Virus record (IMG/VR): IMGVR_UViG_3300028384_000991
Span: 1 to 64,000 of that record
From: a virus
Reading direction: 5' to 3' (one strand)
DNA: 64,000 bases
How positions within the stretch are numbered: the stretch's first letter is position 1; each line of letters begins with the position of its first letter. Below the pieces are notes generated by a model, which saw only the letters and a program-made list of their open reading frames with translations, ran no database searches and was not told where the DNA came from. Made by a program: the position numbers and the translations under genes. Shown here in pieces: positions 1 to 64,000 of this stretch.

Positions 1-380
1 TCATCACCTTCTGGTGTTAATTCTGTTGGAATTTCTTCAGCAACTTCTTCGTCTGATGCTTCGTCAACTTCTTCGTCTTTTGTTTCGTCAACTTCTTCAT
101 CTTTTGCTTCGTCTACTTCCTCGTCTTTTGACTCGTCAGTTTTTTCGTCTTCATCAGTTGCTTCGTTAGTTTCTTCGTCATCATTTTTTGATGCTTCATC
201 TACTTCTTCGTCCTTGTCAGACTCTTTAACATCTAAGTCTTCCATGTCATCTTCAAGTAGATTTTCATAAATTGTTCTTGATTTTTCAACTACGATCTCG
301 TGGAACAGTTCTTCTGCACCTTTGCGATCTTCGTTAACTAATTTTTCGAGCATTTCCTCGAATTTGTTACGATCTGCCAT
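1..380 (-). CDS. Prohead core/scaffold-like protein (5' part; runs off the window start)
   Basis: ATG at 380 with AGGAGG SD and TAAATA (432-427) upstream. Translates MADRNKFEEMLEKLVNEDRKGAEELFHEIVVEKSRTIYENLLE followed by a very acidic repeat. Lies downstream of the portal, like T4 gp67/gp68 core genes. Not in the ORF track because it is truncated. Confidence 0.65.
   Translation of the reverse strand, partial: MADRNKFEEMLEKLVNEDRKGAEELFHEIVVEKSRTIYENLLEDDMEDLDVKESDKDEEVDEASKNDDEETNEATDEDEKTDESKDEEVDEAKDEEVDETKDEEVDEASDEEVAEEIPTELTPEGD
33..128 (-). repeat. Four tandem 24-nt coding repeats (KDEEVDEA / KDEEVDET / KDEEVDEA / SDEEVAEE)
   Basis: Direct translation of the minus strand; degenerate copies continue upstream to ~225. 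Confidence 0.85.
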
Positions 381-426
381 TTTGGTACCTCCTGTAATGT
401 TTTATATATGGTAAGGCTGTCAATAA

Positions 427-432
427 TATTTA
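427..432 (-). promoter_or_regulatory. Late-promoter-like TAAATA for the scaffold gene
   Basis: Core of T4 late consensus TATAAATA; the same hexamer precedes most structural gene starts in the window. Confidence 0.6.
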
Positions 433-496
433 CATATAATTGGAAATATACGCGGAAAACAGGCTCAAAACGCAGGATTTTGAAACCCGAATGTGA

Positions 497-1093
497 TTAG
501 TTGAAGTTTCTTTTGAACTCTTCAACTGTAATATGTGTTAGGTTTGAGAATTTTTGTAAACTTTTAGGTACGAAAATATCTCCTTCTTCTACTACTCTTA
601 TATATCTTTTTTTGCTATTTCTTTGCAATATAATGCCAACTTGGCGTTCCCAGTTACCAAAGTATGTTGCAGGATCTGTTGGTCTTTTGTAGTTAAAAGT
701 GCCTGCATATAGGTTATTTACAAGGTCTCCTGCTTTACCTGTACCTGTAGTTCCTTTAAAATCAAACCCTAAAATATACATTGTTTCATTGCCGTGTTCT
801 GTTGCTAAGTCCAATGCTGTAGGACCCGAACTCCATCCTTTAGACGGATTTAGAATTTTAAGATTTTGTATATCTGCAAACATTTTATTGTGGTTTGTAT
901 ATACTTTATGTGTCTTTTGCCAGCCTGTTTTTGCTATTTCTAATATCATTTTAGCATCAACAGCAACAAGATGATCAGGTTCAAACTCTCTGTAAAGAGC
1001 GTTACAACCGTAAATTTGTCCGATGTTTTTTAAGGGGTGTAAGTCTATTGGTCTTCTGCTGGTTCCGTTACCAACAACAAATGCTGTAGACAC
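497..1093 (-). CDS. Maf/DUF115-like (sialyltransferase-related Rossmann-fold) sugar transferase
   Basis: Motifs VVGNGTSR, GCNALY, VAVD, SSGPTAL..A...G, YILGFD typical of the Maf_flag10/DUF115/GT29-like fold. Confidence 0.6.
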   Translation of the reverse strand: MSTAFVVGNGTSRRPIDLHPLKNIGQIYGCNALYREFEPDHLVAVDAKMILEIAKTGWQKTHKVYTNHNKMFADIQNLKILNPSKGWSSGPTALDLATEHGNETMYILGFDFKGTTGTGKAGDLVNNLYAGTFNYKRPTDPATYFGNWERQVGIILQRNSKKRYIRVVEEGDIFVPKSLQKFSNLTHITVEEFKRNFN

Positions 1094-1106
1094 TTGTTAA
1101 ACTCCG

Positions 1107-1346
1107 TTATACTTCAGGTTGTGATGCAATCCCGTACATCTGTCTTACAAAATGAAGTTCTTTTTGATTTTCTTCATTGTGAAATTCTGATGCTCTACGT
1201 GCTTTATTGATCTGACGGAGTGTTAGTCTTGTTTTGCGAGTATCATCTACTTTGATTACAGACTCATCATCTTGCGGATCGTAGGACTTGTCCTCGACCG
1301 GCTCTAAAGTTTCTTTGTCAAAATAAAATAATTCTCTCAATATCAT
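1107..1346 (-). CDS. Small head-region hypothetical protein
   Basis: 79-aa ORF directly downstream of the portal gene, with its own TAAATA-N5-ATG start. Confidence 0.7.
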   Translation of the reverse strand: MILRELFYFDKETLEPVEDKSYDPQDDESVIKVDDTRKTRLTLRQINKARRASEFHNEENQKELHFVRQMYGIASQPEV

Positions 1347-1351
1347 ATTAC

Positions 1352-1357
1352 TATTTA
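1352..1357 (-). promoter_or_regulatory. Late promoter TAAATA, 5 nt before ATG (leaderless candidate)
   Basis: Minus strand reads TAAATA gtaat ATG; no SD. Confidence 0.6.
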
Positions 1358-1360
1358 GTC

Positions 1361-3121
1361 CTATTGTGCTGGAGGTGCTTCTCCACCGCCTGCTGGTGGT
1401 GCACCTGTTGTTGTATCAGGTGCCGCGCCTGTACCGCCATCAACTGGTGCTGGTTCTGCTTCAGGATCAACGTCTTCCATGCCGCCCATGTCTGCATCCA
1501 TTCCTGCACCACTAATACCAACGCCACGCATTTCGCCTGCGGCATCAGTTGGTAATGGTTTTAGATTTTCATCATTTTCTTCACGCCACATACGTTCGTT
1601 CTCTGCAATCTCTTCTTCTGTTAAACCCAAGAAACGTTTCATTGCATAACGATTTGATAAAAACGGAATTGCTTGGATTTGTGTAAATGTTGGAATACGT
1701 ACATTATCAAGTTCACTTTGTCTGTAACTTGCAAAGTTCATAGGTGGTTCAATCTTAAGATCAAACATACTAATATCAATATTAACACCTTTTTCTAACA
1801 AATAACGTTTAAATTCTTGGTTAAATTCTTCTGTAACAAGGTTTTGTAAACGTTCACAGTACTTGTTAAAGCGTAGTTCTTGAATGTATGCTGTACCAAC
1901 TCTACCATCGTTGTATTGACTTTGTCCTTCATCCTGTGCCGCACTTGGTAAGTATGAACTTGGAATACGTAAACCTCTAATAAGTTTATTAGTAAAGTAT
2001 TTTAAATCATCAATTTCACCTAAGTTAGTACCACCAGGTAGTGTTTCAACTTTAGATCCACGTCCTTCTGCTGTTTGTGGAAAGAAATAGTCTTCGTTAG
2101 TTGATAATGGATTGTACGCACTATCAATAACACTTGTTGAACCGCCCGATGCACTTGGAATACGTCTTTGATGAATTTCTGTTTTAACACGCTCAACAAA
2201 TTGCATTGCCAAGTGTGATGGCATATTACCTACATCAATATAGAACACACGTCTTTCTGGTGCTCTCTGTGTACGATAAATGATAATAGCATCTTCAAGT
2301 AATTCTTTTTGTTTGTAAACTTTAAAAATTGATTCTAACAGTGAATTACCAAATGGATAGTTGTTGTCTAAACCTTCTGATAGTGATAGGTGTACAACGT
2401 GTTCTGCATCAATTGCAAATTCTCTTTGTCCTGTTTGGAATCTTGAACCTGCCTGTGAAGTTCCAGTATTTCCTACCATACCCTGTGCGCCACCACTTTG
2501 ATAACCTGTAGAAGGTTGTGAAGCGCCGCCGCCTGTTACATTTCCTGATGTAACATATGGGTCAGTGATTACTTGATCTCTAAAGTTAAAATTAATATCT
2601 TTAATGATATACTGTTCTGGTTTTTTACCTTCTGATTCATTTACAATAATACGAGAAACTTTTGCAGGATCAATGTAATACCATTTTTTAGTTTCTGGAT
2701 CTCTTACAAAGAATGCATCTCCGTATTTGAATACATTACGTAAGATACGAAACATCTTAGTATCAAACTTTTGTAACTTGCTCCATTGCTGTAGGTATTG
2801 ACTTAATATTTTAACTTCTGTGTTTGTTGCTTTACTATTAAAGTGTAAATTAAAACTTGTGTGATTAGCAGGATTTTTTTGAGAACAAAACTCTGCAAGA
2901 ATATCCAAAGCCGCATTGACTTCAGAGTCGTTATCCATTACATTATATTGACCATAGCGTTCAACACGATTTGGTGAACCTACGTATACGTCTGGAAGAT
3001 ATGATGAATAATTAGAACGGGCAGGACCTGGTTCTGCGCCGCCTCGTCCACTAAATGGACTCATTGTACCCATGCTGTTATCAGCAGTTGGTACATTAGT
3101 AAAGTATCTTTTCCAACTCAT
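1361..3121 (-). CDS. gp20: Portal vertex protein (T4 gp20-like)
   Basis: Hallmark motifs LLEDAIIIYRTQRAPERRVFYIDVGNMP, EDYFFP, GRGSKVETLPGGTNLGEIDDLKYF, ELRFNKYCERLQ. Confidence 0.95.
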   Translation of the reverse strand: MSWKRYFTNVPTADNSMGTMSPFSGRGGAEPGPARSNYSSYLPDVYVGSPNRVERYGQYNVMDNDSEVNAALDILAEFCSQKNPANHTSFNLHFNSKATNTEVKILSQYLQQWSKLQKFDTKMFRILRNVFKYGDAFFVRDPETKKWYYIDPAKVSRIIVNESEGKKPEQYIIKDINFNFRDQVITDPYVTSGNVTGGGASQPSTGYQSGGAQGMVGNTGTSQAGSRFQTGQREFAIDAEHVVHLSLSEGLDNNYPFGNSLLESIFKVYKQKELLEDAIIIYRTQRAPERRVFYIDVGNMPSHLAMQFVERVKTEIHQRRIPSASGGSTSVIDSAYNPLSTNEDYFFPQTAEGRGSKVETLPGGTNLGEIDDLKYFTNKLIRGLRIPSSYLPSAAQDEGQSQYNDGRVGTAYIQELRFNKYCERLQNLVTEEFNQEFKRYLLEKGVNIDISMFDLKIEPPMNFASYRQSELDNVRIPTFTQIQAIPFLSNRYAMKRFLGLTEEEIAENERMWREENDENLKPLPTDAAGEMRGVGISGAGMDADMGGMEDVDPEAEPAPVDGGTGAAPDTTTGAPPAGGGEAPPAQ

Positions 3122-3124
3122 ATC

Positions 3125-5587
3125 TTATCCTAATCCTTTCAACAAGTTACCTTGTAATCCTTTAATAGCAGATAACTGTGCTTTAAGAAGTCTATTTTGT
3201 TCATATAATAATTCAGCAACAGCACTACTCATGTCGCCGCCCATAGTATTTACATCGGCGGTTGCCATCGCTCCGTCTTTTCCGGCAATAGCCTGAGTCA
3301 ATGCAGGATCCATTTTTTCTACTTCTGTGGGCGACGGCATCATAGCAGTTGTAACTTGATCTGGACTGTAACCTGCTAATTTACGTTTTTCGTCTTCAGT
3401 AAGTGGAATTCCTGTAACTTCTGATTTGGTTTCGGCAATTTTTTTCTCTGCTTCGTCTTCGTCATCGTCACCACCAAACCAACTAAATGGATTCAATGCT
3501 TTAATTTTACCCCAAATCCAATCTACAGTCTCACCAATCCATCCAAACATTCCACTGATAACATTGTATATTGTATTAATTGGAGTTTTAACCTTGTCAT
3601 AGATCCAAGAAAATATATCTCCAATCCAACCAAACATAGTTCCTATTACACTCCATAAGCCGCTGACTATTGGTTCTACTTTACCCCATATCCATTTAAA
3701 CATATCACCTATTTTTTCAAAAACAAAGAACATCATATCTAATGCTTCACCTACCCAACTTTTGATTGTTTCCCAACCAAAGATTGCCGCCAGTGCTAAA
3801 CCAATTGCAAGGAATGGTGCTATAATTGGACCCACTATGGCTCCTACAATAGTGCCTAACAATCCAACAACGAGTTTGGTTACAACTATTCCTGCTAAGG
3901 CTCCGATAGTACCAGCAATTAATTTTCCAATGTGTTTAGTAAAGAAATCTCCAAACCAACTTCCAAAAATTGTACCAATCTTTTCCATCGCTCTTGACAA
4001 TGCTGGAGCAAGTTTTTCTTCCCAGATTGTTGAAAAGAATTTACCCAAATCACCATCAGCCGCTTTCCAAGCATCTTTCAAGAACCCTGCAAACTCGTCA
4101 ATATATACAAGGGCATCTTCCATTACCTTGCCAATAGAATCTGTTAAACCTTCACCGTTATCAGTAAACCATTTAAGTAAATCACCAAACTTGTCGCCTA
4201 ATTTATCAAGAACACCGCTGTCGAGCAAGGCTTTCATAATTTTTGATCTAATCTCAGCAATCTTTGTTTCAAAGTTTGCAAGTTGGCTGGTCATCTTGTC
4301 GCGTTCTTTTTGTTCTTCTTCCATTTTTTTGAAATCAGCATTTCGATACTTGGTAGAGAACTTGTTATATTCTGCCATACCGCTCATCATTTCGCCAAAG
4401 CCGTCTTTGCCCATTAATGATTGAACCATAGCAGGATCCATCGATTTAACAAAGTCGTTAATCTGTGGACCAAACGCCGCCATCTTCTTGGCATATTCTT
4501 CTTGGCTTAAACTACCGTTGGCCATTTGTACTTGCAAGTCTTGGAATCCTGGAATTGTTGCCGCAAGTTTTTGTGCAAGTGGTGTTTGTGCTACACCGTC
4601 TGCCATGTCTTTGATTGCGTTACTAAAGCCAGGAAGTTCTGAATCCACAAACGCAATATTACTTTGAAAGTTTTCTAAAGCCTTACCTGACAGTTTACTT
4701 GCCATAACTTGTACGTTTGCTTCTGCCGCTTGTTTCTTAAGTAATGCTTCTGCTTCTTTACGTGATTTACCTGTAACTTTTGCAAGTCTGTCAATCTGCA
4801 TTAAGTAATCTTCAGAACCTTTTCTAAGTTCTGCTTGACTCATGCCAGATAGTCTGCCTTGCATTGCTAACTGATCCATGTATTCTACAGTGTGTTCGTT
4901 AAGAGCCTCAAAAGTAAAACCCATGCCTTGGAAATCTTTGTTACTATTTCTTATCTGTCTTGTTAGTAATCCAAACTGTTTTGCACCTTCTGTAGTTGTG
5001 CCTCCTAACAACATCATGTTTTGTGAATTTTGTCCTACAAATTCTGTAAACTGTGCTACACCCATACCAGCATCAGTTGCCGCTCTGGTTAATCCTAAAA
5101 CGCTGTTACCAAAACCTGCACCAACTTCTGATAAGTCTCTAAAATTATCAACCTGTCCTTCTAACATACTTGTTAATCCACCAAGTGCATTTCCAACAAT
5201 AGGAATATGCTGAAGAAAGTCTGACATTCTGTTACCGCCGGAAATTAATTCCATTGCTAACCCTTGGGCACTTGTAGCGGCCATTCCAAATGCGCCGCTA
5301 ACCATACCGCCTATCAGTTTTAGACCATTTCCAAAATCTTGTAGTGCAGTTGTTGTGTTGTTTATTTCGTCAGTGTATTTTCCTGTGCTTTTTGTTGCTT
5401 TTTGCATAATGCCAGCAAAACCGCCTTGTGCGCCGCCGCCTGCGCCACCTCCGGCACCGCCTGCGCCGCCGCCAGAACTACTCCCCTTGCCTTGTAAGGC
5501 ACGAAGTATTTCCTTCATTGTTGATTCTTCGGCCGCGTTTTTTGCTTCTACGACTCCAAACCCTGGTATATCTACCTGAACTGCCAT
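3125..5587 (-). CDS. Tape-measure-like protein
   Basis: 820 aa, helical and Ala/Gly/Gln-rich; long hydrophobic stretch (LIAGTIGALAGIVV...LALAAIFGW); ~11-residue Trp/Phe periodic repeats (FGWIGDIFSWIYDKV, FGWIGETVDWIWGKI); adjacent to gp26/gp51-like genes. Confidence 0.7.
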   Translation of the reverse strand: MAVQVDIPGFGVVEAKNAAEESTMKEILRALQGKGSSSGGGAGGAGGGAGGGAQGGFAGIMQKATKSTGKYTDEINNTTTALQDFGNGLKLIGGMVSGAFGMAATSAQGLAMELISGGNRMSDFLQHIPIVGNALGGLTSMLEGQVDNFRDLSEVGAGFGNSVLGLTRAATDAGMGVAQFTEFVGQNSQNMMLLGGTTTEGAKQFGLLTRQIRNSNKDFQGMGFTFEALNEHTVEYMDQLAMQGRLSGMSQAELRKGSEDYLMQIDRLAKVTGKSRKEAEALLKKQAAEANVQVMASKLSGKALENFQSNIAFVDSELPGFSNAIKDMADGVAQTPLAQKLAATIPGFQDLQVQMANGSLSQEEYAKKMAAFGPQINDFVKSMDPAMVQSLMGKDGFGEMMSGMAEYNKFSTKYRNADFKKMEEEQKERDKMTSQLANFETKIAEIRSKIMKALLDSGVLDKLGDKFGDLLKWFTDNGEGLTDSIGKVMEDALVYIDEFAGFLKDAWKAADGDLGKFFSTIWEEKLAPALSRAMEKIGTIFGSWFGDFFTKHIGKLIAGTIGALAGIVVTKLVVGLLGTIVGAIVGPIIAPFLAIGLALAAIFGWETIKSWVGEALDMMFFVFEKIGDMFKWIWGKVEPIVSGLWSVIGTMFGWIGDIFSWIYDKVKTPINTIYNVISGMFGWIGETVDWIWGKIKALNPFSWFGGDDDEDEAEKKIAETKSEVTGIPLTEDEKRKLAGYSPDQVTTAMMPSPTEVEKMDPALTQAIAGKDGAMATADVNTMGGDMSSAVAELLYEQNRLLKAQLSAIKGLQGNLLKGLG

Positions 5588-5588
5588 T

Positions 5589-5601
5589 AATTAAGTACTC
5601 A
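5589..5601 (+). promoter_or_regulatory. 13-nt motif AATTAAGTACTCA (copy 1)
   Basis: Identical to 20750-20762 and at the same distance from a downstream TAAATA. Confidence 0.5.
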
Positions 5602-5614
5602 CTTTATTATACAC

Positions 5615-5641
5615 TATAAATATATGTGCTAATACTATTTA
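5615..5641. promoter_or_regulatory. Face-to-face late promoters: TATAAATA (+, 5615-5622) and TAAATA (-, 5641-5636)
   Basis: Perfect T4 late consensus on +, hexamer on -, in the 67-bp gap between divergent genes. Confidence 0.65.
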
Positions 5642-5654
5642 GCAGGAGAAAAAA

Positions 5655-6554
5655 ATGGCAGAAAATAATACACCACGAGGCCCTATACCAATTCAGCCTC
5701 AAGGTCAAAACCCGCTGGCAAAACACTTTAGACAGCCTAAGATCTATCTTAGATTGCCTACAGGCGGCAAGTACTGGCCGGAAGGTTCAATTGATATGCC
5801 TGAAAACGGTGAGTTGCCAGTCTATTCAATGACCGCAAAAGACGAATTGGTCTTGAAAACTCCAGACGCACTTATTAACGGTCAATCAACTGTTAATATG
5901 ATTAAGAGTTGTATTCCAGCAATTAAAGATGGTTTTGCAATTCCAAGTTTGGATCTTGATGCAATCCTTGTTGCAATTAGAATTGCAACCTACGGAGAAA
6001 CATTAACAATTAGTACTGAAATTCCAAATACAAAGATTGAAAAAGAATATCAGGTTAACTTAGTTGAACTTTTAGATACTATGCAAACAAGAGTGTGGGA
6101 AGACCGCATTCATAGTCATGGTTTTACATTTGTGTTAAGGCCAAGTAACTATCTACAGTTTACCCAAGCGGCTTTAAAAGCATTTGAAGAACAGAGGATG
6201 GTTAAATCAATTGACGACTCTGAACTTAATGAAGAAGAAAAGTTAGCGAAGTTTAATGTTAGTTTTCAAAAACTAACACAACACAACTTAGAGATGGTTG
6301 TTCAACAGGTTGTTAGTGTACAGTTTCAAAATGAAGAACCAGTTACCAATGTAAATCATATTAGAGATTTCTTTGAAGGAACAGATGGTGAAATTTTTGA
6401 GGCTGTAAAAGAACATCTTGAAAAAATGAAGAACGAGTTTAACATCAAGCCACTTACAGTGATTACTGATGAAGAGGAACGTAAAGCAGGTGCTCCAGAA
6501 AAATTTGAAGTACCTATCTCGTTTGATCAATCAAATTTTTTCGCACGTCGATAG
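5655..6554 (+). CDS. gp26: Baseplate hub assembly chaperone (T4 gp26-like)
   Basis: NPL..HFRQPKIYLRLPTGG, MTAKDELVLKTPDAL.NG, DLDAILVAIRIATYGE motifs; AGGAG SD; ends in ..NFF. Confidence 0.75.
   Translation: MAENNTPRGPIPIQPQGQNPLAKHFRQPKIYLRLPTGGKYWPEGSIDMPENGELPVYSMTAKDELVLKTPDALINGQSTVNMIKSCIPAIKDGFAIPSLDLDAILVAIRIATYGETLTISTEIPNTKIEKEYQVNLVELLDTMQTRVWEDRIHSHGFTFVLRPSNYLQFTQAALKAFEEQRMVKSIDDSELNEEEKLAKFNVSFQKLTQHNLEMVVQQVVSVQFQNEEPVTNVNHIRDFFEGTDGEIFEAVKEHLEKMKNEFNIKPLTVITDEEERKAGAPEKFEVPISFDQSNFFARR
6533..6542 (+). other. Putative -1 ribosomal frameshift site (overlapping A_AAT_TTT and T_TTT_TTC heptamers)
   Basis: Both heptamers fit X_XXY_YYZ in the gp26 frame, 4 codons before its stop; the -1 frame is open 6527-6772. 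Confidence 0.65.
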
Positions 6555-6772
6555 CACGTCTGCCTCTTGACCAAATCTTAAAGGAAACTAAACGCCTTGA
6601 AGATGAGTCTAAGCAAATCAAACATGACCTTCTAAAAATTGTTTGGTATATGCGAGGCGGCGTAACATTGACTGAAGCATATGAATTTGGTCCAGAAGAT
6701 CGTGAAATTGTAAAAAAAGTTATCGACGATAATCTTGAAACAACTAAGAAATCAGGACTACCATTCTTTTAA
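6551..6772 (+). CDS. gp51-like hub assembly catalyst domain, in the -1 frame relative to gp26
   Basis: Reads IARLPLDQILKETKRLEDESKQIKHDLLKIVWYMRGGVTLTEAYEFGPEDREIVKKVIDDNLETTKKSGLPFF*. It fills the gap exactly; the only in-frame ATG (6650) is mid-domain. Missed by the ORF track. Confidence 0.7.
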   Translation: MARLPLDQILKETKRLEDESKQIKHDLLKIVWYMRGGVTLTEAYEFGPEDREIVKKVIDDNLETTKKSGLPFF

Positions 6773-7045
6773 TTACTGAATGGTAGCGCCTTGTTTTGAA
6801 GTGTCTTGGAATCTTGTTCCTGCTTTCGCACCGCTCGGTGCTGGTGCAGTTGCCGCTGTTGCCGCTTTCGATTTTAATTGTTTTGTTACTTGAGCATCTT
6901 TAGTTTTTGCTTTAACACCTGGTGATGTTAGTTGATCTTTAACAAGTTTAGCAACATTTGCTTTTTGAATTTCTTTAGCAAGTTCTTCAAGATCTGGTCT
7001 ACCAAGTCCTGGTGAGTCAGCACTTGCGGCTTTTGCTGTTTGCAT
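6773..7045 (-). CDS. Ala/Lys-rich ORF, probably the C-terminal fragment of 7052-9103
   Basis: Same frame as the upstream ORF, separated only by TAA ATA AAT. Confidence 0.55.
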   Translation of the reverse strand: MQTAKAASADSPGLGRPDLEELAKEIQKANVAKLVKDQLTSPGVKAKTKDAQVTKQLKSKAATAATAPAPSGAKAGTRFQDTSKQGATIQ

Positions 7046-7051
7046 ATTTAT

Positions 7052-9103
7052 TTATTGTATTCGTATACAAATTTGATCTACACCATTTGACTGTCTAATA
7101 AGTCCAATGTTGCGTCCGTCTCTATCTGCTTCAATTGGTCCATCCATTGCAGGATTTTTATCTACAAGTGCGGCATCTTTCTTAACCCACTTAGCAATTT
7201 CGTCTTTAGAAGCACGTCTTTCGCCTTTTGCTCCAGCAGTAGCGCCACCGCTTTGACCACCGCTTGTTGACGCTGTATCCGCTTTAGAACCGCCATCTGC
7301 GCCTGCTTTAGTATCTGTGCCACCTTGTGCGTTATCTTGTGCACCTGTGCCACCTTGTGCTGTTGCTGTATCACCACCTTCTGGTGCTCCTGCATCTGCT
7401 CCTGCATCTGCTTTTGGTGCTGTTGATGACGCTGGTAAATCTACTTTTTTCTCTTGTGCAAGTGCTGAAATATCATCGTTTGTCATTCCTGCGTCTGCAA
7501 GAATGTTTGAAATACTTCCTGCGTCTGTAGGTTCGCCTGCCGCTTTCCATGCTTTGTTAAGTTTGTTTGCAGTTACTTTGTTTCCGATATCCTTAGCGGC
7601 TTGTTTAACGCCTGCGGCCGCTTTGCCTGCCGCACCTTTTACTGCTCCACCTACTTTACTTGCAAGATTGCCTAAACCTTTTTTAAGTTTTGCACCTGCT
7701 GTGTTAGGATTGTCTAATGGTAATTCTTGTTGTGCCGGATCTGCTTCTGCAATATATTGTTCTAACAAATATTTGTATGATGTTTCGTAGTCAATTGACT
7801 CAGTACCACGCACTGCAACTTTATCATCTGCTGGAGCATCTTCTCCACCTTTTAAACTTAATTCAAGTTGTTTCTTTTCTTCCGGATCAATCGGTTTAGC
7901 ATTAACCTTGTTCTTTGCATTGTCGTCGACTGTTGCAAGAGCACCTTGTGCCGCGGCCGCCGCGCCACCGCCTACGTCCATAATCTTTTCAATTGCCGCA
8001 TCAGCATTGTCAAGTACCGCAATAGCCGCATCAAGTTGATCGCCTGTTAGCATATCTCTTGGAATATCTGCTACTGTTTTTGCAAGAGCAGTTAGACTTT
8101 CATTTTGATCTTGTGTCGCTGATAAAAATCCGTGTAATTCTCCTGCCGCTTTGTAGTATTCTGGGCTAAATGCTTCTGCACTCGCCGCCGCATCGGACAA
8201 TGCTTTGTATTGTGCAACTTGATCAGCAGTCATTGTTAAATCGTAGTTGTAATTAAATGCATTAATATTACCGGTCATTTGTAAGTTTTGAGCACCATCA
8301 AGTACGCCTGCTTCAAATCCTGCATCTGCTACTGCTTTATCTACTGCCGCAGTGAAGTTGGCTTTTTGGAATTGATCCATCATAGCATCTGCTTCTGCTT
8401 CACTACCCATTGCAATGTTATCAACCATGTTGTCAGTTAAGCCTTGAATTGCTAAACCAGCAAGAGCACCATATGCCGCTGTTTTAACTGACTTACCAAC
8501 TGCTGTTGATAATTTCTCGCCTTGTAGTAAATCTTTTGAAGCACGTAGTATCAAACCAGCCGCGGCACCACCTGCAGGACCACCTGCAAACGCCGCAATG
8601 GTTGTTAAGATACCTACAGCAATACTTGCCTTGCCTGGATTTTCTTTTGCCCAGTCACTTACTTTTTGTATGCCTTGTACAATTTTTGAATCTGAATTTT
8701 CTGCACTAATTTTCTTTTTAAGTTCTTCAAACTTAGCATCTGCATTTTTAACTGGTCCAGCGTTTTGTGCAAGTCTACCAAGTTCGTTGATTTTAGCATC
8801 AACCTTCTTGGCAATGTCAACTGGAAGTTTTGCGGCCGCCGCCACACCCGAACCTACTTTGCCTGCAATGGTTTTATTGTTGCCACCGGCCATTGCACGT
8901 TCTTCAGCACCTTTGAAGATATCTTGAATTTGATCAGCAGTTAGTTCTGCTTCAGCAAGTTTTGTATACTCTTCAAGTAAAGGCCAAAGTTCACGTTCCC
9001 ATCTGTTAAGATAAATCTTTTGTGTTTCAGTTAGGTCTTGATAACCTTCTGTTAAGATTTGTGAAGTTCTATTGTTTGGTGTATTAAGTTCGTATAGTTT
9101 CAT
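7052..9103 (-). CDS. Large Ala/Gly-rich virion (probable head-internal/ejection) protein, possibly interrupted
   Basis: 683 aa; N-terminal L/I-x-E motifs; hydrophobic hairpin SIAVGILTTIAAFAGGPAGGAAAGLIL; coupled to the upstream gene by a TAATG overlap. Confidence 0.55.
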   Translation of the reverse strand: MKLYELNTPNNRTSQILTEGYQDLTETQKIYLNRWERELWPLLEEYTKLAEAELTADQIQDIFKGAEERAMAGGNNKTIAGKVGSGVAAAAKLPVDIAKKVDAKINELGRLAQNAGPVKNADAKFEELKKKISAENSDSKIVQGIQKVSDWAKENPGKASIAVGILTTIAAFAGGPAGGAAAGLILRASKDLLQGEKLSTAVGKSVKTAAYGALAGLAIQGLTDNMVDNIAMGSEAEADAMMDQFQKANFTAAVDKAVADAGFEAGVLDGAQNLQMTGNINAFNYNYDLTMTADQVAQYKALSDAAASAEAFSPEYYKAAGELHGFLSATQDQNESLTALAKTVADIPRDMLTGDQLDAAIAVLDNADAAIEKIMDVGGGAAAAAQGALATVDDNAKNKVNAKPIDPEEKKQLELSLKGGEDAPADDKVAVRGTESIDYETSYKYLLEQYIAEADPAQQELPLDNPNTAGAKLKKGLGNLASKVGGAVKGAAGKAAAGVKQAAKDIGNKVTANKLNKAWKAAGEPTDAGSISNILADAGMTNDDISALAQEKKVDLPASSTAPKADAGADAGAPEGGDTATAQGGTGAQDNAQGGTDTKAGADGGSKADTASTSGGQSGGATAGAKGERRASKDEIAKWVKKDAALVDKNPAMDGPIEADRDGRNIGLIRQSNGVDQICIRIQ

Positions 9104-16185: not shown

Positions 16186-18798
16186 ATGGCCAAACCATTA
16201 GCACCCCCAGGAAAAAGTCCAACAGATCTAATGAAAGACTTTGTTAATGAAAACAAAGATGCCCTAAATGCTGATGCTAATCAATTTACTGATGGTGATT
16301 ATGGTCCAGGAACACCAGATAGTCCAGACATTGATACCAATGCATCGTCCACTGACACTACAGTTAATAAAGAAAAGGCAACAGACGCACCAGAAGAAAA
16401 AGCAGTACCCAGTGAGACAAAACAAACTGTTGTTGAAAAGGTAACAATTGATCCTCAAAAGACAGCATACACAGCAGATGGTAGAGTTTTACAATTACCT
16501 TTGCCTAATTCGCTAAGACAGTTTGCAAGTTACAATTACATTATTGGAATGTATGCACTTACAAACGAAGAGATAAACAATCCAGATGCAACTTATAAAA
16601 TTAAAAAACCAGAAATTGCAATTATGCAAAGCGGCGGTGGCTTAGGAAATTCAAAAGTTTTAACAGCATATGAAAGCAGTGGTAGGAAGATTGAATTTTT
16701 CTGCAACAGTTTAGAAATTGAAAGTATTATTTCACCAAGTAGAAAAAAAGGCACAACTAATGCTGTAGGATTTCGTTTAGAAATTTTAGAGCCTTACAGT
16801 ATGGGATTATTTTTACAAACACTGCAAATGGCGGCATATCAAGCAGGACATCAAAACTATACTGAAAGTCCTTTTTTGTTAACTTTGGATTTTGTTGGTT
16901 ATGATCAAGATGGTAATGCAATCAATGTTCCACAGGCATCAAAAAAATTACCTTTCAAACTTGTAGGCAGTGATCTCGAAGTTACTAATGGCGGCAGTTC
17001 TTATGTTGTAGAGGGAGTTGCATACAATGAAGGCGCATTAAAAGATGCTACTCAAAGCATTCCTGTAGACGTAACTTTGACAGGTAGAACACTTGAAGAT
17101 CTATTACAAAGTAGTCCAAAAAGTTTAGCAAATGAATTAAACAAATATTTTGCTAAAAAAGCCATTGACGGTACAATTAGCACAGCAGATCAATACTTTA
17201 TAGTATTTCCTAAGTCTCGTGCTACCAAAGGCAATCTTTCGGGTGTTACCAGTGACGGCGGAAACAGTGCAACCACTGCACAAAACAATGCCGCACCGAG
17301 TGTATCTGTAAGCAGTCAGAAGTCAACACGCAACACAGTTAGCAGTGAAAAGATTCAAGAAATATACAAAAAATTAAAAGACGGTGATATACCTGAAGAA
17401 GAGTTTGAATCATATATTGAAAACCTAACCACAATGGTATCAACAACTTCGTTAGGACAAGAGATAACAGACAAACAAACAGGTAAAGAAAATGCCAACG
17501 AAATTGGTACATCGGAAATGTTTAACCTTGAAGAACTTGGTTCAACACAACAACCATTTGGTGACGCAAGTTTTACTTGGAATAAAGATTTAAATGTTTG
17601 GGCCAGAGATGGCGGACAAATGCAAATTGCACCAGGACTTGGAGAAATCAAGTTTGCACAAGGAACACGCATTCAAGATATTATTGAAGAACTTATTATT
17701 ATTAGTTCTTATGGTAGAAATGTTATTAGTGCACCGAGTGATGGAACAGGATTCAAAGACTGGTTTAAAATTGACACACAGGTGTTTAACATAACAGACC
17801 CTACAACAGAAAAGAAAACAGGTCAGCCTCCAAGAATTTATGTGTTTAGAATTTTACCATACAAGGTACACGAGGCTAAGTTTTTATCACCTGATAAAAT
17901 TCCTTACGGTATTGCCGCATTGAAAAAACAAGTGTGTAAAGAATACAACTACATCTACAGTGGTAGGAACGAAGACATTATTAACTTCAACATTAACTTA
18001 GACAATACGTTCTTTAAAAGCATGAGTCCGGGTGTTTTACCAAGACTTAATGTTGAAGAAGCAGGTAAAGAAGGTGAAAACCCAGAACAGCATATTGAAC
18101 AAACACCTGCAGACAACGATCAAGCAATTAGCGGTAAGTCTGCTCCTGTGTTAGAAAACAAAAGTATTGCCGCAGGTGCAGTTAATGTTGATGATATGCG
18201 AGTAGAAATAGCACGTAGATTCAACGACGCTATTGTAAACTCAGATGCTGACTTGTTATCTGTTGAAATGGAAATTTGGGGAGATCCTTATTATCTTTCA
18301 GACAGCGGAATCGGAAACTACAATTCTGAGAACACAGAACTTATAAACATTGATGCAGACGGAAACGTTGACTATCAATATGGCGAAGTGGATATTGTTA
18401 TTAATTTTAGAACACCGGTTGATTACAAAGAAAACGGAATGATGGGATTCCCAGATGAAACAGTTTCAGTTGATGCATTTAGCGGATTGTATATGGTGAC
18501 CACAGTCAAGAATTTAATAGCAGATGGTCAGTTCAAGCAAACACTTGAATGTATACGTAGAAGCAATCAGTATCCTAAGAAACCTACTTCACAGGATACA
18601 GAGAGCAAAGGTAATCAGGAAATTCGACCTAAACTTACTGGCAGTGCAATCAAGGATATACAAAAAGCACAGTTGGCTGAAGAAGTGGGCGAAGATGGAG
18701 AAAATGCAGACTTGATTATTGCAAGTCAAAACAATCAAAGAATATTAAACGCTGAAGCCGCGGCACAGGGCCAAGGCGCTTTGAATAGTACAACGTAG
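16186..18798 (+). CDS. Baseplate hub protein (gp27/gpD-like), extended
   Basis: Between the LysM and spike genes; C-terminal EIWGDPYY and FSGLYMVTTVKNLIADGQFKQTLECIR motifs. Confidence 0.6.
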   Translation: MAKPLAPPGKSPTDLMKDFVNENKDALNADANQFTDGDYGPGTPDSPDIDTNASSTDTTVNKEKATDAPEEKAVPSETKQTVVEKVTIDPQKTAYTADGRVLQLPLPNSLRQFASYNYIIGMYALTNEEINNPDATYKIKKPEIAIMQSGGGLGNSKVLTAYESSGRKIEFFCNSLEIESIISPSRKKGTTNAVGFRLEILEPYSMGLFLQTLQMAAYQAGHQNYTESPFLLTLDFVGYDQDGNAINVPQASKKLPFKLVGSDLEVTNGGSSYVVEGVAYNEGALKDATQSIPVDVTLTGRTLEDLLQSSPKSLANELNKYFAKKAIDGTISTADQYFIVFPKSRATKGNLSGVTSDGGNSATTAQNNAAPSVSVSSQKSTRNTVSSEKIQEIYKKLKDGDIPEEEFESYIENLTTMVSTTSLGQEITDKQTGKENANEIGTSEMFNLEELGSTQQPFGDASFTWNKDLNVWARDGGQMQIAPGLGEIKFAQGTRIQDIIEELIIISSYGRNVISAPSDGTGFKDWFKIDTQVFNITDPTTEKKTGQPPRIYVFRILPYKVHEAKFLSPDKIPYGIAALKKQVCKEYNYIYSGRNEDIINFNINLDNTFFKSMSPGVLPRLNVEEAGKEGENPEQHIEQTPADNDQAISGKSAPVLENKSIAAGAVNVDDMRVEIARRFNDAIVNSDADLLSVEMEIWGDPYYLSDSGIGNYNSENTELINIDADGNVDYQYGEVDIVINFRTPVDYKENGMMGFPDETVSVDAFSGLYMVTTVKNLIADGQFKQTLECIRRSNQYPKKPTSQDTESKGNQEIRPKLTGSAIKDIQKAQLAEEVGEDGENADLIIASQNNQRILNAEAAAQGQGALNSTT

Positions 18799-18806
18799 GA
18801 AATAGA

Positions 18807-20282
18807 ATGGCACAAGAAACACGTACCGCAGGCAATGAACCTAAATATTTTCCCGGGCCGTATATCGGCAGGGTAGTAGGCCACCTTGATCCTAACTACA
18901 TGGGTGCTATTGAAGTTGAGTTAATCAAACTAAGCACAAGCAGTAACCAAGGACTTGACGGACAAACAGTAAAAGTAAAATACGGTGGACCGTTTGTAGG
19001 ACAAACTCCTGCAACAGGACTTACTAAAAATCAAGGACACAAATACACACAACAAGCATATGGCTTTTGGATGACTCCTCCAGACATTGGCACTCGAGTC
19101 ATTGTGGTGTTTATTGAAGGACAAGTTAATATGGGATTCTGGATTGGTTGTATTCAGGACAACTATATTAACTTCTCAATGCCTGACAGGGTAGCAACAA
19201 CACACTACACTGGTTCTCCTCAAACCAAAGGCAGTGTAGACAGTGTTTTCTACACAGGCAAAGCAGTTGTTGGCGAAATAAACAAAAAGAATCTTGAAGA
19301 TAACAAAGGCAACGATCCTACTAAGTTTAAAAAACCCATCAATGAAGACTGGATGGAAATATTAGGCCAACAAGGATTAGCCAGTGATGGTGTGCGTGGA
19401 CTGAGTACTGCAAGTGCAAGGCGTGAAGTGCCAAGCATGGTATTTGGTATCTCAACTCCAGGACCTTACGATAAAAGACCAGGCTATCAAAAAGCCAAGT
19501 ACGGTAGTGCAGGAACACAAGCGGATATTCCATTCGGCCGCCTCGGCGGAACGCATTTTGTAATGGATGACGGTGACGACAAATTTTTACGCAAAGGTTT
19601 TGCCACAAACACTAAAAAAGAATATGCAAATGTAGGTAAAGGTGATACATCTGGACGTGCAGATTTACCAGCAAATGAATTGATGCGTATTAGAACACGT
19701 ACAGGACATCAAATACTTTTTCATAACACAGAAGATCTTGTGCGTATAGATCATGGTAGTGGTAATTCGTGGATTGAAATGAGTGCTAATGGTAAAATTG
19801 ATGTGTACGCAAAAGACTCAATCAGTATGCACACTGAGAACGATCTAAACATTACTGCTGACAGAGATATTAATTTACAGGCAGGCAGAAACACAAACGT
19901 TCTCAGCAAAGACAGTGTTCAAATTGAAACTGAAAGAAATATCAATACACTTTCAGGATTGAATACTGTGATTACAAGTTTAGGCAGTTCAAACATCAAC
20001 AGTGCATTAGGACATTTTGAAACAGCACTTGTGATTCACATGAACGGCCCAACCGCTTTAGCCGCAACTCCGTTGTCCACTCACGTGGTTCCCGGCGCTA
20101 CCGCTACCGCTATCGCGTCCTTACACAAACGCTTACCACAGCATGAGCCGTGGGGACACCACGAAAACGTGGATCCAGCACAGTATTCACCTGAGCAAAC
20201 AGATAGAACAAATGATGTTGAGATTCCATCTGCTCCGGACATAGATACAATACCAGATACATTTAAGAAAGACGGTGCGTAA
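18807..20282 (+). CDS. gp5: Baseplate central spike (gp5/VgrG-like) without a lysozyme domain
   Basis: OB-fold start (DPNYMGAIEV..PPDIGTRVIVVF..GFWIG), RTRTGHQI, SWIEMSANGKIDVY, beta-helix repeats. Confidence 0.8.
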   Translation: MAQETRTAGNEPKYFPGPYIGRVVGHLDPNYMGAIEVELIKLSTSSNQGLDGQTVKVKYGGPFVGQTPATGLTKNQGHKYTQQAYGFWMTPPDIGTRVIVVFIEGQVNMGFWIGCIQDNYINFSMPDRVATTHYTGSPQTKGSVDSVFYTGKAVVGEINKKNLEDNKGNDPTKFKKPINEDWMEILGQQGLASDGVRGLSTASARREVPSMVFGISTPGPYDKRPGYQKAKYGSAGTQADIPFGRLGGTHFVMDDGDDKFLRKGFATNTKKEYANVGKGDTSGRADLPANELMRIRTRTGHQILFHNTEDLVRIDHGSGNSWIEMSANGKIDVYAKDSISMHTENDLNITADRDINLQAGRNTNVLSKDSVQIETERNINTLSGLNTVITSLGSSNINSALGHFETALVIHMNGPTALAATPLSTHVVPGATATAIASLHKRLPQHEPWGHHENVDPAQYSPEQTDRTNDVEIPSAPDIDTIPDTFKKDGA

Positions 20283-20289
20283 AAGCACA

Positions 20290-20295
20290 TAAATA
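20290..20295 (+). promoter_or_regulatory. Late promoter TAAATA, 5 nt before the gp25 ATG
   Basis: TAAATA ttgat ATG; no SD. Confidence 0.6.
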
Positions 20296-20300
20296 TTGAT

Positions 20301-20747
20301 ATGAGTAGTTTAGAAAAAGACACAATTAAGAATGTAAAAGTAAAGGAAAATCTAAAGCAAAAGCCTGTTGTAAAACAACAAACTTACAGAGGTTTAAGCA
20401 CAGTTAATCCTGATAACTTATCTTATACACTGTACGACATAGGCTTGATCAAACAAGACCTACTAAACCATTTTCATATTAGACAAGGAGAAAAATTAGA
20501 AAATCCTGAATTTGGAACAATTATTTGGGACGTTTTATTTGAACCGTTAACAGAAACACTAAAAGAAGCAATAGCAGACAATGTTTCAACAATTATTAAC
20601 AGTGATCCAAGGATTAATGCAAACAGAGTAATTGTTGATCAGTATGAAAGTGGGATCCAAATTGAGTGTGAACTACAATACCTACCTTATAACATCTCTG
20701 AGCAAATGAAATTGCAGTTTGATCAGAAGAATGGCTTCTTAGATTAA
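20301..20747 (+). CDS. gp25: Baseplate wedge/sheath initiator (gp25-like)
   Basis: IKQDLLNHFHIRQGEKLENPEFGTIIWDVLFEP, DPRI. Confidence 0.9.
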   Translation: MSSLEKDTIKNVKVKENLKQKPVVKQQTYRGLSTVNPDNLSYTLYDIGLIKQDLLNHFHIRQGEKLENPEFGTIIWDVLFEPLTETLKEAIADNVSTIINSDPRINANRVIVDQYESGIQIECELQYLPYNISEQMKLQFDQKNGFLD

Positions 20748-20749
20748 AG

Positions 20750-20783
20750 AATTAAGTACTCAGTTAATCGAATCAAATAAATA
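20750..20783 (+). promoter_or_regulatory. AATTAAGTACTCA (20750-20762) plus TAAATA (20778-20783) upstream of gp6
   Basis: Same motif and spacing as 5589/5617. Confidence 0.55.
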
Positions 20784-20803
20784 CTTTATAACGAGGAAAG
20801 CGG

Positions 20804-23800
20804 ATGTCAACAACAGATAGACAGAACAGATTATTACTTGCAGAAGATTGGAAGCGAGTATATCAAACATTTAAAAACGCAGACTTTAAGTCGTATGATT
20901 TTGATAGTCTACGTCGAACAATGATCTCCTATCTGCGTGAAAATTATCCAGAAGATTTCAACGATTATATTGAAAGTTCAGAGTACCTTGCACTTATTGA
21001 TTTAATTGCATACTTAGGTCAAAACCTTGCTTTCCGTGTAGACCTAAATGCTCGTGAAAATTACTTAGAACTTGCAGAGCGTAGAGAAAGTGTATTGCGT
21101 TTAGCAAGACTGCTTTCTTACAATCCAAAACGTAATCAAACAGCAAACGGTTTGTTAAAGTTTGAAAGTGTACAAACGTCAGAAGATATTACAGATAGCA
21201 ACGGAGTAAATCTTTCAAATCAAACAATTATTTGGAACGATCCAAGTAATCCAGATTGGTCAGAGCAGTTCCGCAAAGTTTTGAATGCGGCATTACCTGA
21301 AAATGCTATCGTTGGTCGCCCAATTAAAAAAGAAACAATTAACGGTATTACAACAGAACAGTATCGTTATAATGCTACAAATGCAAACTTGCCAGTTTAT
21401 AGTTTTAACAAAAATGTTGGCGAGAAAAATATGGTGTTTGAAGTTACATCTGCAGGTATTACACCAGACAAAATTTACGAAGAAACACCTTTACCTGGTA
21501 ACAGTTTAGCATTCTTATATAGAGAAGATGGCAAAGGCGCTGGTAGTTCTAATACAGGATACTTCTTCCATTTTAGACAAGGTGTTTTAGACAACGGAAC
21601 ATTTACAATTGATACACCTACCACAAACCAAACAGTTGCAATTGATGCAACTAATATTAATAACAGTGATGTTTGGCTTTATAAATTAGATTCAAATGGT
21701 AACGAAGAATCGCAATGGACGAAGGTTGATGCAATTGAAGGTAACAATGTAATTTACAATAGCCTTAGCAAAAGCCAAAGAGATATCTATACTGTACTAA
21801 CACGTATTGAAGATAGAATTAGTTTATTATTTGCAGACGGAACATTTGGTAATTTACCTAAAGGAAGATTTAGAGTTTACTACAGAAAATCTATTGGTAG
21901 AAGATTTGCAATTCAACCAGAAGAATTAACGAATATTTCTATTACTGTTCCTTATGAAAGTAGAGCAGGCAGTAGCGAAACTATTACCATTACTGCTTCA
22001 TTAAAATATACAGTTGATAATGCAAGTGCTACAGAAACAAACACAAGTATTAAAACAAATGCACCGTCAACATTTTATACACAAAATAGAATGATTACAG
22101 GTGAAGATTATCAAGTAGCACCGAGATCAATCAGCCAAGAAATTATTAAAAGTAAAAGTATTAATAGAACATCAAGTGGTATTAGTAGATATTTTGACTT
22201 GATTGATTCTACAGGAAAATATTCAAGCACAAACATCTATGGAGATGACGGTGCAATTTATAGAGAAGTATTTGACAAAAAAATTAACTTTTCATTTGTA
22301 ACAAGAACAGATGTTGAAGGTGCTATTGAAAATACTGTACAACCTATTTTAAGAAATATTCTTATTAAGAATTTTTATCTTAGCGAGTTTCCAAAAACAG
22401 CGGCAGATGATTTAGGAGCAACGTGGACACAGGTTGCAAGACAGACTAATAATTCAAGTGGTTACTTAGAAGACACAAATAATATTAAATTAACTACAGG
22501 AACATTTACAGGTAGTACACTGAGATATTTAGAACCAGGTGCCCTTATTAAATTTATTGCTCCTGCTGGTAAACATTTTATGACCAACGATTATAATAAG
22601 TTGATGGACGGTCCTGCGGATCATCCAAATGCTACAACTTTTATTTGGACAAAAGTAGTTCAAGTTAACAGTGACGGTACTGAGAATTATGAAGATGGTC
22701 AAGGTCCGATTATTTTTAATGATGTTATCCCAACAGGTGCATTGTTAAATGAAATCAAACCTAAGTTTGCAACAGCACTTACAGATGATGTAATTTCACA
22801 AATGATTGACCAAATTTTTGCGTATAAAACATTTGGTTTACGTTACAGTCTTGCAGATCGAGAATGGAGAGTTATTTTAAACAGCAACCTAAGTATTGGT
22901 AATGCATTTAACACAGGTAGAACTGGTGATTCATCTAATCAAAACTTAGATTCAAGTTGGCTATTATTGTTTGAAACAGATGGCGAGAAATATACAATTA
23001 CATATAGAGGTGTAAGATATATTTTTGAAAGCGACAAAGAAGTAAGATTTTACTATGACGAAACAGATCAAATCTATGACAGTAGATCTGGTAAAATAAT
23101 TACTGATAAAATAAACCTATTGTCTATTAATAAAAAGCCTGGTAGTACAGAAGCATTTACAATTGACTATCCTTGGCAAATTACAAAAGAATATAGAGAT
23201 GAAGAAGGTTATGTAAACAGTAAGAAAGTTGAAATAAGTTTCTTTGACAGTGATGCTGACGGAGTTATTGATAATCCAGATTCATTTTTAAATTTTGTTG
23301 CACCCGATGTTGATCCGTTAACCAAATGGGTGTTTTTAAAAGAAGAAATTACAAACAATCAGTCAACTAATTTTAATTATGTAGATCCAGCAGTAGAAAA
23401 TATTAAAGTTTACGAATTTGAAGCATCAACCGGTCCACTATCAACATTTGATGATGGAACAATTTTTTACTTTACAGATGCAGATGTCTTTAAACAATAC
23501 AGTTCTTCTACAGGAGTATTAACATTAATTACAAACTACAGAGCATACAAAGGTAGAGATAAAATTAAATTCCAGTATGTTCATAGTGCAGATGAAAATA
23601 ATAGATTAGATCCAAGCAGTACAAATATAATTGACACTTATCTATTAACATCAACATATGATAGAAGTTTTAGACAATATTTAAATGGTGCTGTAAGCGA
23701 TAAGCCTTTACCTCCAAGTTCAGATGAGTTATTCCAAAACTTTGGATCAAGTATTAATAAGATTAAGAGTATCAGTGACGAAGTAATTTATCATCCTGTA

Positions 23801-24274
23801 AAATATAAAATATTGTTTGGTGACAAAGCAGACACTGATTTACAAGCAACATTTAAAGTAGTAAAAAATTCTGAACAAGTAACAAATGACAATGATATTA
23901 AGTTACGTATTGTTACAGCAATTAATCAATTCTTTAGTTTAGAGTTTTGGGACTTTGGCGATAAGTTTAGTTTTACAGAGTTAGCAACTTTCATTATGAA
24001 TAGTTTAGCACCGGATATTAATACAATAGTGTTAGTACCAAAACAAACTGACAAAGTTTTCGGAAGTTTATATGAAATTACAACCGAAAGTGATGAGATC
24101 TTTATTTCAAGTGCAACAGTAGAAGATGTTGAAATCATAGACAGTATTACAGCATCAAGGCTAAAAGCATCTGGCGCTGTTGTAACAACAGCATCAACGC
24201 AAAATGCTGGTATTACATCAAGTGCTAACACAAGTACAAGTACAAGTTCTAACACTGGAGGAAGTAGTTACTAA
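20804..24274 (+). CDS. gp6: Baseplate wedge subunit (gp6-like), enlarged
   Basis: DFDSLR..YLR..DFNDYIESS, LIDLIAY, ARENYLELAERRESVLRLARLLSYNP, FADGTFG, QNRMITGEDY. Confidence 0.85.
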   Translation: MSTTDRQNRLLLAEDWKRVYQTFKNADFKSYDFDSLRRTMISYLRENYPEDFNDYIESSEYLALIDLIAYLGQNLAFRVDLNARENYLELAERRESVLRLARLLSYNPKRNQTANGLLKFESVQTSEDITDSNGVNLSNQTIIWNDPSNPDWSEQFRKVLNAALPENAIVGRPIKKETINGITTEQYRYNATNANLPVYSFNKNVGEKNMVFEVTSAGITPDKIYEETPLPGNSLAFLYREDGKGAGSSNTGYFFHFRQGVLDNGTFTIDTPTTNQTVAIDATNINNSDVWLYKLDSNGNEESQWTKVDAIEGNNVIYNSLSKSQRDIYTVLTRIEDRISLLFADGTFGNLPKGRFRVYYRKSIGRRFAIQPEELTNISITVPYESRAGSSETITITASLKYTVDNASATETNTSIKTNAPSTFYTQNRMITGEDYQVAPRSISQEIIKSKSINRTSSGISRYFDLIDSTGKYSSTNIYGDDGAIYREVFDKKINFSFVTRTDVEGAIENTVQPILRNILIKNFYLSEFPKTAADDLGATWTQVARQTNNSSGYLEDTNNIKLTTGTFTGSTLRYLEPGALIKFIAPAGKHFMTNDYNKLMDGPADHPNATTFIWTKVVQVNSDGTENYEDGQGPIIFNDVIPTGALLNEIKPKFATALTDDVISQMIDQIFAYKTFGLRYSLADREWRVILNSNLSIGNAFNTGRTGDSSNQNLDSSWLLLFETDGEKYTITYRGVRYIFESDKEVRFYYDETDQIYDSRSGKIITDKINLLSINKKPGSTEAFTIDYPWQITKEYRDEEGYVNSKKVEISFFDSDADGVIDNPDSFLNFVAPDVDPLTKWVFLKEEITNNQSTNFNYVDPAVENIKVYEFEASTGPLSTFDDGTIFYFTDADVFKQYSSSTGVLTLITNYRAYKGRDKIKFQYVHSADENNRLDPSSTNIIDTYLLTSTYDRSFRQYLNGAVSDKPLPPSSDELFQNFGSSINKIKSISDEVIYHPVKYKILFGDKADTDLQATFKVVKNSEQVTNDNDIKLRIVTAINQFFSLEFWDFGDKFSFTELATFIMNSLAPDINTIVLVPKQTDKVFGSLYEITTESDEIFISSATVEDVEIIDSITASRLKASGAVVTTASTQNAGITSSANTSTSTSSNTGGSSY

Positions 24275-27200
24275 TGGCATATGATAACGATCAAAACGAG
24301 TTTCCGATTAGTCCAGATGGTGAAAATGAAAAAAGAACCAGTCTAAGCCACCTACCTCGTTATTTTAGAACTCCAGCAAATAAAAAGTTTTTAACAAGCA
24401 CACTTGACCAATTAACACAGCCAGGTGTAGTTGAAAAACTTAATTCCTATTATGGTAGAAAAGATGCGAAAGCATTTACACAAGACGACAACTATGTAGG
24501 TGATGTTTCAAAACAAAGAGAAGATTATCAATTAGAACCAGCAGTGGTTTTAAAAGATAATGTAGATAATGTAAATTTCTACAAGGACTATAACGACTAC
24601 ATTAATCAGTTACGTTCTTTTGGTAACAATAACAAAGATCATAGCAAGATTAATGCACAAGAATATTATGCATGGAATCCGCATATTGATTGGGACAAGT
24701 TTGTTAACTTTAGAGAATATTATTGGTTACCAAGCGGCCCGCAGGTATTACCTATCTATGGACAAAACAAAGAGATAGTTTCTACTTTTAAAGTATCATT
24801 GGAGGAGAATGATGACAACGTAGTTTACAAATTTACCCCAACAGGTTTAACACAAAATCCTACTTTAAAACTTTACAAAGGTCAAACTTACATTTTTGAA
24901 GTTGATTGTCCGGGACATCCTATAGCATTCGCAACTAATAGAGCCTTTACTCCGGGACAAGCAATTATTACCGAAACAGTAGAAGGTGTGTTGGCACCTG
25001 GTAAGTTTGAAGCAGAACTTTTTGACAGCGACGGCTATGATACTGGCGAATACATAGTAGAACCAGTTGAAGGCGGAATTACAGGATGGACAGAAGGCGA
25101 TAACGTTTCTACACTTTATACAGATGGCGTAGAATCAGCAACAGTGTTTGTTGAGAAAGGAACACTTAAATTTACGGTGCCTTTAGACGCACCAGATAGG
25201 TTATTCTATATTAGTAAAAATGATGTTAATACAAGTGGTACTATATTAATGTATAACATCTTAGAAAATACAGAAATTAATGTAGAAGAAGAAATACTTC
25301 AAAAGAAAACATACACAACAAGAACAGATGTTGATTTATCAAACGGTATGCTTGTTGAATTTCTTGGTGATGTAACTCCTGCAAAATACGGCGAAGGTAC
25401 CTGGTATGTAGAAGGCGTAGGAGATAGTATCAAACTTATTAATAAAAATGATTTAGAAATCACAGGTGCTTACAGTTCTAATTTGTTTGTACCTTTTGAT
25501 ACAGAAAATTTTGACAAACTTCCGTTTGGTCAAGCACTAAATTATCCTAAGGAACAAGATTATATTACAATCAATCGTGCGGCAATTGACGGTAACCAAT
25601 GGTCGAGACACAATAGATGGTTCCATAGAGATGTTATTGAAAAAGTTGCAAAAGCAAACGGTACAGAAGTTGATATTGATCAATCACAACGTGCTAAAAG
25701 ACCTATTATTGAATTTGACCCAGGATTAAGATTATACAATTATGGATCTAAGTTTAAATCAAATGTTGATTTAATTGATGATAAAACTAATGATGTGTTT
25801 TCGATCATTGAAGGCTCTATCGGTTACAACGTTGATGGAGTTGATTTAATTGAAGGTCAACGAGTATTGTTTACAGCAGATCCTGATATCAGAGTAAATG
25901 GTAGAATCTATAAAGTCAAGTTTATTAATCATCTTGGTACAAGACAAATTGCATTACAGGAAGAAACAGATACAGATCCTCAAACAAACGAAACTGTATT
26001 AGTACAGAACGGTACAGAAAATCAAGGTAAAATTTATTGGTATAATGGTACTAAGTGGATCAAAGCACAAGATAAATTAACTTCAAATCAAGCACCGTTA
26101 TTTGATTTGTATGATGACAGCGATACTACGTTTTCAACATACGAAAGCAATACTTTTACAGGAACAAAATTATTTTCATATAAAGAAGGTAATGGTGCAA
26201 ATGACTCGGTACTTGGGTTTCCATTAACTTATAGAAATATCGAAAACAGTGGTGATATTGTTTTTAGTTTCGATTTACTTAATAATGAATTTACATATCA
26301 AGTTGGACAAGTTAGTTATACGCAAAAAACTGATGTTGCAACATTAAGAAAATATACTGATCTAAATGCATACGAAAATGTAAGTGGCTGGAAAAAAGCG
26401 GCAACAGATAGTAAACAAAAAGTTATACGTCAGTATGTAGTTGAAGGACAAAAGAATAATTTTGCAGTTGATGTTTATAATAGAAGCGGTGATCTAAATG
26501 AGTTAGACGTCAAAGTTTTTGTAAACAACGAACGCAGAACTGATTGGGAAATTAATAGAGAAAACGGAATAGCATACATTACGTTTACTAAAAATTTAAC
26601 AAACGGTGATAATATTATTTTACACTGTACAAGCGAAGCAGATAAAAACGATAATGGACATTATGCATTTCCTATTAACTTACAAAATAATCCATTGAAT
26701 GATAATATAGTTGATTTTACATATGGCGAAGTTGCTGATCATGTAACAACTATTATTGAAAATGTTGAAGGATTTACAGGAAACTATCCAGGAAGTAGTA
26801 ATTTACGAAACTTAGGACAGTTATCTGAGTACGGTACAAAATTTGTACAACACAGTGGTCCTGTATCTCTTGCAAGTTATCATATCACAAACAAAAATTA
26901 TAACATTGTAAAATCGCTAAGATTTGCAAGAAAAGAATATGCAAAATTTAAAAGATCGTTTATTTCAATTGCCAGTGAATTAGGCATTGACGGTAATGCA
27001 AGATTCCTTACTGATAAAATTATTGAAAAGTTTAAGTCAGAGAAATCTAAACAAACAGCATTTTATTGGACTGATATGATTGGCAGTGGTGCAAGTACCA
27101 AGCGTTCATTTACAGTTGTTGACACAGGAAATAAATTTTACAGTTTAACAAATCCTTTTAATTTAAATGATGTTTCTGCAAAAGCAGTATATGTTTATGT

Positions 27201-30200
27201 TAACGATGAACAACTATTACACAATAGAGATTATACATTTACTAACGAAGGGTTTATTCAAATTACTGATAAGGTAACTTTGGCAGTAGATGATATTGTA
27301 GATGTTTACGAGTATGAGTCAACTGATGCTTCGTACATTCCGCCTACTCCAACAAAGTTAGGATTATGGCCTTTGCACATTCCGGAAAAATACACGGACA
27401 ACACTTATCAAACTCCGCAGACTGTAATTAAAGGTCATGACGGTAGTATTATAAAAGCATATGGCGATTATCGTGACGATGTTATTTTAGAGTTAGAAAA
27501 AAGAATTTATAATAATGTCAAAGTAGCATACGATAAAGAAATTTTTGACGTTGATAGTTTTATTGGGCACAAGTCCAGAGATACAGGATTTACAAACGAA
27601 GATTTAGATGATATTATCATCACAGATTTTGCTGAATGGTTGGCAATAGCAGGTGATCCTGACTATACAGATAATAGTTTTTATGATAGAACAAATAGTT
27701 TTACATGGAACTACAGTTATATGTCAGATCCAGATAGTAAACCTCTACCTGGTTTTTGGAGAGCAATCTATAAACAATACTTTGGAACTGATACTCCTCA
27801 CACAACACCTTGGAAGATTTTAGGATTTATTGATAAGCCTGATTGGTGGGAAACAGTTTATGGTCCAGCACCATATACAAAAGAAAATTTAATTTTATGG
27901 GAAGATTTACAAGAAGGTAGAGTACGCCAGCCTGATAATCCTATAAGATATAGACCTAATTATGCAAGAAAAGATTTATTAAAATATATTCCAGTTGATA
28001 GTCAAGGTACATTATTAAGTCCATACGAGTCTGGTTATGCACAAGGATTAATTGTTCCAGAAACAAATAGACAGTTTGTCTTTGGAGATGAAGCACCAAC
28101 AGAAACAGCATGGCGTAGAAGTTCTGAACTTCCGTTTGCATATATTACTGCATGGGCAATTCATCAACCTGCAAAAGTTATTGGTCTTGGTTTTGATAGA
28201 TCAAGAATTAAACGTAATGCGGCAAACGATTTAGTGTACACAGGAAACGATAAGCGTGTTAGATTAAGCGATCTAATTTTCCCTAACACCTCAGATAGCA
28301 CAGTCAGGGTAACTACCGCTGGTTTGGTAAATTATATTTTTAATTACATCAATGCAGATGTTACTAAACTTAATGAAACTTATAGTAGCGAAGTAAAAAA
28401 TCTATCCGTTCAACTTGGATTTAAGATTGGCGGATTTACTACAAAAGACAAGTTTAGATTAATTTTAGATTCTCGTACACCTAATAACAAAGGTAACGTG
28501 TTTATTCCAGAAGAAAACTATAAACTATTTGTAAACACATCTTCGCCTATTGACACAGTATCTTATAGTGGTGTAATTATTGAAAAACGTCCAGGCGGTT
28601 ATATTGTAAGAGGATACGATAAAGCAAAGCCTTACTTTAATTATTATCCTTATATTGAACGTGCAAAGGATCCTGTAATTAATGTAGGCGGTGTTAGTGA
28701 ATCGTTTCTTGAATGGCAATCCGGACAGCGTTACCAAAAAGATCAGATTGTTAGATTTGGTGACAATTACTTTAGAGTTAAAGTAAGCGGAACGTTTGAT
28801 ACTTTCGAACAAGACAATTTTGCAAAACTTGCAGAACTTCCTATCGAAGGAGGTAAAGATGCAATACTGCGTAGAAACTTTGAAACAGAAACAGCAAAGT
28901 TAAACTATGGTACTTTGTATAGAACCACACAGGAAGTAGTAGACTTTTTACTTGGATATGGAAAATACTTAGAAGATAAAGGATTTGTCTTTAGTAAATT
29001 TAACAATAACATAGAGACTATTGAAAATTGGGAATTAAGTGCAAGAGAATTTTTATTCTGGACTACACAAAATTGGAATTCGGGTGCGTTAATTACATTG
29101 TCTCCAAGTGCAGTTAATCTACAGTTTTACAGAGACTATGCAGTTGTAGACAATATATTTGATAATTTCTATGATTATACATTGTTAAAAGCAGACGGGC
29201 AGAAACTTCAAGAAGACTTTGCTAACACAATTAGAAGCAGTCAAAATGAATTTGGATTAACTCTTAAAAATACAGCAGATGGAATTTACTTTGTAAAATT
29301 ACCACTTGTACAAAAAGAACACGTATGTTTACTTGATAATAAAACTGTGTTCAATGACACAATTTACAATCCTGGACCAGGATATAGACAGCAAAGAGTT
29401 AGAGTACTTGGTTACAGAAGTGTAGACTGGAACGGAAGTATTAACATTCCAGGATTTACTCTTGATAATGTAAAAATTACAGACTGGGCAGAAAATGTAG
29501 ATTATAATATTTCAGATGTTGTTTATTATAAAACACGTTATTATAGTGCAAAATATAAAATTCCTGGTGCTACAGAATTCAATGATGATGATTGGTATTT
29601 GTTAACTGATAAACCAGAACCTAAACTTATTCCAAACTTTGATTACAAAGCAAATCAGTTTGCAGATTTTTATGATCTTGATACAGATAACTTTGACAGT
29701 GAGCAACAGCGTCTTGCACAACATTTAATAGGATATCAAAAACGTACATATCTTGAAAATATTATCAATGACGATGTATCACAATATAAGTTCTATCAAG
29801 GATTTATTCAAGATAAAGGTACATTAAATTCTTTAGAAAAATTATTTGATGCGTTATCAAATACAGAAAATTCAAGTTTAGAATTTTTTGAAGACTGGGC
29901 ATTCAAAGTAGGACAATACGGTGCAAGTGATTCGTTTGAAGAAGTTGAATACGAAATTGATGAATCTAAAATAAGACTTAGTCCGCAACCGTTTCAATTA
30001 ACACAAACTATTGATCCTCTTGCCACAGACTTGGTTTATAGATATACTCCGGTTGATGTTTATAACAAACCTGAAAATTATAATCATGCACCGTTCCCAA
30101 CAAAATATATTGATGAAAATGATTCGTATATTAAGACTGCTGGCTATGTTGCAGAAGAAGATGTTGATTTTAAAGTAACAAATTATAATGATATTTTAGA

Positions 30201-33200
30201 TTTAGATCTAAACCAAGTTAGTGTTGGGCAGTATATTTGGGTAGCCAAGAGAGCACAAACTTGGGACGTACTTCGTCAAACTGAAACTGATATGAAAGTT
30301 GTCAGTATTATTAATAGTGACAGTTCTAAATCTATAGAAATTAAAACACGTAAAGCACCAACAGTTGAGAAAGATGATATAATTGGTGTATTGGGTGTTG
30401 GTACATCACAAAATAGATTCTATAAAGTTTTAAGAGTAAGTTTAGATGTTATCTATGCAGAAACCACAGGCGAAGTTGACGATGCTGAAGAAACAAGTGG
30501 ATTTATTTTAAAACTTATTAGTTCACGTGTATCAACATTGAATGATGTAAACAGCAAAATTACAAGAGACAATTATTCTACACAAGAGCGAGTTTGGGTT
30601 GACAATGACGAAAACAATAGATGGACAGTTGTTGAAAACACAAATAACTATGAACTACGTCAAAGTCTTGTTAATAGCACTATTCCAGGTACATTAGGAA
30701 CAGACACAAGATCTTTTGGAACAAGCATTTCTGCAAACAATAATAATACAATAGTTGTTGCAGGATCGCCAGGAACAACAGAAGCAGGTAGAGTAGATAT
30801 TCACTTTAGACCTGGAGAAAATATTAATCTTGTGTTATCACAATCAATTGATTGTCCAGAAAATTATCTAAGTGGCGAAAATAGTTTTGGTCGTGCAACA
30901 GCATTAAGTTCAGACGGTAAGTGGTTGTTTGTTGGTGTGCCGTATGCATCTAATGTTAAAACAAAATACAGAGGACAATTTGCACCAGCGGCAGTTTACC
31001 AAAAAGATGAAATTGTAAAATATACTAATCAATATTGGAAAGCAAAAAGCATTATTGAGCCAACAGATCCAAGTTTAGATTTTCCAAGTTTTAGTTCGCA
31101 CTTGCAACATTTGATTAGCACATATGACACAACCACTAATCAATATGATAACATTTATTATATTCTTAGAGGAAACTTCTTATTCCAAGAAGAACAAACC
31201 GATCATGTTCTAATTAGAGCACCAAGGCTTGCATACGTTGCAACAACACCAGGAGACGAACTTGAATTAGTATGGAATGATATTAATACAAGATACCCGA
31301 GCGGTGTGCAACCATTTAATGGCAATCCTACATTAAGTAAAACATTCTTTGACGGCAGACACGAAATTGCAGACAAAATTGATGATATATTATTAGTTGA
31401 TAATACACAGGCAATTCCAAGTGTAGGTGAAACTATATCAAGTTCGACAGCAGTTGGTATAGTTGCATTTGCATATACAACAGGTGATAACAGAACATTA
31501 ATTTATATTAGAGATGCTAATGGTGACTTTGAATCTACAGGTAATTTATTTGTAGGTGACATTGGCATTGGGGCATATGAAAGAGCAGTTGAACAAGATG
31601 TAGACGGACTTGGCGGTTGGTGGAAAATTAATGTTGGAAGTGATTATCAATCTATTGCAACTATTGAAACAAAACCATACCTTGTTATTAAAGATGTAAT
31701 TCAAGAAGGATCGGGTAGAACACCAAACTACTATGAAAATGTTTTAAGAATTACAGACGATCCAAGTTCACCTACAACAACATCGTACATTGAGTCACTT
31801 ACATTTACAGGTGACGACGGTGACGAAATTGCTGACAAGTGGGTATTTAGAGCACCAAGGTCTTTAGATGCTAATTTAGCAGTAGGTGATACATTAAACT
31901 TTTTCTTTAATGAATATAGAAATGCAGATAATTTACTACAAGATCCGTCAGTGATTTCAAGTGTTATTACACATGACTATCTCAACAACAATGCTCATAC
32001 AATTGATGATTTGTGGGACGGTTGGATTGAAGTAAACCTAACAAACTTTGATGATAGAGGATCTCCAACTGAAGGTGATGCTGATTACAATCCTAATTAC
32101 GGTAATCCATTTATTCCAGTTGTTGGTGATATTGTACAAGACAACGACACACTTGCTACTGCTGAAGTTACCTATGTTGAAAAAACATTTAATGATTTAA
32201 GACTATGGGTGAAAAATACAACAGGAACTTGGAAACTTGGTTTAAACAACGGAAACATATCAAGTTTAAGTATTGTGGGTGGCTCGCAAGGTGTAGGTGT
32301 TATCAGACTTGTAGGTACAACCGATACAGTAAATTTACAGTCAACAACAGCAGGCTTTATTGTTGTAGTTGATAGAGGAACAAATCTTCCAAGAGGAACA
32401 ACACGTACACTACAAGGTTTTGAATATTGGGTGTACAAGTCACAGTTATTAGATGGTATTGCAAGAGATGCTAATCCCCCATCTAAAACCAACAATGACT
32501 GGCAAAGGGTTTATAATATTCCAGCAGATGAAAGCGGAACAGCAAGTACGTTGCAAAGACAAGGTGCATATGCAATCTACGAACGTAATGCAAGTAACTT
32601 CTATCAATTAAACGGAATTTATGTAACACCAGATCTTGAAGCAGAACGTTATCTTGGCAGTGATATTAAAATTGTATCACATACAAATAATACCTACAGT
32701 GCTTACATTTTAAGTAAGGGTAATGGCACATTTGATCAACCAGGAAGAATAAACATTATAAACTGGTCAGCAGACGGCGGTTGGAAACTTGGTGCAGATG
32801 AAGATTATAGAGGTGACTTCTTAACCACTGTAACTTATTTCAAAGACGAATATGTAAAACAAAACGGAAATGTATATCAAGCAAAAACTAATCTAATACC
32901 AGGTGCGTTTGATGTAAATGACTGGGAAGAAATTACAACTGGTGTTGACCTAAACGGATTCCTACCAAACAGCACAGGATTTATCGTAGGCACTGACAGT
33001 GCAATTGAAACTGATAATTTATATGAGTTTGGAACCCAGTTCGGTGTAAGTTTCACAGGTGATGTATTAGCAACCATTGCCAAGTACGGTGATGCTGTTG
33101 ATAGTTCTATAGCAACAAGAAAGTTAGTAATTTACAGAAAATCGTTGTTAGGTCATTATGTATTTGATCAGATGATAGACGCTCCGTATGCTAATATCAA

Positions 33201-36200
33201 TTATGGTGACTCAATTGCAGTGTCCACTGATGGAAAGTTTATTGCAGTTGGTGCACCTAATTATACTGACACATATGCAAATCAAGGCACAGTATTCATA
33301 TACGAACAGGTTAACGGAAGATTTGAACAAGTACAGCATCTAACAGGTCCTAAAGGATTACCAAACGAAAAATTTGGTACAGTAGTTAGATACGACAATG
33401 ATAGAATTGTTGTACACTCAGCAGGTGGTGATCTGTTTAGTAATACCGAGATAGATTCAGGTACTACAGTGTTTGATAATGCTACAACAAGATTTACATC
33501 AAAACTTGTTGATACAGGTGAAGTTTTTGTATTTGAATTATTAGGTAATAGATACGTTTACAGTGACAAATTAGAATTTGCAGATACAAGAACATTGTAC
33601 TTTGGTAGAACAATGTTAATCAAAGGCAATCACATTTATGTTTCATTGCCACAATACACACGTGAAAATAATAATTCGTCAGGATTAGTTTTAGATTATA
33701 GAGTAAAATCTAATTCAAGACTTTGGGAAAGAAAACGTAATGCAAGGCCTCTGGTTAATCTTGACAAGATCAAAAGCATTTCTGTTTATAATAAAGATAC
33801 AAAAATTGTTGAAGAATATTTAGATTACATTGATCCAATCCAAGGAAAAATTGCTGGAACAGCAGAAGTAGAGTTATCCTTTAAAACATCATTCGATCCT
33901 GCAACATATAATAATGTAATAGAAGGAAAAGTAAACAAAGACATTACTACATTTACAGCAGGCGAAATGGTAGGAAAACTTTGGTGGGATACTGATGCTG
34001 TTAGATTTATTAATCCATATAGTAATACTGGAAACATATTTAATGTAAGCAATACAATGAATACAATTTTCCCAGGTACAGAAATTGAAGTTTACGAATG
34101 GGTTGAAAGTTTACTAACACCAGAACAATGGGACGCAGAAGCAGACTCAGAAAGTGGAGTTGCAAGAGGTATCAGTGGTACAACCAAGTACGGAATGAAT
34201 GCGTATAGTACTAAGAAAGTATATGATAAACCTGCACAAAAATTTACAACTTATTATTACTACTGGGTAAGAAATAAGAAAACTGTTCCAGATGTACCTG
34301 GTAGAACAGTAAGTGCCGCTGATGTACAAGAATTAATAAGAGATCCGTCAGGTCAAGGATACAAATATATTTCATTGTTGAACAACAACGAATGGACTAC
34401 ACATAATATTGAAAGCACTATTAGAGGATTAAACACTATTCTAAAATTTGCTTATTGGACTATTGACAATACTGAGAAAAATATTCACAATCAATATGCA
34501 ATTATTACAGATGGATTAGAAACAAGTGTTCCTAAATCCGATCTTGAACGCAAGTGGTTTGATAGTTTGATTGGTTATGACGAACAAGGTAGAGAAGTTC
34601 CTGATAGATTCTTAAGCGAAAAACAACGTTATGGTATTCTTAATACACCAAGACAAACAATGTTTGTTAACAGAATTGAGGCACTAAAACAACTTGTAGA
34701 AAGAATTAACGGAGTGTTAATTAAGAATGTTTTAATTGACGACTTTGACTTATCTAATTTAGAAGAGAATGATCCTATACCAACATTAGCGTCAAGACGT
34801 TATGATGTACAGATTGATTCCAATAAAGAATTAGAATTTGTAGCAGTAGGAAGAGTACAACGTGCAACATTATCTGCAACAATTCAAGATGGTAAAATTT
34901 TAAGAGTTGATATTACCAATCCTGGTAGAGGATATAAAACAGTACCAACTGTAAAAATCAACAGTTCTACCGGTGAAGATGCAGAAATTGCATTAGAGAT
35001 TAATAATGTAGGTACTGTTACAAGTGCTACAGTAATTGACAGCGGAAGAAATTACCAACAAGGCGATACAATTACTGTGAGAAACTTTACAGTATTAACA
35101 ACTGTAGATGAAAGTTATGCAAATAAATGGTCGTTATATGAATACCAAGGCGGTACTGATCCTTGGGATAGAGTTGCAAGTCAACGTTTTGATGTTAAGC
35201 CTTATTGGAATTATGTAGATTGGTATGCAACAGGTTATAACGATTTAACAAAAGCAGACTTTGTTATTGATGAAACATATGAATTGGAATCTTTAGATGA
35301 TTCGTTTGGTAGTATTGTTAAAATTAATTCTGTAGGTTCGGGCGGATGGCTATTGCTTAGAAAAATTGATGATCAAGCCAATGTTGACTATACAGTTAAC
35401 TACGAAACTATTGGTAGACAAAATGCTACTATACAATTAGATAAATCTATTTACGATTACAATGATCAATTGGTTGGCTTTGATAGTTTTGGTTATGACG
35501 ATAGTGCATTTGATTTACAACCAGTTGACGAATTAAGAATAATCTTTAAAGCACTAAGAGATAAAATTTTAGTTGATAATTTAGCAATTCATTACAATGA
35601 ATTATTTTTTGCACAGATGCGTTATGTGTTATCAGAACAAAAATTTGTTGATTGGATGTTTAAGACAAGTTTTGTAAAAGCAAAACACAATATTGGTAAA
35701 CTAAGAAAAGATATAACATTTAATAATGACTTCTTAGAAAGTTATGAAGCGTATGCTAATGAAGTAAAACCATACAAAACTAAGATAAGAGAATACCTAA
35801 GCACATATGAAGGTGAAGAAAAATCTCAAACAATGGTTACGGATTTTGACTTACCAGCAGTGTATGACGAACAGCAAGGAAAAATTGTTCCTCAAAATGC
35901 TGTTGTAGTAGATGACGAAGTACGTGTTGCAAGTGATGTAATTAATTCTTATCCATACAAACATTGGAAAGACAATGCAAGTTTTCAAATCAAAGAAATT
36001 AGCATTGCTGATGCAGGTTCAGGATATGAAAATGCTCCTGGTGTTGAATTTGTCGGCGGTGGCGGCACAGGCGCTACAGCAACAGCATATGTTGGTGGCG
36101 GAAAAATTACTGAAATAAAAATTGATAATCCTGGAACAGGTTATGTAAGTGCGCCAAGTATTGTTCTAAATGGTTCGGTTGCAGATGGCGGTAGAACTGC

Positions 36201-39156
36201 AAAAGTCAGTGCTGTTCTTGGTAATACTAATCTAAGAACAACACACTTTAGAGTAAAGTTTGATAGAGTTACAGGTACATTCTTTATTACTACACTTGAT
36301 GAAACAGAAACATTTTTAGGATCAGGCAGTAAGTTTACATATAAATTAAAATGGCCAGCAGATGTTAGAACCGATAAAGTAAAAATAACTGTTGGTGACG
36401 AAGAAGTTTTACCAAGCAGATACACTATTGAAAATGTTGATGATAGCACAGGTAGAACACACGAAAGAAAAATTGCAAAAATAACTTTTGATACACCACC
36501 TGCTAATAATAAAACAATTACTGTTGAATACAAAAAAGATATTTCTTTACTAAGTGCGGCAGATAGAATTAACTTGTTCTATGATCCAGAAACAGGAATG
36601 GTGGCAAACGATCTTGGTCAATTACTTGATGGTATTGACTACGGTGGAGTACAAGTTAAGAGTTTCGACTTTGGCGGAGGCTCGGGTTGGAGTGCAGATG
36701 AATGGTTTACATCTGCATATGATACGTATGATAATACATACGAAGACGAAGTTTTCCGTTTAAGTGACGACAGTACGAAAGTTTACGACTTTGCAAAAAC
36801 ACTTGAAACAGATGTAACATACAACGTTTACAAAAACGGTACAAGAATTGACGATCCTAACTTTGGAACCCCAGAGCAAACAAATCCTAATGCATTAATC
36901 AGCAGTATTACAGGTGCTGGACAAACAGGATTTATTTTAACAGATGACGGTACCGAAGTTGCTTCAACTGTAATTAAGTTTGACGAAGAAGTTGTTCCAA
37001 CGCAAAGCGGTGATGTAATTGTTATTAGAAAAAATACATCCGACGGTTCATTTATTCCTGATCCAAGAGCGTATGATACTATTGTAACAGGCGGTGATCT
37101 TGCTTACTCAAGTGCAACAGGTTTAAATCCAGAAGATATTAACATTGATGGTGATGGATTTGTTACGCCTACAACTTCAAAAGGTCCAGAAGAACTTGTT
37201 CCTGGACAAGTACTTGATACTTTAGATATTAAAGTATACGACAGAGTTGGTGAAGGCGGAAGTATTATTGAAAGTGTTTCACACGTAGCAGACGGAACAA
37301 CAGCAACTTATTCATTTACTGGTATACCGCAAAGCAAAGATGCAGTGTTTGTAAAAGTTGATAATGTTATTGTTTACAATTACACAGTAAATTACAAAGA
37401 TAAAGAAATTACATTTACATCTGCTCCAGCAAATAATGATAGAATTAATATTATTACAATGAGTGGCAACGGTGAAGCAATTCTTGATATGGATACATTT
37501 ACAGGTGACGGGTCAACTCTCCAGTATGTAACACAGGTTGATTGGAGAGATGAATTAAACAGTATTGTTACAGTAAATGGCGAGAAAGTAAACTATATTT
37601 TAGAAACAACAGATAGTTCATATGATTCAGCAAACAAAGTTGTAATTAGTTTTGGTGCACCACCTGCAGATAATTCAGTAATTAACTTTGCAATATACGC
37701 AAGTGAAGCACAAACATTTAGTGAAATTATCACAGACAACTTAGTAGCAGACGGAAGCAGTGTTAATTACAGTTTAAGTGTAACTCCGTTCAGTAGTTTA
37801 CCTTCAAGTCATAACATAATTGTTAAGGTAGGTGATAATATTCTAAATGCTGGATATAATGAAAAGTTCACAGTAGATAATAGAATCGAATATCAATTAC
37901 GTAACTGGCAACAACCAGGTGGTACACTTGGTGCAGATGACATTATTGTATTGCTTAACGGCAGACAATTAACATACACATCAGACTTTATTTTCCGTCC
38001 AGCAAACTCAAGTGTTGAAATTTTTGAAAACGTTGCTCAACAAGGCGATACATTAGAAGTGTTTGTTACTACAGATGGCGAATACACAATAAGTGGAAAT
38101 ACTTTAACATTAGATACTGCTCCTGCAGAAGATACTACAATCAAAGTAACACACTTTAGTAAACATGATGTACAGCAAATTGATCGTAAAAATTATGATA
38201 TTGTAACCAGAACAACTATTCAGTTTGAAAGTGTTGCTGATATAGAGTATAATCATTTACTTGCAGGATTAATTAAACTGCAAAGACCAACAATTGATGC
38301 TGAATATGTTTGGATTATTGTAAATGGTAGATTACAAACTCCAAGTGTTGACTATAAAGTAACAAATGACAGACTGTTTGTACGTATGGCACAGCCGTTA
38401 AACGAAAATGATACCATTGAAGTTATTCAGTTTGCTGAAGACGGTCCAACAGTTGCTAAGTTTGGTTACAGACAGTTTAAAGATATGTTGAATAGAACTG
38501 TTTATAAACGCTTAGGTGATGTAAATAGTTACAGATTAGCACAGGATCTTAAAGTATTTGATAAAGAAATTGTAGTTGATGATGCATCAACTATGTTTGT
38601 ACCAGATAAAGATTCAAACACACCAGGTGTATTGTTTGTAAACGGCGAACGTATTGAGTATATGGTCAAAGATGGTAATAGTTTACAGCAACTTCGCAGA
38701 GGTACAATGGGTACTGGTGTTAAAGATCTACATAATATTGGAGATCAACTGTTTGATCAAGGCTTCCAGCAGACTGTTCCATACCAAGATCAAACATTGG
38801 TTAACACATTTGACGGAGATGGAACTACAACAGCATTTAACTTAGATTGGGAACCTAACAGTGTTAACGAATTTGAAGTATTTGTAGGCGGTAAACGCTT
38901 ACGAAAAACAGCCATTCAGGTGTTTGATGTAACTGTGGATCAAGATTCACCAGAGGGCGATGTAACAGCACCAGCAGAATTTAGTATTAGTTCGCCAAAT
39001 ATACTAACTATTACTAATCCACCTGCAGACGGTGTGCGTGTTACAGTAATTAGAAAAATTGGTAAAATATGGAATGAGCCAGGAAAAACGTTAGGCAAGT
39101 CGGAAAATGCAATAGCACAGTTCTTAAGAGCAGAAGACGTTGACTTACCTAAATAA
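24274..39156 (+). CDS. Giant multi-domain baseplate wedge protein (gp7-position), 4960 aa
   Basis: Uninterrupted ORF coupled to gp6 (TAATG). Contains FG-GAP-like blades, short aromatic Y..x.D.V.Y modules, I.N.G.GY repeats, Ig-like (GDGST..F/Y..V.VNG) repeats and a C-terminal ERIEY..LRRGTMGT motif. Confidence 0.75.
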   Translation: MAYDNDQNEFPISPDGENEKRTSLSHLPRYFRTPANKKFLTSTLDQLTQPGVVEKLNSYYGRKDAKAFTQDDNYVGDVSKQREDYQLEPAVVLKDNVDNVNFYKDYNDYINQLRSFGNNNKDHSKINAQEYYAWNPHIDWDKFVNFREYYWLPSGPQVLPIYGQNKEIVSTFKVSLEENDDNVVYKFTPTGLTQNPTLKLYKGQTYIFEVDCPGHPIAFATNRAFTPGQAIITETVEGVLAPGKFEAELFDSDGYDTGEYIVEPVEGGITGWTEGDNVSTLYTDGVESATVFVEKGTLKFTVPLDAPDRLFYISKNDVNTSGTILMYNILENTEINVEEEILQKKTYTTRTDVDLSNGMLVEFLGDVTPAKYGEGTWYVEGVGDSIKLINKNDLEITGAYSSNLFVPFDTENFDKLPFGQALNYPKEQDYITINRAAIDGNQWSRHNRWFHRDVIEKVAKANGTEVDIDQSQRAKRPIIEFDPGLRLYNYGSKFKSNVDLIDDKTNDVFSIIEGSIGYNVDGVDLIEGQRVLFTADPDIRVNGRIYKVKFINHLGTRQIALQEETDTDPQTNETVLVQNGTENQGKIYWYNGTKWIKAQDKLTSNQAPLFDLYDDSDTTFSTYESNTFTGTKLFSYKEGNGANDSVLGFPLTYRNIENSGDIVFSFDLLNNEFTYQVGQVSYTQKTDVATLRKYTDLNAYENVSGWKKAATDSKQKVIRQYVVEGQKNNFAVDVYNRSGDLNELDVKVFVNNERRTDWEINRENGIAYITFTKNLTNGDNIILHCTSEADKNDNGHYAFPINLQNNPLNDNIVDFTYGEVADHVTTIIENVEGFTGNYPGSSNLRNLGQLSEYGTKFVQHSGPVSLASYHITNKNYNIVKSLRFARKEYAKFKRSFISIASELGIDGNARFLTDKIIEKFKSEKSKQTAFYWTDMIGSGASTKRSFTVVDTGNKFYSLTNPFNLNDVSAKAVYVYVNDEQLLHNRDYTFTNEGFIQITDKVTLAVDDIVDVYEYESTDASYIPPTPTKLGLWPLHIPEKYTDNTYQTPQTVIKGHDGSIIKAYGDYRDDVILELEKRIYNNVKVAYDKEIFDVDSFIGHKSRDTGFTNEDLDDIIITDFAEWLAIAGDPDYTDNSFYDRTNSFTWNYSYMSDPDSKPLPGFWRAIYKQYFGTDTPHTTPWKILGFIDKPDWWETVYGPAPYTKENLILWEDLQEGRVRQPDNPIRYRPNYARKDLLKYIPVDSQGTLLSPYESGYAQGLIVPETNRQFVFGDEAPTETAWRRSSELPFAYITAWAIHQPAKVIGLGFDRSRIKRNAANDLVYTGNDKRVRLSDLIFPNTSDSTVRVTTAGLVNYIFNYINADVTKLNETYSSEVKNLSVQLGFKIGGFTTKDKFRLILDSRTPNNKGNVFIPEENYKLFVNTSSPIDTVSYSGVIIEKRPGGYIVRGYDKAKPYFNYYPYIERAKDPVINVGGVSESFLEWQSGQRYQKDQIVRFGDNYFRVKVSGTFDTFEQDNFAKLAELPIEGGKDAILRRNFETETAKLNYGTLYRTTQEVVDFLLGYGKYLEDKGFVFSKFNNNIETIENWELSAREFLFWTTQNWNSGALITLSPSAVNLQFYRDYAVVDNIFDNFYDYTLLKADGQKLQEDFANTIRSSQNEFGLTLKNTADGIYFVKLPLVQKEHVCLLDNKTVFNDTIYNPGPGYRQQRVRVLGYRSVDWNGSINIPGFTLDNVKITDWAENVDYNISDVVYYKTRYYSAKYKIPGATEFNDDDWYLLTDKPEPKLIPNFDYKANQFADFYDLDTDNFDSEQQRLAQHLIGYQKRTYLENIINDDVSQYKFYQGFIQDKGTLNSLEKLFDALSNTENSSLEFFEDWAFKVGQYGASDSFEEVEYEIDESKIRLSPQPFQLTQTIDPLATDLVYRYTPVDVYNKPENYNHAPFPTKYIDENDSYIKTAGYVAEEDVDFKVTNYNDILDLDLNQVSVGQYIWVAKRAQTWDVLRQTETDMKVVSIINSDSSKSIEIKTRKAPTVEKDDIIGVLGVGTSQNRFYKVLRVSLDVIYAETTGEVDDAEETSGFILKLISSRVSTLNDVNSKITRDNYSTQERVWVDNDENNRWTVVENTNNYELRQSLVNSTIPGTLGTDTRSFGTSISANNNNTIVVAGSPGTTEAGRVDIHFRPGENINLVLSQSIDCPENYLSGENSFGRATALSSDGKWLFVGVPYASNVKTKYRGQFAPAAVYQKDEIVKYTNQYWKAKSIIEPTDPSLDFPSFSSHLQHLISTYDTTTNQYDNIYYILRGNFLFQEEQTDHVLIRAPRLAYVATTPGDELELVWNDINTRYPSGVQPFNGNPTLSKTFFDGRHEIADKIDDILLVDNTQAIPSVGETISSSTAVGIVAFAYTTGDNRTLIYIRDANGDFESTGNLFVGDIGIGAYERAVEQDVDGLGGWWKINVGSDYQSIATIETKPYLVIKDVIQEGSGRTPNYYENVLRITDDPSSPTTTSYIESLTFTGDDGDEIADKWVFRAPRSLDANLAVGDTLNFFFNEYRNADNLLQDPSVISSVITHDYLNNNAHTIDDLWDGWIEVNLTNFDDRGSPTEGDADYNPNYGNPFIPVVGDIVQDNDTLATAEVTYVEKTFNDLRLWVKNTTGTWKLGLNNGNISSLSIVGGSQGVGVIRLVGTTDTVNLQSTTAGFIVVVDRGTNLPRGTTRTLQGFEYWVYKSQLLDGIARDANPPSKTNNDWQRVYNIPADESGTASTLQRQGAYAIYERNASNFYQLNGIYVTPDLEAERYLGSDIKIVSHTNNTYSAYILSKGNGTFDQPGRINIINWSADGGWKLGADEDYRGDFLTTVTYFKDEYVKQNGNVYQAKTNLIPGAFDVNDWEEITTGVDLNGFLPNSTGFIVGTDSAIETDNLYEFGTQFGVSFTGDVLATIAKYGDAVDSSIATRKLVIYRKSLLGHYVFDQMIDAPYANINYGDSIAVSTDGKFIAVGAPNYTDTYANQGTVFIYEQVNGRFEQVQHLTGPKGLPNEKFGTVVRYDNDRIVVHSAGGDLFSNTEIDSGTTVFDNATTRFTSKLVDTGEVFVFELLGNRYVYSDKLEFADTRTLYFGRTMLIKGNHIYVSLPQYTRENNNSSGLVLDYRVKSNSRLWERKRNARPLVNLDKIKSISVYNKDTKIVEEYLDYIDPIQGKIAGTAEVELSFKTSFDPATYNNVIEGKVNKDITTFTAGEMVGKLWWDTDAVRFINPYSNTGNIFNVSNTMNTIFPGTEIEVYEWVESLLTPEQWDAEADSESGVARGISGTTKYGMNAYSTKKVYDKPAQKFTTYYYYWVRNKKTVPDVPGRTVSAADVQELIRDPSGQGYKYISLLNNNEWTTHNIESTIRGLNTILKFAYWTIDNTEKNIHNQYAIITDGLETSVPKSDLERKWFDSLIGYDEQGREVPDRFLSEKQRYGILNTPRQTMFVNRIEALKQLVERINGVLIKNVLIDDFDLSNLEENDPIPTLASRRYDVQIDSNKELEFVAVGRVQRATLSATIQDGKILRVDITNPGRGYKTVPTVKINSSTGEDAEIALEINNVGTVTSATVIDSGRNYQQGDTITVRNFTVLTTVDESYANKWSLYEYQGGTDPWDRVASQRFDVKPYWNYVDWYATGYNDLTKADFVIDETYELESLDDSFGSIVKINSVGSGGWLLLRKIDDQANVDYTVNYETIGRQNATIQLDKSIYDYNDQLVGFDSFGYDDSAFDLQPVDELRIIFKALRDKILVDNLAIHYNELFFAQMRYVLSEQKFVDWMFKTSFVKAKHNIGKLRKDITFNNDFLESYEAYANEVKPYKTKIREYLSTYEGEEKSQTMVTDFDLPAVYDEQQGKIVPQNAVVVDDEVRVASDVINSYPYKHWKDNASFQIKEISIADAGSGYENAPGVEFVGGGGTGATATAYVGGGKITEIKIDNPGTGYVSAPSIVLNGSVADGGRTAKVSAVLGNTNLRTTHFRVKFDRVTGTFFITTLDETETFLGSGSKFTYKLKWPADVRTDKVKITVGDEEVLPSRYTIENVDDSTGRTHERKIAKITFDTPPANNKTITVEYKKDISLLSAADRINLFYDPETGMVANDLGQLLDGIDYGGVQVKSFDFGGGSGWSADEWFTSAYDTYDNTYEDEVFRLSDDSTKVYDFAKTLETDVTYNVYKNGTRIDDPNFGTPEQTNPNALISSITGAGQTGFILTDDGTEVASTVIKFDEEVVPTQSGDVIVIRKNTSDGSFIPDPRAYDTIVTGGDLAYSSATGLNPEDINIDGDGFVTPTTSKGPEELVPGQVLDTLDIKVYDRVGEGGSIIESVSHVADGTTATYSFTGIPQSKDAVFVKVDNVIVYNYTVNYKDKEITFTSAPANNDRINIITMSGNGEAILDMDTFTGDGSTLQYVTQVDWRDELNSIVTVNGEKVNYILETTDSSYDSANKVVISFGAPPADNSVINFAIYASEAQTFSEIITDNLVADGSSVNYSLSVTPFSSLPSSHNIIVKVGDNILNAGYNEKFTVDNRIEYQLRNWQQPGGTLGADDIIVLLNGRQLTYTSDFIFRPANSSVEIFENVAQQGDTLEVFVTTDGEYTISGNTLTLDTAPAEDTTIKVTHFSKHDVQQIDRKNYDIVTRTTIQFESVADIEYNHLLAGLIKLQRPTIDAEYVWIIVNGRLQTPSVDYKVTNDRLFVRMAQPLNENDTIEVIQFAEDGPTVAKFGYRQFKDMLNRTVYKRLGDVNSYRLAQDLKVFDKEIVVDDASTMFVPDKDSNTPGVLFVNGERIEYMVKDGNSLQQLRRGTMGTGVKDLHNIGDQLFDQGFQQTVPYQDQTLVNTFDGDGTTTAFNLDWEPNSVNEFEVFVGGKRLRKTAIQVFDVTVDQDSPEGDVTAPAEFSISSPNILTITNPPADGVRVTVIRKIGKIWNEPGKTLGKSENAIAQFLRAEDVDLPK

Positions 39157-39176
39157 ATACAATGTAGGATAACAAA

Positions 39177-39791
39177 ATGACAGACAACTTATTAGACAAA
39201 AACGGAGTATTAGTGCAAGGGCATATTAAGATATTTGACCCCGAATCTAAGGAAATTTTAATAGATAAACGCAATGCTATTCATTATGAAAATATGAGTA
39301 TAGCACTTGCTGAATCTTTGGCCAACGCAGGACAAGGATTTGTATACGAAATGGCATTTGGTAATGGTGGTACAAGTGTTGATCCTACAGGCATTATTAC
39401 ATACCTAACACCAAATTCAACAGGAACAAACGCAAGTCTTTACAATCAAACATATAAAAAGATCGTAGATGATCAGTCTGTCAACAACGTCGATCCTAAC
39501 AGAAACAAGATTGAAACAAGACACGTAACAGGTACAAATTACACAGATATCATTGTTCAATGTTTACTTGACTATGGAGAGCCAAACGGTCAAGAAGCAA
39601 ATGATACAGCAACAAGCACAGAAAGTCAATTTGTATTTGATGAATTAGGACTTGTTAGTTATTCTCCAACAGGAGACGGCAGATTACTTACACACGTAAT
39701 TTTCCATCCAGTACAAAAGAGTTTAAACAGATTAATTCAAATTGACTATACAGTTAGAATACAATCATTAACTGGTTTTAACGAGGGGTAA
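39177..39791 (+). CDS. Baseplate/tail-associated structural protein
   Basis: TAAATA at 39150-39159, SD AGGA; MAFGNGG, FDELGL, LLTHVIFHPVQKS..IQIDYTVR motifs seen in baseplate/fibre-attachment proteins. Confidence 0.6.
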   Translation: MTDNLLDKNGVLVQGHIKIFDPESKEILIDKRNAIHYENMSIALAESLANAGQGFVYEMAFGNGGTSVDPTGIITYLTPNSTGTNASLYNQTYKKIVDDQSVNNVDPNRNKIETRHVTGTNYTDIIVQCLLDYGEPNGQEANDTATSTESQFVFDELGLVSYSPTGDGRLLTHVIFHPVQKSLNRLIQIDYTVRIQSLTGFNEG

Positions 39792-39795
39792 TTAA

Positions 39796-41877
39796 ATGGC
39801 ATATTCAATTAATTACACAGACATTACAAACAAAGGTAGTATTGTAATTGAAGATAATACTGTTGATACTACAACAACCTTAAGTATCCCAGGAAGATTT
39901 ACAACAGACTATGGTTCGTTAATTGGTCAAAACTTTTTACAATTATTAGAAAATTTTGCAAACAACAATGCACCTCAAAGACCTATTGAAGGACAACTTT
40001 GGTATGACACAAGCATTGGTGTTAATCTACTTAAACTTTATGACGGTACTAACTGGATTGAAGCAGGTGGTTTAAAGCGAGGCGAATCAGCACCAGATGT
40101 TGCTAACTCTGTTGCAGGAGACCTTTGGGCAGATACAGACAATCAACAACTTTATTTGTTTACAGGTTCGGGTTGGATTCTTGTAGGACCAGAGTTTAGT
40201 GATGGGTTAGCCGCAGGTGTTAGACCTACTACACTAACAGGTACAGACAACATTAACTATACTGCACTTCAAGTTGAGATTGGCGGTAAAGTACTTGCAA
40301 TTTATGCAACAAGTGCATTTACACCTAAGTCAACAATTACAGGATTTACAACAATCAAACCTGGCTTTAATATGAGCAGTAGTAATATTACTGGAGCAGG
40401 TGTTCCTAAGTATTACGGCGTTGCAGAAAAAGCAGAAGCATTAATTATTCCTGGTGAACCAGAACCAGTACCAGCGTCAAACTTTTTAAGAGGTGACAAA
40501 TTATCTGTATCAGGACAAGCACTTACTATTAGAAATAACTCCGGGGTATCAATTGGTAGTGATGCAGTTGTCCAAGTTGGTATTGAAGGACAGAATGCAA
40601 TTATTTCAAATAATACATCAGGTGCAAACATTGACCTACGTATTAACAATGCAGGTAACCTACAACCTGTACTAAGAATTGACTCAACACAAAAAGTTGG
40701 TATTAATAACCTATCACCACAAGAAGCACTTGATGTTACAGGTAATGCAATTATTTCAAATAATCTTGTTGTCAACGGAATTGCAGAAGCAGTTAATATT
40801 GGAACAGGTAGTATTACTACAAAAGGTGGTCTTGGTGTTGCTAAGAGTTTACGAGTTGGTAATAACTTTGAAGTCAACGGTAACACAACATTTGGCGGAA
40901 CAATTTTACCAGATACAACCAATGCAATTAACATTGGATCAACAACATTTAAATTTGCAGAAATAAATGCAAACACAGTTAGAGCAAACTTAGTAGGTAA
41001 TGTTACAGGAACAGTTACAGGACGTTCAGGAAGTTCAGACAAACTTGCAAGTAGAACTACATTTAGAATTAGTGGTGATGTAACAGCCCCAGATGTAATT
41101 TATGATGGACAGTATACTGCACCGGGCGAAACTACACTTGTAAAAGAATTTGATATTACTGTAAACAGTACATTTATTACTAACAAACCTGGAGTACCAA
41201 GTTCAAGATTTGACGATGAAATTTTAATCAACAGAGTCAATGATGAAAACGGTAGTGGTACAGGTGTTAAGAAGATTTCAAGAAGCAACTTATTTGCTTC
41301 ATTACCAGTTAATCCAATTGGTATTATTACACCTTATGCAGGTGAAATGACAACAGCAAGAGAACAAGAACTTGATTTAGCAGGTTGGTTACCATGTGAT
41401 GGTAGAGAAGTTTTTATTGTTGACCACACTGACTTGTATGATGTTATTGGTACAAGGTACAAAGCAAACCCAACTATTGGTAAATTTGCACTACCAGATT
41501 TACGTGGTAGATTTCCATTAGGTATGGACAACATGGGTACAACACAAGGATCGGCAAATAGAGTTGTAAACGAAAACGCAGATGTTGTTGGTGGTACTGC
41601 TGGAGTTGAAAAGAAACCAATTGCAGTTGAAAACTTACCAGAACACGAACACGATTTACGTGGACCAAGTGGTACACAATATTATGTAACACGAGATGTT
41701 CAAGGTACACCAATTGATGACGATGCTACTCAGACAGATGCACCAACAGGTACAAATGCAGGACAGAAGTTTCCGTTCTCGGGTGGTGTTGTAAGTAATA
41801 ATCAAGTAGGCCAAGATTTTGATGTAATGAATCCATACTTGGCTGTTAATTACATAATTTACGCGGGGGCAGACTAA
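39796..41877 (+). CDS. Short tail fibre-like protein with tail-collar domain
   Basis: PIGIITPYAG..GWLPCDG..LYDVIGTRY..FALPDLRGRFPLG collar; NLPEHEH metal-binding tip; MNPYLAVNYII end. Confidence 0.8.
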   Translation: MAYSINYTDITNKGSIVIEDNTVDTTTTLSIPGRFTTDYGSLIGQNFLQLLENFANNNAPQRPIEGQLWYDTSIGVNLLKLYDGTNWIEAGGLKRGESAPDVANSVAGDLWADTDNQQLYLFTGSGWILVGPEFSDGLAAGVRPTTLTGTDNINYTALQVEIGGKVLAIYATSAFTPKSTITGFTTIKPGFNMSSSNITGAGVPKYYGVAEKAEALIIPGEPEPVPASNFLRGDKLSVSGQALTIRNNSGVSIGSDAVVQVGIEGQNAIISNNTSGANIDLRINNAGNLQPVLRIDSTQKVGINNLSPQEALDVTGNAIISNNLVVNGIAEAVNIGTGSITTKGGLGVAKSLRVGNNFEVNGNTTFGGTILPDTTNAINIGSTTFKFAEINANTVRANLVGNVTGTVTGRSGSSDKLASRTTFRISGDVTAPDVIYDGQYTAPGETTLVKEFDITVNSTFITNKPGVPSSRFDDEILINRVNDENGSGTGVKKISRSNLFASLPVNPIGIITPYAGEMTTAREQELDLAGWLPCDGREVFIVDHTDLYDVIGTRYKANPTIGKFALPDLRGRFPLGMDNMGTTQGSANRVVNENADVVGGTAGVEKKPIAVENLPEHEHDLRGPSGTQYYVTRDVQGTPIDDDATQTDAPTGTNAGQKFPFSGGVVSNNQVGQDFDVMNPYLAVNYIIYAGAD

Positions 41878-43979
41878 TGGCATATCAGATTAATAAAACT
41901 AACGGAGATTTGTTAGTAGAATTAGTTGACGGACAACTTAATACACAAACAACTGACATTTCACTGATTGGTAGAAATTATTCTGGCTTTGGTGAAAGCA
42001 TCAACGAAAACTTCGTTAAGATGTTAGAAAACTTCACTAACACACAAGCACCTGCAAATCCTCTTACTGGTCAATTATGGTACGACAGCGGAGAAGCAAG
42101 ATTAAAAATCTGGAATGGTACAAATTTTAAAAGTGCAGGCGGACCTATTGTAAGTCCTACACAACCGCAATTAGTATCAGGCGATCTTTGGATTGATAAT
42201 CAAAACAACAAATTATATTTTTATGATGGAACTGATTTGGTTCTTGTTGGACCGCAGTATGCAAGTTCGGAAGGACTATCTGGTTTTTCAACAGAAACAG
42301 TTCTTGATACAACACAAACAAACAGAACACTTGTAAACTTAAATGTAGGTGGACAAACTGAAGCAGTAATTTCAAGAATTAGATTTACACCTGATGCAAG
42401 TAATCCTATTAATGGCATTACTGGTGCTGTAGAAAAAGGTATTAATGTACTTAACGATGATTTTAAATTCCACGGTACAGCAACATCTGCAGATACAATT
42501 ATTAACGCACAAGGTGTTAAGAAAAATGCATCTCAATTTTTACCTACAGACGCCAATGGTGTAACCAACGGTACAATTACTACAATTAACAACGGTGGTA
42601 TTACAGTAGGTCCTGAAGATAATATTGTTATAAAAATTGATTCAAATCAAACAGTAATTGCTAACCAAGTAAGAGATAGAAATCTTACATTTAAAGTTAG
42701 ACAAGCAGGCGGCGAAGCAAGTGCAATTAAAGTACAAACACAACAAGGGTATCTTGGAATATTTAATGACAATCCAACAGCAACTCTTGATGTAGGCGGC
42801 GATGTTAAAATCAGCGGTAACTTAACAATTACAGGTGAAACTTTTCAAACAGATACAGAAAATTTACGTATCCAAGATAAAAATATTGAACTTGCAATTT
42901 CATCAGATAGTACACTTTTAACTGACGCACAAGTAGATGATGCAGGTATTATTGTTAGAGCAACTCCGAGCAATAAAGAAATATTATGGAAGCAAACAAC
43001 AAATGCATTTACTTCAAATGTATTTTGGGATTCTACACAAGGTTACAAACTTAACGGCAACACAGTATTAAGTGGAACAAGTTTAAGTTATGTAACAAGT
43101 GCTCCTGATATGCAAACACTTGGAACACTTACAAATCTTAATGTCGATAATGTAAACATTGATGCACAAAAAGTTTCTTCAACTGTTGGTAACTTGCAAC
43201 TTGAAAGTACTTCAGGCGAAATTGAAGTTTTAAGTTCAAATAGAATTACAGGTTTAGGTACGCCTACATCGGGTAGTGATGCGGCAAACAAAGATTATGT
43301 AGATAGTGCAATTGACAGTGAAGGTGTTGTGATGGCACTTAACATTACAGGATTAGGATATGATCCAGTGCAAAACGGAGGCGCAACTTTTGCTTCTAAC
43401 ATTACAACATTACTTGAAGAAATTGTACCAGCAAATACAAAACGAAATGGTACTATTGCAAAAATTCATGCAACAGACCAAACAGGTGCTTCTGCAACAC
43501 TTTCAGCGGCAGATTTAAATACTGCTCTTGAAGAAAGCACAGTATCAGTAGATAAAACTGTTACAGTAGCAACAAGAACAATTACAAGCGTGACAACTGG
43601 TGCAACAACTATTTTAACATTAGATGCTGTACACGGATATGATGCAGGACGTAACGTGGTAATAGCAGGAGCAACATATAATACAGGAACAGCGTGGGCT
43701 AATTTAAACGGAACATGGAATATTGAACGTATTGTTAGTTCAACGCAAATAGAAGTATCAGCAGACACAAGTACAGATGGTGCGTTTGCGTATGATGCTT
43801 CAAGTGGTACTACAGAAAGGGTCACCGAAACAGGTCAAGAAAACGAAGACGTACTAAAAGACGTTGAATTTACTGATGTAACCGGTGCTGTAACACTAAC
43901 AGTGAACAGATATGTCCTAACTTGTACTGTAACAGGAGGTGCTTGGACTTATACCAGCGGAGCAAGTTCTGCGGTATAA
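41877..43979 (+). CDS. Tail fibre-like protein (paralog 2)
   Basis: Shared N-terminal MAY.IN.T.G..G.NY.G.GE..NENF..LENF..GQLWYD module; DAANKDYVD fibre motif. Confidence 0.7.
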   Translation: MAYQINKTNGDLLVELVDGQLNTQTTDISLIGRNYSGFGESINENFVKMLENFTNTQAPANPLTGQLWYDSGEARLKIWNGTNFKSAGGPIVSPTQPQLVSGDLWIDNQNNKLYFYDGTDLVLVGPQYASSEGLSGFSTETVLDTTQTNRTLVNLNVGGQTEAVISRIRFTPDASNPINGITGAVEKGINVLNDDFKFHGTATSADTIINAQGVKKNASQFLPTDANGVTNGTITTINNGGITVGPEDNIVIKIDSNQTVIANQVRDRNLTFKVRQAGGEASAIKVQTQQGYLGIFNDNPTATLDVGGDVKISGNLTITGETFQTDTENLRIQDKNIELAISSDSTLLTDAQVDDAGIIVRATPSNKEILWKQTTNAFTSNVFWDSTQGYKLNGNTVLSGTSLSYVTSAPDMQTLGTLTNLNVDNVNIDAQKVSSTVGNLQLESTSGEIEVLSSNRITGLGTPTSGSDAANKDYVDSAIDSEGVVMALNITGLGYDPVQNGGATFASNITTLLEEIVPANTKRNGTIAKIHATDQTGASATLSAADLNTALEESTVSVDKTVTVATRTITSVTTGATTILTLDAVHGYDAGRNVVIAGATYNTGTAWANLNGTWNIERIVSSTQIEVSADTSTDGAFAYDASSGTTERVTETGQENEDVLKDVEFTDVTGAVTLTVNRYVLTCTVTGGAWTYTSGASSAV

Positions 43980-44012
43980 CGATAAATACATACAATAAAG
44001 GGGTTATTAACT

Positions 44013-45491
44013 ATGGCATATATTATTAATAGAACTGATGGGTCACAAATTGCAGTAGTAGAAGACGGTACCGTCGATCAAACTACTGATTTGAAACTTG
44101 TTGGTAAAAACTATGCTGGTTATGGTGAAATCCAAAACGAAAATTTCGTACACTTACTTGAAAACTTTGCAAGTGCTAATTCACCATCCAGAGCAATTAG
44201 AGGTCAAATTTGGTTTGATTCAGGTGTAAGCAAACTAAAATTTTATGACGGTACAAAATTTAGAACAACAGGCGGGGCTGAAGTAAGTTCTACACAACCA
44301 TCAGGTTTAACTGAAGGTGATTTTTGGTGGGATAATTCAAACAACCAACTGTATGCAAACACTGGTGCAGGCTTTGTACTGATTGGTCCACAATCACAAG
44401 GTGATACAGTTACATCGTTTGTAACAGACACTATTAGAGATATTGCAAACGTTCAAAGAACAGTCATTAAAGGTACAGTAAATGATGAAGTAGTTGTTGT
44501 ACTTTCATCGTCAGACTTTACGATTGACTCATCCGACCCTGATAATGCCATAACAGGATTTGATGTCATTCACCAAGGTATGACCCTAAAGAATACAACC
44601 AATGCACAGCAAGGTGTTACATCAACTGGACACAGGTGGTGGGGTACTGCTACTAACTCAGAAAAACTTGGCGGCAGAGCGGCAAGTGAATACGTTGTAA
44701 GTATTCCAGGACAAGAATCAACATTTACAGAAATTGTTAGATTCTCAGATGCAGGTTTTACTGTAGGTGCTTCAAACGATTTACGTGTTGCTATTGAGAA
44801 TGACAATCAAGCAGTAATTTCAAATGAAGTTGGTACAGTAATTAGATTCAAAGTTGATAATGCACAAGCACAATCAACAGAGCCAGTACAAATCAAAGCA
44901 GAAGGAATTGTACCTGGTGCAAACAATACATATGATATTGGTACAAATGCTAATAAGTTTAGAGACATTTATGCTACACTGTTTAATGGAACTGCAACAG
45001 CGGCAAACGCCTTAGTAGTTGGTTCAAACAATAGAACAGCAAGTACAAGTGCTACTAACGATACTGTAGCAGTTAGAGATAGTTCGGGTAACATCAATGC
45101 TAACTTGTTCAACGGTACTGCAACAACTGCACGTTATGCTGACTTAGCAGAAAAATATACCACAGACGATGACTATCCTACAGGTACAGTTATGACAGTA
45201 AGTGCAAATGATGATGCTGAAACAACATATTGTGATATTGACGGTATGCCAATTGGTGTTATATCAGCAAAACCAGCGGTACTTATGAATGCTGAAGCAG
45301 AAGGACAAGCGATTGCACTTAAAGGTCGTGTTCCTCTCAGAGTTGTAGGTCCTGTAGCAAAAGGTGATAAATTATATGTAGGAGTGAACGGTACAGCACA
45401 AAAAGCCAATGAAGGTGAATTAGTAGGTGTTGCACTTGAATCAAACGACAGACATGAAGAAAAACTTGTTGAAGTCGTATTAAAAGTATAA
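44013..45491 (+). CDS. Tail fibre-like protein (paralog 3) with putative C-terminal autocleaving chaperone domain
   Basis: Same N-terminal module; ARYADLAEKY..GTV..GVIS..P..LMN..IALKGRVP..V.G...KGD C-terminus; TAAATA at 43983-43988. Confidence 0.7.
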   Translation: MAYIINRTDGSQIAVVEDGTVDQTTDLKLVGKNYAGYGEIQNENFVHLLENFASANSPSRAIRGQIWFDSGVSKLKFYDGTKFRTTGGAEVSSTQPSGLTEGDFWWDNSNNQLYANTGAGFVLIGPQSQGDTVTSFVTDTIRDIANVQRTVIKGTVNDEVVVVLSSSDFTIDSSDPDNAITGFDVIHQGMTLKNTTNAQQGVTSTGHRWWGTATNSEKLGGRAASEYVVSIPGQESTFTEIVRFSDAGFTVGASNDLRVAIENDNQAVISNEVGTVIRFKVDNAQAQSTEPVQIKAEGIVPGANNTYDIGTNANKFRDIYATLFNGTATAANALVVGSNNRTASTSATNDTVAVRDSSGNINANLFNGTATTARYADLAEKYTTDDDYPTGTVMTVSANDDAETTYCDIDGMPIGVISAKPAVLMNAEAEGQAIALKGRVPLRVVGPVAKGDKLYVGVNGTAQKANEGELVGVALESNDRHEEKLVEVVLKV

Positions 45492-45503
45492 AGGAAGTAG
45501 AAT

Positions 45504-46436
45504 ATGGCAATCATTACCGCGGCAAGATACAACGATTTACAAGCAAAGGTTGCTAACGTTTTAGGTAACGGTAGTGGACAGTTCGGATACGGACAAACAC
45601 TTGTAAGTTCACAGGTAGCGGCAGAAACAATTATTGACTCACAGCATATGTCAGACTTATACACTGACATCATCAATGCAAGAGTTCATCAAGTAGGTAG
45701 TGTGCCACAATCACTTGCAACTATTTCCGCAGGTCAAGTAATTGAAGAAGACGGAACCGATACAGGAACCAACAGAGGTGTTATCCAATACGAAGATATG
45801 GCTGACACACTTGAAACAGACAAAGATTTAATTTACACTGCTGATACTTCACAAAGCACTATTACAGCACTTAAGACAAGTTCACAAAGAACAACTTCTT
45901 GGGCAGGTGTTATTGATCATGTTGTAACAGTGACTTTTGCAAGTGCAGATGCACGTAGACACTTTTTTAATGCAGGTGGTGAAATTAGATTTACAGCAGA
46001 TTTAGATCCTTCAGCATCAAACGGTAAAAACAACGACTGGAATAATTTATTGGCCGCTATGGGTACAGCAAAGTTTAAATCCAACGGTTGTGCATCAGAT
46101 GGTTCTGCTCCGGGAACTGATTTAGGTATTGGTAACTTTGATCTTACAGATACATATCAAACAATATTCCAAAAAGACGGTAGCGGTGTATATGCAGAAA
46201 ACGATTACAACATTGCCGCAAAAGAAAACAGTTCATCAATAATCCAATTTAGAATTCAATTTAGAGATGATGATGTAGGTGATGATGCCGGCGATTCAAA
46301 CAACGACGGTGCTATCAATCCAATCGATGAAAGTGTAACAGGTACTTTGGACAGTATTGTAGGTGAAAGACTTCCTACAGGTACAAGAGTATCACTTCCA
46401 TCACCAACTTTTGCAACCACAAACAATCTAACATAA
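45504..46436 (+). CDS. Virion structural protein (fibre-associated)
   Basis: GYGQ, VTFASADARRHFFNAGGEIRF; Thr/Ser/Gly-rich; in the fibre operon. Confidence 0.6.
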   Translation: MAIITAARYNDLQAKVANVLGNGSGQFGYGQTLVSSQVAAETIIDSQHMSDLYTDIINARVHQVGSVPQSLATISAGQVIEEDGTDTGTNRGVIQYEDMADTLETDKDLIYTADTSQSTITALKTSSQRTTSWAGVIDHVVTVTFASADARRHFFNAGGEIRFTADLDPSASNGKNNDWNNLLAAMGTAKFKSNGCASDGSAPGTDLGIGNFDLTDTYQTIFQKDGSGVYAENDYNIAAKENSSSIIQFRIQFRDDDVGDDAGDSNNDGAINPIDESVTGTLDSIVGERLPTGTRVSLPSPTFATTNNLT

Positions 46437-46461
46437 TAATCTACATAGTAAATACTTTACT

Positions 46462-46803
46462 ATGGACGAGAAACTTCAAAAAGCCTTAGAGTTTGGCAAT
46501 TACAGCACGACTCTTGAAAATCAAAAGCGTATGTTACACGAAAAGTTTGTAACAGATACTATCTATTTTCATTCAGGTGGTCAATTTACAATTAACAAAG
46601 AACTAATAAACTTTGTTTTTATGTTACAACAAACAGGTCAAGACACATCTGTTATTGTTGATGATAACAATATTCCTATTGAAGTCGATGTAAATCAGTT
46701 TTTAGAAAATATATCAGATAAATTTTTCACAGCATCTAACGAATATCATACAGCATTTAAGAAGTTACAAACAAGTAGGTCGGTAGACGGTTTAACAGAA
46801 TGA
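46462..46803 (+). CDS. Hypothetical protein, possible fibre assembly chaperone
   Basis: 113 aa; TAAATA at 46449-46454; first gene of a translationally coupled run. Confidence 0.55.
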   Translation: MDEKLQKALEFGNYSTTLENQKRMLHEKFVTDTIYFHSGGQFTINKELINFVFMLQQTGQDTSVIVDDNNIPIEVDVNQFLENISDKFFTASNEYHTAFKKLQTSRSVDGLTE

Positions 46804-47621
46804 CATCTGGTGTATTATTATTTGCATATAACAACGAACAGATAGATTATGTTGCACAGGCTTGCTTTTTAGCAAAGCGTATCAAGCAATATATGAATCT
46901 ACCAACAACTCTTGTTACAGACGATAAAGAGCGTGTTCTAAAATTCTATAACGGTGCAGAAGTATTTGATCAAATTATTACATCCGACATTATTCGTAAA
47001 AATAAAAAAACATATCATGATGGAAGTTTATCAAAAAAGGTATTAGACTTTAAAAATTTCAATAGAAGTGATGCATATGATCTTACTCCGTATGACAAAA
47101 CACTAATTATGGATACGGATTATATTATTTCAAATAGTCTATTAGCAAATTGCTTTGATAGTGCAAATGATCTAATGATGTATTCGACTTGTATGGATAT
47201 ATCAGGTTGGAGAGATGAGGATGAATTTCATTATATTAGTGAAACAAGTATAAAATTTTATTGGGCAACTTGTGTTTACTTTACAAAAAATAAAAGAAAC
47301 AAAGCATTCTTTGATTTTGTAAAACACATCAAAGAAAACTATCAGCATTATAGAAACTTATACCAAATAACAAGCACAGTATTTAGAAACGATTATGCAT
47401 TTAGTATTGCGGCTCACGTATTAGGTCATGTAAAAGAACTTCCAGGTACTATGATCTATAGCACACACAAAGATATATTACAAAATATACACAATGACGA
47501 AATAAAGTTACTTGTAGAAAAGTATGATAGGGTTGGTGAGTATACATTATTAAAATCTACCGGCTTAAATGTACACGTTATGAATAAGTTTAGTTTGAAT
47601 AGGGAAATGATCAATGCCTAA
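46800..47621 (+). CDS. GT-A fold glycosyltransferase-like protein
   Basis: GVLLFAYN, AYDLTPYDKTLIMDTDY (DxD), FRND, HVMNK. Confidence 0.7.
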   Translation: MTSGVLLFAYNNEQIDYVAQACFLAKRIKQYMNLPTTLVTDDKERVLKFYNGAEVFDQIITSDIIRKNKKTYHDGSLSKKVLDFKNFNRSDAYDLTPYDKTLIMDTDYIISNSLLANCFDSANDLMMYSTCMDISGWRDEDEFHYISETSIKFYWATCVYFTKNKRNKAFFDFVKHIKENYQHYRNLYQITSTVFRNDYAFSIAAHVLGHVKELPGTMIYSTHKDILQNIHNDEIKLLVEKYDRVGEYTLLKSTGLNVHVMNKFSLNREMINA

Positions 47622-48447
47622 TTTTACATTTCTTGCACAAAACAATGACCAAGATAATTATATACGCCAAGCAGAATTGTTGGCAATGAGTATTCGCCAG
47701 TCAAATCCTGACAGTAAGATTTGTTTAATAACAAATGAAGATACCGAATGGATCAAAGAACATCTGTTTGATGACATTGTACCTATTCCGTGGGAAGATA
47801 AAGCAGACGAACACAAATGGAAGGTACAAAATAGATGGAAAATTTATCATGCTTGTCCGTACGATGAAACTTTTGTATTAGATACTGATATGTTAGTGTT
47901 ACATGATTTAACTAATTGGTGGAAACTAATGCAAAATTATGAAGTATTTTACACAACAAATGTTACAGATTATAAACAATGTAAACTAAACACAACATAT
48001 TATAGAAAAATGTTTATTCAAAATGATTTACCAGACATTTATGTAGCATTACACTATTTTAAAAAATCAGACTTTGCAAAAAAGTTCTATACTTGCTTAG
48101 AAGAAGTAATGAAGAACTGGGAATACTATTATGAAAAGTATGCTCCTAAAAAAATGCAAAAATTTTTAAGTGTTGATGTGTGTACAGCAATTACTATTAG
48201 GGTATTAGGGGTTGAAGATAAAGTAACTAACACTGTAACACCGTTTCCTACTTTTGTACACATGAAACCTTATGCACAACCTTGGAAAACACAAACTAAA
48301 AAATGGCAGGATAGAATTACTTGTTTTGTAAATGATGATAAACAAATGCGTGTTGGCGGACATTTACAAAATACTGTTTTTCATTATACTGAAAAAGACT
48401 TTACGGAGAAATTTTATGACAGATTCAATTATACAGTTTCCTGTTAA
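47614..48447 (+). CDS. GT-A fold glycosyltransferase-like protein (paralog of the previous gene)
   Basis: IYHACPYDETFVLDTDML (DxD), FVHMK, FHY. Confidence 0.7.
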   Translation: MPNFTFLAQNNDQDNYIRQAELLAMSIRQSNPDSKICLITNEDTEWIKEHLFDDIVPIPWEDKADEHKWKVQNRWKIYHACPYDETFVLDTDMLVLHDLTNWWKLMQNYEVFYTTNVTDYKQCKLNTTYYRKMFIQNDLPDIYVALHYFKKSDFAKKFYTCLEEVMKNWEYYYEKYAPKKMQKFLSVDVCTAITIRVLGVEDKVTNTVTPFPTFVHMKPYAQPWKTQTKKWQDRITCFVNDDKQMRVGGHLQNTVFHYTEKDFTEKFYDRFNYTVSC

Positions 48448-48979
48448 GGCTACAAAATTAAAAGAACATAGTTCAATCAAGCAAGAATTATTAAATGAAA
48501 TAAATTCAACTACACTTGTTGAAAATATCTTTGGACCTAATAATAATATTACGCGATGCGATTGGGGACCAGGAAGGTACAACCCAGATAGAGCATGGTT
48601 AAAATGTTTACAGTTTCCTTTGAATGAACACTTGAAACAATGGAGTAAAGGATTTAATTACGAAACATTTACAATTCATGAAATTTGGTTTCAGCAGTAT
48701 GCAAAAGAAGCAAAACATTCATGGCACGTGCATGGTTGTAACTTTACAAGTGTATATTACTTAGACTTACCCGAAGATACTCCTAAGACACAATGGTTAG
48801 ATCCTATAACTGGACAAGAATGTGACTTTGAGGTTAGCGAAGGCGATATTATTACTTTTCCGAGTTGGACAATTCATAGAGCGCCAGTAAATGAAACTGA
48901 CAAAATTAAAACAATTATATCATGGAATATGGATGTAGATATAAGTGATTACTTTAGGACAGAAAATGATCAAAGATAA
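48416..48979 (+). CDS. 2OG-Fe(II) oxygenase superfamily protein (HxH type)
   Basis: WFQQY..HSWHVH..SVYYL..GDIITFPSWTIH..IISWN; start moved to ATG 48416 (GGAG SD). Confidence 0.75.
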   Translation: MTDSIIQFPVKATKLKEHSSIKQELLNEINSTTLVENIFGPNNNITRCDWGPGRYNPDRAWLKCLQFPLNEHLKQWSKGFNYETFTIHEIWFQQYAKEAKHSWHVHGCNFTSVYYLDLPEDTPKTQWLDPITGQECDFEVSEGDIITFPSWTIHRAPVNETDKIKTIISWNMDVDISDYFRTENDQR

Positions 48980-49520
48980 CGTAGCAACATATGTAGAGTT
49001 TGATCCTAAGTCGGGAGATTTGCTTAGTATCACAAGTTATCCTAATACAGAAAATTATATTGAAGTAGAATGGGATAAGGTTGAAGGTCTTGCAAATGGC
49101 GGAGAAAAATTTAAACACTATAAAGTTGTTTTTAATACAACATCTTTGATGTATGAACTTGTTAACGTGTATGAGCAAACACATTTTGAATACAATGTTA
49201 ATAACAGTATGTATAAATTACATAAAAATACAAATGCAGACATAATTTTATGTAAAAATTACATAAAACAGCAATGGGAAATTAAGTTTGGTAAATTGTT
49301 TGAAAAAACATTAAAAGCCAACAACGTTACACTAAATTCTGTCAAAGATTTTAGTATTGTTAAGAAAAACGATCCGTTTGTTTTGTATAGAGCATTAAAA
49401 TTTAATATGAGTTCTGATAATTTAGTCTTGCAATTTAACGATAGTGATGCTATAATGGACTTTGATGTTTATACAAATAAAATGTTCAATAGTTATGGAG
49501 TAGAAGTTGTCAAAGATTAA
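48966..49520 (+). CDS. Hypothetical protein
   Basis: ORF coupled on both sides; ATG 48966 follows AGGA. Confidence 0.6.
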   Translation: MIKDNVATYVEFDPKSGDLLSITSYPNTENYIEVEWDKVEGLANGGEKFKHYKVVFNTTSLMYELVNVYEQTHFEYNVNNSMYKLHKNTNADIILCKNYIKQQWEIKFGKLFEKTLKANNVTLNSVKDFSIVKKNDPFVLYRALKFNMSSDNLVLQFNDSDAIMDFDVYTNKMFNSYGVEVVKD

Positions 49521-50394
49521 AATACAAGATGTTGATATTATTTTCTTAAGTTATGACGAACCTAATGCTGAAGAAAATTGGGCAGATCTACAACGTAAAA
49601 TTCCGTGGGCAAAGAGAGTACATGGTGTAGAAGGTTCAGACGCCGCACACAAAGCCTGTGCAGACTTGTCAGAAACAAAACACTTTGTTACAGTAGACGG
49701 TGATACTATTGTAGACCCTAAGTTTATGCAAGTAGAATTAGATTTAGACAAATTAAATGTTGATGACGATTATCAATTCAGTTGGTGCGGAAAAATTGAA
49801 GCAAACGGACTTATGTATGGCAACGGCAGTTTAAAAATGTGGACAAAAGATTTTGTCAAGAATATGAAAACACATGAAAACACTGACGGCACCGATGAAA
49901 CAAGTATTGAATTTTGTTACTTTGACAACTATTATCAATTAAATGAAAACTACAGTACAAGTATTATTACTTCAACACCACAACAAGCCTGGAGAGCAGG
50001 ATTCCGTGAAGGTGTTAAGATGTCATTGGATAGAGGAAAGCCTGTAGAAGATATTAATACACTATGGTGGCAGAATAAACATAGATTATATATTTGGCAA
50101 ATGGTAGGTTGTGATATTCCAAATGGTATTTGGGCAGTATATGGTGCTCGCCTTGGTACATATATGAATATGTGTACAGAATGGGATCATACACAAACAA
50201 GAGATTTTACATATCTAAACAATCTATGGAAAGAACACGAAAGCATAGATGTTGCAGAAGAATGTAAAGAGTTAGGAAAAAAATTAATTAACGAATTAGA
50301 TTTGCCTATTGCTGTAGTGCCATTTGATAAATTACAAAGTGAATTTTTTAAAACTGTTTATCTAAACAGTGATAGAGTGATTAGACGTAAATGA
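49507..50394 (+). CDS. Glycosyltransferase-like protein (GT-A, VDGD)
   Basis: DIIFLSYDEPNAEENW, AHKACA, FVTVDGD, YGNG, AWRAGFRE; paralog of 58434-59120. Confidence 0.6.
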   Translation: MSKIKIQDVDIIFLSYDEPNAEENWADLQRKIPWAKRVHGVEGSDAAHKACADLSETKHFVTVDGDTIVDPKFMQVELDLDKLNVDDDYQFSWCGKIEANGLMYGNGSLKMWTKDFVKNMKTHENTDGTDETSIEFCYFDNYYQLNENYSTSIITSTPQQAWRAGFREGVKMSLDRGKPVEDINTLWWQNKHRLYIWQMVGCDIPNGIWAVYGARLGTYMNMCTEWDHTQTRDFTYLNNLWKEHESIDVAEECKELGKKLINELDLPIAVVPFDKLQSEFFKTVYLNSDRVIRRK

Positions 50395-51770
50395 GCGAAG
50401 TAGATAGAATCAAGCAAATTATGCCTGAGATTGATAAAATCTCTCCTACGTTCTGCTTGGCTAAATGGCATCATGTTACTATCTATTTGCAAACAGGTGA
50501 AACACACAGTTGTTATCATCCAGCGCCTCATAAGATTCCGTTAGAAGGATTAATTGATAATCCAAGTCAGTTACATAACACTCCGCAAAAAAAGCAAGAA
50601 CGTAAACAAATGCTTGACGGAGAAAAACCAAGCGGTTGTCAATACTGTTGGAATATTGAATGTATGGGCAAAGACTATGTAAGCGACAGGCATATTAAAA
50701 CAGCAAGTATATATAGGCCAGATCGCATAGAAGAAATTACCAGTAACCCGTGGGATTATGATATCAACCCCGAGTATATTGAAGTAAACTTTAGTAACGA
50801 ATGTAATTTTAAGTGTGGTTACTGTCATCCTAAGTTTAGTACAAGTTACTTTAACGAAATTAAAAAGCACGGACCATATACTAAAAGCACAGCACATCGT
50901 AATGATATTGATTGGTTTGAATTGTATGAAGAAAGTGCAAACCCTTATGTAGACGCATGGTGGAAATGGTGGCCTGAAGTTTCCAAGACTCTTAATATTT
51001 TAAGAATTACAGGAGGTGAGCCTTTAATGCATAAGAGTACTTGGAGGCTTTTTGACGAACTTGAAAACAATCCTAAGCCTCATATCCAAATAGAACTTAA
51101 CAGTAATATGGGTGTAAAAGATAAACTTGTTAAAAAACTTGTCGAGCGTATTAAGTTACTAAAAGAAAAAAATTGTATTAGAAGTTTTAAATTGTATACA
51201 AGTATTGATACTTGGGGACCTCGTGCAAGTTATACACGTAGAGGACTTGACTTAGGATTATGGGAACGTAACCTTGATTATTATCTTAAAAATCTTGGTT
51301 ATCCTGTAACATTTATGATTACGTTTAATTTATTTGCAGTTACAAGTTTTGATAGGCTACTTAAAAAGATTTTAGAATGGCGCAGTAAGTATAACAAAAA
51401 TAATTTAACACAATGGCAAAATATTAGATTTGATACTCCGTATTTAAAAGAGCCAATCCAATTTGATATGAATATACTTCCTAAAGAAAAATTTATGCCT
51501 TATATGGAAAAGCATTTAAAATTTATTGCAGAAAATGTAGATGATGCAGATAAAACAAAATTTAGTCTGTTAGAGTATGAGCGTTTTCGTAGAGTAGTTG
51601 ATTATATGAGAACTACAGAATACAATGATGAAAAATTACTTGACGGCCATAAAAATTTTTATAATTGGTTTACAGAGTATGATAAACGTAGTAATACTAA
51701 CATAACTGAAATATTTCCTGAGTTAGAAGATTTTTATATTAGTTGTAAATCTAAAGTACTACCTGATTAG
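50391..51770 (+). CDS. Radical SAM protein with N-terminal Cys-rich (twitch/SPASM-like) domain
   Basis: CNFKCGYC, TGGEP; N-terminal FC..W..SCYH..CQYC. Confidence 0.85.
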   Translation: MSEVDRIKQIMPEIDKISPTFCLAKWHHVTIYLQTGETHSCYHPAPHKIPLEGLIDNPSQLHNTPQKKQERKQMLDGEKPSGCQYCWNIECMGKDYVSDRHIKTASIYRPDRIEEITSNPWDYDINPEYIEVNFSNECNFKCGYCHPKFSTSYFNEIKKHGPYTKSTAHRNDIDWFELYEESANPYVDAWWKWWPEVSKTLNILRITGGEPLMHKSTWRLFDELENNPKPHIQIELNSNMGVKDKLVKKLVERIKLLKEKNCIRSFKLYTSIDTWGPRASYTRRGLDLGLWERNLDYYLKNLGYPVTFMITFNLFAVTSFDRLLKKILEWRSKYNKNNLTQWQNIRFDTPYLKEPIQFDMNILPKEKFMPYMEKHLKFIAENVDDADKTKFSLLEYERFRRVVDYMRTTEYNDEKLLDGHKNFYNWFTEYDKRSNTNITEIFPELEDFYISCKSKVLPD

Positions 51771-52776
51771 TATAGATTTTATAAGCGAGTTTTTGATTGT
51801 GTTCTAATATTTCATTCATCTCTTCAAGCATTATTTTACAATCATCAATACTTAACATTTTAATACTGTCTAACAAATGGCGTATCTTATTCATACGCTT
51901 AGTATGATCTTCTTCAGTATCGTAACTTTCGTCCCATGTAAATGTTTTAAATCCTAACTTGCGTATATACTCTAATGTATAAGGTGGTGCAACACATATG
52001 AAAGGGCGTTTGTGTATCATTGCATTTACAGTTTTTTCGCTGAAGTTTCCTGTAGGTTGATAAAAACGTGTTTCGTTAGCAACTACACAAAAACTTTTTT
52101 CATAGTATGTAGACAAACTACCTGGACCATTATTTTCTCCTTCAGGCCATTTTTTATGTGCCGGATCTATACTTTTTAATTGTGTATCAATACTTAACGG
52201 TGGTTCGGCAAATGCCCAACTATAATAACCCGGAGTGTCTTGTAGGTGTTCTATAATTAACCGTCTATGCAAACTATATCGCCAATTGGGACATATAAAA
52301 TGTTTCTCAATATTATTTCGTACAGTAATACTTCCGCCATTAAATTGATTACGCAAAAATATATCAAAGCATTTAAGTGTAAACGGGTAATCTGTAATAT
52401 GTTTTTCTACATTATAATCACACGTATATACAGTTATATTTGCATTTAGTTTTTTTGAAAATTCTTCTATGCTATCTAATTCGTCAGCACGTAGTTTTTC
52501 TCCGCCTTTGAATTCTGAGAAAAATTGTCTATTGTGTGTGGTTCCTTCTTGGTATAAACTTAATGGCTCGTATAAAAATATATCTAAAGTTTTTAATTTA
52601 CTAATTAATTTTTTAGATAAAGGAATGCTACTAAAGTCTATCTTATTTGTTCCTGTAAAAATAATATAAGGTCTGTTAGGCTTCCAATGTCTAAACAATT
52701 CATGAAACATTTTTCCACGTTTATCACGAATTGCTTTGATTGGTAGATTACCCCAGAAGATATCTTGTTTGAACAT
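51751..52776 (-). CDS. Putative GT-B-like glycosyltransferase (E-K motif family)
   Basis: VVANET..FSEKT..PFI..LGFKTF..DESYD; paralog of 55518-56468. Confidence 0.5.
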   Translation of the reverse strand: MFKQDIFWGNLPIKAIRDKRGKMFHELFRHWKPNRPYIIFTGTNKIDFSSIPLSKKLISKLKTLDIFLYEPLSLYQEGTTHNRQFFSEFKGGEKLRADELDSIEEFSKKLNANITVYTCDYNVEKHITDYPFTLKCFDIFLRNQFNGGSITVRNNIEKHFICPNWRYSLHRRLIIEHLQDTPGYYSWAFAEPPLSIDTQLKSIDPAHKKWPEGENNGPGSLSTYYEKSFCVVANETRFYQPTGNFSEKTVNAMIHKRPFICVAPPYTLEYIRKLGFKTFTWDESYDTEEDHTKRMNKIRHLLDSIKMLSIDDCKIMLEEMNEILEHNQKLAYKIYTNQVVL

Positions 52777-53270
52777 TAGTAGTAGGTGCCTGTGATTTGT
52801 AGTGTGTATCTTGGTTCAACGCCAATGTTACTTGCGGCGTGTGGAGCATCCGGTGTCCATAAAACATATTCGCCTGCTTTGTAATTTACAACACCGTTAC
52901 CTTCAACTTCGAAATAGTGTCCCGGCTTCCATTCTTCTAAGAATACAATAGCACGTCTTACTTCTTTTCTATCTTTGTTAAACACTTTGCAATATGTGTT
53001 AAAATGATCAGTATGCACAGGCATAATATCTAATGTGTCCATTCTGTAAAAAACAAATCCAGGATTACGTAAATTCAATAAAGAAGCAACTTTATCTACC
53101 CATTCCGGCATTGGATTTCTACTATCATACATTTTACCTGTAGTAGTATCATGTGTATAACCTTGTTTACGCCAAGTTTCTGCTTCTTCACCTGTAATAG
53201 GTTGTCTTACGTAATCAAAATTTTTGTATTCTTCGTCCCATAAAATAGGAAGGAAACCTCTATAAAACAT
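52776..53270 (-). CDS. 2OG-Fe(II) oxygenase/cupin
   Basis: MPVHTD...PHAASNIG..PRYTLQITG; start ATG 53270 (alternatively TTG 53279). Confidence 0.75.
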   Translation of the reverse strand: MFYRGFLPILWDEEYKNFDYVRQPITGEEAETWRKQGYTHDTTTGKMYDSRNPMPEWVDKVASLLNLRNPGFVFYRMDTLDIMPVHTDHFNTYCKVFNKDRKEVRRAIVFLEEWKPGHYFEVEGNGVVNYKAGEYVLWTPDAPHAASNIGVEPRYTLQITGTYY

Positions 53271-54228
53271 CTCTTTCAATATCCAATGTTACGCAGTGAA
53301 ATCCACCGCCTAAAGTTCTTTGATGCCTCATTGGCAACATAGCACACTCAATGCCTTGTGCTTCGAGTGCTTTACGTAGTGGCTCTTGATGTTTTTCAAG
53401 TGCAACTAACTTAGTATTTACACTAAACAAGTTCATGTTAATCCATGTACTTGCATTGCACCAACCCGGATAGTGTCCTATATCAACTGGTTCTGGACAC
53501 CATAGTATATCCCAACTTCTAAACGGTTCTGGTAAATCGTCCTTGCTTTTTATTCTACTTGGATTAGCAAGTAGTAATCCTTCACGTAAAAATGCAACAG
53601 TGCTATCAATATGCATATAACTATAAACATCTTTTAGTAGATGAACTTTTGCTCTATCACCTAATGCATTTTGTAATAATGTTGCACCTAATTCATTACC
53701 ACTATTGCTTACAAGATATAAAACGTGTTCATTGGCACGGATAATATTAGCGGCGTCAAACGCAGGTTCAAAGTCTGTTAGTGCAAGAATGTCTTTGTTA
53801 CCGATACAATCTGTATTGTATAACTTACTTTCATAGTAGCATCTTACATTTCGAGGATCGTTTAAATGTTTCTCAAATGCTCGCCACTCGCCCTTTCTTG
53901 CTCTAATTGGCATAGGGGTTGCAAGTGTTAATTTATCGTGTACAAATACTGAGTCTCGAGGACAATAATTATAATAGTTACAATCAGTAGTATCAGGACG
54001 TACAACTTCAACTGATTCTCCTTTTAAAAAATCTACAAAGGTTTCTAAATCTTCGTTTGCTTCATCTATTACTTGTTGTGGGTAAGGTCCTTTTTGAATT
54101 TCGCTTTCGTCTGTTTTGTCTGCAAAATTTACACAGCGTAAACTTATATCTATGTCTGTAGGAATTTTTGCATTATCTGCAATACCAACAATTACTTTTT
54201 TAAGTTTACCCCATTCATTTTTAGACAT
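53260..54228 (-). CDS. Amidinotransferase (AGAT/StrB1 family)
   Basis: NEWGKLKKVIVG, YCPRD, FDAAN, HIDST, LGGGFHCVTLD (Asp-His-Cys triad). Confidence 0.9.
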   Translation of the reverse strand: MSKNEWGKLKKVIVGIADNAKIPTDIDISLRCVNFADKTDESEIQKGPYPQQVIDEANEDLETFVDFLKGESVEVVRPDTTDCNYYNYCPRDSVFVHDKLTLATPMPIRARKGEWRAFEKHLNDPRNVRCYYESKLYNTDCIGNKDILALTDFEPAFDAANIIRANEHVLYLVSNSGNELGATLLQNALGDRAKVHLLKDVYSYMHIDSTVAFLREGLLLANPSRIKSKDDLPEPFRSWDILWCPEPVDIGHYPGWCNASTWINMNLFSVNTKLVALEKHQEPLRKALEAQGIECAMLPMRHQRTLGGGFHCVTLDIERDVL

Positions 54229-54901
54229 ATGAAACTCTTCCAGGCCAATGTTCTAAAATAAGATCTTCTAATGTTAAATTATCCATTCTTGCATTTTCGC
54301 CTTTGATTTGTTGCACAATCGTTTCCATTTGTTGACACCAATCTTTGGTAGTTTGTTTTAATTTGTATCCGAGGTAAGGATAAATTGTTTTTTCAACATA
54401 ACGCATATGTTCTAATACACTGGGATGACTATCAGTTACATATACATTTTTTGTTGTAGGAAATATGTTTTCAGCACCTGGCAAATTTTTATCAACTTTA
54501 TCTTTGTGTCCTTGAAATAAATCTACGCCAAATGATTTTAAGTATGCATTAGTTTGTAATATTGCAGTTTTATTTCTAATTATATCGTTTTCTTCACTCC
54601 AGTGGTTACTTAGATATTCATCGCTGTAATAATCACTGTTTAAAATATTACCTTCAGTTACCCATTTGCCTTCTTTAAATAAATCAACTCTTTGCCAACT
54701 GCTCCATAAAATACAAACAAGATCGTCTTTGTTAAAGTTATGTTTTTCGTTTGCTTCAATAGTACGACAAGCAATACCTTGATTGCCCATGCCTGCTTTT
54801 GCATAATTATGATTTTCGCAGTCTAAATCTTTTGCAATTATATCACTCCATGTCGGCCAAATATATTCTGTGTACGAACACCCAAATGTAAAAAGTCTCA
54901 T
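54221..54901 (-). CDS. SGNH-like protein (GCS variant)
   Basis: FTFGCSYT, NYAKAGMGN, late DSHP. Confidence 0.55.
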   Translation of the reverse strand: MRLFTFGCSYTEYIWPTWSDIIAKDLDCENHNYAKAGMGNQGIACRTIEANEKHNFNKDDLVCILWSSWQRVDLFKEGKWVTEGNILNSDYYSDEYLSNHWSEENDIIRNKTAILQTNAYLKSFGVDLFQGHKDKVDKNLPGAENIFPTTKNVYVTDSHPSVLEHMRYVEKTIYPYLGYKLKQTTKDWCQQMETIVQQIKGENARMDNLTLEDLILEHWPGRVSYV

Positions 54902-55482
54902 TTAAATACCTCCATAGCAGGTAAGTAAGGATAGTCTTCGCTGGTCCATAACTTGTCTGGATTTACAGTTTTTAATTTTTCGATTCCAAGTTGAGCAGTT
55001 TCAGGAGTCATGTAATAGTGATATCCTATTTGTTTTATATTTTGTTCTGCCCAAGGTTTATCATCTGCTCTGCCGTCATATGCCATTTGTTTTAGAATTT
55101 TGTAATCTTGTTCTGTAGGACAAAGTATTGCACCGCCTCTACCAAGACTTAGCATTTTTTTATGTTGAAAACTTAGACACATAAATTGTCCTGGTAAGTA
55201 ACTGTCTTTTGCAAAGTTAACAGCACCATCGATAATTCTTGTTCCGCCAAGAAAGTAATAGCCTACCCATTCTGCATTTACAAATGTCCAATCAAGATTT
55301 AGTTTCATTAATGTAAACGGAATACTAATATATGTGCGGGTAGGAATTTGGATTTTGACCTGTGGGTTGATATACCTTAGGCATAATTCAATAGCATGGG
55401 TGCAACTATCTGTTGCCACAGCATATGGTGCATCGTAGTAGTCTGCAATTTGTTTTTCGAACTCTTTTACTGTTTCAAACAT
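54898..55482 (-). CDS. Short DegT/DnrJ/EryC1/StrS-family PLP aminotransferase (194 aa)
   Basis: EFEKQIADY..AVATDSCTHAIEL, IIDGA, SFQHKKML..GRGGAI, GYHYYM; start reassigned to ATG 55482. Confidence 0.8.
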   Translation of the reverse strand: MFETVKEFEKQIADYYDAPYAVATDSCTHAIELCLRYINPQVKIQIPTRTYISIPFTLMKLNLDWTFVNAEWVGYYFLGGTRIIDGAVNFAKDSYLPGQFMCLSFQHKKMLSLGRGGAILCPTEQDYKILKQMAYDGRADDKPWAEQNIKQIGYHYYMTPETAQLGIEKLKTVNPDKLWTSEDYPYLPAMEVFK

Positions 55483-55487
55483 AAACA

Positions 55488-55512
55488 TATTTATATGCGT
55501 ACTTAATAAGTA
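55488..55512. promoter_or_regulatory. Back-to-back late promoters TATAAATA (-, 55495-55488) and TAAGTA (+, 55507-55512), with ATTAAGTACGCA (-) between them
   Basis: Each hexamer lies 5 nt before a start codon (ATG 55482, GTG 55518). Confidence 0.6.
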
Positions 55513-55517
55513 TATGT

Positions 55518-56468
55518 GTGAGTGAGACAATGAATCTATTATTATGGCATAGGTCTTGGAGCCTAAATAAACTGTTAGAAGCAATCCAAAATAATTCTGA
55601 AACTAATATCAGAGTTTTAGGTGCAGAAGAATATGCAATAATGGGTTGGGACGATCCCGAAAATGAAAAAATTCTTAAACAAATTAAACAAGAAATATCT
55701 AATAGTACTAATACTATTGAGTTTGTTTGTGGCGGATTTCCTACAAGCAACTCTTTTCATCCAGGGCCTAATGTAACATATTGGACAACATTTTGGCCTA
55801 CCAAAACATACTACGAACTAAACAAATTTGGCCATGTTGCTAATAATAACAAATTTACAAAGGCGTATGTAAATCTTAATAACAAACCTTGGTACTTTCG
55901 TTGTGAAATGCTTGATGCATTATCTCAAAGAAACTTAATTTCTAAGGGAGCAATAAGTTGGAACGAAACAAATAACGATTATGATTTCAAACACTGGAAA
56001 CAACAAAGATTAGTAATTGATCCTGAGTATGCAAAAACAACAGAACAGTATGGATCTTTTCCGCCTCCGTTCCTTGAAAGTTTTATGAGTCTTGTAAGTG
56101 AATCTACAATGGATACTATTTTCCCAACAGAAAAAACGTATACACCAATATACTTTAAAAAACCTTTTTTAGTTTGGAGTGTACCTAACTTTCACAAAGC
56201 ATTACAAGATTTAGGTTTTGAACTGTATGATGAAATATTTGATTACAGTTTTGATTCAATTAGCAATAATAAGAAAAGACTAAATGAACTTTTAGATCAA
56301 GTTGAAACAATAGTTGACAAGGATTATCAAAAGTTGTATAATTTGGTTGCAGAAAAAGCAGAAAGAAACTATAATATACTAAAGAATATTAGGTTCGACA
56401 TCAGCAAAGTTCCGAGCAGTATTTTACAGCACGGTGGTTATGAACAATTAATTAAGGAAATGAAATGA
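55518..56468 (+). CDS. Putative GT-B-like glycosyltransferase (paralog of 51751-52776)
   Basis: LVSES..PTEKTYTPI..KPF..LGFELYDEIFDYSFD; start may be ATG 55530. Confidence 0.5.
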   Translation: MSETMNLLLWHRSWSLNKLLEAIQNNSETNIRVLGAEEYAIMGWDDPENEKILKQIKQEISNSTNTIEFVCGGFPTSNSFHPGPNVTYWTTFWPTKTYYELNKFGHVANNNKFTKAYVNLNNKPWYFRCEMLDALSQRNLISKGAISWNETNNDYDFKHWKQQRLVIDPEYAKTTEQYGSFPPPFLESFMSLVSESTMDTIFPTEKTYTPIYFKKPFLVWSVPNFHKALQDLGFELYDEIFDYSFDSISNNKKRLNELLDQVETIVDKDYQKLYNLVAEKAERNYNILKNIRFDISKVPSSILQHGGYEQLIKEMK

Positions 56469-57652
56469 GTACAATTGGTTTTATTGGCGTAGGTAAGTTA
56501 GGCGAGCCTTGTGCAGAAGAAATAGTTAAGAAGGGACATATAGTAAAAGGTTATGATATTTCTTCTTTTAGCAGTCAACATATTCAAACAACAGAGTCTA
56601 TTAAAGAATGTGTAGAAGATACAGATATTGTATTTGTTGCAGTGCCAACACCACATCATCCAGACTATGACGGTAAACGTCCGACCAGCCATTTAGAACC
56701 CAAAGACTTTGATTACAGTATTGTTATAGATGTTTTGAAAGAAGCAAACAAACATATGAACAAAGATCAACTTTTGGTGTTAATCTCAACAGTCTTACCA
56801 GGAACAACACGTAGAGAATTTGTTCCGCTTGTAACTAACACACGTTTTGTTTATAATCCTTATCTAATTGCAATGGGAACTGTAGGCTGGGACATGGTAA
56901 ATCCTGAAATGGTAATGATCGGAACCGACGATGGCAGTGAAACAGGTGATGCAAAACAGTTACGTGAATTTTATGATAGTGTAATGGAAAATAATCCTCG
57001 TTATGTAATTGGCACATATGATGAGTGTGAATGTATTAAGGTATTTTATAATACATTTATTAGTACAAAACTAAGTCTTGTAAACATGATGCAAGACGTT
57101 GCACAGCGTCAAGGTAATATCAATGTTGATGTTGTAACAAAAGCATTAGCAGAAAGCACACAACGTATTATGAGTCCTGCTTATATGACAGCAGGTATGG
57201 GCGATGGCGGCAGTTGTCACCCAAGAGATAATATTGCACTACGTTACATGGCAAAAGAACTAAATCTTGAATATGATATTTTTGATAGCATTATGACGGC
57301 CAGAGAAATACAAGCAAAAAATCTTGCAAAATTTGTTGTTGATACAAAAAACAAATATGGTGGTAGTATTTTCTTAAACGGTATTACATATAAACCTGGT
57401 GTAGAATATGTAGACGGGAGTTATGCGTTACTTGTAGATCATTACATAAAAGAACTTGGTGAAAAATGTATATACATTGATCCACTTGCTTGTGAAATGC
57501 CAAGCAGTGAAACAAGTCTTGGAGGCATTGTTTTACTTGCACATCCAACGCCTTATTTAAATTACTCAACAGATACAGTTTTTATTGATCCGTGGAGAAG
57601 TATGAAGCCTGATCCTAAATATTTAATTTTATCATACGGAAACACACGATGA
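56465..57652 (+). CDS. UDP-glucose/GDP-mannose dehydrogenase family protein
   Basis: IGFIGVGKLG, FVAVPTP, STVLPGT, KVFYNTF, GGSCHPRD catalytic Cys. Confidence 0.9.
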   Translation: MSTIGFIGVGKLGEPCAEEIVKKGHIVKGYDISSFSSQHIQTTESIKECVEDTDIVFVAVPTPHHPDYDGKRPTSHLEPKDFDYSIVIDVLKEANKHMNKDQLLVLISTVLPGTTRREFVPLVTNTRFVYNPYLIAMGTVGWDMVNPEMVMIGTDDGSETGDAKQLREFYDSVMENNPRYVIGTYDECECIKVFYNTFISTKLSLVNMMQDVAQRQGNINVDVVTKALAESTQRIMSPAYMTAGMGDGGSCHPRDNIALRYMAKELNLEYDIFDSIMTAREIQAKNLAKFVVDTKNKYGGSIFLNGITYKPGVEYVDGSYALLVDHYIKELGEKCIYIDPLACEMPSSETSLGGIVLLAHPTPYLNYSTDTVFIDPWRSMKPDPKYLILSYGNTR

Positions 57653-58446
57653 GATATACTAAGTCAGAACCGTTGCTATACTTTCCTGGCAAAGCAGGAA
57701 AAACTCTACAGTGGTATAACGGTGACGATTTAGAAAACTATAATGCAAGTAATAAACCAGATTGGAATTATTTTGGTAGTAAAGATAAACTGTTTTATGA
57801 ATTTAACAGTTTAGGATATAGAACAAGAGAATTAGATACACTTGATGATTACATTCTTGTGTTTGGGTGTAGTTATACAGAAGGCACAGGATTGTTTGAA
57901 AACGAAATATGGTGTAATGTATTAGGCAACGAATTAGGAATAGATATTTTAAATTTAGCAAAAGCAGGAACAGGTCCTGACGTTGTAAATCTTAACACCC
58001 AATTATTTGTAAAAAATAAATTTGTAAAACCTCGTGCAGTTATTAATCAATGGCCGCAATCTACAAGAAAAAGTTTTGCTTATATAGAACGTGAAGGATT
58101 ATTTAAAAAACAATTAAGATTAGAAGATCGTAATGTTAATAACTGGGTAGCAGGAGAAAATGCTGACAGTGATTGGTATTTTAATAGATGGTTAATGGAA
58201 GATGGACAATTAGAATATGAAAACAGTTTGCATATTAACAGTGTAACAAACCTTTGGAATGCTTTAGGAGTTCCTGTTTTCAATTGGACCTTTGGCGGCG
58301 ACTTTATGACAAAGTATAATAAAGAAATGGTATCTGTTCTAAAACTTGAAAATACAGATAGAGCAAGAGACAATGCACATGATGGTCCGTTGATACACAA
58401 AGAAGTAGTAGAAAAAATTAGAGATAAAGTTGAATGTATGATATAG
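57649..58446 (+). CDS. SGNH-like protein (GCS variant)
   Basis: FNSLGYR, VFGCSYTEG, NLAKAGTG, RDNAHDG. Confidence 0.55.
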   Translation: MRYTKSEPLLYFPGKAGKTLQWYNGDDLENYNASNKPDWNYFGSKDKLFYEFNSLGYRTRELDTLDDYILVFGCSYTEGTGLFENEIWCNVLGNELGIDILNLAKAGTGPDVVNLNTQLFVKNKFVKPRAVINQWPQSTRKSFAYIEREGLFKKQLRLEDRNVNNWVAGENADSDWYFNRWLMEDGQLEYENSLHINSVTNLWNALGVPVFNWTFGGDFMTKYNKEMVSVLKLENTDRARDNAHDGPLIHKEVVEKIRDKVECMI

Positions 58447-59120
58447 TGTTTATAAGTTACGGTGAACCTAACGCTGATAATAATTGGGAAAGACTAAAGA
58501 GTCAATTTCCAATGGCTAAGCGTGTGAAAGATGTAGAAGGAATACATCAAGCACATATCACCGCGGCAAAAAAATGCTTTACAAAAATGTTTTGGGTAGT
58601 TGACGGAGATGCTGAACTACTTGATTTCAACTTTGACTATGAGGTTTCCGAGTGGGATTTAGAAACAGTTCATGTATGGAGAAGTATAAATCCTGTCAAT
58701 AACTTGGAATATGGATACGGTGGTGTTAAACTTCTCCCTCGCACACTCACGTTAAACATGGACACCACCGTACCCGACATGACTACAAGTATCAGTGATA
58801 AATTTAAGGCAGTAGATCAAATAAGCAATCTAACAGTTTTTAATACAGATCCTTGGAATGCATGGAAGAGTGGATTTAGAGAATGTTGTAAACTTGCAAG
58901 TAAAACAATTAAAGGACAAGTTGACGAAGAAACTGAAAAGCGTTTAGATATTTGGTGTACTGTAGGTGAAGATGCCGAGTTTGGCAAATATGCTATTCAT
59001 GGTGCACAAGTAGGTAGACACTTTGGCGAAGCACACAAAGACGATAAAGATATGCTTTACAAAATAAATGATTTTAAATGGTTGAAGGAGCAGTTTGATG
59101 ACTACGAAGATTCCATTTAA
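58434..59120 (+). CDS. Glycosyltransferase-like protein (GT-A, VDGD)
   Basis: YDIVFISYGEPNA, AHITAA, WVVDGD, YGYGGVKL, AWKSGFRE. Confidence 0.6.
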   Translation: MYDIVFISYGEPNADNNWERLKSQFPMAKRVKDVEGIHQAHITAAKKCFTKMFWVVDGDAELLDFNFDYEVSEWDLETVHVWRSINPVNNLEYGYGGVKLLPRTLTLNMDTTVPDMTTSISDKFKAVDQISNLTVFNTDPWNAWKSGFRECCKLASKTIKGQVDEETEKRLDIWCTVGEDAEFGKYAIHGAQVGRHFGEAHKDDKDMLYKINDFKWLKEQFDDYEDSI

Positions 59121-60057
59121 TAATATTGTAAAGTTAGGTCAAAAGACAATGCTGGACAATAATTTGTTTTCAGTTAGTTGGATTATTGGGCGTTTTTGTA
59201 ATTACAAGTGTTCGTACTGTTGGCCATATGCTAACACAGATAAACCTGATTACTATGATTTACAAACATATAAAAATACTGTTGATGAAATAAAACGCCA
59301 AGCAATAGCCAATGGATTTGATAAATTTCATTTTAGTTTTAGTGGCGGAGAACCTACAGCCTATAAAGATTTATTAAAATTAATAGAACACTACGAAGAT
59401 TACAAGAGTGAATATCTAAGTATACACATGACAAGTAATTGTAGTCCGTCAAAGTCTTGGTGGAAGCGTTGGTTAGATATTACTCATGTAATGGATAGAA
59501 GAAGTATTACTGCAAGTTTTCATGCAGAGTTTGCCAATGAAAAAGCGTTTGGCGACAAATTATTATATTTACAGGACAACGATGTTTTCATTACTATTAA
59601 TCAAGTAATGGTTCCAAGTCTATGGGAGGAGTATTATGAAAGAAGTCAAAGATTCATTAAAAGAGGTTTGCACGTTACTCTTAAGCCGCAATCAGATCCT
59701 ACTGCGTCATTTGTGGTCGATGGTTACACGGAAGAACAAAAACAAATCTTGCAAAATGACAGCGAACAAGAATACAAACAAGTTCGCCTCCAAGATGATA
59801 AAGGAATAGAATACGAAATAGATCAAGCAGAAAGATTAAATGCGTATGGATTTAATAAGTTTAAAGGTTGGCAATGTAACAGTGGATATCAAAGTTGCAT
59901 TATTAGAGGCAATGAAGTAAAACGTAGTTACAGTTGTCATGACGAACCATTAGGAACACTTACTGATGGTTTTCAACTTTTTGATAAACCGATGCCTTGT
60001 ATCACACCAAGTTGTGTAAGCAGTGCAGATAGCAAAATACCGAAAGAAAAAATATGA
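59095..60057 (+). CDS. Radical SAM protein with C-terminal Cys cluster
   Basis: CNYKCSYC, SGGEP; C-terminal C..G..C..SC..C...C. Confidence 0.85.
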   Translation: MMTTKIPFNNIVKLGQKTMLDNNLFSVSWIIGRFCNYKCSYCWPYANTDKPDYYDLQTYKNTVDEIKRQAIANGFDKFHFSFSGGEPTAYKDLLKLIEHYEDYKSEYLSIHMTSNCSPSKSWWKRWLDITHVMDRRSITASFHAEFANEKAFGDKLLYLQDNDVFITINQVMVPSLWEEYYERSQRFIKRGLHVTLKPQSDPTASFVVDGYTEEQKQILQNDSEQEYKQVRLQDDKGIEYEIDQAERLNAYGFNKFKGWQCNSGYQSCIIRGNEVKRSYSCHDEPLGTLTDGFQLFDKPMPCITPSCVSSADSKIPKEKI

Positions 60058-60653
60058 AAATAGAATTAGAAGATATTATGTTTTGGATGGACGCTATTCG
60101 TAACAGCGAGGATCGGGATCGTACACTTGAAAGTTTTTGGAAAGGTCAATTACGTAGTAAAGAAGCCTTGGTAAGAATGTTAGAATTCAAGTGTGATTAT
60201 AGAAAACAATATTCAATAACAATACACGGAGGTTGGAATGGAGTACTTGCCAGTTTACTTTTTAATAGTCGCATTGATATACGCAATATCAGATCAGTAG
60301 ACATAGATCCTGACTGCGAAGAAACAGCAAAGACTATGAATAAAAACCAAGAGATGGAAGGCAGATTTACTGCACACACAGGCGATATGTGTACAGATAA
60401 GTACAATGCAGACATTGTAATTAATACAAGTTGCGAACACGTAGATAAAGTCAAATTGCAACAATGGTTTGATAACATACCTCAAGGTACTATGTATGTT
60501 ATGCAAAGCAATAATTATTCGGAACTTGAAGAACATATTAACTGTGTTAACAGTGCAGGCGAACTGGCCGAGTCTGTTGGTGCTAAAGACTATGATGTAG
60601 AGGAAATCGTATTACCTAAGTATACAAGGTATATGATTAGTGGAATAAAATGA
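60054..60653 (+). CDS. Class I SAM-dependent methyltransferase-like protein
   Basis: IHGGWNGVLA, SVDID, GDM, VINTSCEH. Confidence 0.7.
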   Translation: MKIELEDIMFWMDAIRNSEDRDRTLESFWKGQLRSKEALVRMLEFKCDYRKQYSITIHGGWNGVLASLLFNSRIDIRNIRSVDIDPDCEETAKTMNKNQEMEGRFTAHTGDMCTDKYNADIVINTSCEHVDKVKLQQWFDNIPQGTMYVMQSNNYSELEEHINCVNSAGELAESVGAKDYDVEEIVLPKYTRYMISGIK

Positions 60654-61270
60654 ATTACGAAACACTTACACAATACGGAAGTTTTATAGAATTAGATGTA
60701 GTTACTGATGCAGAGCAATTAGTTGCTTGGGCAAATGATTTCGAATGGGTCAAATACAATCCACGTAAAGATGTAAACAGATGGGGACTTAGTATTACAA
60801 GTCTTGACGGAGGCTTGTCAGGTGTTCCTGACTTAGATAGTTTGTACGAATACAACAAAGAAAATAACACAAATTACAAAGAAGAAGATTTTAAAGTTCC
60901 AACTCCTGTACTAAACAAACAAATACATGATATACTTAAACCTTGGAATGGATATTATTATAGAACACACTTTTTAAAATTTGGTCCAGGCGGATTTTTC
61001 CCTCCGCATAGAGATTGGAATTACATGACTGGTGTTCCTAAAGACTTTAGATTAATTATGCCATTGCGTAATGTTAATCCTCCATCATTTAATTTTGTCT
61101 ATGAAGATAAAACACTGCATTGGGAAACAGGAAGAATGTATTTCTTAGATACTCAGCGTATGCATTATTTGTTTAACAGTAGTTTCACAGATAGTTATTG
61201 GATGGTAGTTAATGTAGCACTAAACACAGAAACTATTATGCGAACATTAGAAAGGTTAAATCAGAAGTAA
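60650..61270 (+). CDS. 2OG-Fe(II) oxygenase (Asp/Asn beta-hydroxylase-like)
   Basis: PGGFFPPHRD, GRMYFLDTQRMHYLFN. Confidence 0.7.
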   Translation: MNYETLTQYGSFIELDVVTDAEQLVAWANDFEWVKYNPRKDVNRWGLSITSLDGGLSGVPDLDSLYEYNKENNTNYKEEDFKVPTPVLNKQIHDILKPWNGYYYRTHFLKFGPGGFFPPHRDWNYMTGVPKDFRLIMPLRNVNPPSFNFVYEDKTLHWETGRMYFLDTQRMHYLFNSSFTDSYWMVVNVALNTETIMRTLERLNQK

Positions 61271-62268
61271 TGTATAACTATGAAGATATTACCTCAATAC
61301 ATTTAGAAGTTACATCTAAATGCCAAGCACGTTGTCCCATGTGTCCGAGACGAATTCATGGCGGACCGTTATTAGACAGTATTGATTTAGAAGAAATTGA
61401 TTTAGGAACTTTTGTAAATTGGTTTCCAAGAGACTTTGTTCGTCAATTACATTTTCTTAATATGTGCGGAAACTTAGGTGATCCTATTGTAGCAAAAGAT
61501 ACACTTGAAATTTTCAAATACTTGCGTGAAACAAATCAAGGTATGACTTTACAAATGCATACTAACGGAAGTGGAAGATCAAAAGAGTGGTGGCAAGAAC
61601 TTGCTCAGCAAAATGTAAAAGTTGTATTCGGTATTGACGGATTAAAAGATACCCATGCATTGTACAGAGTAAACACTGACTGGGATAAAATTATAAACAA
61701 TGCTACACATTTTATTCATGCCGGCGGAGATGCACGTTGGGATATGTTAGTGTTCGAACACAATGAAGATCAAGTAGAAACTTGCGAACAAATGAGTAAA
61801 GAGTTAGGTTTCAAAGGCTTTAGTATCAAACATACAACAAGATTCAAAGATGGTAGATTTGATGTGTTAGATGATGATTATAATATTACACATACATTGT
61901 TTCCTTCTAAGAAAAGTCGCGATATGATTAAGCCAGCCAAAGAAGCACAAAAAGAAAAAATGCCAACAATTAGTTGTAAGGCAAAAAATGATAATCAAAT
62001 GTATATTAGTGCAAACGGCAACGTAAGTCCTTGCTGTTGGTTAGACTTAGAATGGTTACCACAGCACAGTTACAGTAGATTAGATTACATGGTTAAAATT
62101 AAAAAATATCCTAATTTGCATAAGAATACTATGCAAGAAATATTTGATTCAAACTTTTTCCGTGACATTGAAAAGACATGGACTACTTGTGGTATGCTTG
62201 AATGTTCTAAGCAATGCGGAAGTTTTGACAAACTAAACAAACAGTTTGAAAGGATAGAGCATGAGTAA
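61270..62268 (+). CDS. Radical SAM protein with C-terminal twitch/SPASM-like domain
   Basis: CQARCPMC, GNLGDP, TNG, GIDG; C..YISANGNVSPCC..CSKQC. Confidence 0.85.
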   Translation: MYNYEDITSIHLEVTSKCQARCPMCPRRIHGGPLLDSIDLEEIDLGTFVNWFPRDFVRQLHFLNMCGNLGDPIVAKDTLEIFKYLRETNQGMTLQMHTNGSGRSKEWWQELAQQNVKVVFGIDGLKDTHALYRVNTDWDKIINNATHFIHAGGDARWDMLVFEHNEDQVETCEQMSKELGFKGFSIKHTTRFKDGRFDVLDDDYNITHTLFPSKKSRDMIKPAKEAQKEKMPTISCKAKNDNQMYISANGNVSPCCWLDLEWLPQHSYSRLDYMVKIKKYPNLHKNTMQEIFDSNFFRDIEKTWTTCGMLECSKQCGSFDKLNKQFERIEHE

Positions 62269-63562
62269 AACGTTTTGTCCTTTGCCTTGGATACACTTAG
62301 CAACCAGACCAAACGGTGACGTTCGTGTTTGCTGTACAGCAAATGCTTCTGGTGCAGGCAAAGAAGATGACAAAACAGCAGGACTTGTAAAGCAAGATGG
62401 TGTTGCTATGAACTTGCGTGATCATACTATTGAACAAGTATGGAACAGTGAACATATGCGTAGAACAAGACTACAAATGCTTAATGATGAAATACCAGAA
62501 AGTTGTCGTAAATGTTTTTACGAAGAATCAAAAGGTATTGTTAGTAAGCGTCAATGGGAAACAGAAGTATGGAAACAAAGATTAGACATTGACAGCATTG
62601 TAGCAAAAACCGATGAGCAAGGAAACTTGCCTGTTGATATTCCATACTTTGATTTACGTTTAGGCAATATGTGTAATCTAAAATGTACAATGTGTTCGCC
62701 GCATGATAGTTCAAGTTGGATTAAAGAATGGAAGTTACTGTATCCTAAATATACAAATGAAGATCTAAAACGTGATCAAAGTTGGGACGAAAACTTTGAT
62801 TATACTTGGTATAAAAAAGGAACGTTCTTAGACAGTATGAAAGATCAAGCAAAGTATATTAAAGAATTGTATTTTGCAGGCGGCGAACCTTTGATGATTC
62901 CTGAACACTATAACATTTTACAGTTTATGGTTGATGAAGGTTATGCAAAAGATTGCTGTATAAGATACAACTCAAATGGAACTGTGTTAGAAGATAAACT
63001 GTTTGTACTATGGTCGCATTTTAAAGAAGTCACTTTTAATTTTAGCATTGATGCATATGGTGACAAGAATGATTATATCCGTTATCCAAGTCAATGGAAA
63101 GAAATAGAAAATAATTTAAGAATATTAGACGATAGTGGTACTAACACAAGAATTAATATTGCCTCAGCAGTACAATTATTAAATGCACCGTACCTTGGAG
63201 AATTAGCCGAATGGAAAGCAAGTCAGAAATTTCACAAAGTAAACAATATGCCTTTTGGTGGCGGACTTATTAGTACACATCTTGTTTATTTTCCAAGTTA
63301 TCTAAATGTAAGAGTATTGCCAAAAGAATTAAAAGAATTTACAAAATCACAAATAGAAATGTTTGTTGAAAGACAAAAGTTTAATACTGATTGGAATAGA
63401 AGTCCAATGGGTAAAACAAGATGGTTAGGATTAATTGATTACATGATGGCAGAAGATTGGACAAACAAACTACCACAACTAAAAGACTATTTAGAAACGC
63501 TTGACAAATCAAGAGGTACAGACTTTAGAAAAACTTTTCCTGAGTTAGGAGAATATATCTAA
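62261..63562 (+). CDS. Radical SAM protein with N-terminal twitch/SPASM-like domain
   Basis: FCPLPW..GDVRVCC..CRKC; CNLKCTMC; AGGEP; FSID. Confidence 0.88.
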   Translation: MSKTFCPLPWIHLATRPNGDVRVCCTANASGAGKEDDKTAGLVKQDGVAMNLRDHTIEQVWNSEHMRRTRLQMLNDEIPESCRKCFYEESKGIVSKRQWETEVWKQRLDIDSIVAKTDEQGNLPVDIPYFDLRLGNMCNLKCTMCSPHDSSSWIKEWKLLYPKYTNEDLKRDQSWDENFDYTWYKKGTFLDSMKDQAKYIKELYFAGGEPLMIPEHYNILQFMVDEGYAKDCCIRYNSNGTVLEDKLFVLWSHFKEVTFNFSIDAYGDKNDYIRYPSQWKEIENNLRILDDSGTNTRINIASAVQLLNAPYLGELAEWKASQKFHKVNNMPFGGGLISTHLVYFPSYLNVRVLPKELKEFTKSQIEMFVERQKFNTDWNRSPMGKTRWLGLIDYMMAEDWTNKLPQLKDYLETLDKSRGTDFRKTFPELGEYI

Positions 63563-64000
63563 TGTACAAAGGTTTAATATTAGGCAGACAACAAGACGTT
63601 AATGTTGATACTGAACATTGGAAATTTGGTATCGTTAGGAACAATAAAAAGATTGTTGATACGATGTTACATTATACAGCATTTCCGTTAGCATATAATG
63701 ATCACGGTATTATAGATGCTGTATGTGAAAATCTCAAAAAGTATAAACCAGAAACAGGTGATAATGCATTTAAAGCATTTGAACCAACACTTAATAGTCC
63801 GCATATAGAACTATCAAATAAACTTTATGAAATGAGTAACGGTTATAGATCTGTATATACATTATCGGGTAGTGATGGTATTGAAGTTGCTATAAAACTT
63901 GCGTTTGCTTATCATGAAAAAAAGCAAAACAATAAAAAGAAAATTGTAAGTTTTACAGATGCATATCATGGTGCAACACTATTATCTCTTTCTTGTGGAG
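63562..64000 (+). CDS. Class-III PLP aminotransferase (partial; runs off the window end)
   Basis: ATG overlaps the previous stop (TAATG). Translates ..LSGSDGIEVAIKLAFAY..KIVSFTDAYHGATL.., the class-III SGS..E.A.K and YHG.T motifs. Not in the ORF track. Confidence 0.8.
   Translation, partial: MYKGLILGRQQDVNVDTEHWKFGIVRNNKKIVDTMLHYTAFPLAYNDHGIIDAVCENLKKYKPETGDNAFKAFEPTLNSPHIELSNKLYEMSNGYRSVYTLSGSDGIEVAIKLAFAYHEKKQNNKKKIVSFTDAYHGATLLSLSCG

Follow-up and report, generated by a model that had tools for sequence, protein, structure and literature searches.

A glycan-building and sugar-tailoring island at the tail-fibre genes of a marine jumbo phage, with a candidate virion acceptor

Directly after its tail-fibre genes, an uncultured marine giant phage (a Rak2/GAP32-like jumbo; IMG/VR record IMGVR_UViG_3300028384_000991) carries an island of biosynthetic genes, raising the question of what these enzymes make and on which molecule. 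The window analyzed here is the whole stretch of 64,000 nucleotides forming positions 1 to 64,000 of that record. The island runs from 46462 to ~75583 of the contig (~29 kb, ~37 genes, 8 of them radical SAM genes), with tail-fibre phrog matches on 44013 ahead of it and a second fibre gene, an Mtd_N fibre at 75580-76884, closing its far end. A first-pass annotation had described about 20 genes over at least 17.5 kb; the island is real and lies in the fibre module as proposed, with fibre genes at both flanks, but it is larger than that estimate. Its tight packing was also confirmed, the only intergenic gaps of more than 20 nt in the window part being 46437-46461 and the divergent start region 55483-55529.

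Each ORF was examined individually for its likely product, and several starts were refined (Table 1; genes are named by their first coordinate). The six glycosyltransferase-like genes expected in three paralog pairs were recovered by blastp, profiles and models, and the four radical SAM genes of the window by Pfam. Profile or Pfam matches likewise upheld the amidinotransferase, the NDP-sugar dehydrogenase and the two aminotransferases. Three 2OG oxygenases were found as claimed (48416, 60650 and 52776), the last on a weak AtsK match and invariant residues, and its homolog in phage S-SCSM2R, ORF308, carries a 2OG-Fe(II) oxygenase annotation. The two SGNH-like proteins and the methyltransferase are present but were called on motifs only; a PDB search gave matches at E>1 (AlgX) for 54221 and none for 60054, nor for the beta-rich protein 48966. 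The amidinotransferase profile A4 also matched AGAT (1e-43), HsvA and SxtG, with the catalytic GGGFHC aligned. The PF01041 match of 54898 spans profile positions 23-92 only, and the short length of this protein is retained in relatives and in S-SCSM2R ORF305 (55% identity). Four island enzymes scored over the 170-bit cut-off of NCBIfam NF033640 (N_Twi_rSAM), a family in which our search turned up no functionally characterised member; one of the four, 50391, has >200 relatives in IMG/VR. The right-hand half of the island contains N-twitch and SPASM radical SAM enzymes, AspH-like hydroxylases, the 72209 family and TauD. A weak APH-like kinase match was seen at 68983-69444 of the contig, inside the island. 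Across the 37 island proteins there is no credible membrane segment, and the set includes neither a transporter nor a flippase or polymerase.

Table 1. Genes and promoter-like motifs of the island within the window, with the adjoining virion-protein gene
Feature	Coordinates	Strand	Evidence
Fibre-module virion protein, 310 aa, candidate glycan acceptor	45504..46436	+	Directly upstream of cassette
TAAATA box, late-type	46449..46454	+	7 nt ahead of 46462 ATG, off-register by 2 nt
Core gene, 113 aa	46462..46803	+	46/46 loci; RsoM2USA homolog 32% identity
GT8-like (GT-A) glycosyltransferase, core	46800..47621	+	Glycogenin match E=1.2e-5 (family profile A2); 46/46 loci
GT8-like paralog, core	47614..48447	+	blastp to 46800 E=2e-6; in profile A2; 46/46 loci
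2OG-Fe(II) oxygenase, accessory	48416..48979	+	PF13759 E=7.6e-8; phrog_81 E=7e-31; 7/46 loci; start refined
Beta-rich protein, near-core	48966..49520	+	40/46 loci; Atlas clusters virus-only
GT-A glycosyltransferase-like, core, paralog of 58434	49507..50394	+	blastp to 58434 E=7e-28; invariant DxD in alignment A1
Radical SAM, N-terminal twitch (NF033640), core	50391..51770	+	313 bits; RsoM2USA_349 36% identical
GT-B-like glycosyltransferase	51751..52776	-	AF2 pLDDT 74.9; Foldseek top matches all GT-B (GtfC E=1.3e-3)
Small 2OG-Fe(II) oxygenase-like	52776..53270	-	Invariant H89xD91...H147...R157; weak AtsK match E=0.03
L-arginine-dependent amidinotransferase (StrB1/AGAT family)	53260..54228	-	Profile A4 vs StrB1 1bwd E=1e-72
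SGNH-like, motif level	54221..54901	-	Aligns with 57649 family; GCS...G...H invariant
Short DegT/AHBA-synthase-like PLP protein, 194 aa	54898..55482	-	PF01041 E=5e-17
TATAAATA box, late-type	55488..55495	-	5 nt ahead of ATG at 55482
GT-B-like paralog of 51751 (gene 55518/55530)	55530..56468	+	blastp E=2e-5; alignment A3, invariant E235/E247/K248
Perfect sigma-70 consensus TTGACA-17-TATAAT, inside coding region	56314..56342	+	122 nt ahead of 56465
UDP-glucose/GDP-mannose dehydrogenase family enzyme (NDP-sugar dehydrogenase)	56465..57652	+	PF00984 E=6e-18; PF03721 E=4e-16
SGNH-like, motif level	57649..58446	+	Alignment A5; weak DUF6473 match
GT-A glycosyltransferase-like, core	58434..59120	+	AF2 pLDDT 89.8; D57xD59 invariant; 50/51 loci
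Radical SAM, short type (gene 59095)	59098..60057	+	PF04055 E=1.4e-12; 45/51 loci
Class-I methyltransferase-like, motif level	60054..60653	+	Alignment A6: GG.NG and D.DP motifs
Asp/Asn beta-hydroxylase-like (AspH-like) 2OG oxygenase	60650..61270	+	PF05118 E=2.4e-5, over its cut-off
Radical SAM with C-terminal SPASM	61270..62268	+	PF04055 and PF13186
Radical SAM, N-terminal twitch (NF033640)	62261..63562	+	421 bits; 51 IMG/VR relatives
Class-III aminotransferase	63562..64000, on to 64674 of contig	+	PF00202 E=1e-41 (full gene)

Structure and profile searches on the glycosyltransferase-like ORFs returned GT8, GT-A and GT-B matches. D105xD107 is invariant in the 46800 family (profile A2 alignment). 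The 58434 model matched GT-A structures at a Foldseek probability of 1.0 and B4GALNT1 at Z=11.3 in VIA, with PBCV-1 A64R and the Che8 GTs among its fold-level matches; nucleotidyltransferases tie with the GT-A structures for this fold in VIA. As modelled, the 49507/58434 pair is a new GT-A family. The 51751 model aligned with FUT9 (VIA Z=10.1, 223 aa, rmsd 4.2), and its tied GT-B matches include the T4 alpha-glucosyltransferase and beta-glucosyltransferase. The 58434-like domain was found in 2287 longer proteins. It is fused to the 49507-like domain in proteins of 528-542 aa, a triple fusion with the methyltransferase-like 60054 occurs in P0206, and up to six tandem GT-A domains are found per protein among the fused forms. 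Because the GT-A genes are fused with one another and with the methyltransferase-like gene, a role in glycan assembly is well supported. The reading of the island as a glycan-building and sugar-tailoring set is likewise supported.

Synteny across related genomes revealed an invariant seven-gene core (45504, 46462, 46800, 47614, 49507, 50391 and 58434), present in all 46 related IMG/VR loci and in the cultured Ralstonia jumbo phage RsoM2USA; the remaining genes are accessory, and hypervariability is not island-wide. Gene 46462 has no match in Pfam, NCBIfam, PHROG or PDB. In each of the 46 loci its homolog is directly preceded by the 45504 family, in 1-3 copies. In phage PA5oct, the 45504 homolog EST35_0123 comes after a gp10-like gene and is flagged ESI-MS/MS (virion). 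In RsoM2USA, the cassette is preceded by a partial 45504 homolog, downstream of the virion-confirmed ORF361 and ORF356.

The genome-wide late-type pattern is [A/G]TAAATA-N5-ATG. Ten called gene starts have [A/G]TAAATA 4-5 nt upstream, and 55482 became the eleventh after start refinement, against a chance expectation of ~0.12 by our own arithmetic; baseplate wedge, wedge-fibre connector and short-fibre-like genes are among those headed by the box. Two island operons, 55482(-) and 71506(+), start with TAAATA-N5-ATG, and TATAAATA occurs only 3 times in 156 kb. The late-type motifs of the first-pass annotation were thus borne out, two island operon starts sharing their box with baseplate and fibre genes, but its claim that no other kind was present was not: a perfect sigma-70 consensus lies at 56314-56342(+) (2 perfect sites observed in the window, 0.17 expected), reading TTGATA in the closest relatives and missing from the other relatives. 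Judged by the late-type motifs, the island may be transcribed late, with the tail-fibre genes.

The explanation we prefer, at a probability of about 0.4, is that the virus encodes its own cytoplasmic machinery for glycosylation and tailoring, expressed late with the tail-fibre genes, and that the most likely acceptor is a fibre-module virion protein. This draws on the enzyme families and folds, the conserved synteny, the Rosetta-stone fusions, the absence of membrane proteins and the late-type motifs; what we infer is chiefly the acceptor, along with the timing and the chemistry of the sugars. The NDP-sugar 6-dehydrogenase and the two aminotransferases would make unusual activated sugars, the arginine-dependent amidinotransferase would convert an amine to a guanidine, and the SGNH-type acyl handlers and methyltransferase-like protein would join this set, with the 2OG/AspH-type hydroxylases and the eight radical SAM enzymes rounding off the tailoring. 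The six glycosyltransferases (two GT8-like, two new GT-A and two GT-B-like) would build the oligosaccharide, and the first-choice acceptor would be the 45504 family, whose gene is always directly 5' of the cassette. The earlier reading of a virion or host-surface glycan is partly supported, by the glycan set, the fibre-module site, the late-type boxes and the constant position of the core behind 45504. Giant viruses are known to encode the glycosylation of their fibrils and capsids (PMC10117803, PMC8456856), virion glycans of mycobacteriophages are cited in PMC12619734, and tail-collar proteins are predicted substrates of AspH-type hydroxylases (PMC2938197). Against a virion acceptor we counted the PA5oct 45504 gene, which occurs without any cassette, the non-structural location of the S-SCSM2R sub-cassette, the sigma-70 site and the nucleotidyltransferase tie of 58434. 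The island could lie where it does simply because the fibre operon ends in a hot spot for insertions, and the GT-A, methyltransferase-like and three-radical-SAM module is found in Bdellovibrionota without a nearby phage-fibre gene, so this chemistry needs no phage fibre.

Possible, if unlikely, is that the enzymes build or alter the host O-antigen, capsule or another envelope glycan via host lipid carriers and export machinery, in which case superinfection would be blocked or progeny kept from re-adsorbing to debris. Host O-chain modification is what the authors propose for comparable islands, both the pelagimyophage 'host recognition clusters' with their fibres, GT8, LPS-type genes and radical SAM cassettes (PMC7029224) and the LPS/capsule clusters of jumbo cyanophages (PMC7824862). 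GT8 enzymes as a family include LPS core transferases (PMC7029224) and soluble GTs could still use host lipid-linked acceptors, but the island lacks any initiating phosphoglycosyltransferase, flippase, polymerase, ligase, transporter or membrane protein. In S-SCSM2R the cassette is found away from the structural module, and the related Bdellovibrionota module is chromosomal and adjoins a SIS-domain gene; in two phage lineages that are only distantly related, however, the core strictly adjoins a gene for a virion protein. The island also shares its promoter-like boxes with structural genes, while functions in exclusion would be expected early.

With six GTs, and fusions of up to six tandem domains, the product looks like an oligosaccharide and not a pseudo-disaccharide, which makes it rather improbable that the island yields a soluble product, resembling an aminoglycoside or nucleoside and derived from a guanidino or amino sugar, that would act on the host or competitors without being attached to a macromolecule. 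The StrB1-like amidinotransferase (E=1e-72), the aminotransferases, the dehydrogenase, the weak APH-like kinase and the numerous tailoring oxygenases and radical SAM enzymes would suit such a compound. The S-SCSM2R authors labelled the homologs 'antibiotic synthesis genes' (PMC12801897), and for clusters in cyanophages Iyer et al. proposed metabolites derived from sugars and amino acids (PMC7824862). However, an inositol-phosphate synthase, an exporter and a self-resistance gene are absent from the island, the cassette strictly adjoins the fibre gene and, as expression would be late, a diffusible product would have little time to act.

It is distinctly improbable that the right-half enzymes edit residues of fibre proteins by hydroxylation or cross-linking, much as in RiPP maturation, whether or not glycosylation follows. 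Most characterised SPASM enzymes have peptide substrates, and the nearest sub-threshold NCBIfam matches of the island radical SAM enzymes are peptide or cofactor maturases, but there is no precursor-peptide ORF in the island, nor space for one, and no RRE domain was found by Pfam. Twitch enzymes such as BtrN, moreover, use sugar substrates, and 59095, 61270 and 62261 travel together in bacteria with the GT-A and methyltransferase-like genes. AspH-family enzymes do hydroxylate proteins, fusions of AspH with 72209 occur in some viruses and in Bdellovibrionota, tail-collar proteins are the predicted AspH-type substrates cited above, and 39796-41877 holds a Collar domain (Pfam); collagen-like repeats, on the other hand, were not found in the contig.

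Glycosylation of modified bases in phage DNA is barely credible: phage GTs place diverse glycans on DNA (Pyle et al. 2024, cited in PMC12619734) and T4 enzymes are among the 51751 matches, but the island is part of the structural module and is headed by late-type boxes, most of its chemistry (amidinotransferase, AspH, SGNH) has no known precedent on DNA, it has no resemblance to a base-modification pathway, in line with the first-pass preference, and the contig has no thymidylate-synthase-like hydroxymethylase (PF00303), a weak argument since the contig is ~44% of the genome.

Among published systems, the nearest in kind is the 'host recognition cluster' of pelagimyophages and cyanomyophages (Zaragoza-Solas et al. 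2020, PMC7029224), likewise a large island in the structural module with tail-fibre genes, many GTs (GT8 being the commonest), UDP-glucose dehydrogenase, AspH-type hydroxylases and radical SAM cassettes. Those clusters belong to T4-like phages of ~150 kb, grow by adding cassettes and are hypervariable, whereas the present core is invariant and resides in a Rak2/GAP32-like jumbo; the amidinotransferase and N-twitch radical SAM core found here are not described for them. Mimivirus fibrils and the chlorovirus capsid (PMC10117803, PMC8456856, PMC9614988) share with the island virus-encoded sugar-nucleotide enzymes (aminotransferases and dehydrogenases) and several GTs; their clusters are clade-specific, with glycans on surface fibrils or capsid, and mycobacteriophage glycosylation (Freeman et al. 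2023, as cited in PMC12619734) is grouped with this autonomous virion glycosylation. In these systems the glycans are chemically proven, radical SAM arrays and amidinotransferases are lacking and the hosts are eukaryotes or actinobacteria, whereas the glycan proposed here is predicted from genes. Synechococcus phage S-SCSM2R ORF301-310 (PQ898602; PMC12801897) shares the DegT/AHBA-synthase-like protein (55% identity), the small 2OG oxygenase (28%) and the amidinotransferase (65%), among five GT genes and one radical SAM gene, but lies in a non-structural region, is without the 45504-to-50391 core and, in the view of its authors, serves antibiotic synthesis. The amidinotransferase aligns over its full length, including the catalytic Cys motif, with the inosamine-phosphate amidinotransferase StrB1 (1bwd; E=1e-72), although no inositol pathway surrounds it here. 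On Bdellovibrionota chromosomes the set 60054, 58434, 62261, 61270 and 59095 recurs at 40-51% identity (42-48% for 62261 homologs, 45-52% for those of 59098), in loci that, unlike the island, have no phage-fibre genes. RsoM2USA ORF355-347 (MG752970; PMC8504454), all annotated hypothetical, holds an 8-gene core only, without the accessory tailoring genes, yet keeps the same gene order at 31-48% identity (RsoM2USA_348 being 48% identical to 58434): 45504-like, 46462, two GT8-like, GT-A, N-twitch radical SAM, GT-A and methyltransferase-like.

The contig from which the window is drawn is a single IMG/VR virus record and measures 156,563 bp (CheckV completeness 44%), the window being its first 64 kb. 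From 46462 onwards (genes are named here by their start coordinates) the ORFs are packed end to end with stop and start codons mostly overlapping, and within the window the packed block is broken by more than 20 nt at two places only, 46437-46461 and the region of divergent starts, 55483-55529. The first-pass annotation had proposed a biosynthetic island of about 20 genes directly behind the tail fibres. Our ORF-by-ORF check bore this out and enlarged it: the packed block continues past the window edge to ~75583 of the contig, giving an island of ~29 kb and ~37 ORFs, with eight radical SAM enzymes, set between fibre-like genes on both sides (Table). Between a baseplate wedge gene and the left-hand fibre genes, a single ORF of 4960 aa occupies 24274-39156 on the plus strand; it may correspond to the VrlC-type giant baseplate protein of pelagimyophages or to ORF361 of the Ralstonia jumbo phage RsoM2USA.

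Table. Coordinates of the features in and around the island (contig numbering; a single number is a gene start)
Position	Strand	Feature	Remarks
before 5655		full T4 box TATAAATA	before baseplate-hub-like gene
14969-14997	-	perfect sigma-70 site	intergenic, before gene ending at 14944
39796		fibre-like gene	Collar + Gp10_C domains; first of three paralogs left of island
41877, 44013		fibre-like paralogs of 39796	PHROG virion and tail-fibre matches
45504-46436		virion-protein gene (310 aa)	after the 41877/44013 paralogs; left flank of island
48416-48979		2OG oxygenase	
50391, 59095, 61270, 62261		radical SAM genes	in window
52776		2OG oxygenase	invariant HxD...H...R, weak AtsK match
54221, 57649		SGNH-like pair	expected motifs present, no significant database match
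54898-55482	-	DegT-like protein	only 194 aa; length kept in relatives
5 nt 5' of ATG at 55482		full T4 box TATAAATA	inverted island cassette
56314-56342	+	perfect sigma-70 site	inside GT-B-like 55530 gene, 122 nt before dehydrogenase gene
56465		UDP-glucose/GDP-mannose dehydrogenase family	
60054		methyltransferase-like protein	expected motifs present, no significant database match
60650-61270		AspH-like 2OG oxygenase	
63562-64674		class III aminotransferase	
65881, 67348, 69431, 70464		radical SAM genes	past window; eight in island overall
72209		491-aa protein	past window; family virus-dominated, AspH-fused in some clusters
past window		two further AspH-like genes, TauD-type oxygenase, weak QueC-like and weak APH-like protein	
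75580-76884		fibre gene, Major-tropism-determinant N-terminal domain	convergent; right border of island
before 131090-132965		full T4 box TATAAATA	before wedge-fibre connector-like gene

Searches of Pfam, PHROG and NCBIfam left 12 ORFs of the window unnamed. Since only part of the set was named in this way, these searches were supplemented by family alignments built from related loci, by profiles and by two structure predictions. The six glycosyltransferase-like proteins read at first pass do fall into three paralog pairs, and each pair could be connected to a transferase type by profile match or by model fold. The first pair, 46800 and 47614 (E=2e-6 to each other), had no Pfam match as single sequences; their joint profile matched glycogenin-1 and glycogenin-2 of family GT8 (E=1.2e-5, profile positions 12-124), and D105 and D107, a DxD invariant in the 24 aligned sequences, aligned with the DAD motif of glycogenin. 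By catalytic-domain similarity and this motif, both are predicted GT8 glycosyltransferases of the glycogenin/LgtC type.

The members of the second pair, 49507 and 58434, are closer paralogs (E=7e-28), and the model of 58434 (pLDDT 89.8) has a GT-A (nucleotide-diphospho-sugar transferase) fold. Foldseek returned 31 PDB matches to it at E<=1e-3; those listed were all of the NDP-sugar transferase fold and mostly GT-A glycosyltransferases, with RmlT, ppGalNAc-transferases, WrtF, PBCV-1 A64R and SunS at E about 1e-4 and probability 1.0. In VIA comparisons B4GALNT1 scored Z=11.3 (132 aa, rmsd 2.8). The structure search that the first-pass annotation had named as a check thus gave transferase folds for this model and for that of 51751, but the same-fold nucleotidyltransferases IspD and MobA tie with 58434 in VIA at Z about 10. 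The family has an invariant D57xD59, lacks the GxGxR motif, and its fused relatives carry the GT2 Pfam marks PF00535 or PF13641, which together favour a transferase over a nucleotidyltransferase. For the third pair, 51751 and 55518 (E=2e-5; refined start of the latter 55530), the top Foldseek matches of the 51751 model (pLDDT 74.9) were almost all GT-B, the best being GtfC (E=1.3e-3, probability 0.97), and VIA gave Z=9-10 to FUT9, exostosin, T4 beta-glucosyltransferase and TarM over 220-259 aa (FUT9: Z=10.1, 223 residues, rmsd 4.2). This lends moderate support to a predicted two-Rossmann GT-B fold. Profile searches against the PDB with the alignments of 49507/58434, 51751/55518, 60054, 48966 and 46462 found no match.

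All four radical SAM enzymes expected in the window were confirmed. Of the eight in the island, four (50391, 62261, 67348 and 69431, at 313, 421, 214 and 229 bits against a curated cut-off of 170) are by profile score clear predicted members of NCBIfam NF033640, twitch domain-containing radical SAM proteins whose auxiliary-cluster domain is N-terminal. In these N-twitch proteins the CxxxCxxC cysteines C138/C142/C145 and the N-terminal C6/C82/C85 are invariant and C25 nearly so. Our literature search found no study of NF033640. The profile of 53260 matched the amidinotransferase StrB1 (1bwd) nearly end to end (E=1e-72, residues 3-319 against 7-339) as well as AGAT, HsvA and SxtG, and its LGGGFHC aligned with the catalytic-cysteine motif of StrB1. 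Full-length homology and the catalytic cysteine make 53260 a predicted amidinotransferase of the StrB1/AGAT type (GME superfamily). Among the other enzymes named at first pass, the three 2OG oxygenases, the amidinotransferase, the dehydrogenase and the aminotransferases stood up by homology, whereas the SGNH-like and methyltransferase-like proteins are recognised by motif alone; the SGNH-like family profile reached only E>1 against the PDB. Atlas clusters containing 48945 or 72209 were virus-only and unnamed.

The AspH-like gene and the 491-aa gene 72209 that follows it (contig 71506-73684) stay together in distant phage contigs as well, and in some viruses and Bdellovibrionota they are joined in one protein (660 aa in locus L155). 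Co-travel and fusion indicate that the two are probably one functional unit. We considered and rejected a split DegT gene made up of 54898 and 54221, as the short form is kept without 54221 in many relatives and in cyanophage S-SCSM2R, and 54221 aligns with the SGNH-like family.

Longer relatives of 58434 are numerous (2287 proteins of 400-1948 aa), and the fusion types were read from a sample of these compared with the island proteins. They comprised 49507-like plus 58434-like domains in a single chain of 528-542 aa, the same two followed by a 60054-like domain (886 aa, with PF00535 on record), and chains of up to six tandem GT-A domains. Such fusions link both GT-A genes with the methyltransferase-like gene in a single process, and tandem transferase domains fit stepwise assembly of an oligosaccharide. 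Marine-metagenome proteins with up to six tandem 58434-type GT-A domains number in the thousands, mostly without a Pfam mark; by their looks they form a large family of viral multi-domain glycosyltransferases that has so far gone unannotated.

Part of the gene set recurs outside phages. On chromosomes of Bdellovibrionota, which are predatory bacteria, we found a module of 60054 (as a methyltransferase-like fusion), 58434, 62261, 61270 and 59095 at 40-51% identity (loci L143-L219, e.g. L149:7881-14982, L155:8021-21325 and L164:8009-18815). Genes for a SIS-domain protein, TSP_3 repeat proteins and a fatty-acid desaturase are among its neighbours, and no phage-fibre homolog was found near these modules. 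Beside it also stand fusion proteins of AspH and 72209 and arrays in which as many as seven N-twitch paralogs follow in tandem.

Megablast of the island against cultured phages gave no match. In metagenomes it is very common: relatives of 62261 were present in 51 IMG/VR loci and those of 50391 in >200, and >5800 proteins matched 50391 in a large protein collection, some of them encoded on contigs of 330-350 kb. All island proteins were mapped onto the related loci, with upstream counts limited to the 46 loci that have enough upstream flank. The synteny check that had been suggested separates a constant core from a variable accessory layer, and a fully hypervariable island is rejected for the core, as 44013, 45504, 46462, 46800, 47614 and 49507 are each found in 46/46 loci. 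A homolog of 45504, in one to three copies, lies immediately 5' of 46462 in every one of these. Downstream, 58434 occurs in 50, 59095 in 45 and 61270 in 41 of the 51 loci. The accessory genes include the amidinotransferase cassette (~22/51), the dehydrogenase (33/51) and 48332, the 2OG oxygenase gene with refined start 48416 (7/46); a number of relatives have a short island that passes directly into homologs of 76954-77883.

The baseplate wedge protein is nearest to those of Atu_ph07, Phosso and GAP32-type jumbo myoviruses (~35% identity). Assignment of the phage to the T4-like cyanophages or pelagiphages was rejected on this closeness, the CheckV completeness and the presence of relatives on 330-380 kb contigs. 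Cultured RsoM2USA shares the core order at 31-48% identity: a 45504-like gene, 46462, two GT8-like genes, a GT-A, an N-twitch radical SAM, a second GT-A and a methyltransferase-like gene. These genes (ORF355-347), all annotated as hypothetical, come immediately after the genes for its baseplate, its sheath and its virion-confirmed structural proteins. PA5oct-type Pseudomonas jumbo phages also have a 45504 homolog, which is marked as virion-detected by mass spectrometry and follows a gp10-like gene, with no cassette behind it. At 229-236 kb of the cultured Synechococcus phage S-SCSM2R (PQ898602), genes homologous to 54898, 52776 and 53260 are embedded with five glycosyltransferase genes in a region of small non-structural genes; its authors called the homologs antibiotic synthesis genes (PMC12801897).

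The first-pass annotation had also found only late-type promoter-like motifs in the island. The 156-kb contig has just three copies of the full T4 box TATAAATA (Table). The shorter [A/G]TAAATA stands 4 or 5 nt 5' of 10 called gene starts, where ~0.12 would be expected by chance from the 112 TAAATA sites in the contig, and the start at 55482 joins this set after refinement. The boxed genes include those for a baseplate wedge subunit, a wedge-fibre connector-like protein and a short-fibre-like protein, and the island starts 71506 and 55482. A spacer of exactly 5 nt, in some cases 4, separates the box from the ATG of some ten mostly structural genes, which places it in the stretches 20286-20303 and 55480-55495 of the window and 71490-71508 and 105742-150471 of the contig. 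With T4-like start-site spacing, late mRNAs would be leaderless or nearly so. The box at 46449 is off-register and, because its spacer is 7 nt, a weaker case; the plus-strand operon from 55530 lacks a box altogether. Sigma-70-like sites show no excess (83 counted, 92.7 +/- 10.1 expected), and perfect TTGACA-17-TATAAT sites number two in the window against 0.17 expected. One of them is inside the island, so the claim of solely late-type motifs does not hold in full. This site (56314-56342) is only partly conserved, reading TTGATA in the closest relatives and being absent in the others, and we therefore count it among the caveats and not as a conserved promoter. From the motifs, we infer late timing of the island.

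There is good support for glycan building and tailoring by the island. The best single reading, to which we give a probability of about 0.4, is that the phage puts this glycan on its own fibre proteins. An acceptor in the cytoplasm, for example a virion protein, would agree with three points: in two distant lineages the core strictly adjoins a virion-protein gene, the island is placed between fibre genes, and AspH-type hydroxylases have been predicted in the literature to act on tail-collar proteins (PMC2938197). The virion target, proposed at first pass alongside the host surface, gains a gene linkage to virion genes, with 45504 as a candidate acceptor only. The case falls short of proof because PA5oct retains a 45504 homolog without the cassette, the S-SCSM2R trio sits in a non-structural region, the module recurs in Bdellovibrionota away from any phage-fibre homolog, and soluble transferases can use host lipid-linked sugars. 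Remodelling of the host surface is a less probable reading, which we rank next. The island does not have the make-up of an O-antigen or capsule cluster: no Pfam match in it corresponds to an initiating transferase, flippase/ABC transporter, polymerase or exporter, and no credible membrane segment was seen in its 37 proteins (of the three hydrophobic stretches flagged, all weak, two fall in over-extended N-termini and one is barely at threshold).

A free metabolite is unlikely. Of a streptidine-type aminocyclitol pathway, the island has the amidinotransferase, an aminotransferase as the short DegT-like protein only, and a kinase as the weak APH-like match (E=1.5e-3); no inositol enzyme was detected. 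Direct editing of proteins is more doubtful still: SPASM and twitch domains are present, and neither a RiPP precursor (there is no intergenic space >47 nt and no small conserved ORF in the island), nor an RRE-type Pfam match among the island proteins, nor, on the contig, collagen-like repeats as hydroxylase substrates were found. Returning to fibre decoration, a fuller and more tentative version is that marine jumbo phages of a widespread lineage, and RsoM2USA as well, would carry their own tail-fibre glycosylation machine, in which guanidino, uronic and methylated sugars would be edited by NF033640 enzymes, with a chemistry common to Bdellovibrionota.

RsoM2USA offers a cultured model in which the question of the target can be tested, and the guanidino-forming sub-pathway could be studied in S-SCSM2R as a further laboratory model. 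Wherever the glycan goes, an uncharacterised radical SAM family that is very common in marine metagenomes is here placed in a genetic context of GT-A, methyltransferase-like and sugar enzymes. Among published systems the nearest is the "host recognition cluster" of pelagimyophages and cyanomyophages, a large structural-module island with fibres, GT8, LPS-type, UDP-glucose dehydrogenase and radical SAM cassettes, which its authors read as host O-chain modification that avoids co-infection (PMC7029224). Iyer et al. similarly took cyanophage clusters for host O-chain modification or secondary-metabolite systems (PMC7824862). The present island differs from the published kinds in its jumbo-myovirus lineage, in an invariant core tied to one virion gene, in the StrB1-like amidinotransferase and in its eight radical SAM enzymes. 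Virus-encoded glycosylation of virions is established in giant viruses (PMC10117803, PMC8456856, PMC9614988) and has been reported for mycobacteriophages, as cited in PMC12619734. If the fuller version of our reading is true, no autonomous virion glycosylation system would precede this one in phages of Gram-negative bacteria, and NF033640 would gain a first substrate context. A glycan on the fibres would offer a new view of host range, adsorption and resistance to defence or grazers in abundant ocean phages, and virion glycosylation would then reach from giant viruses and mycobacteriophages to the jumbo phages of Gram-negative hosts.
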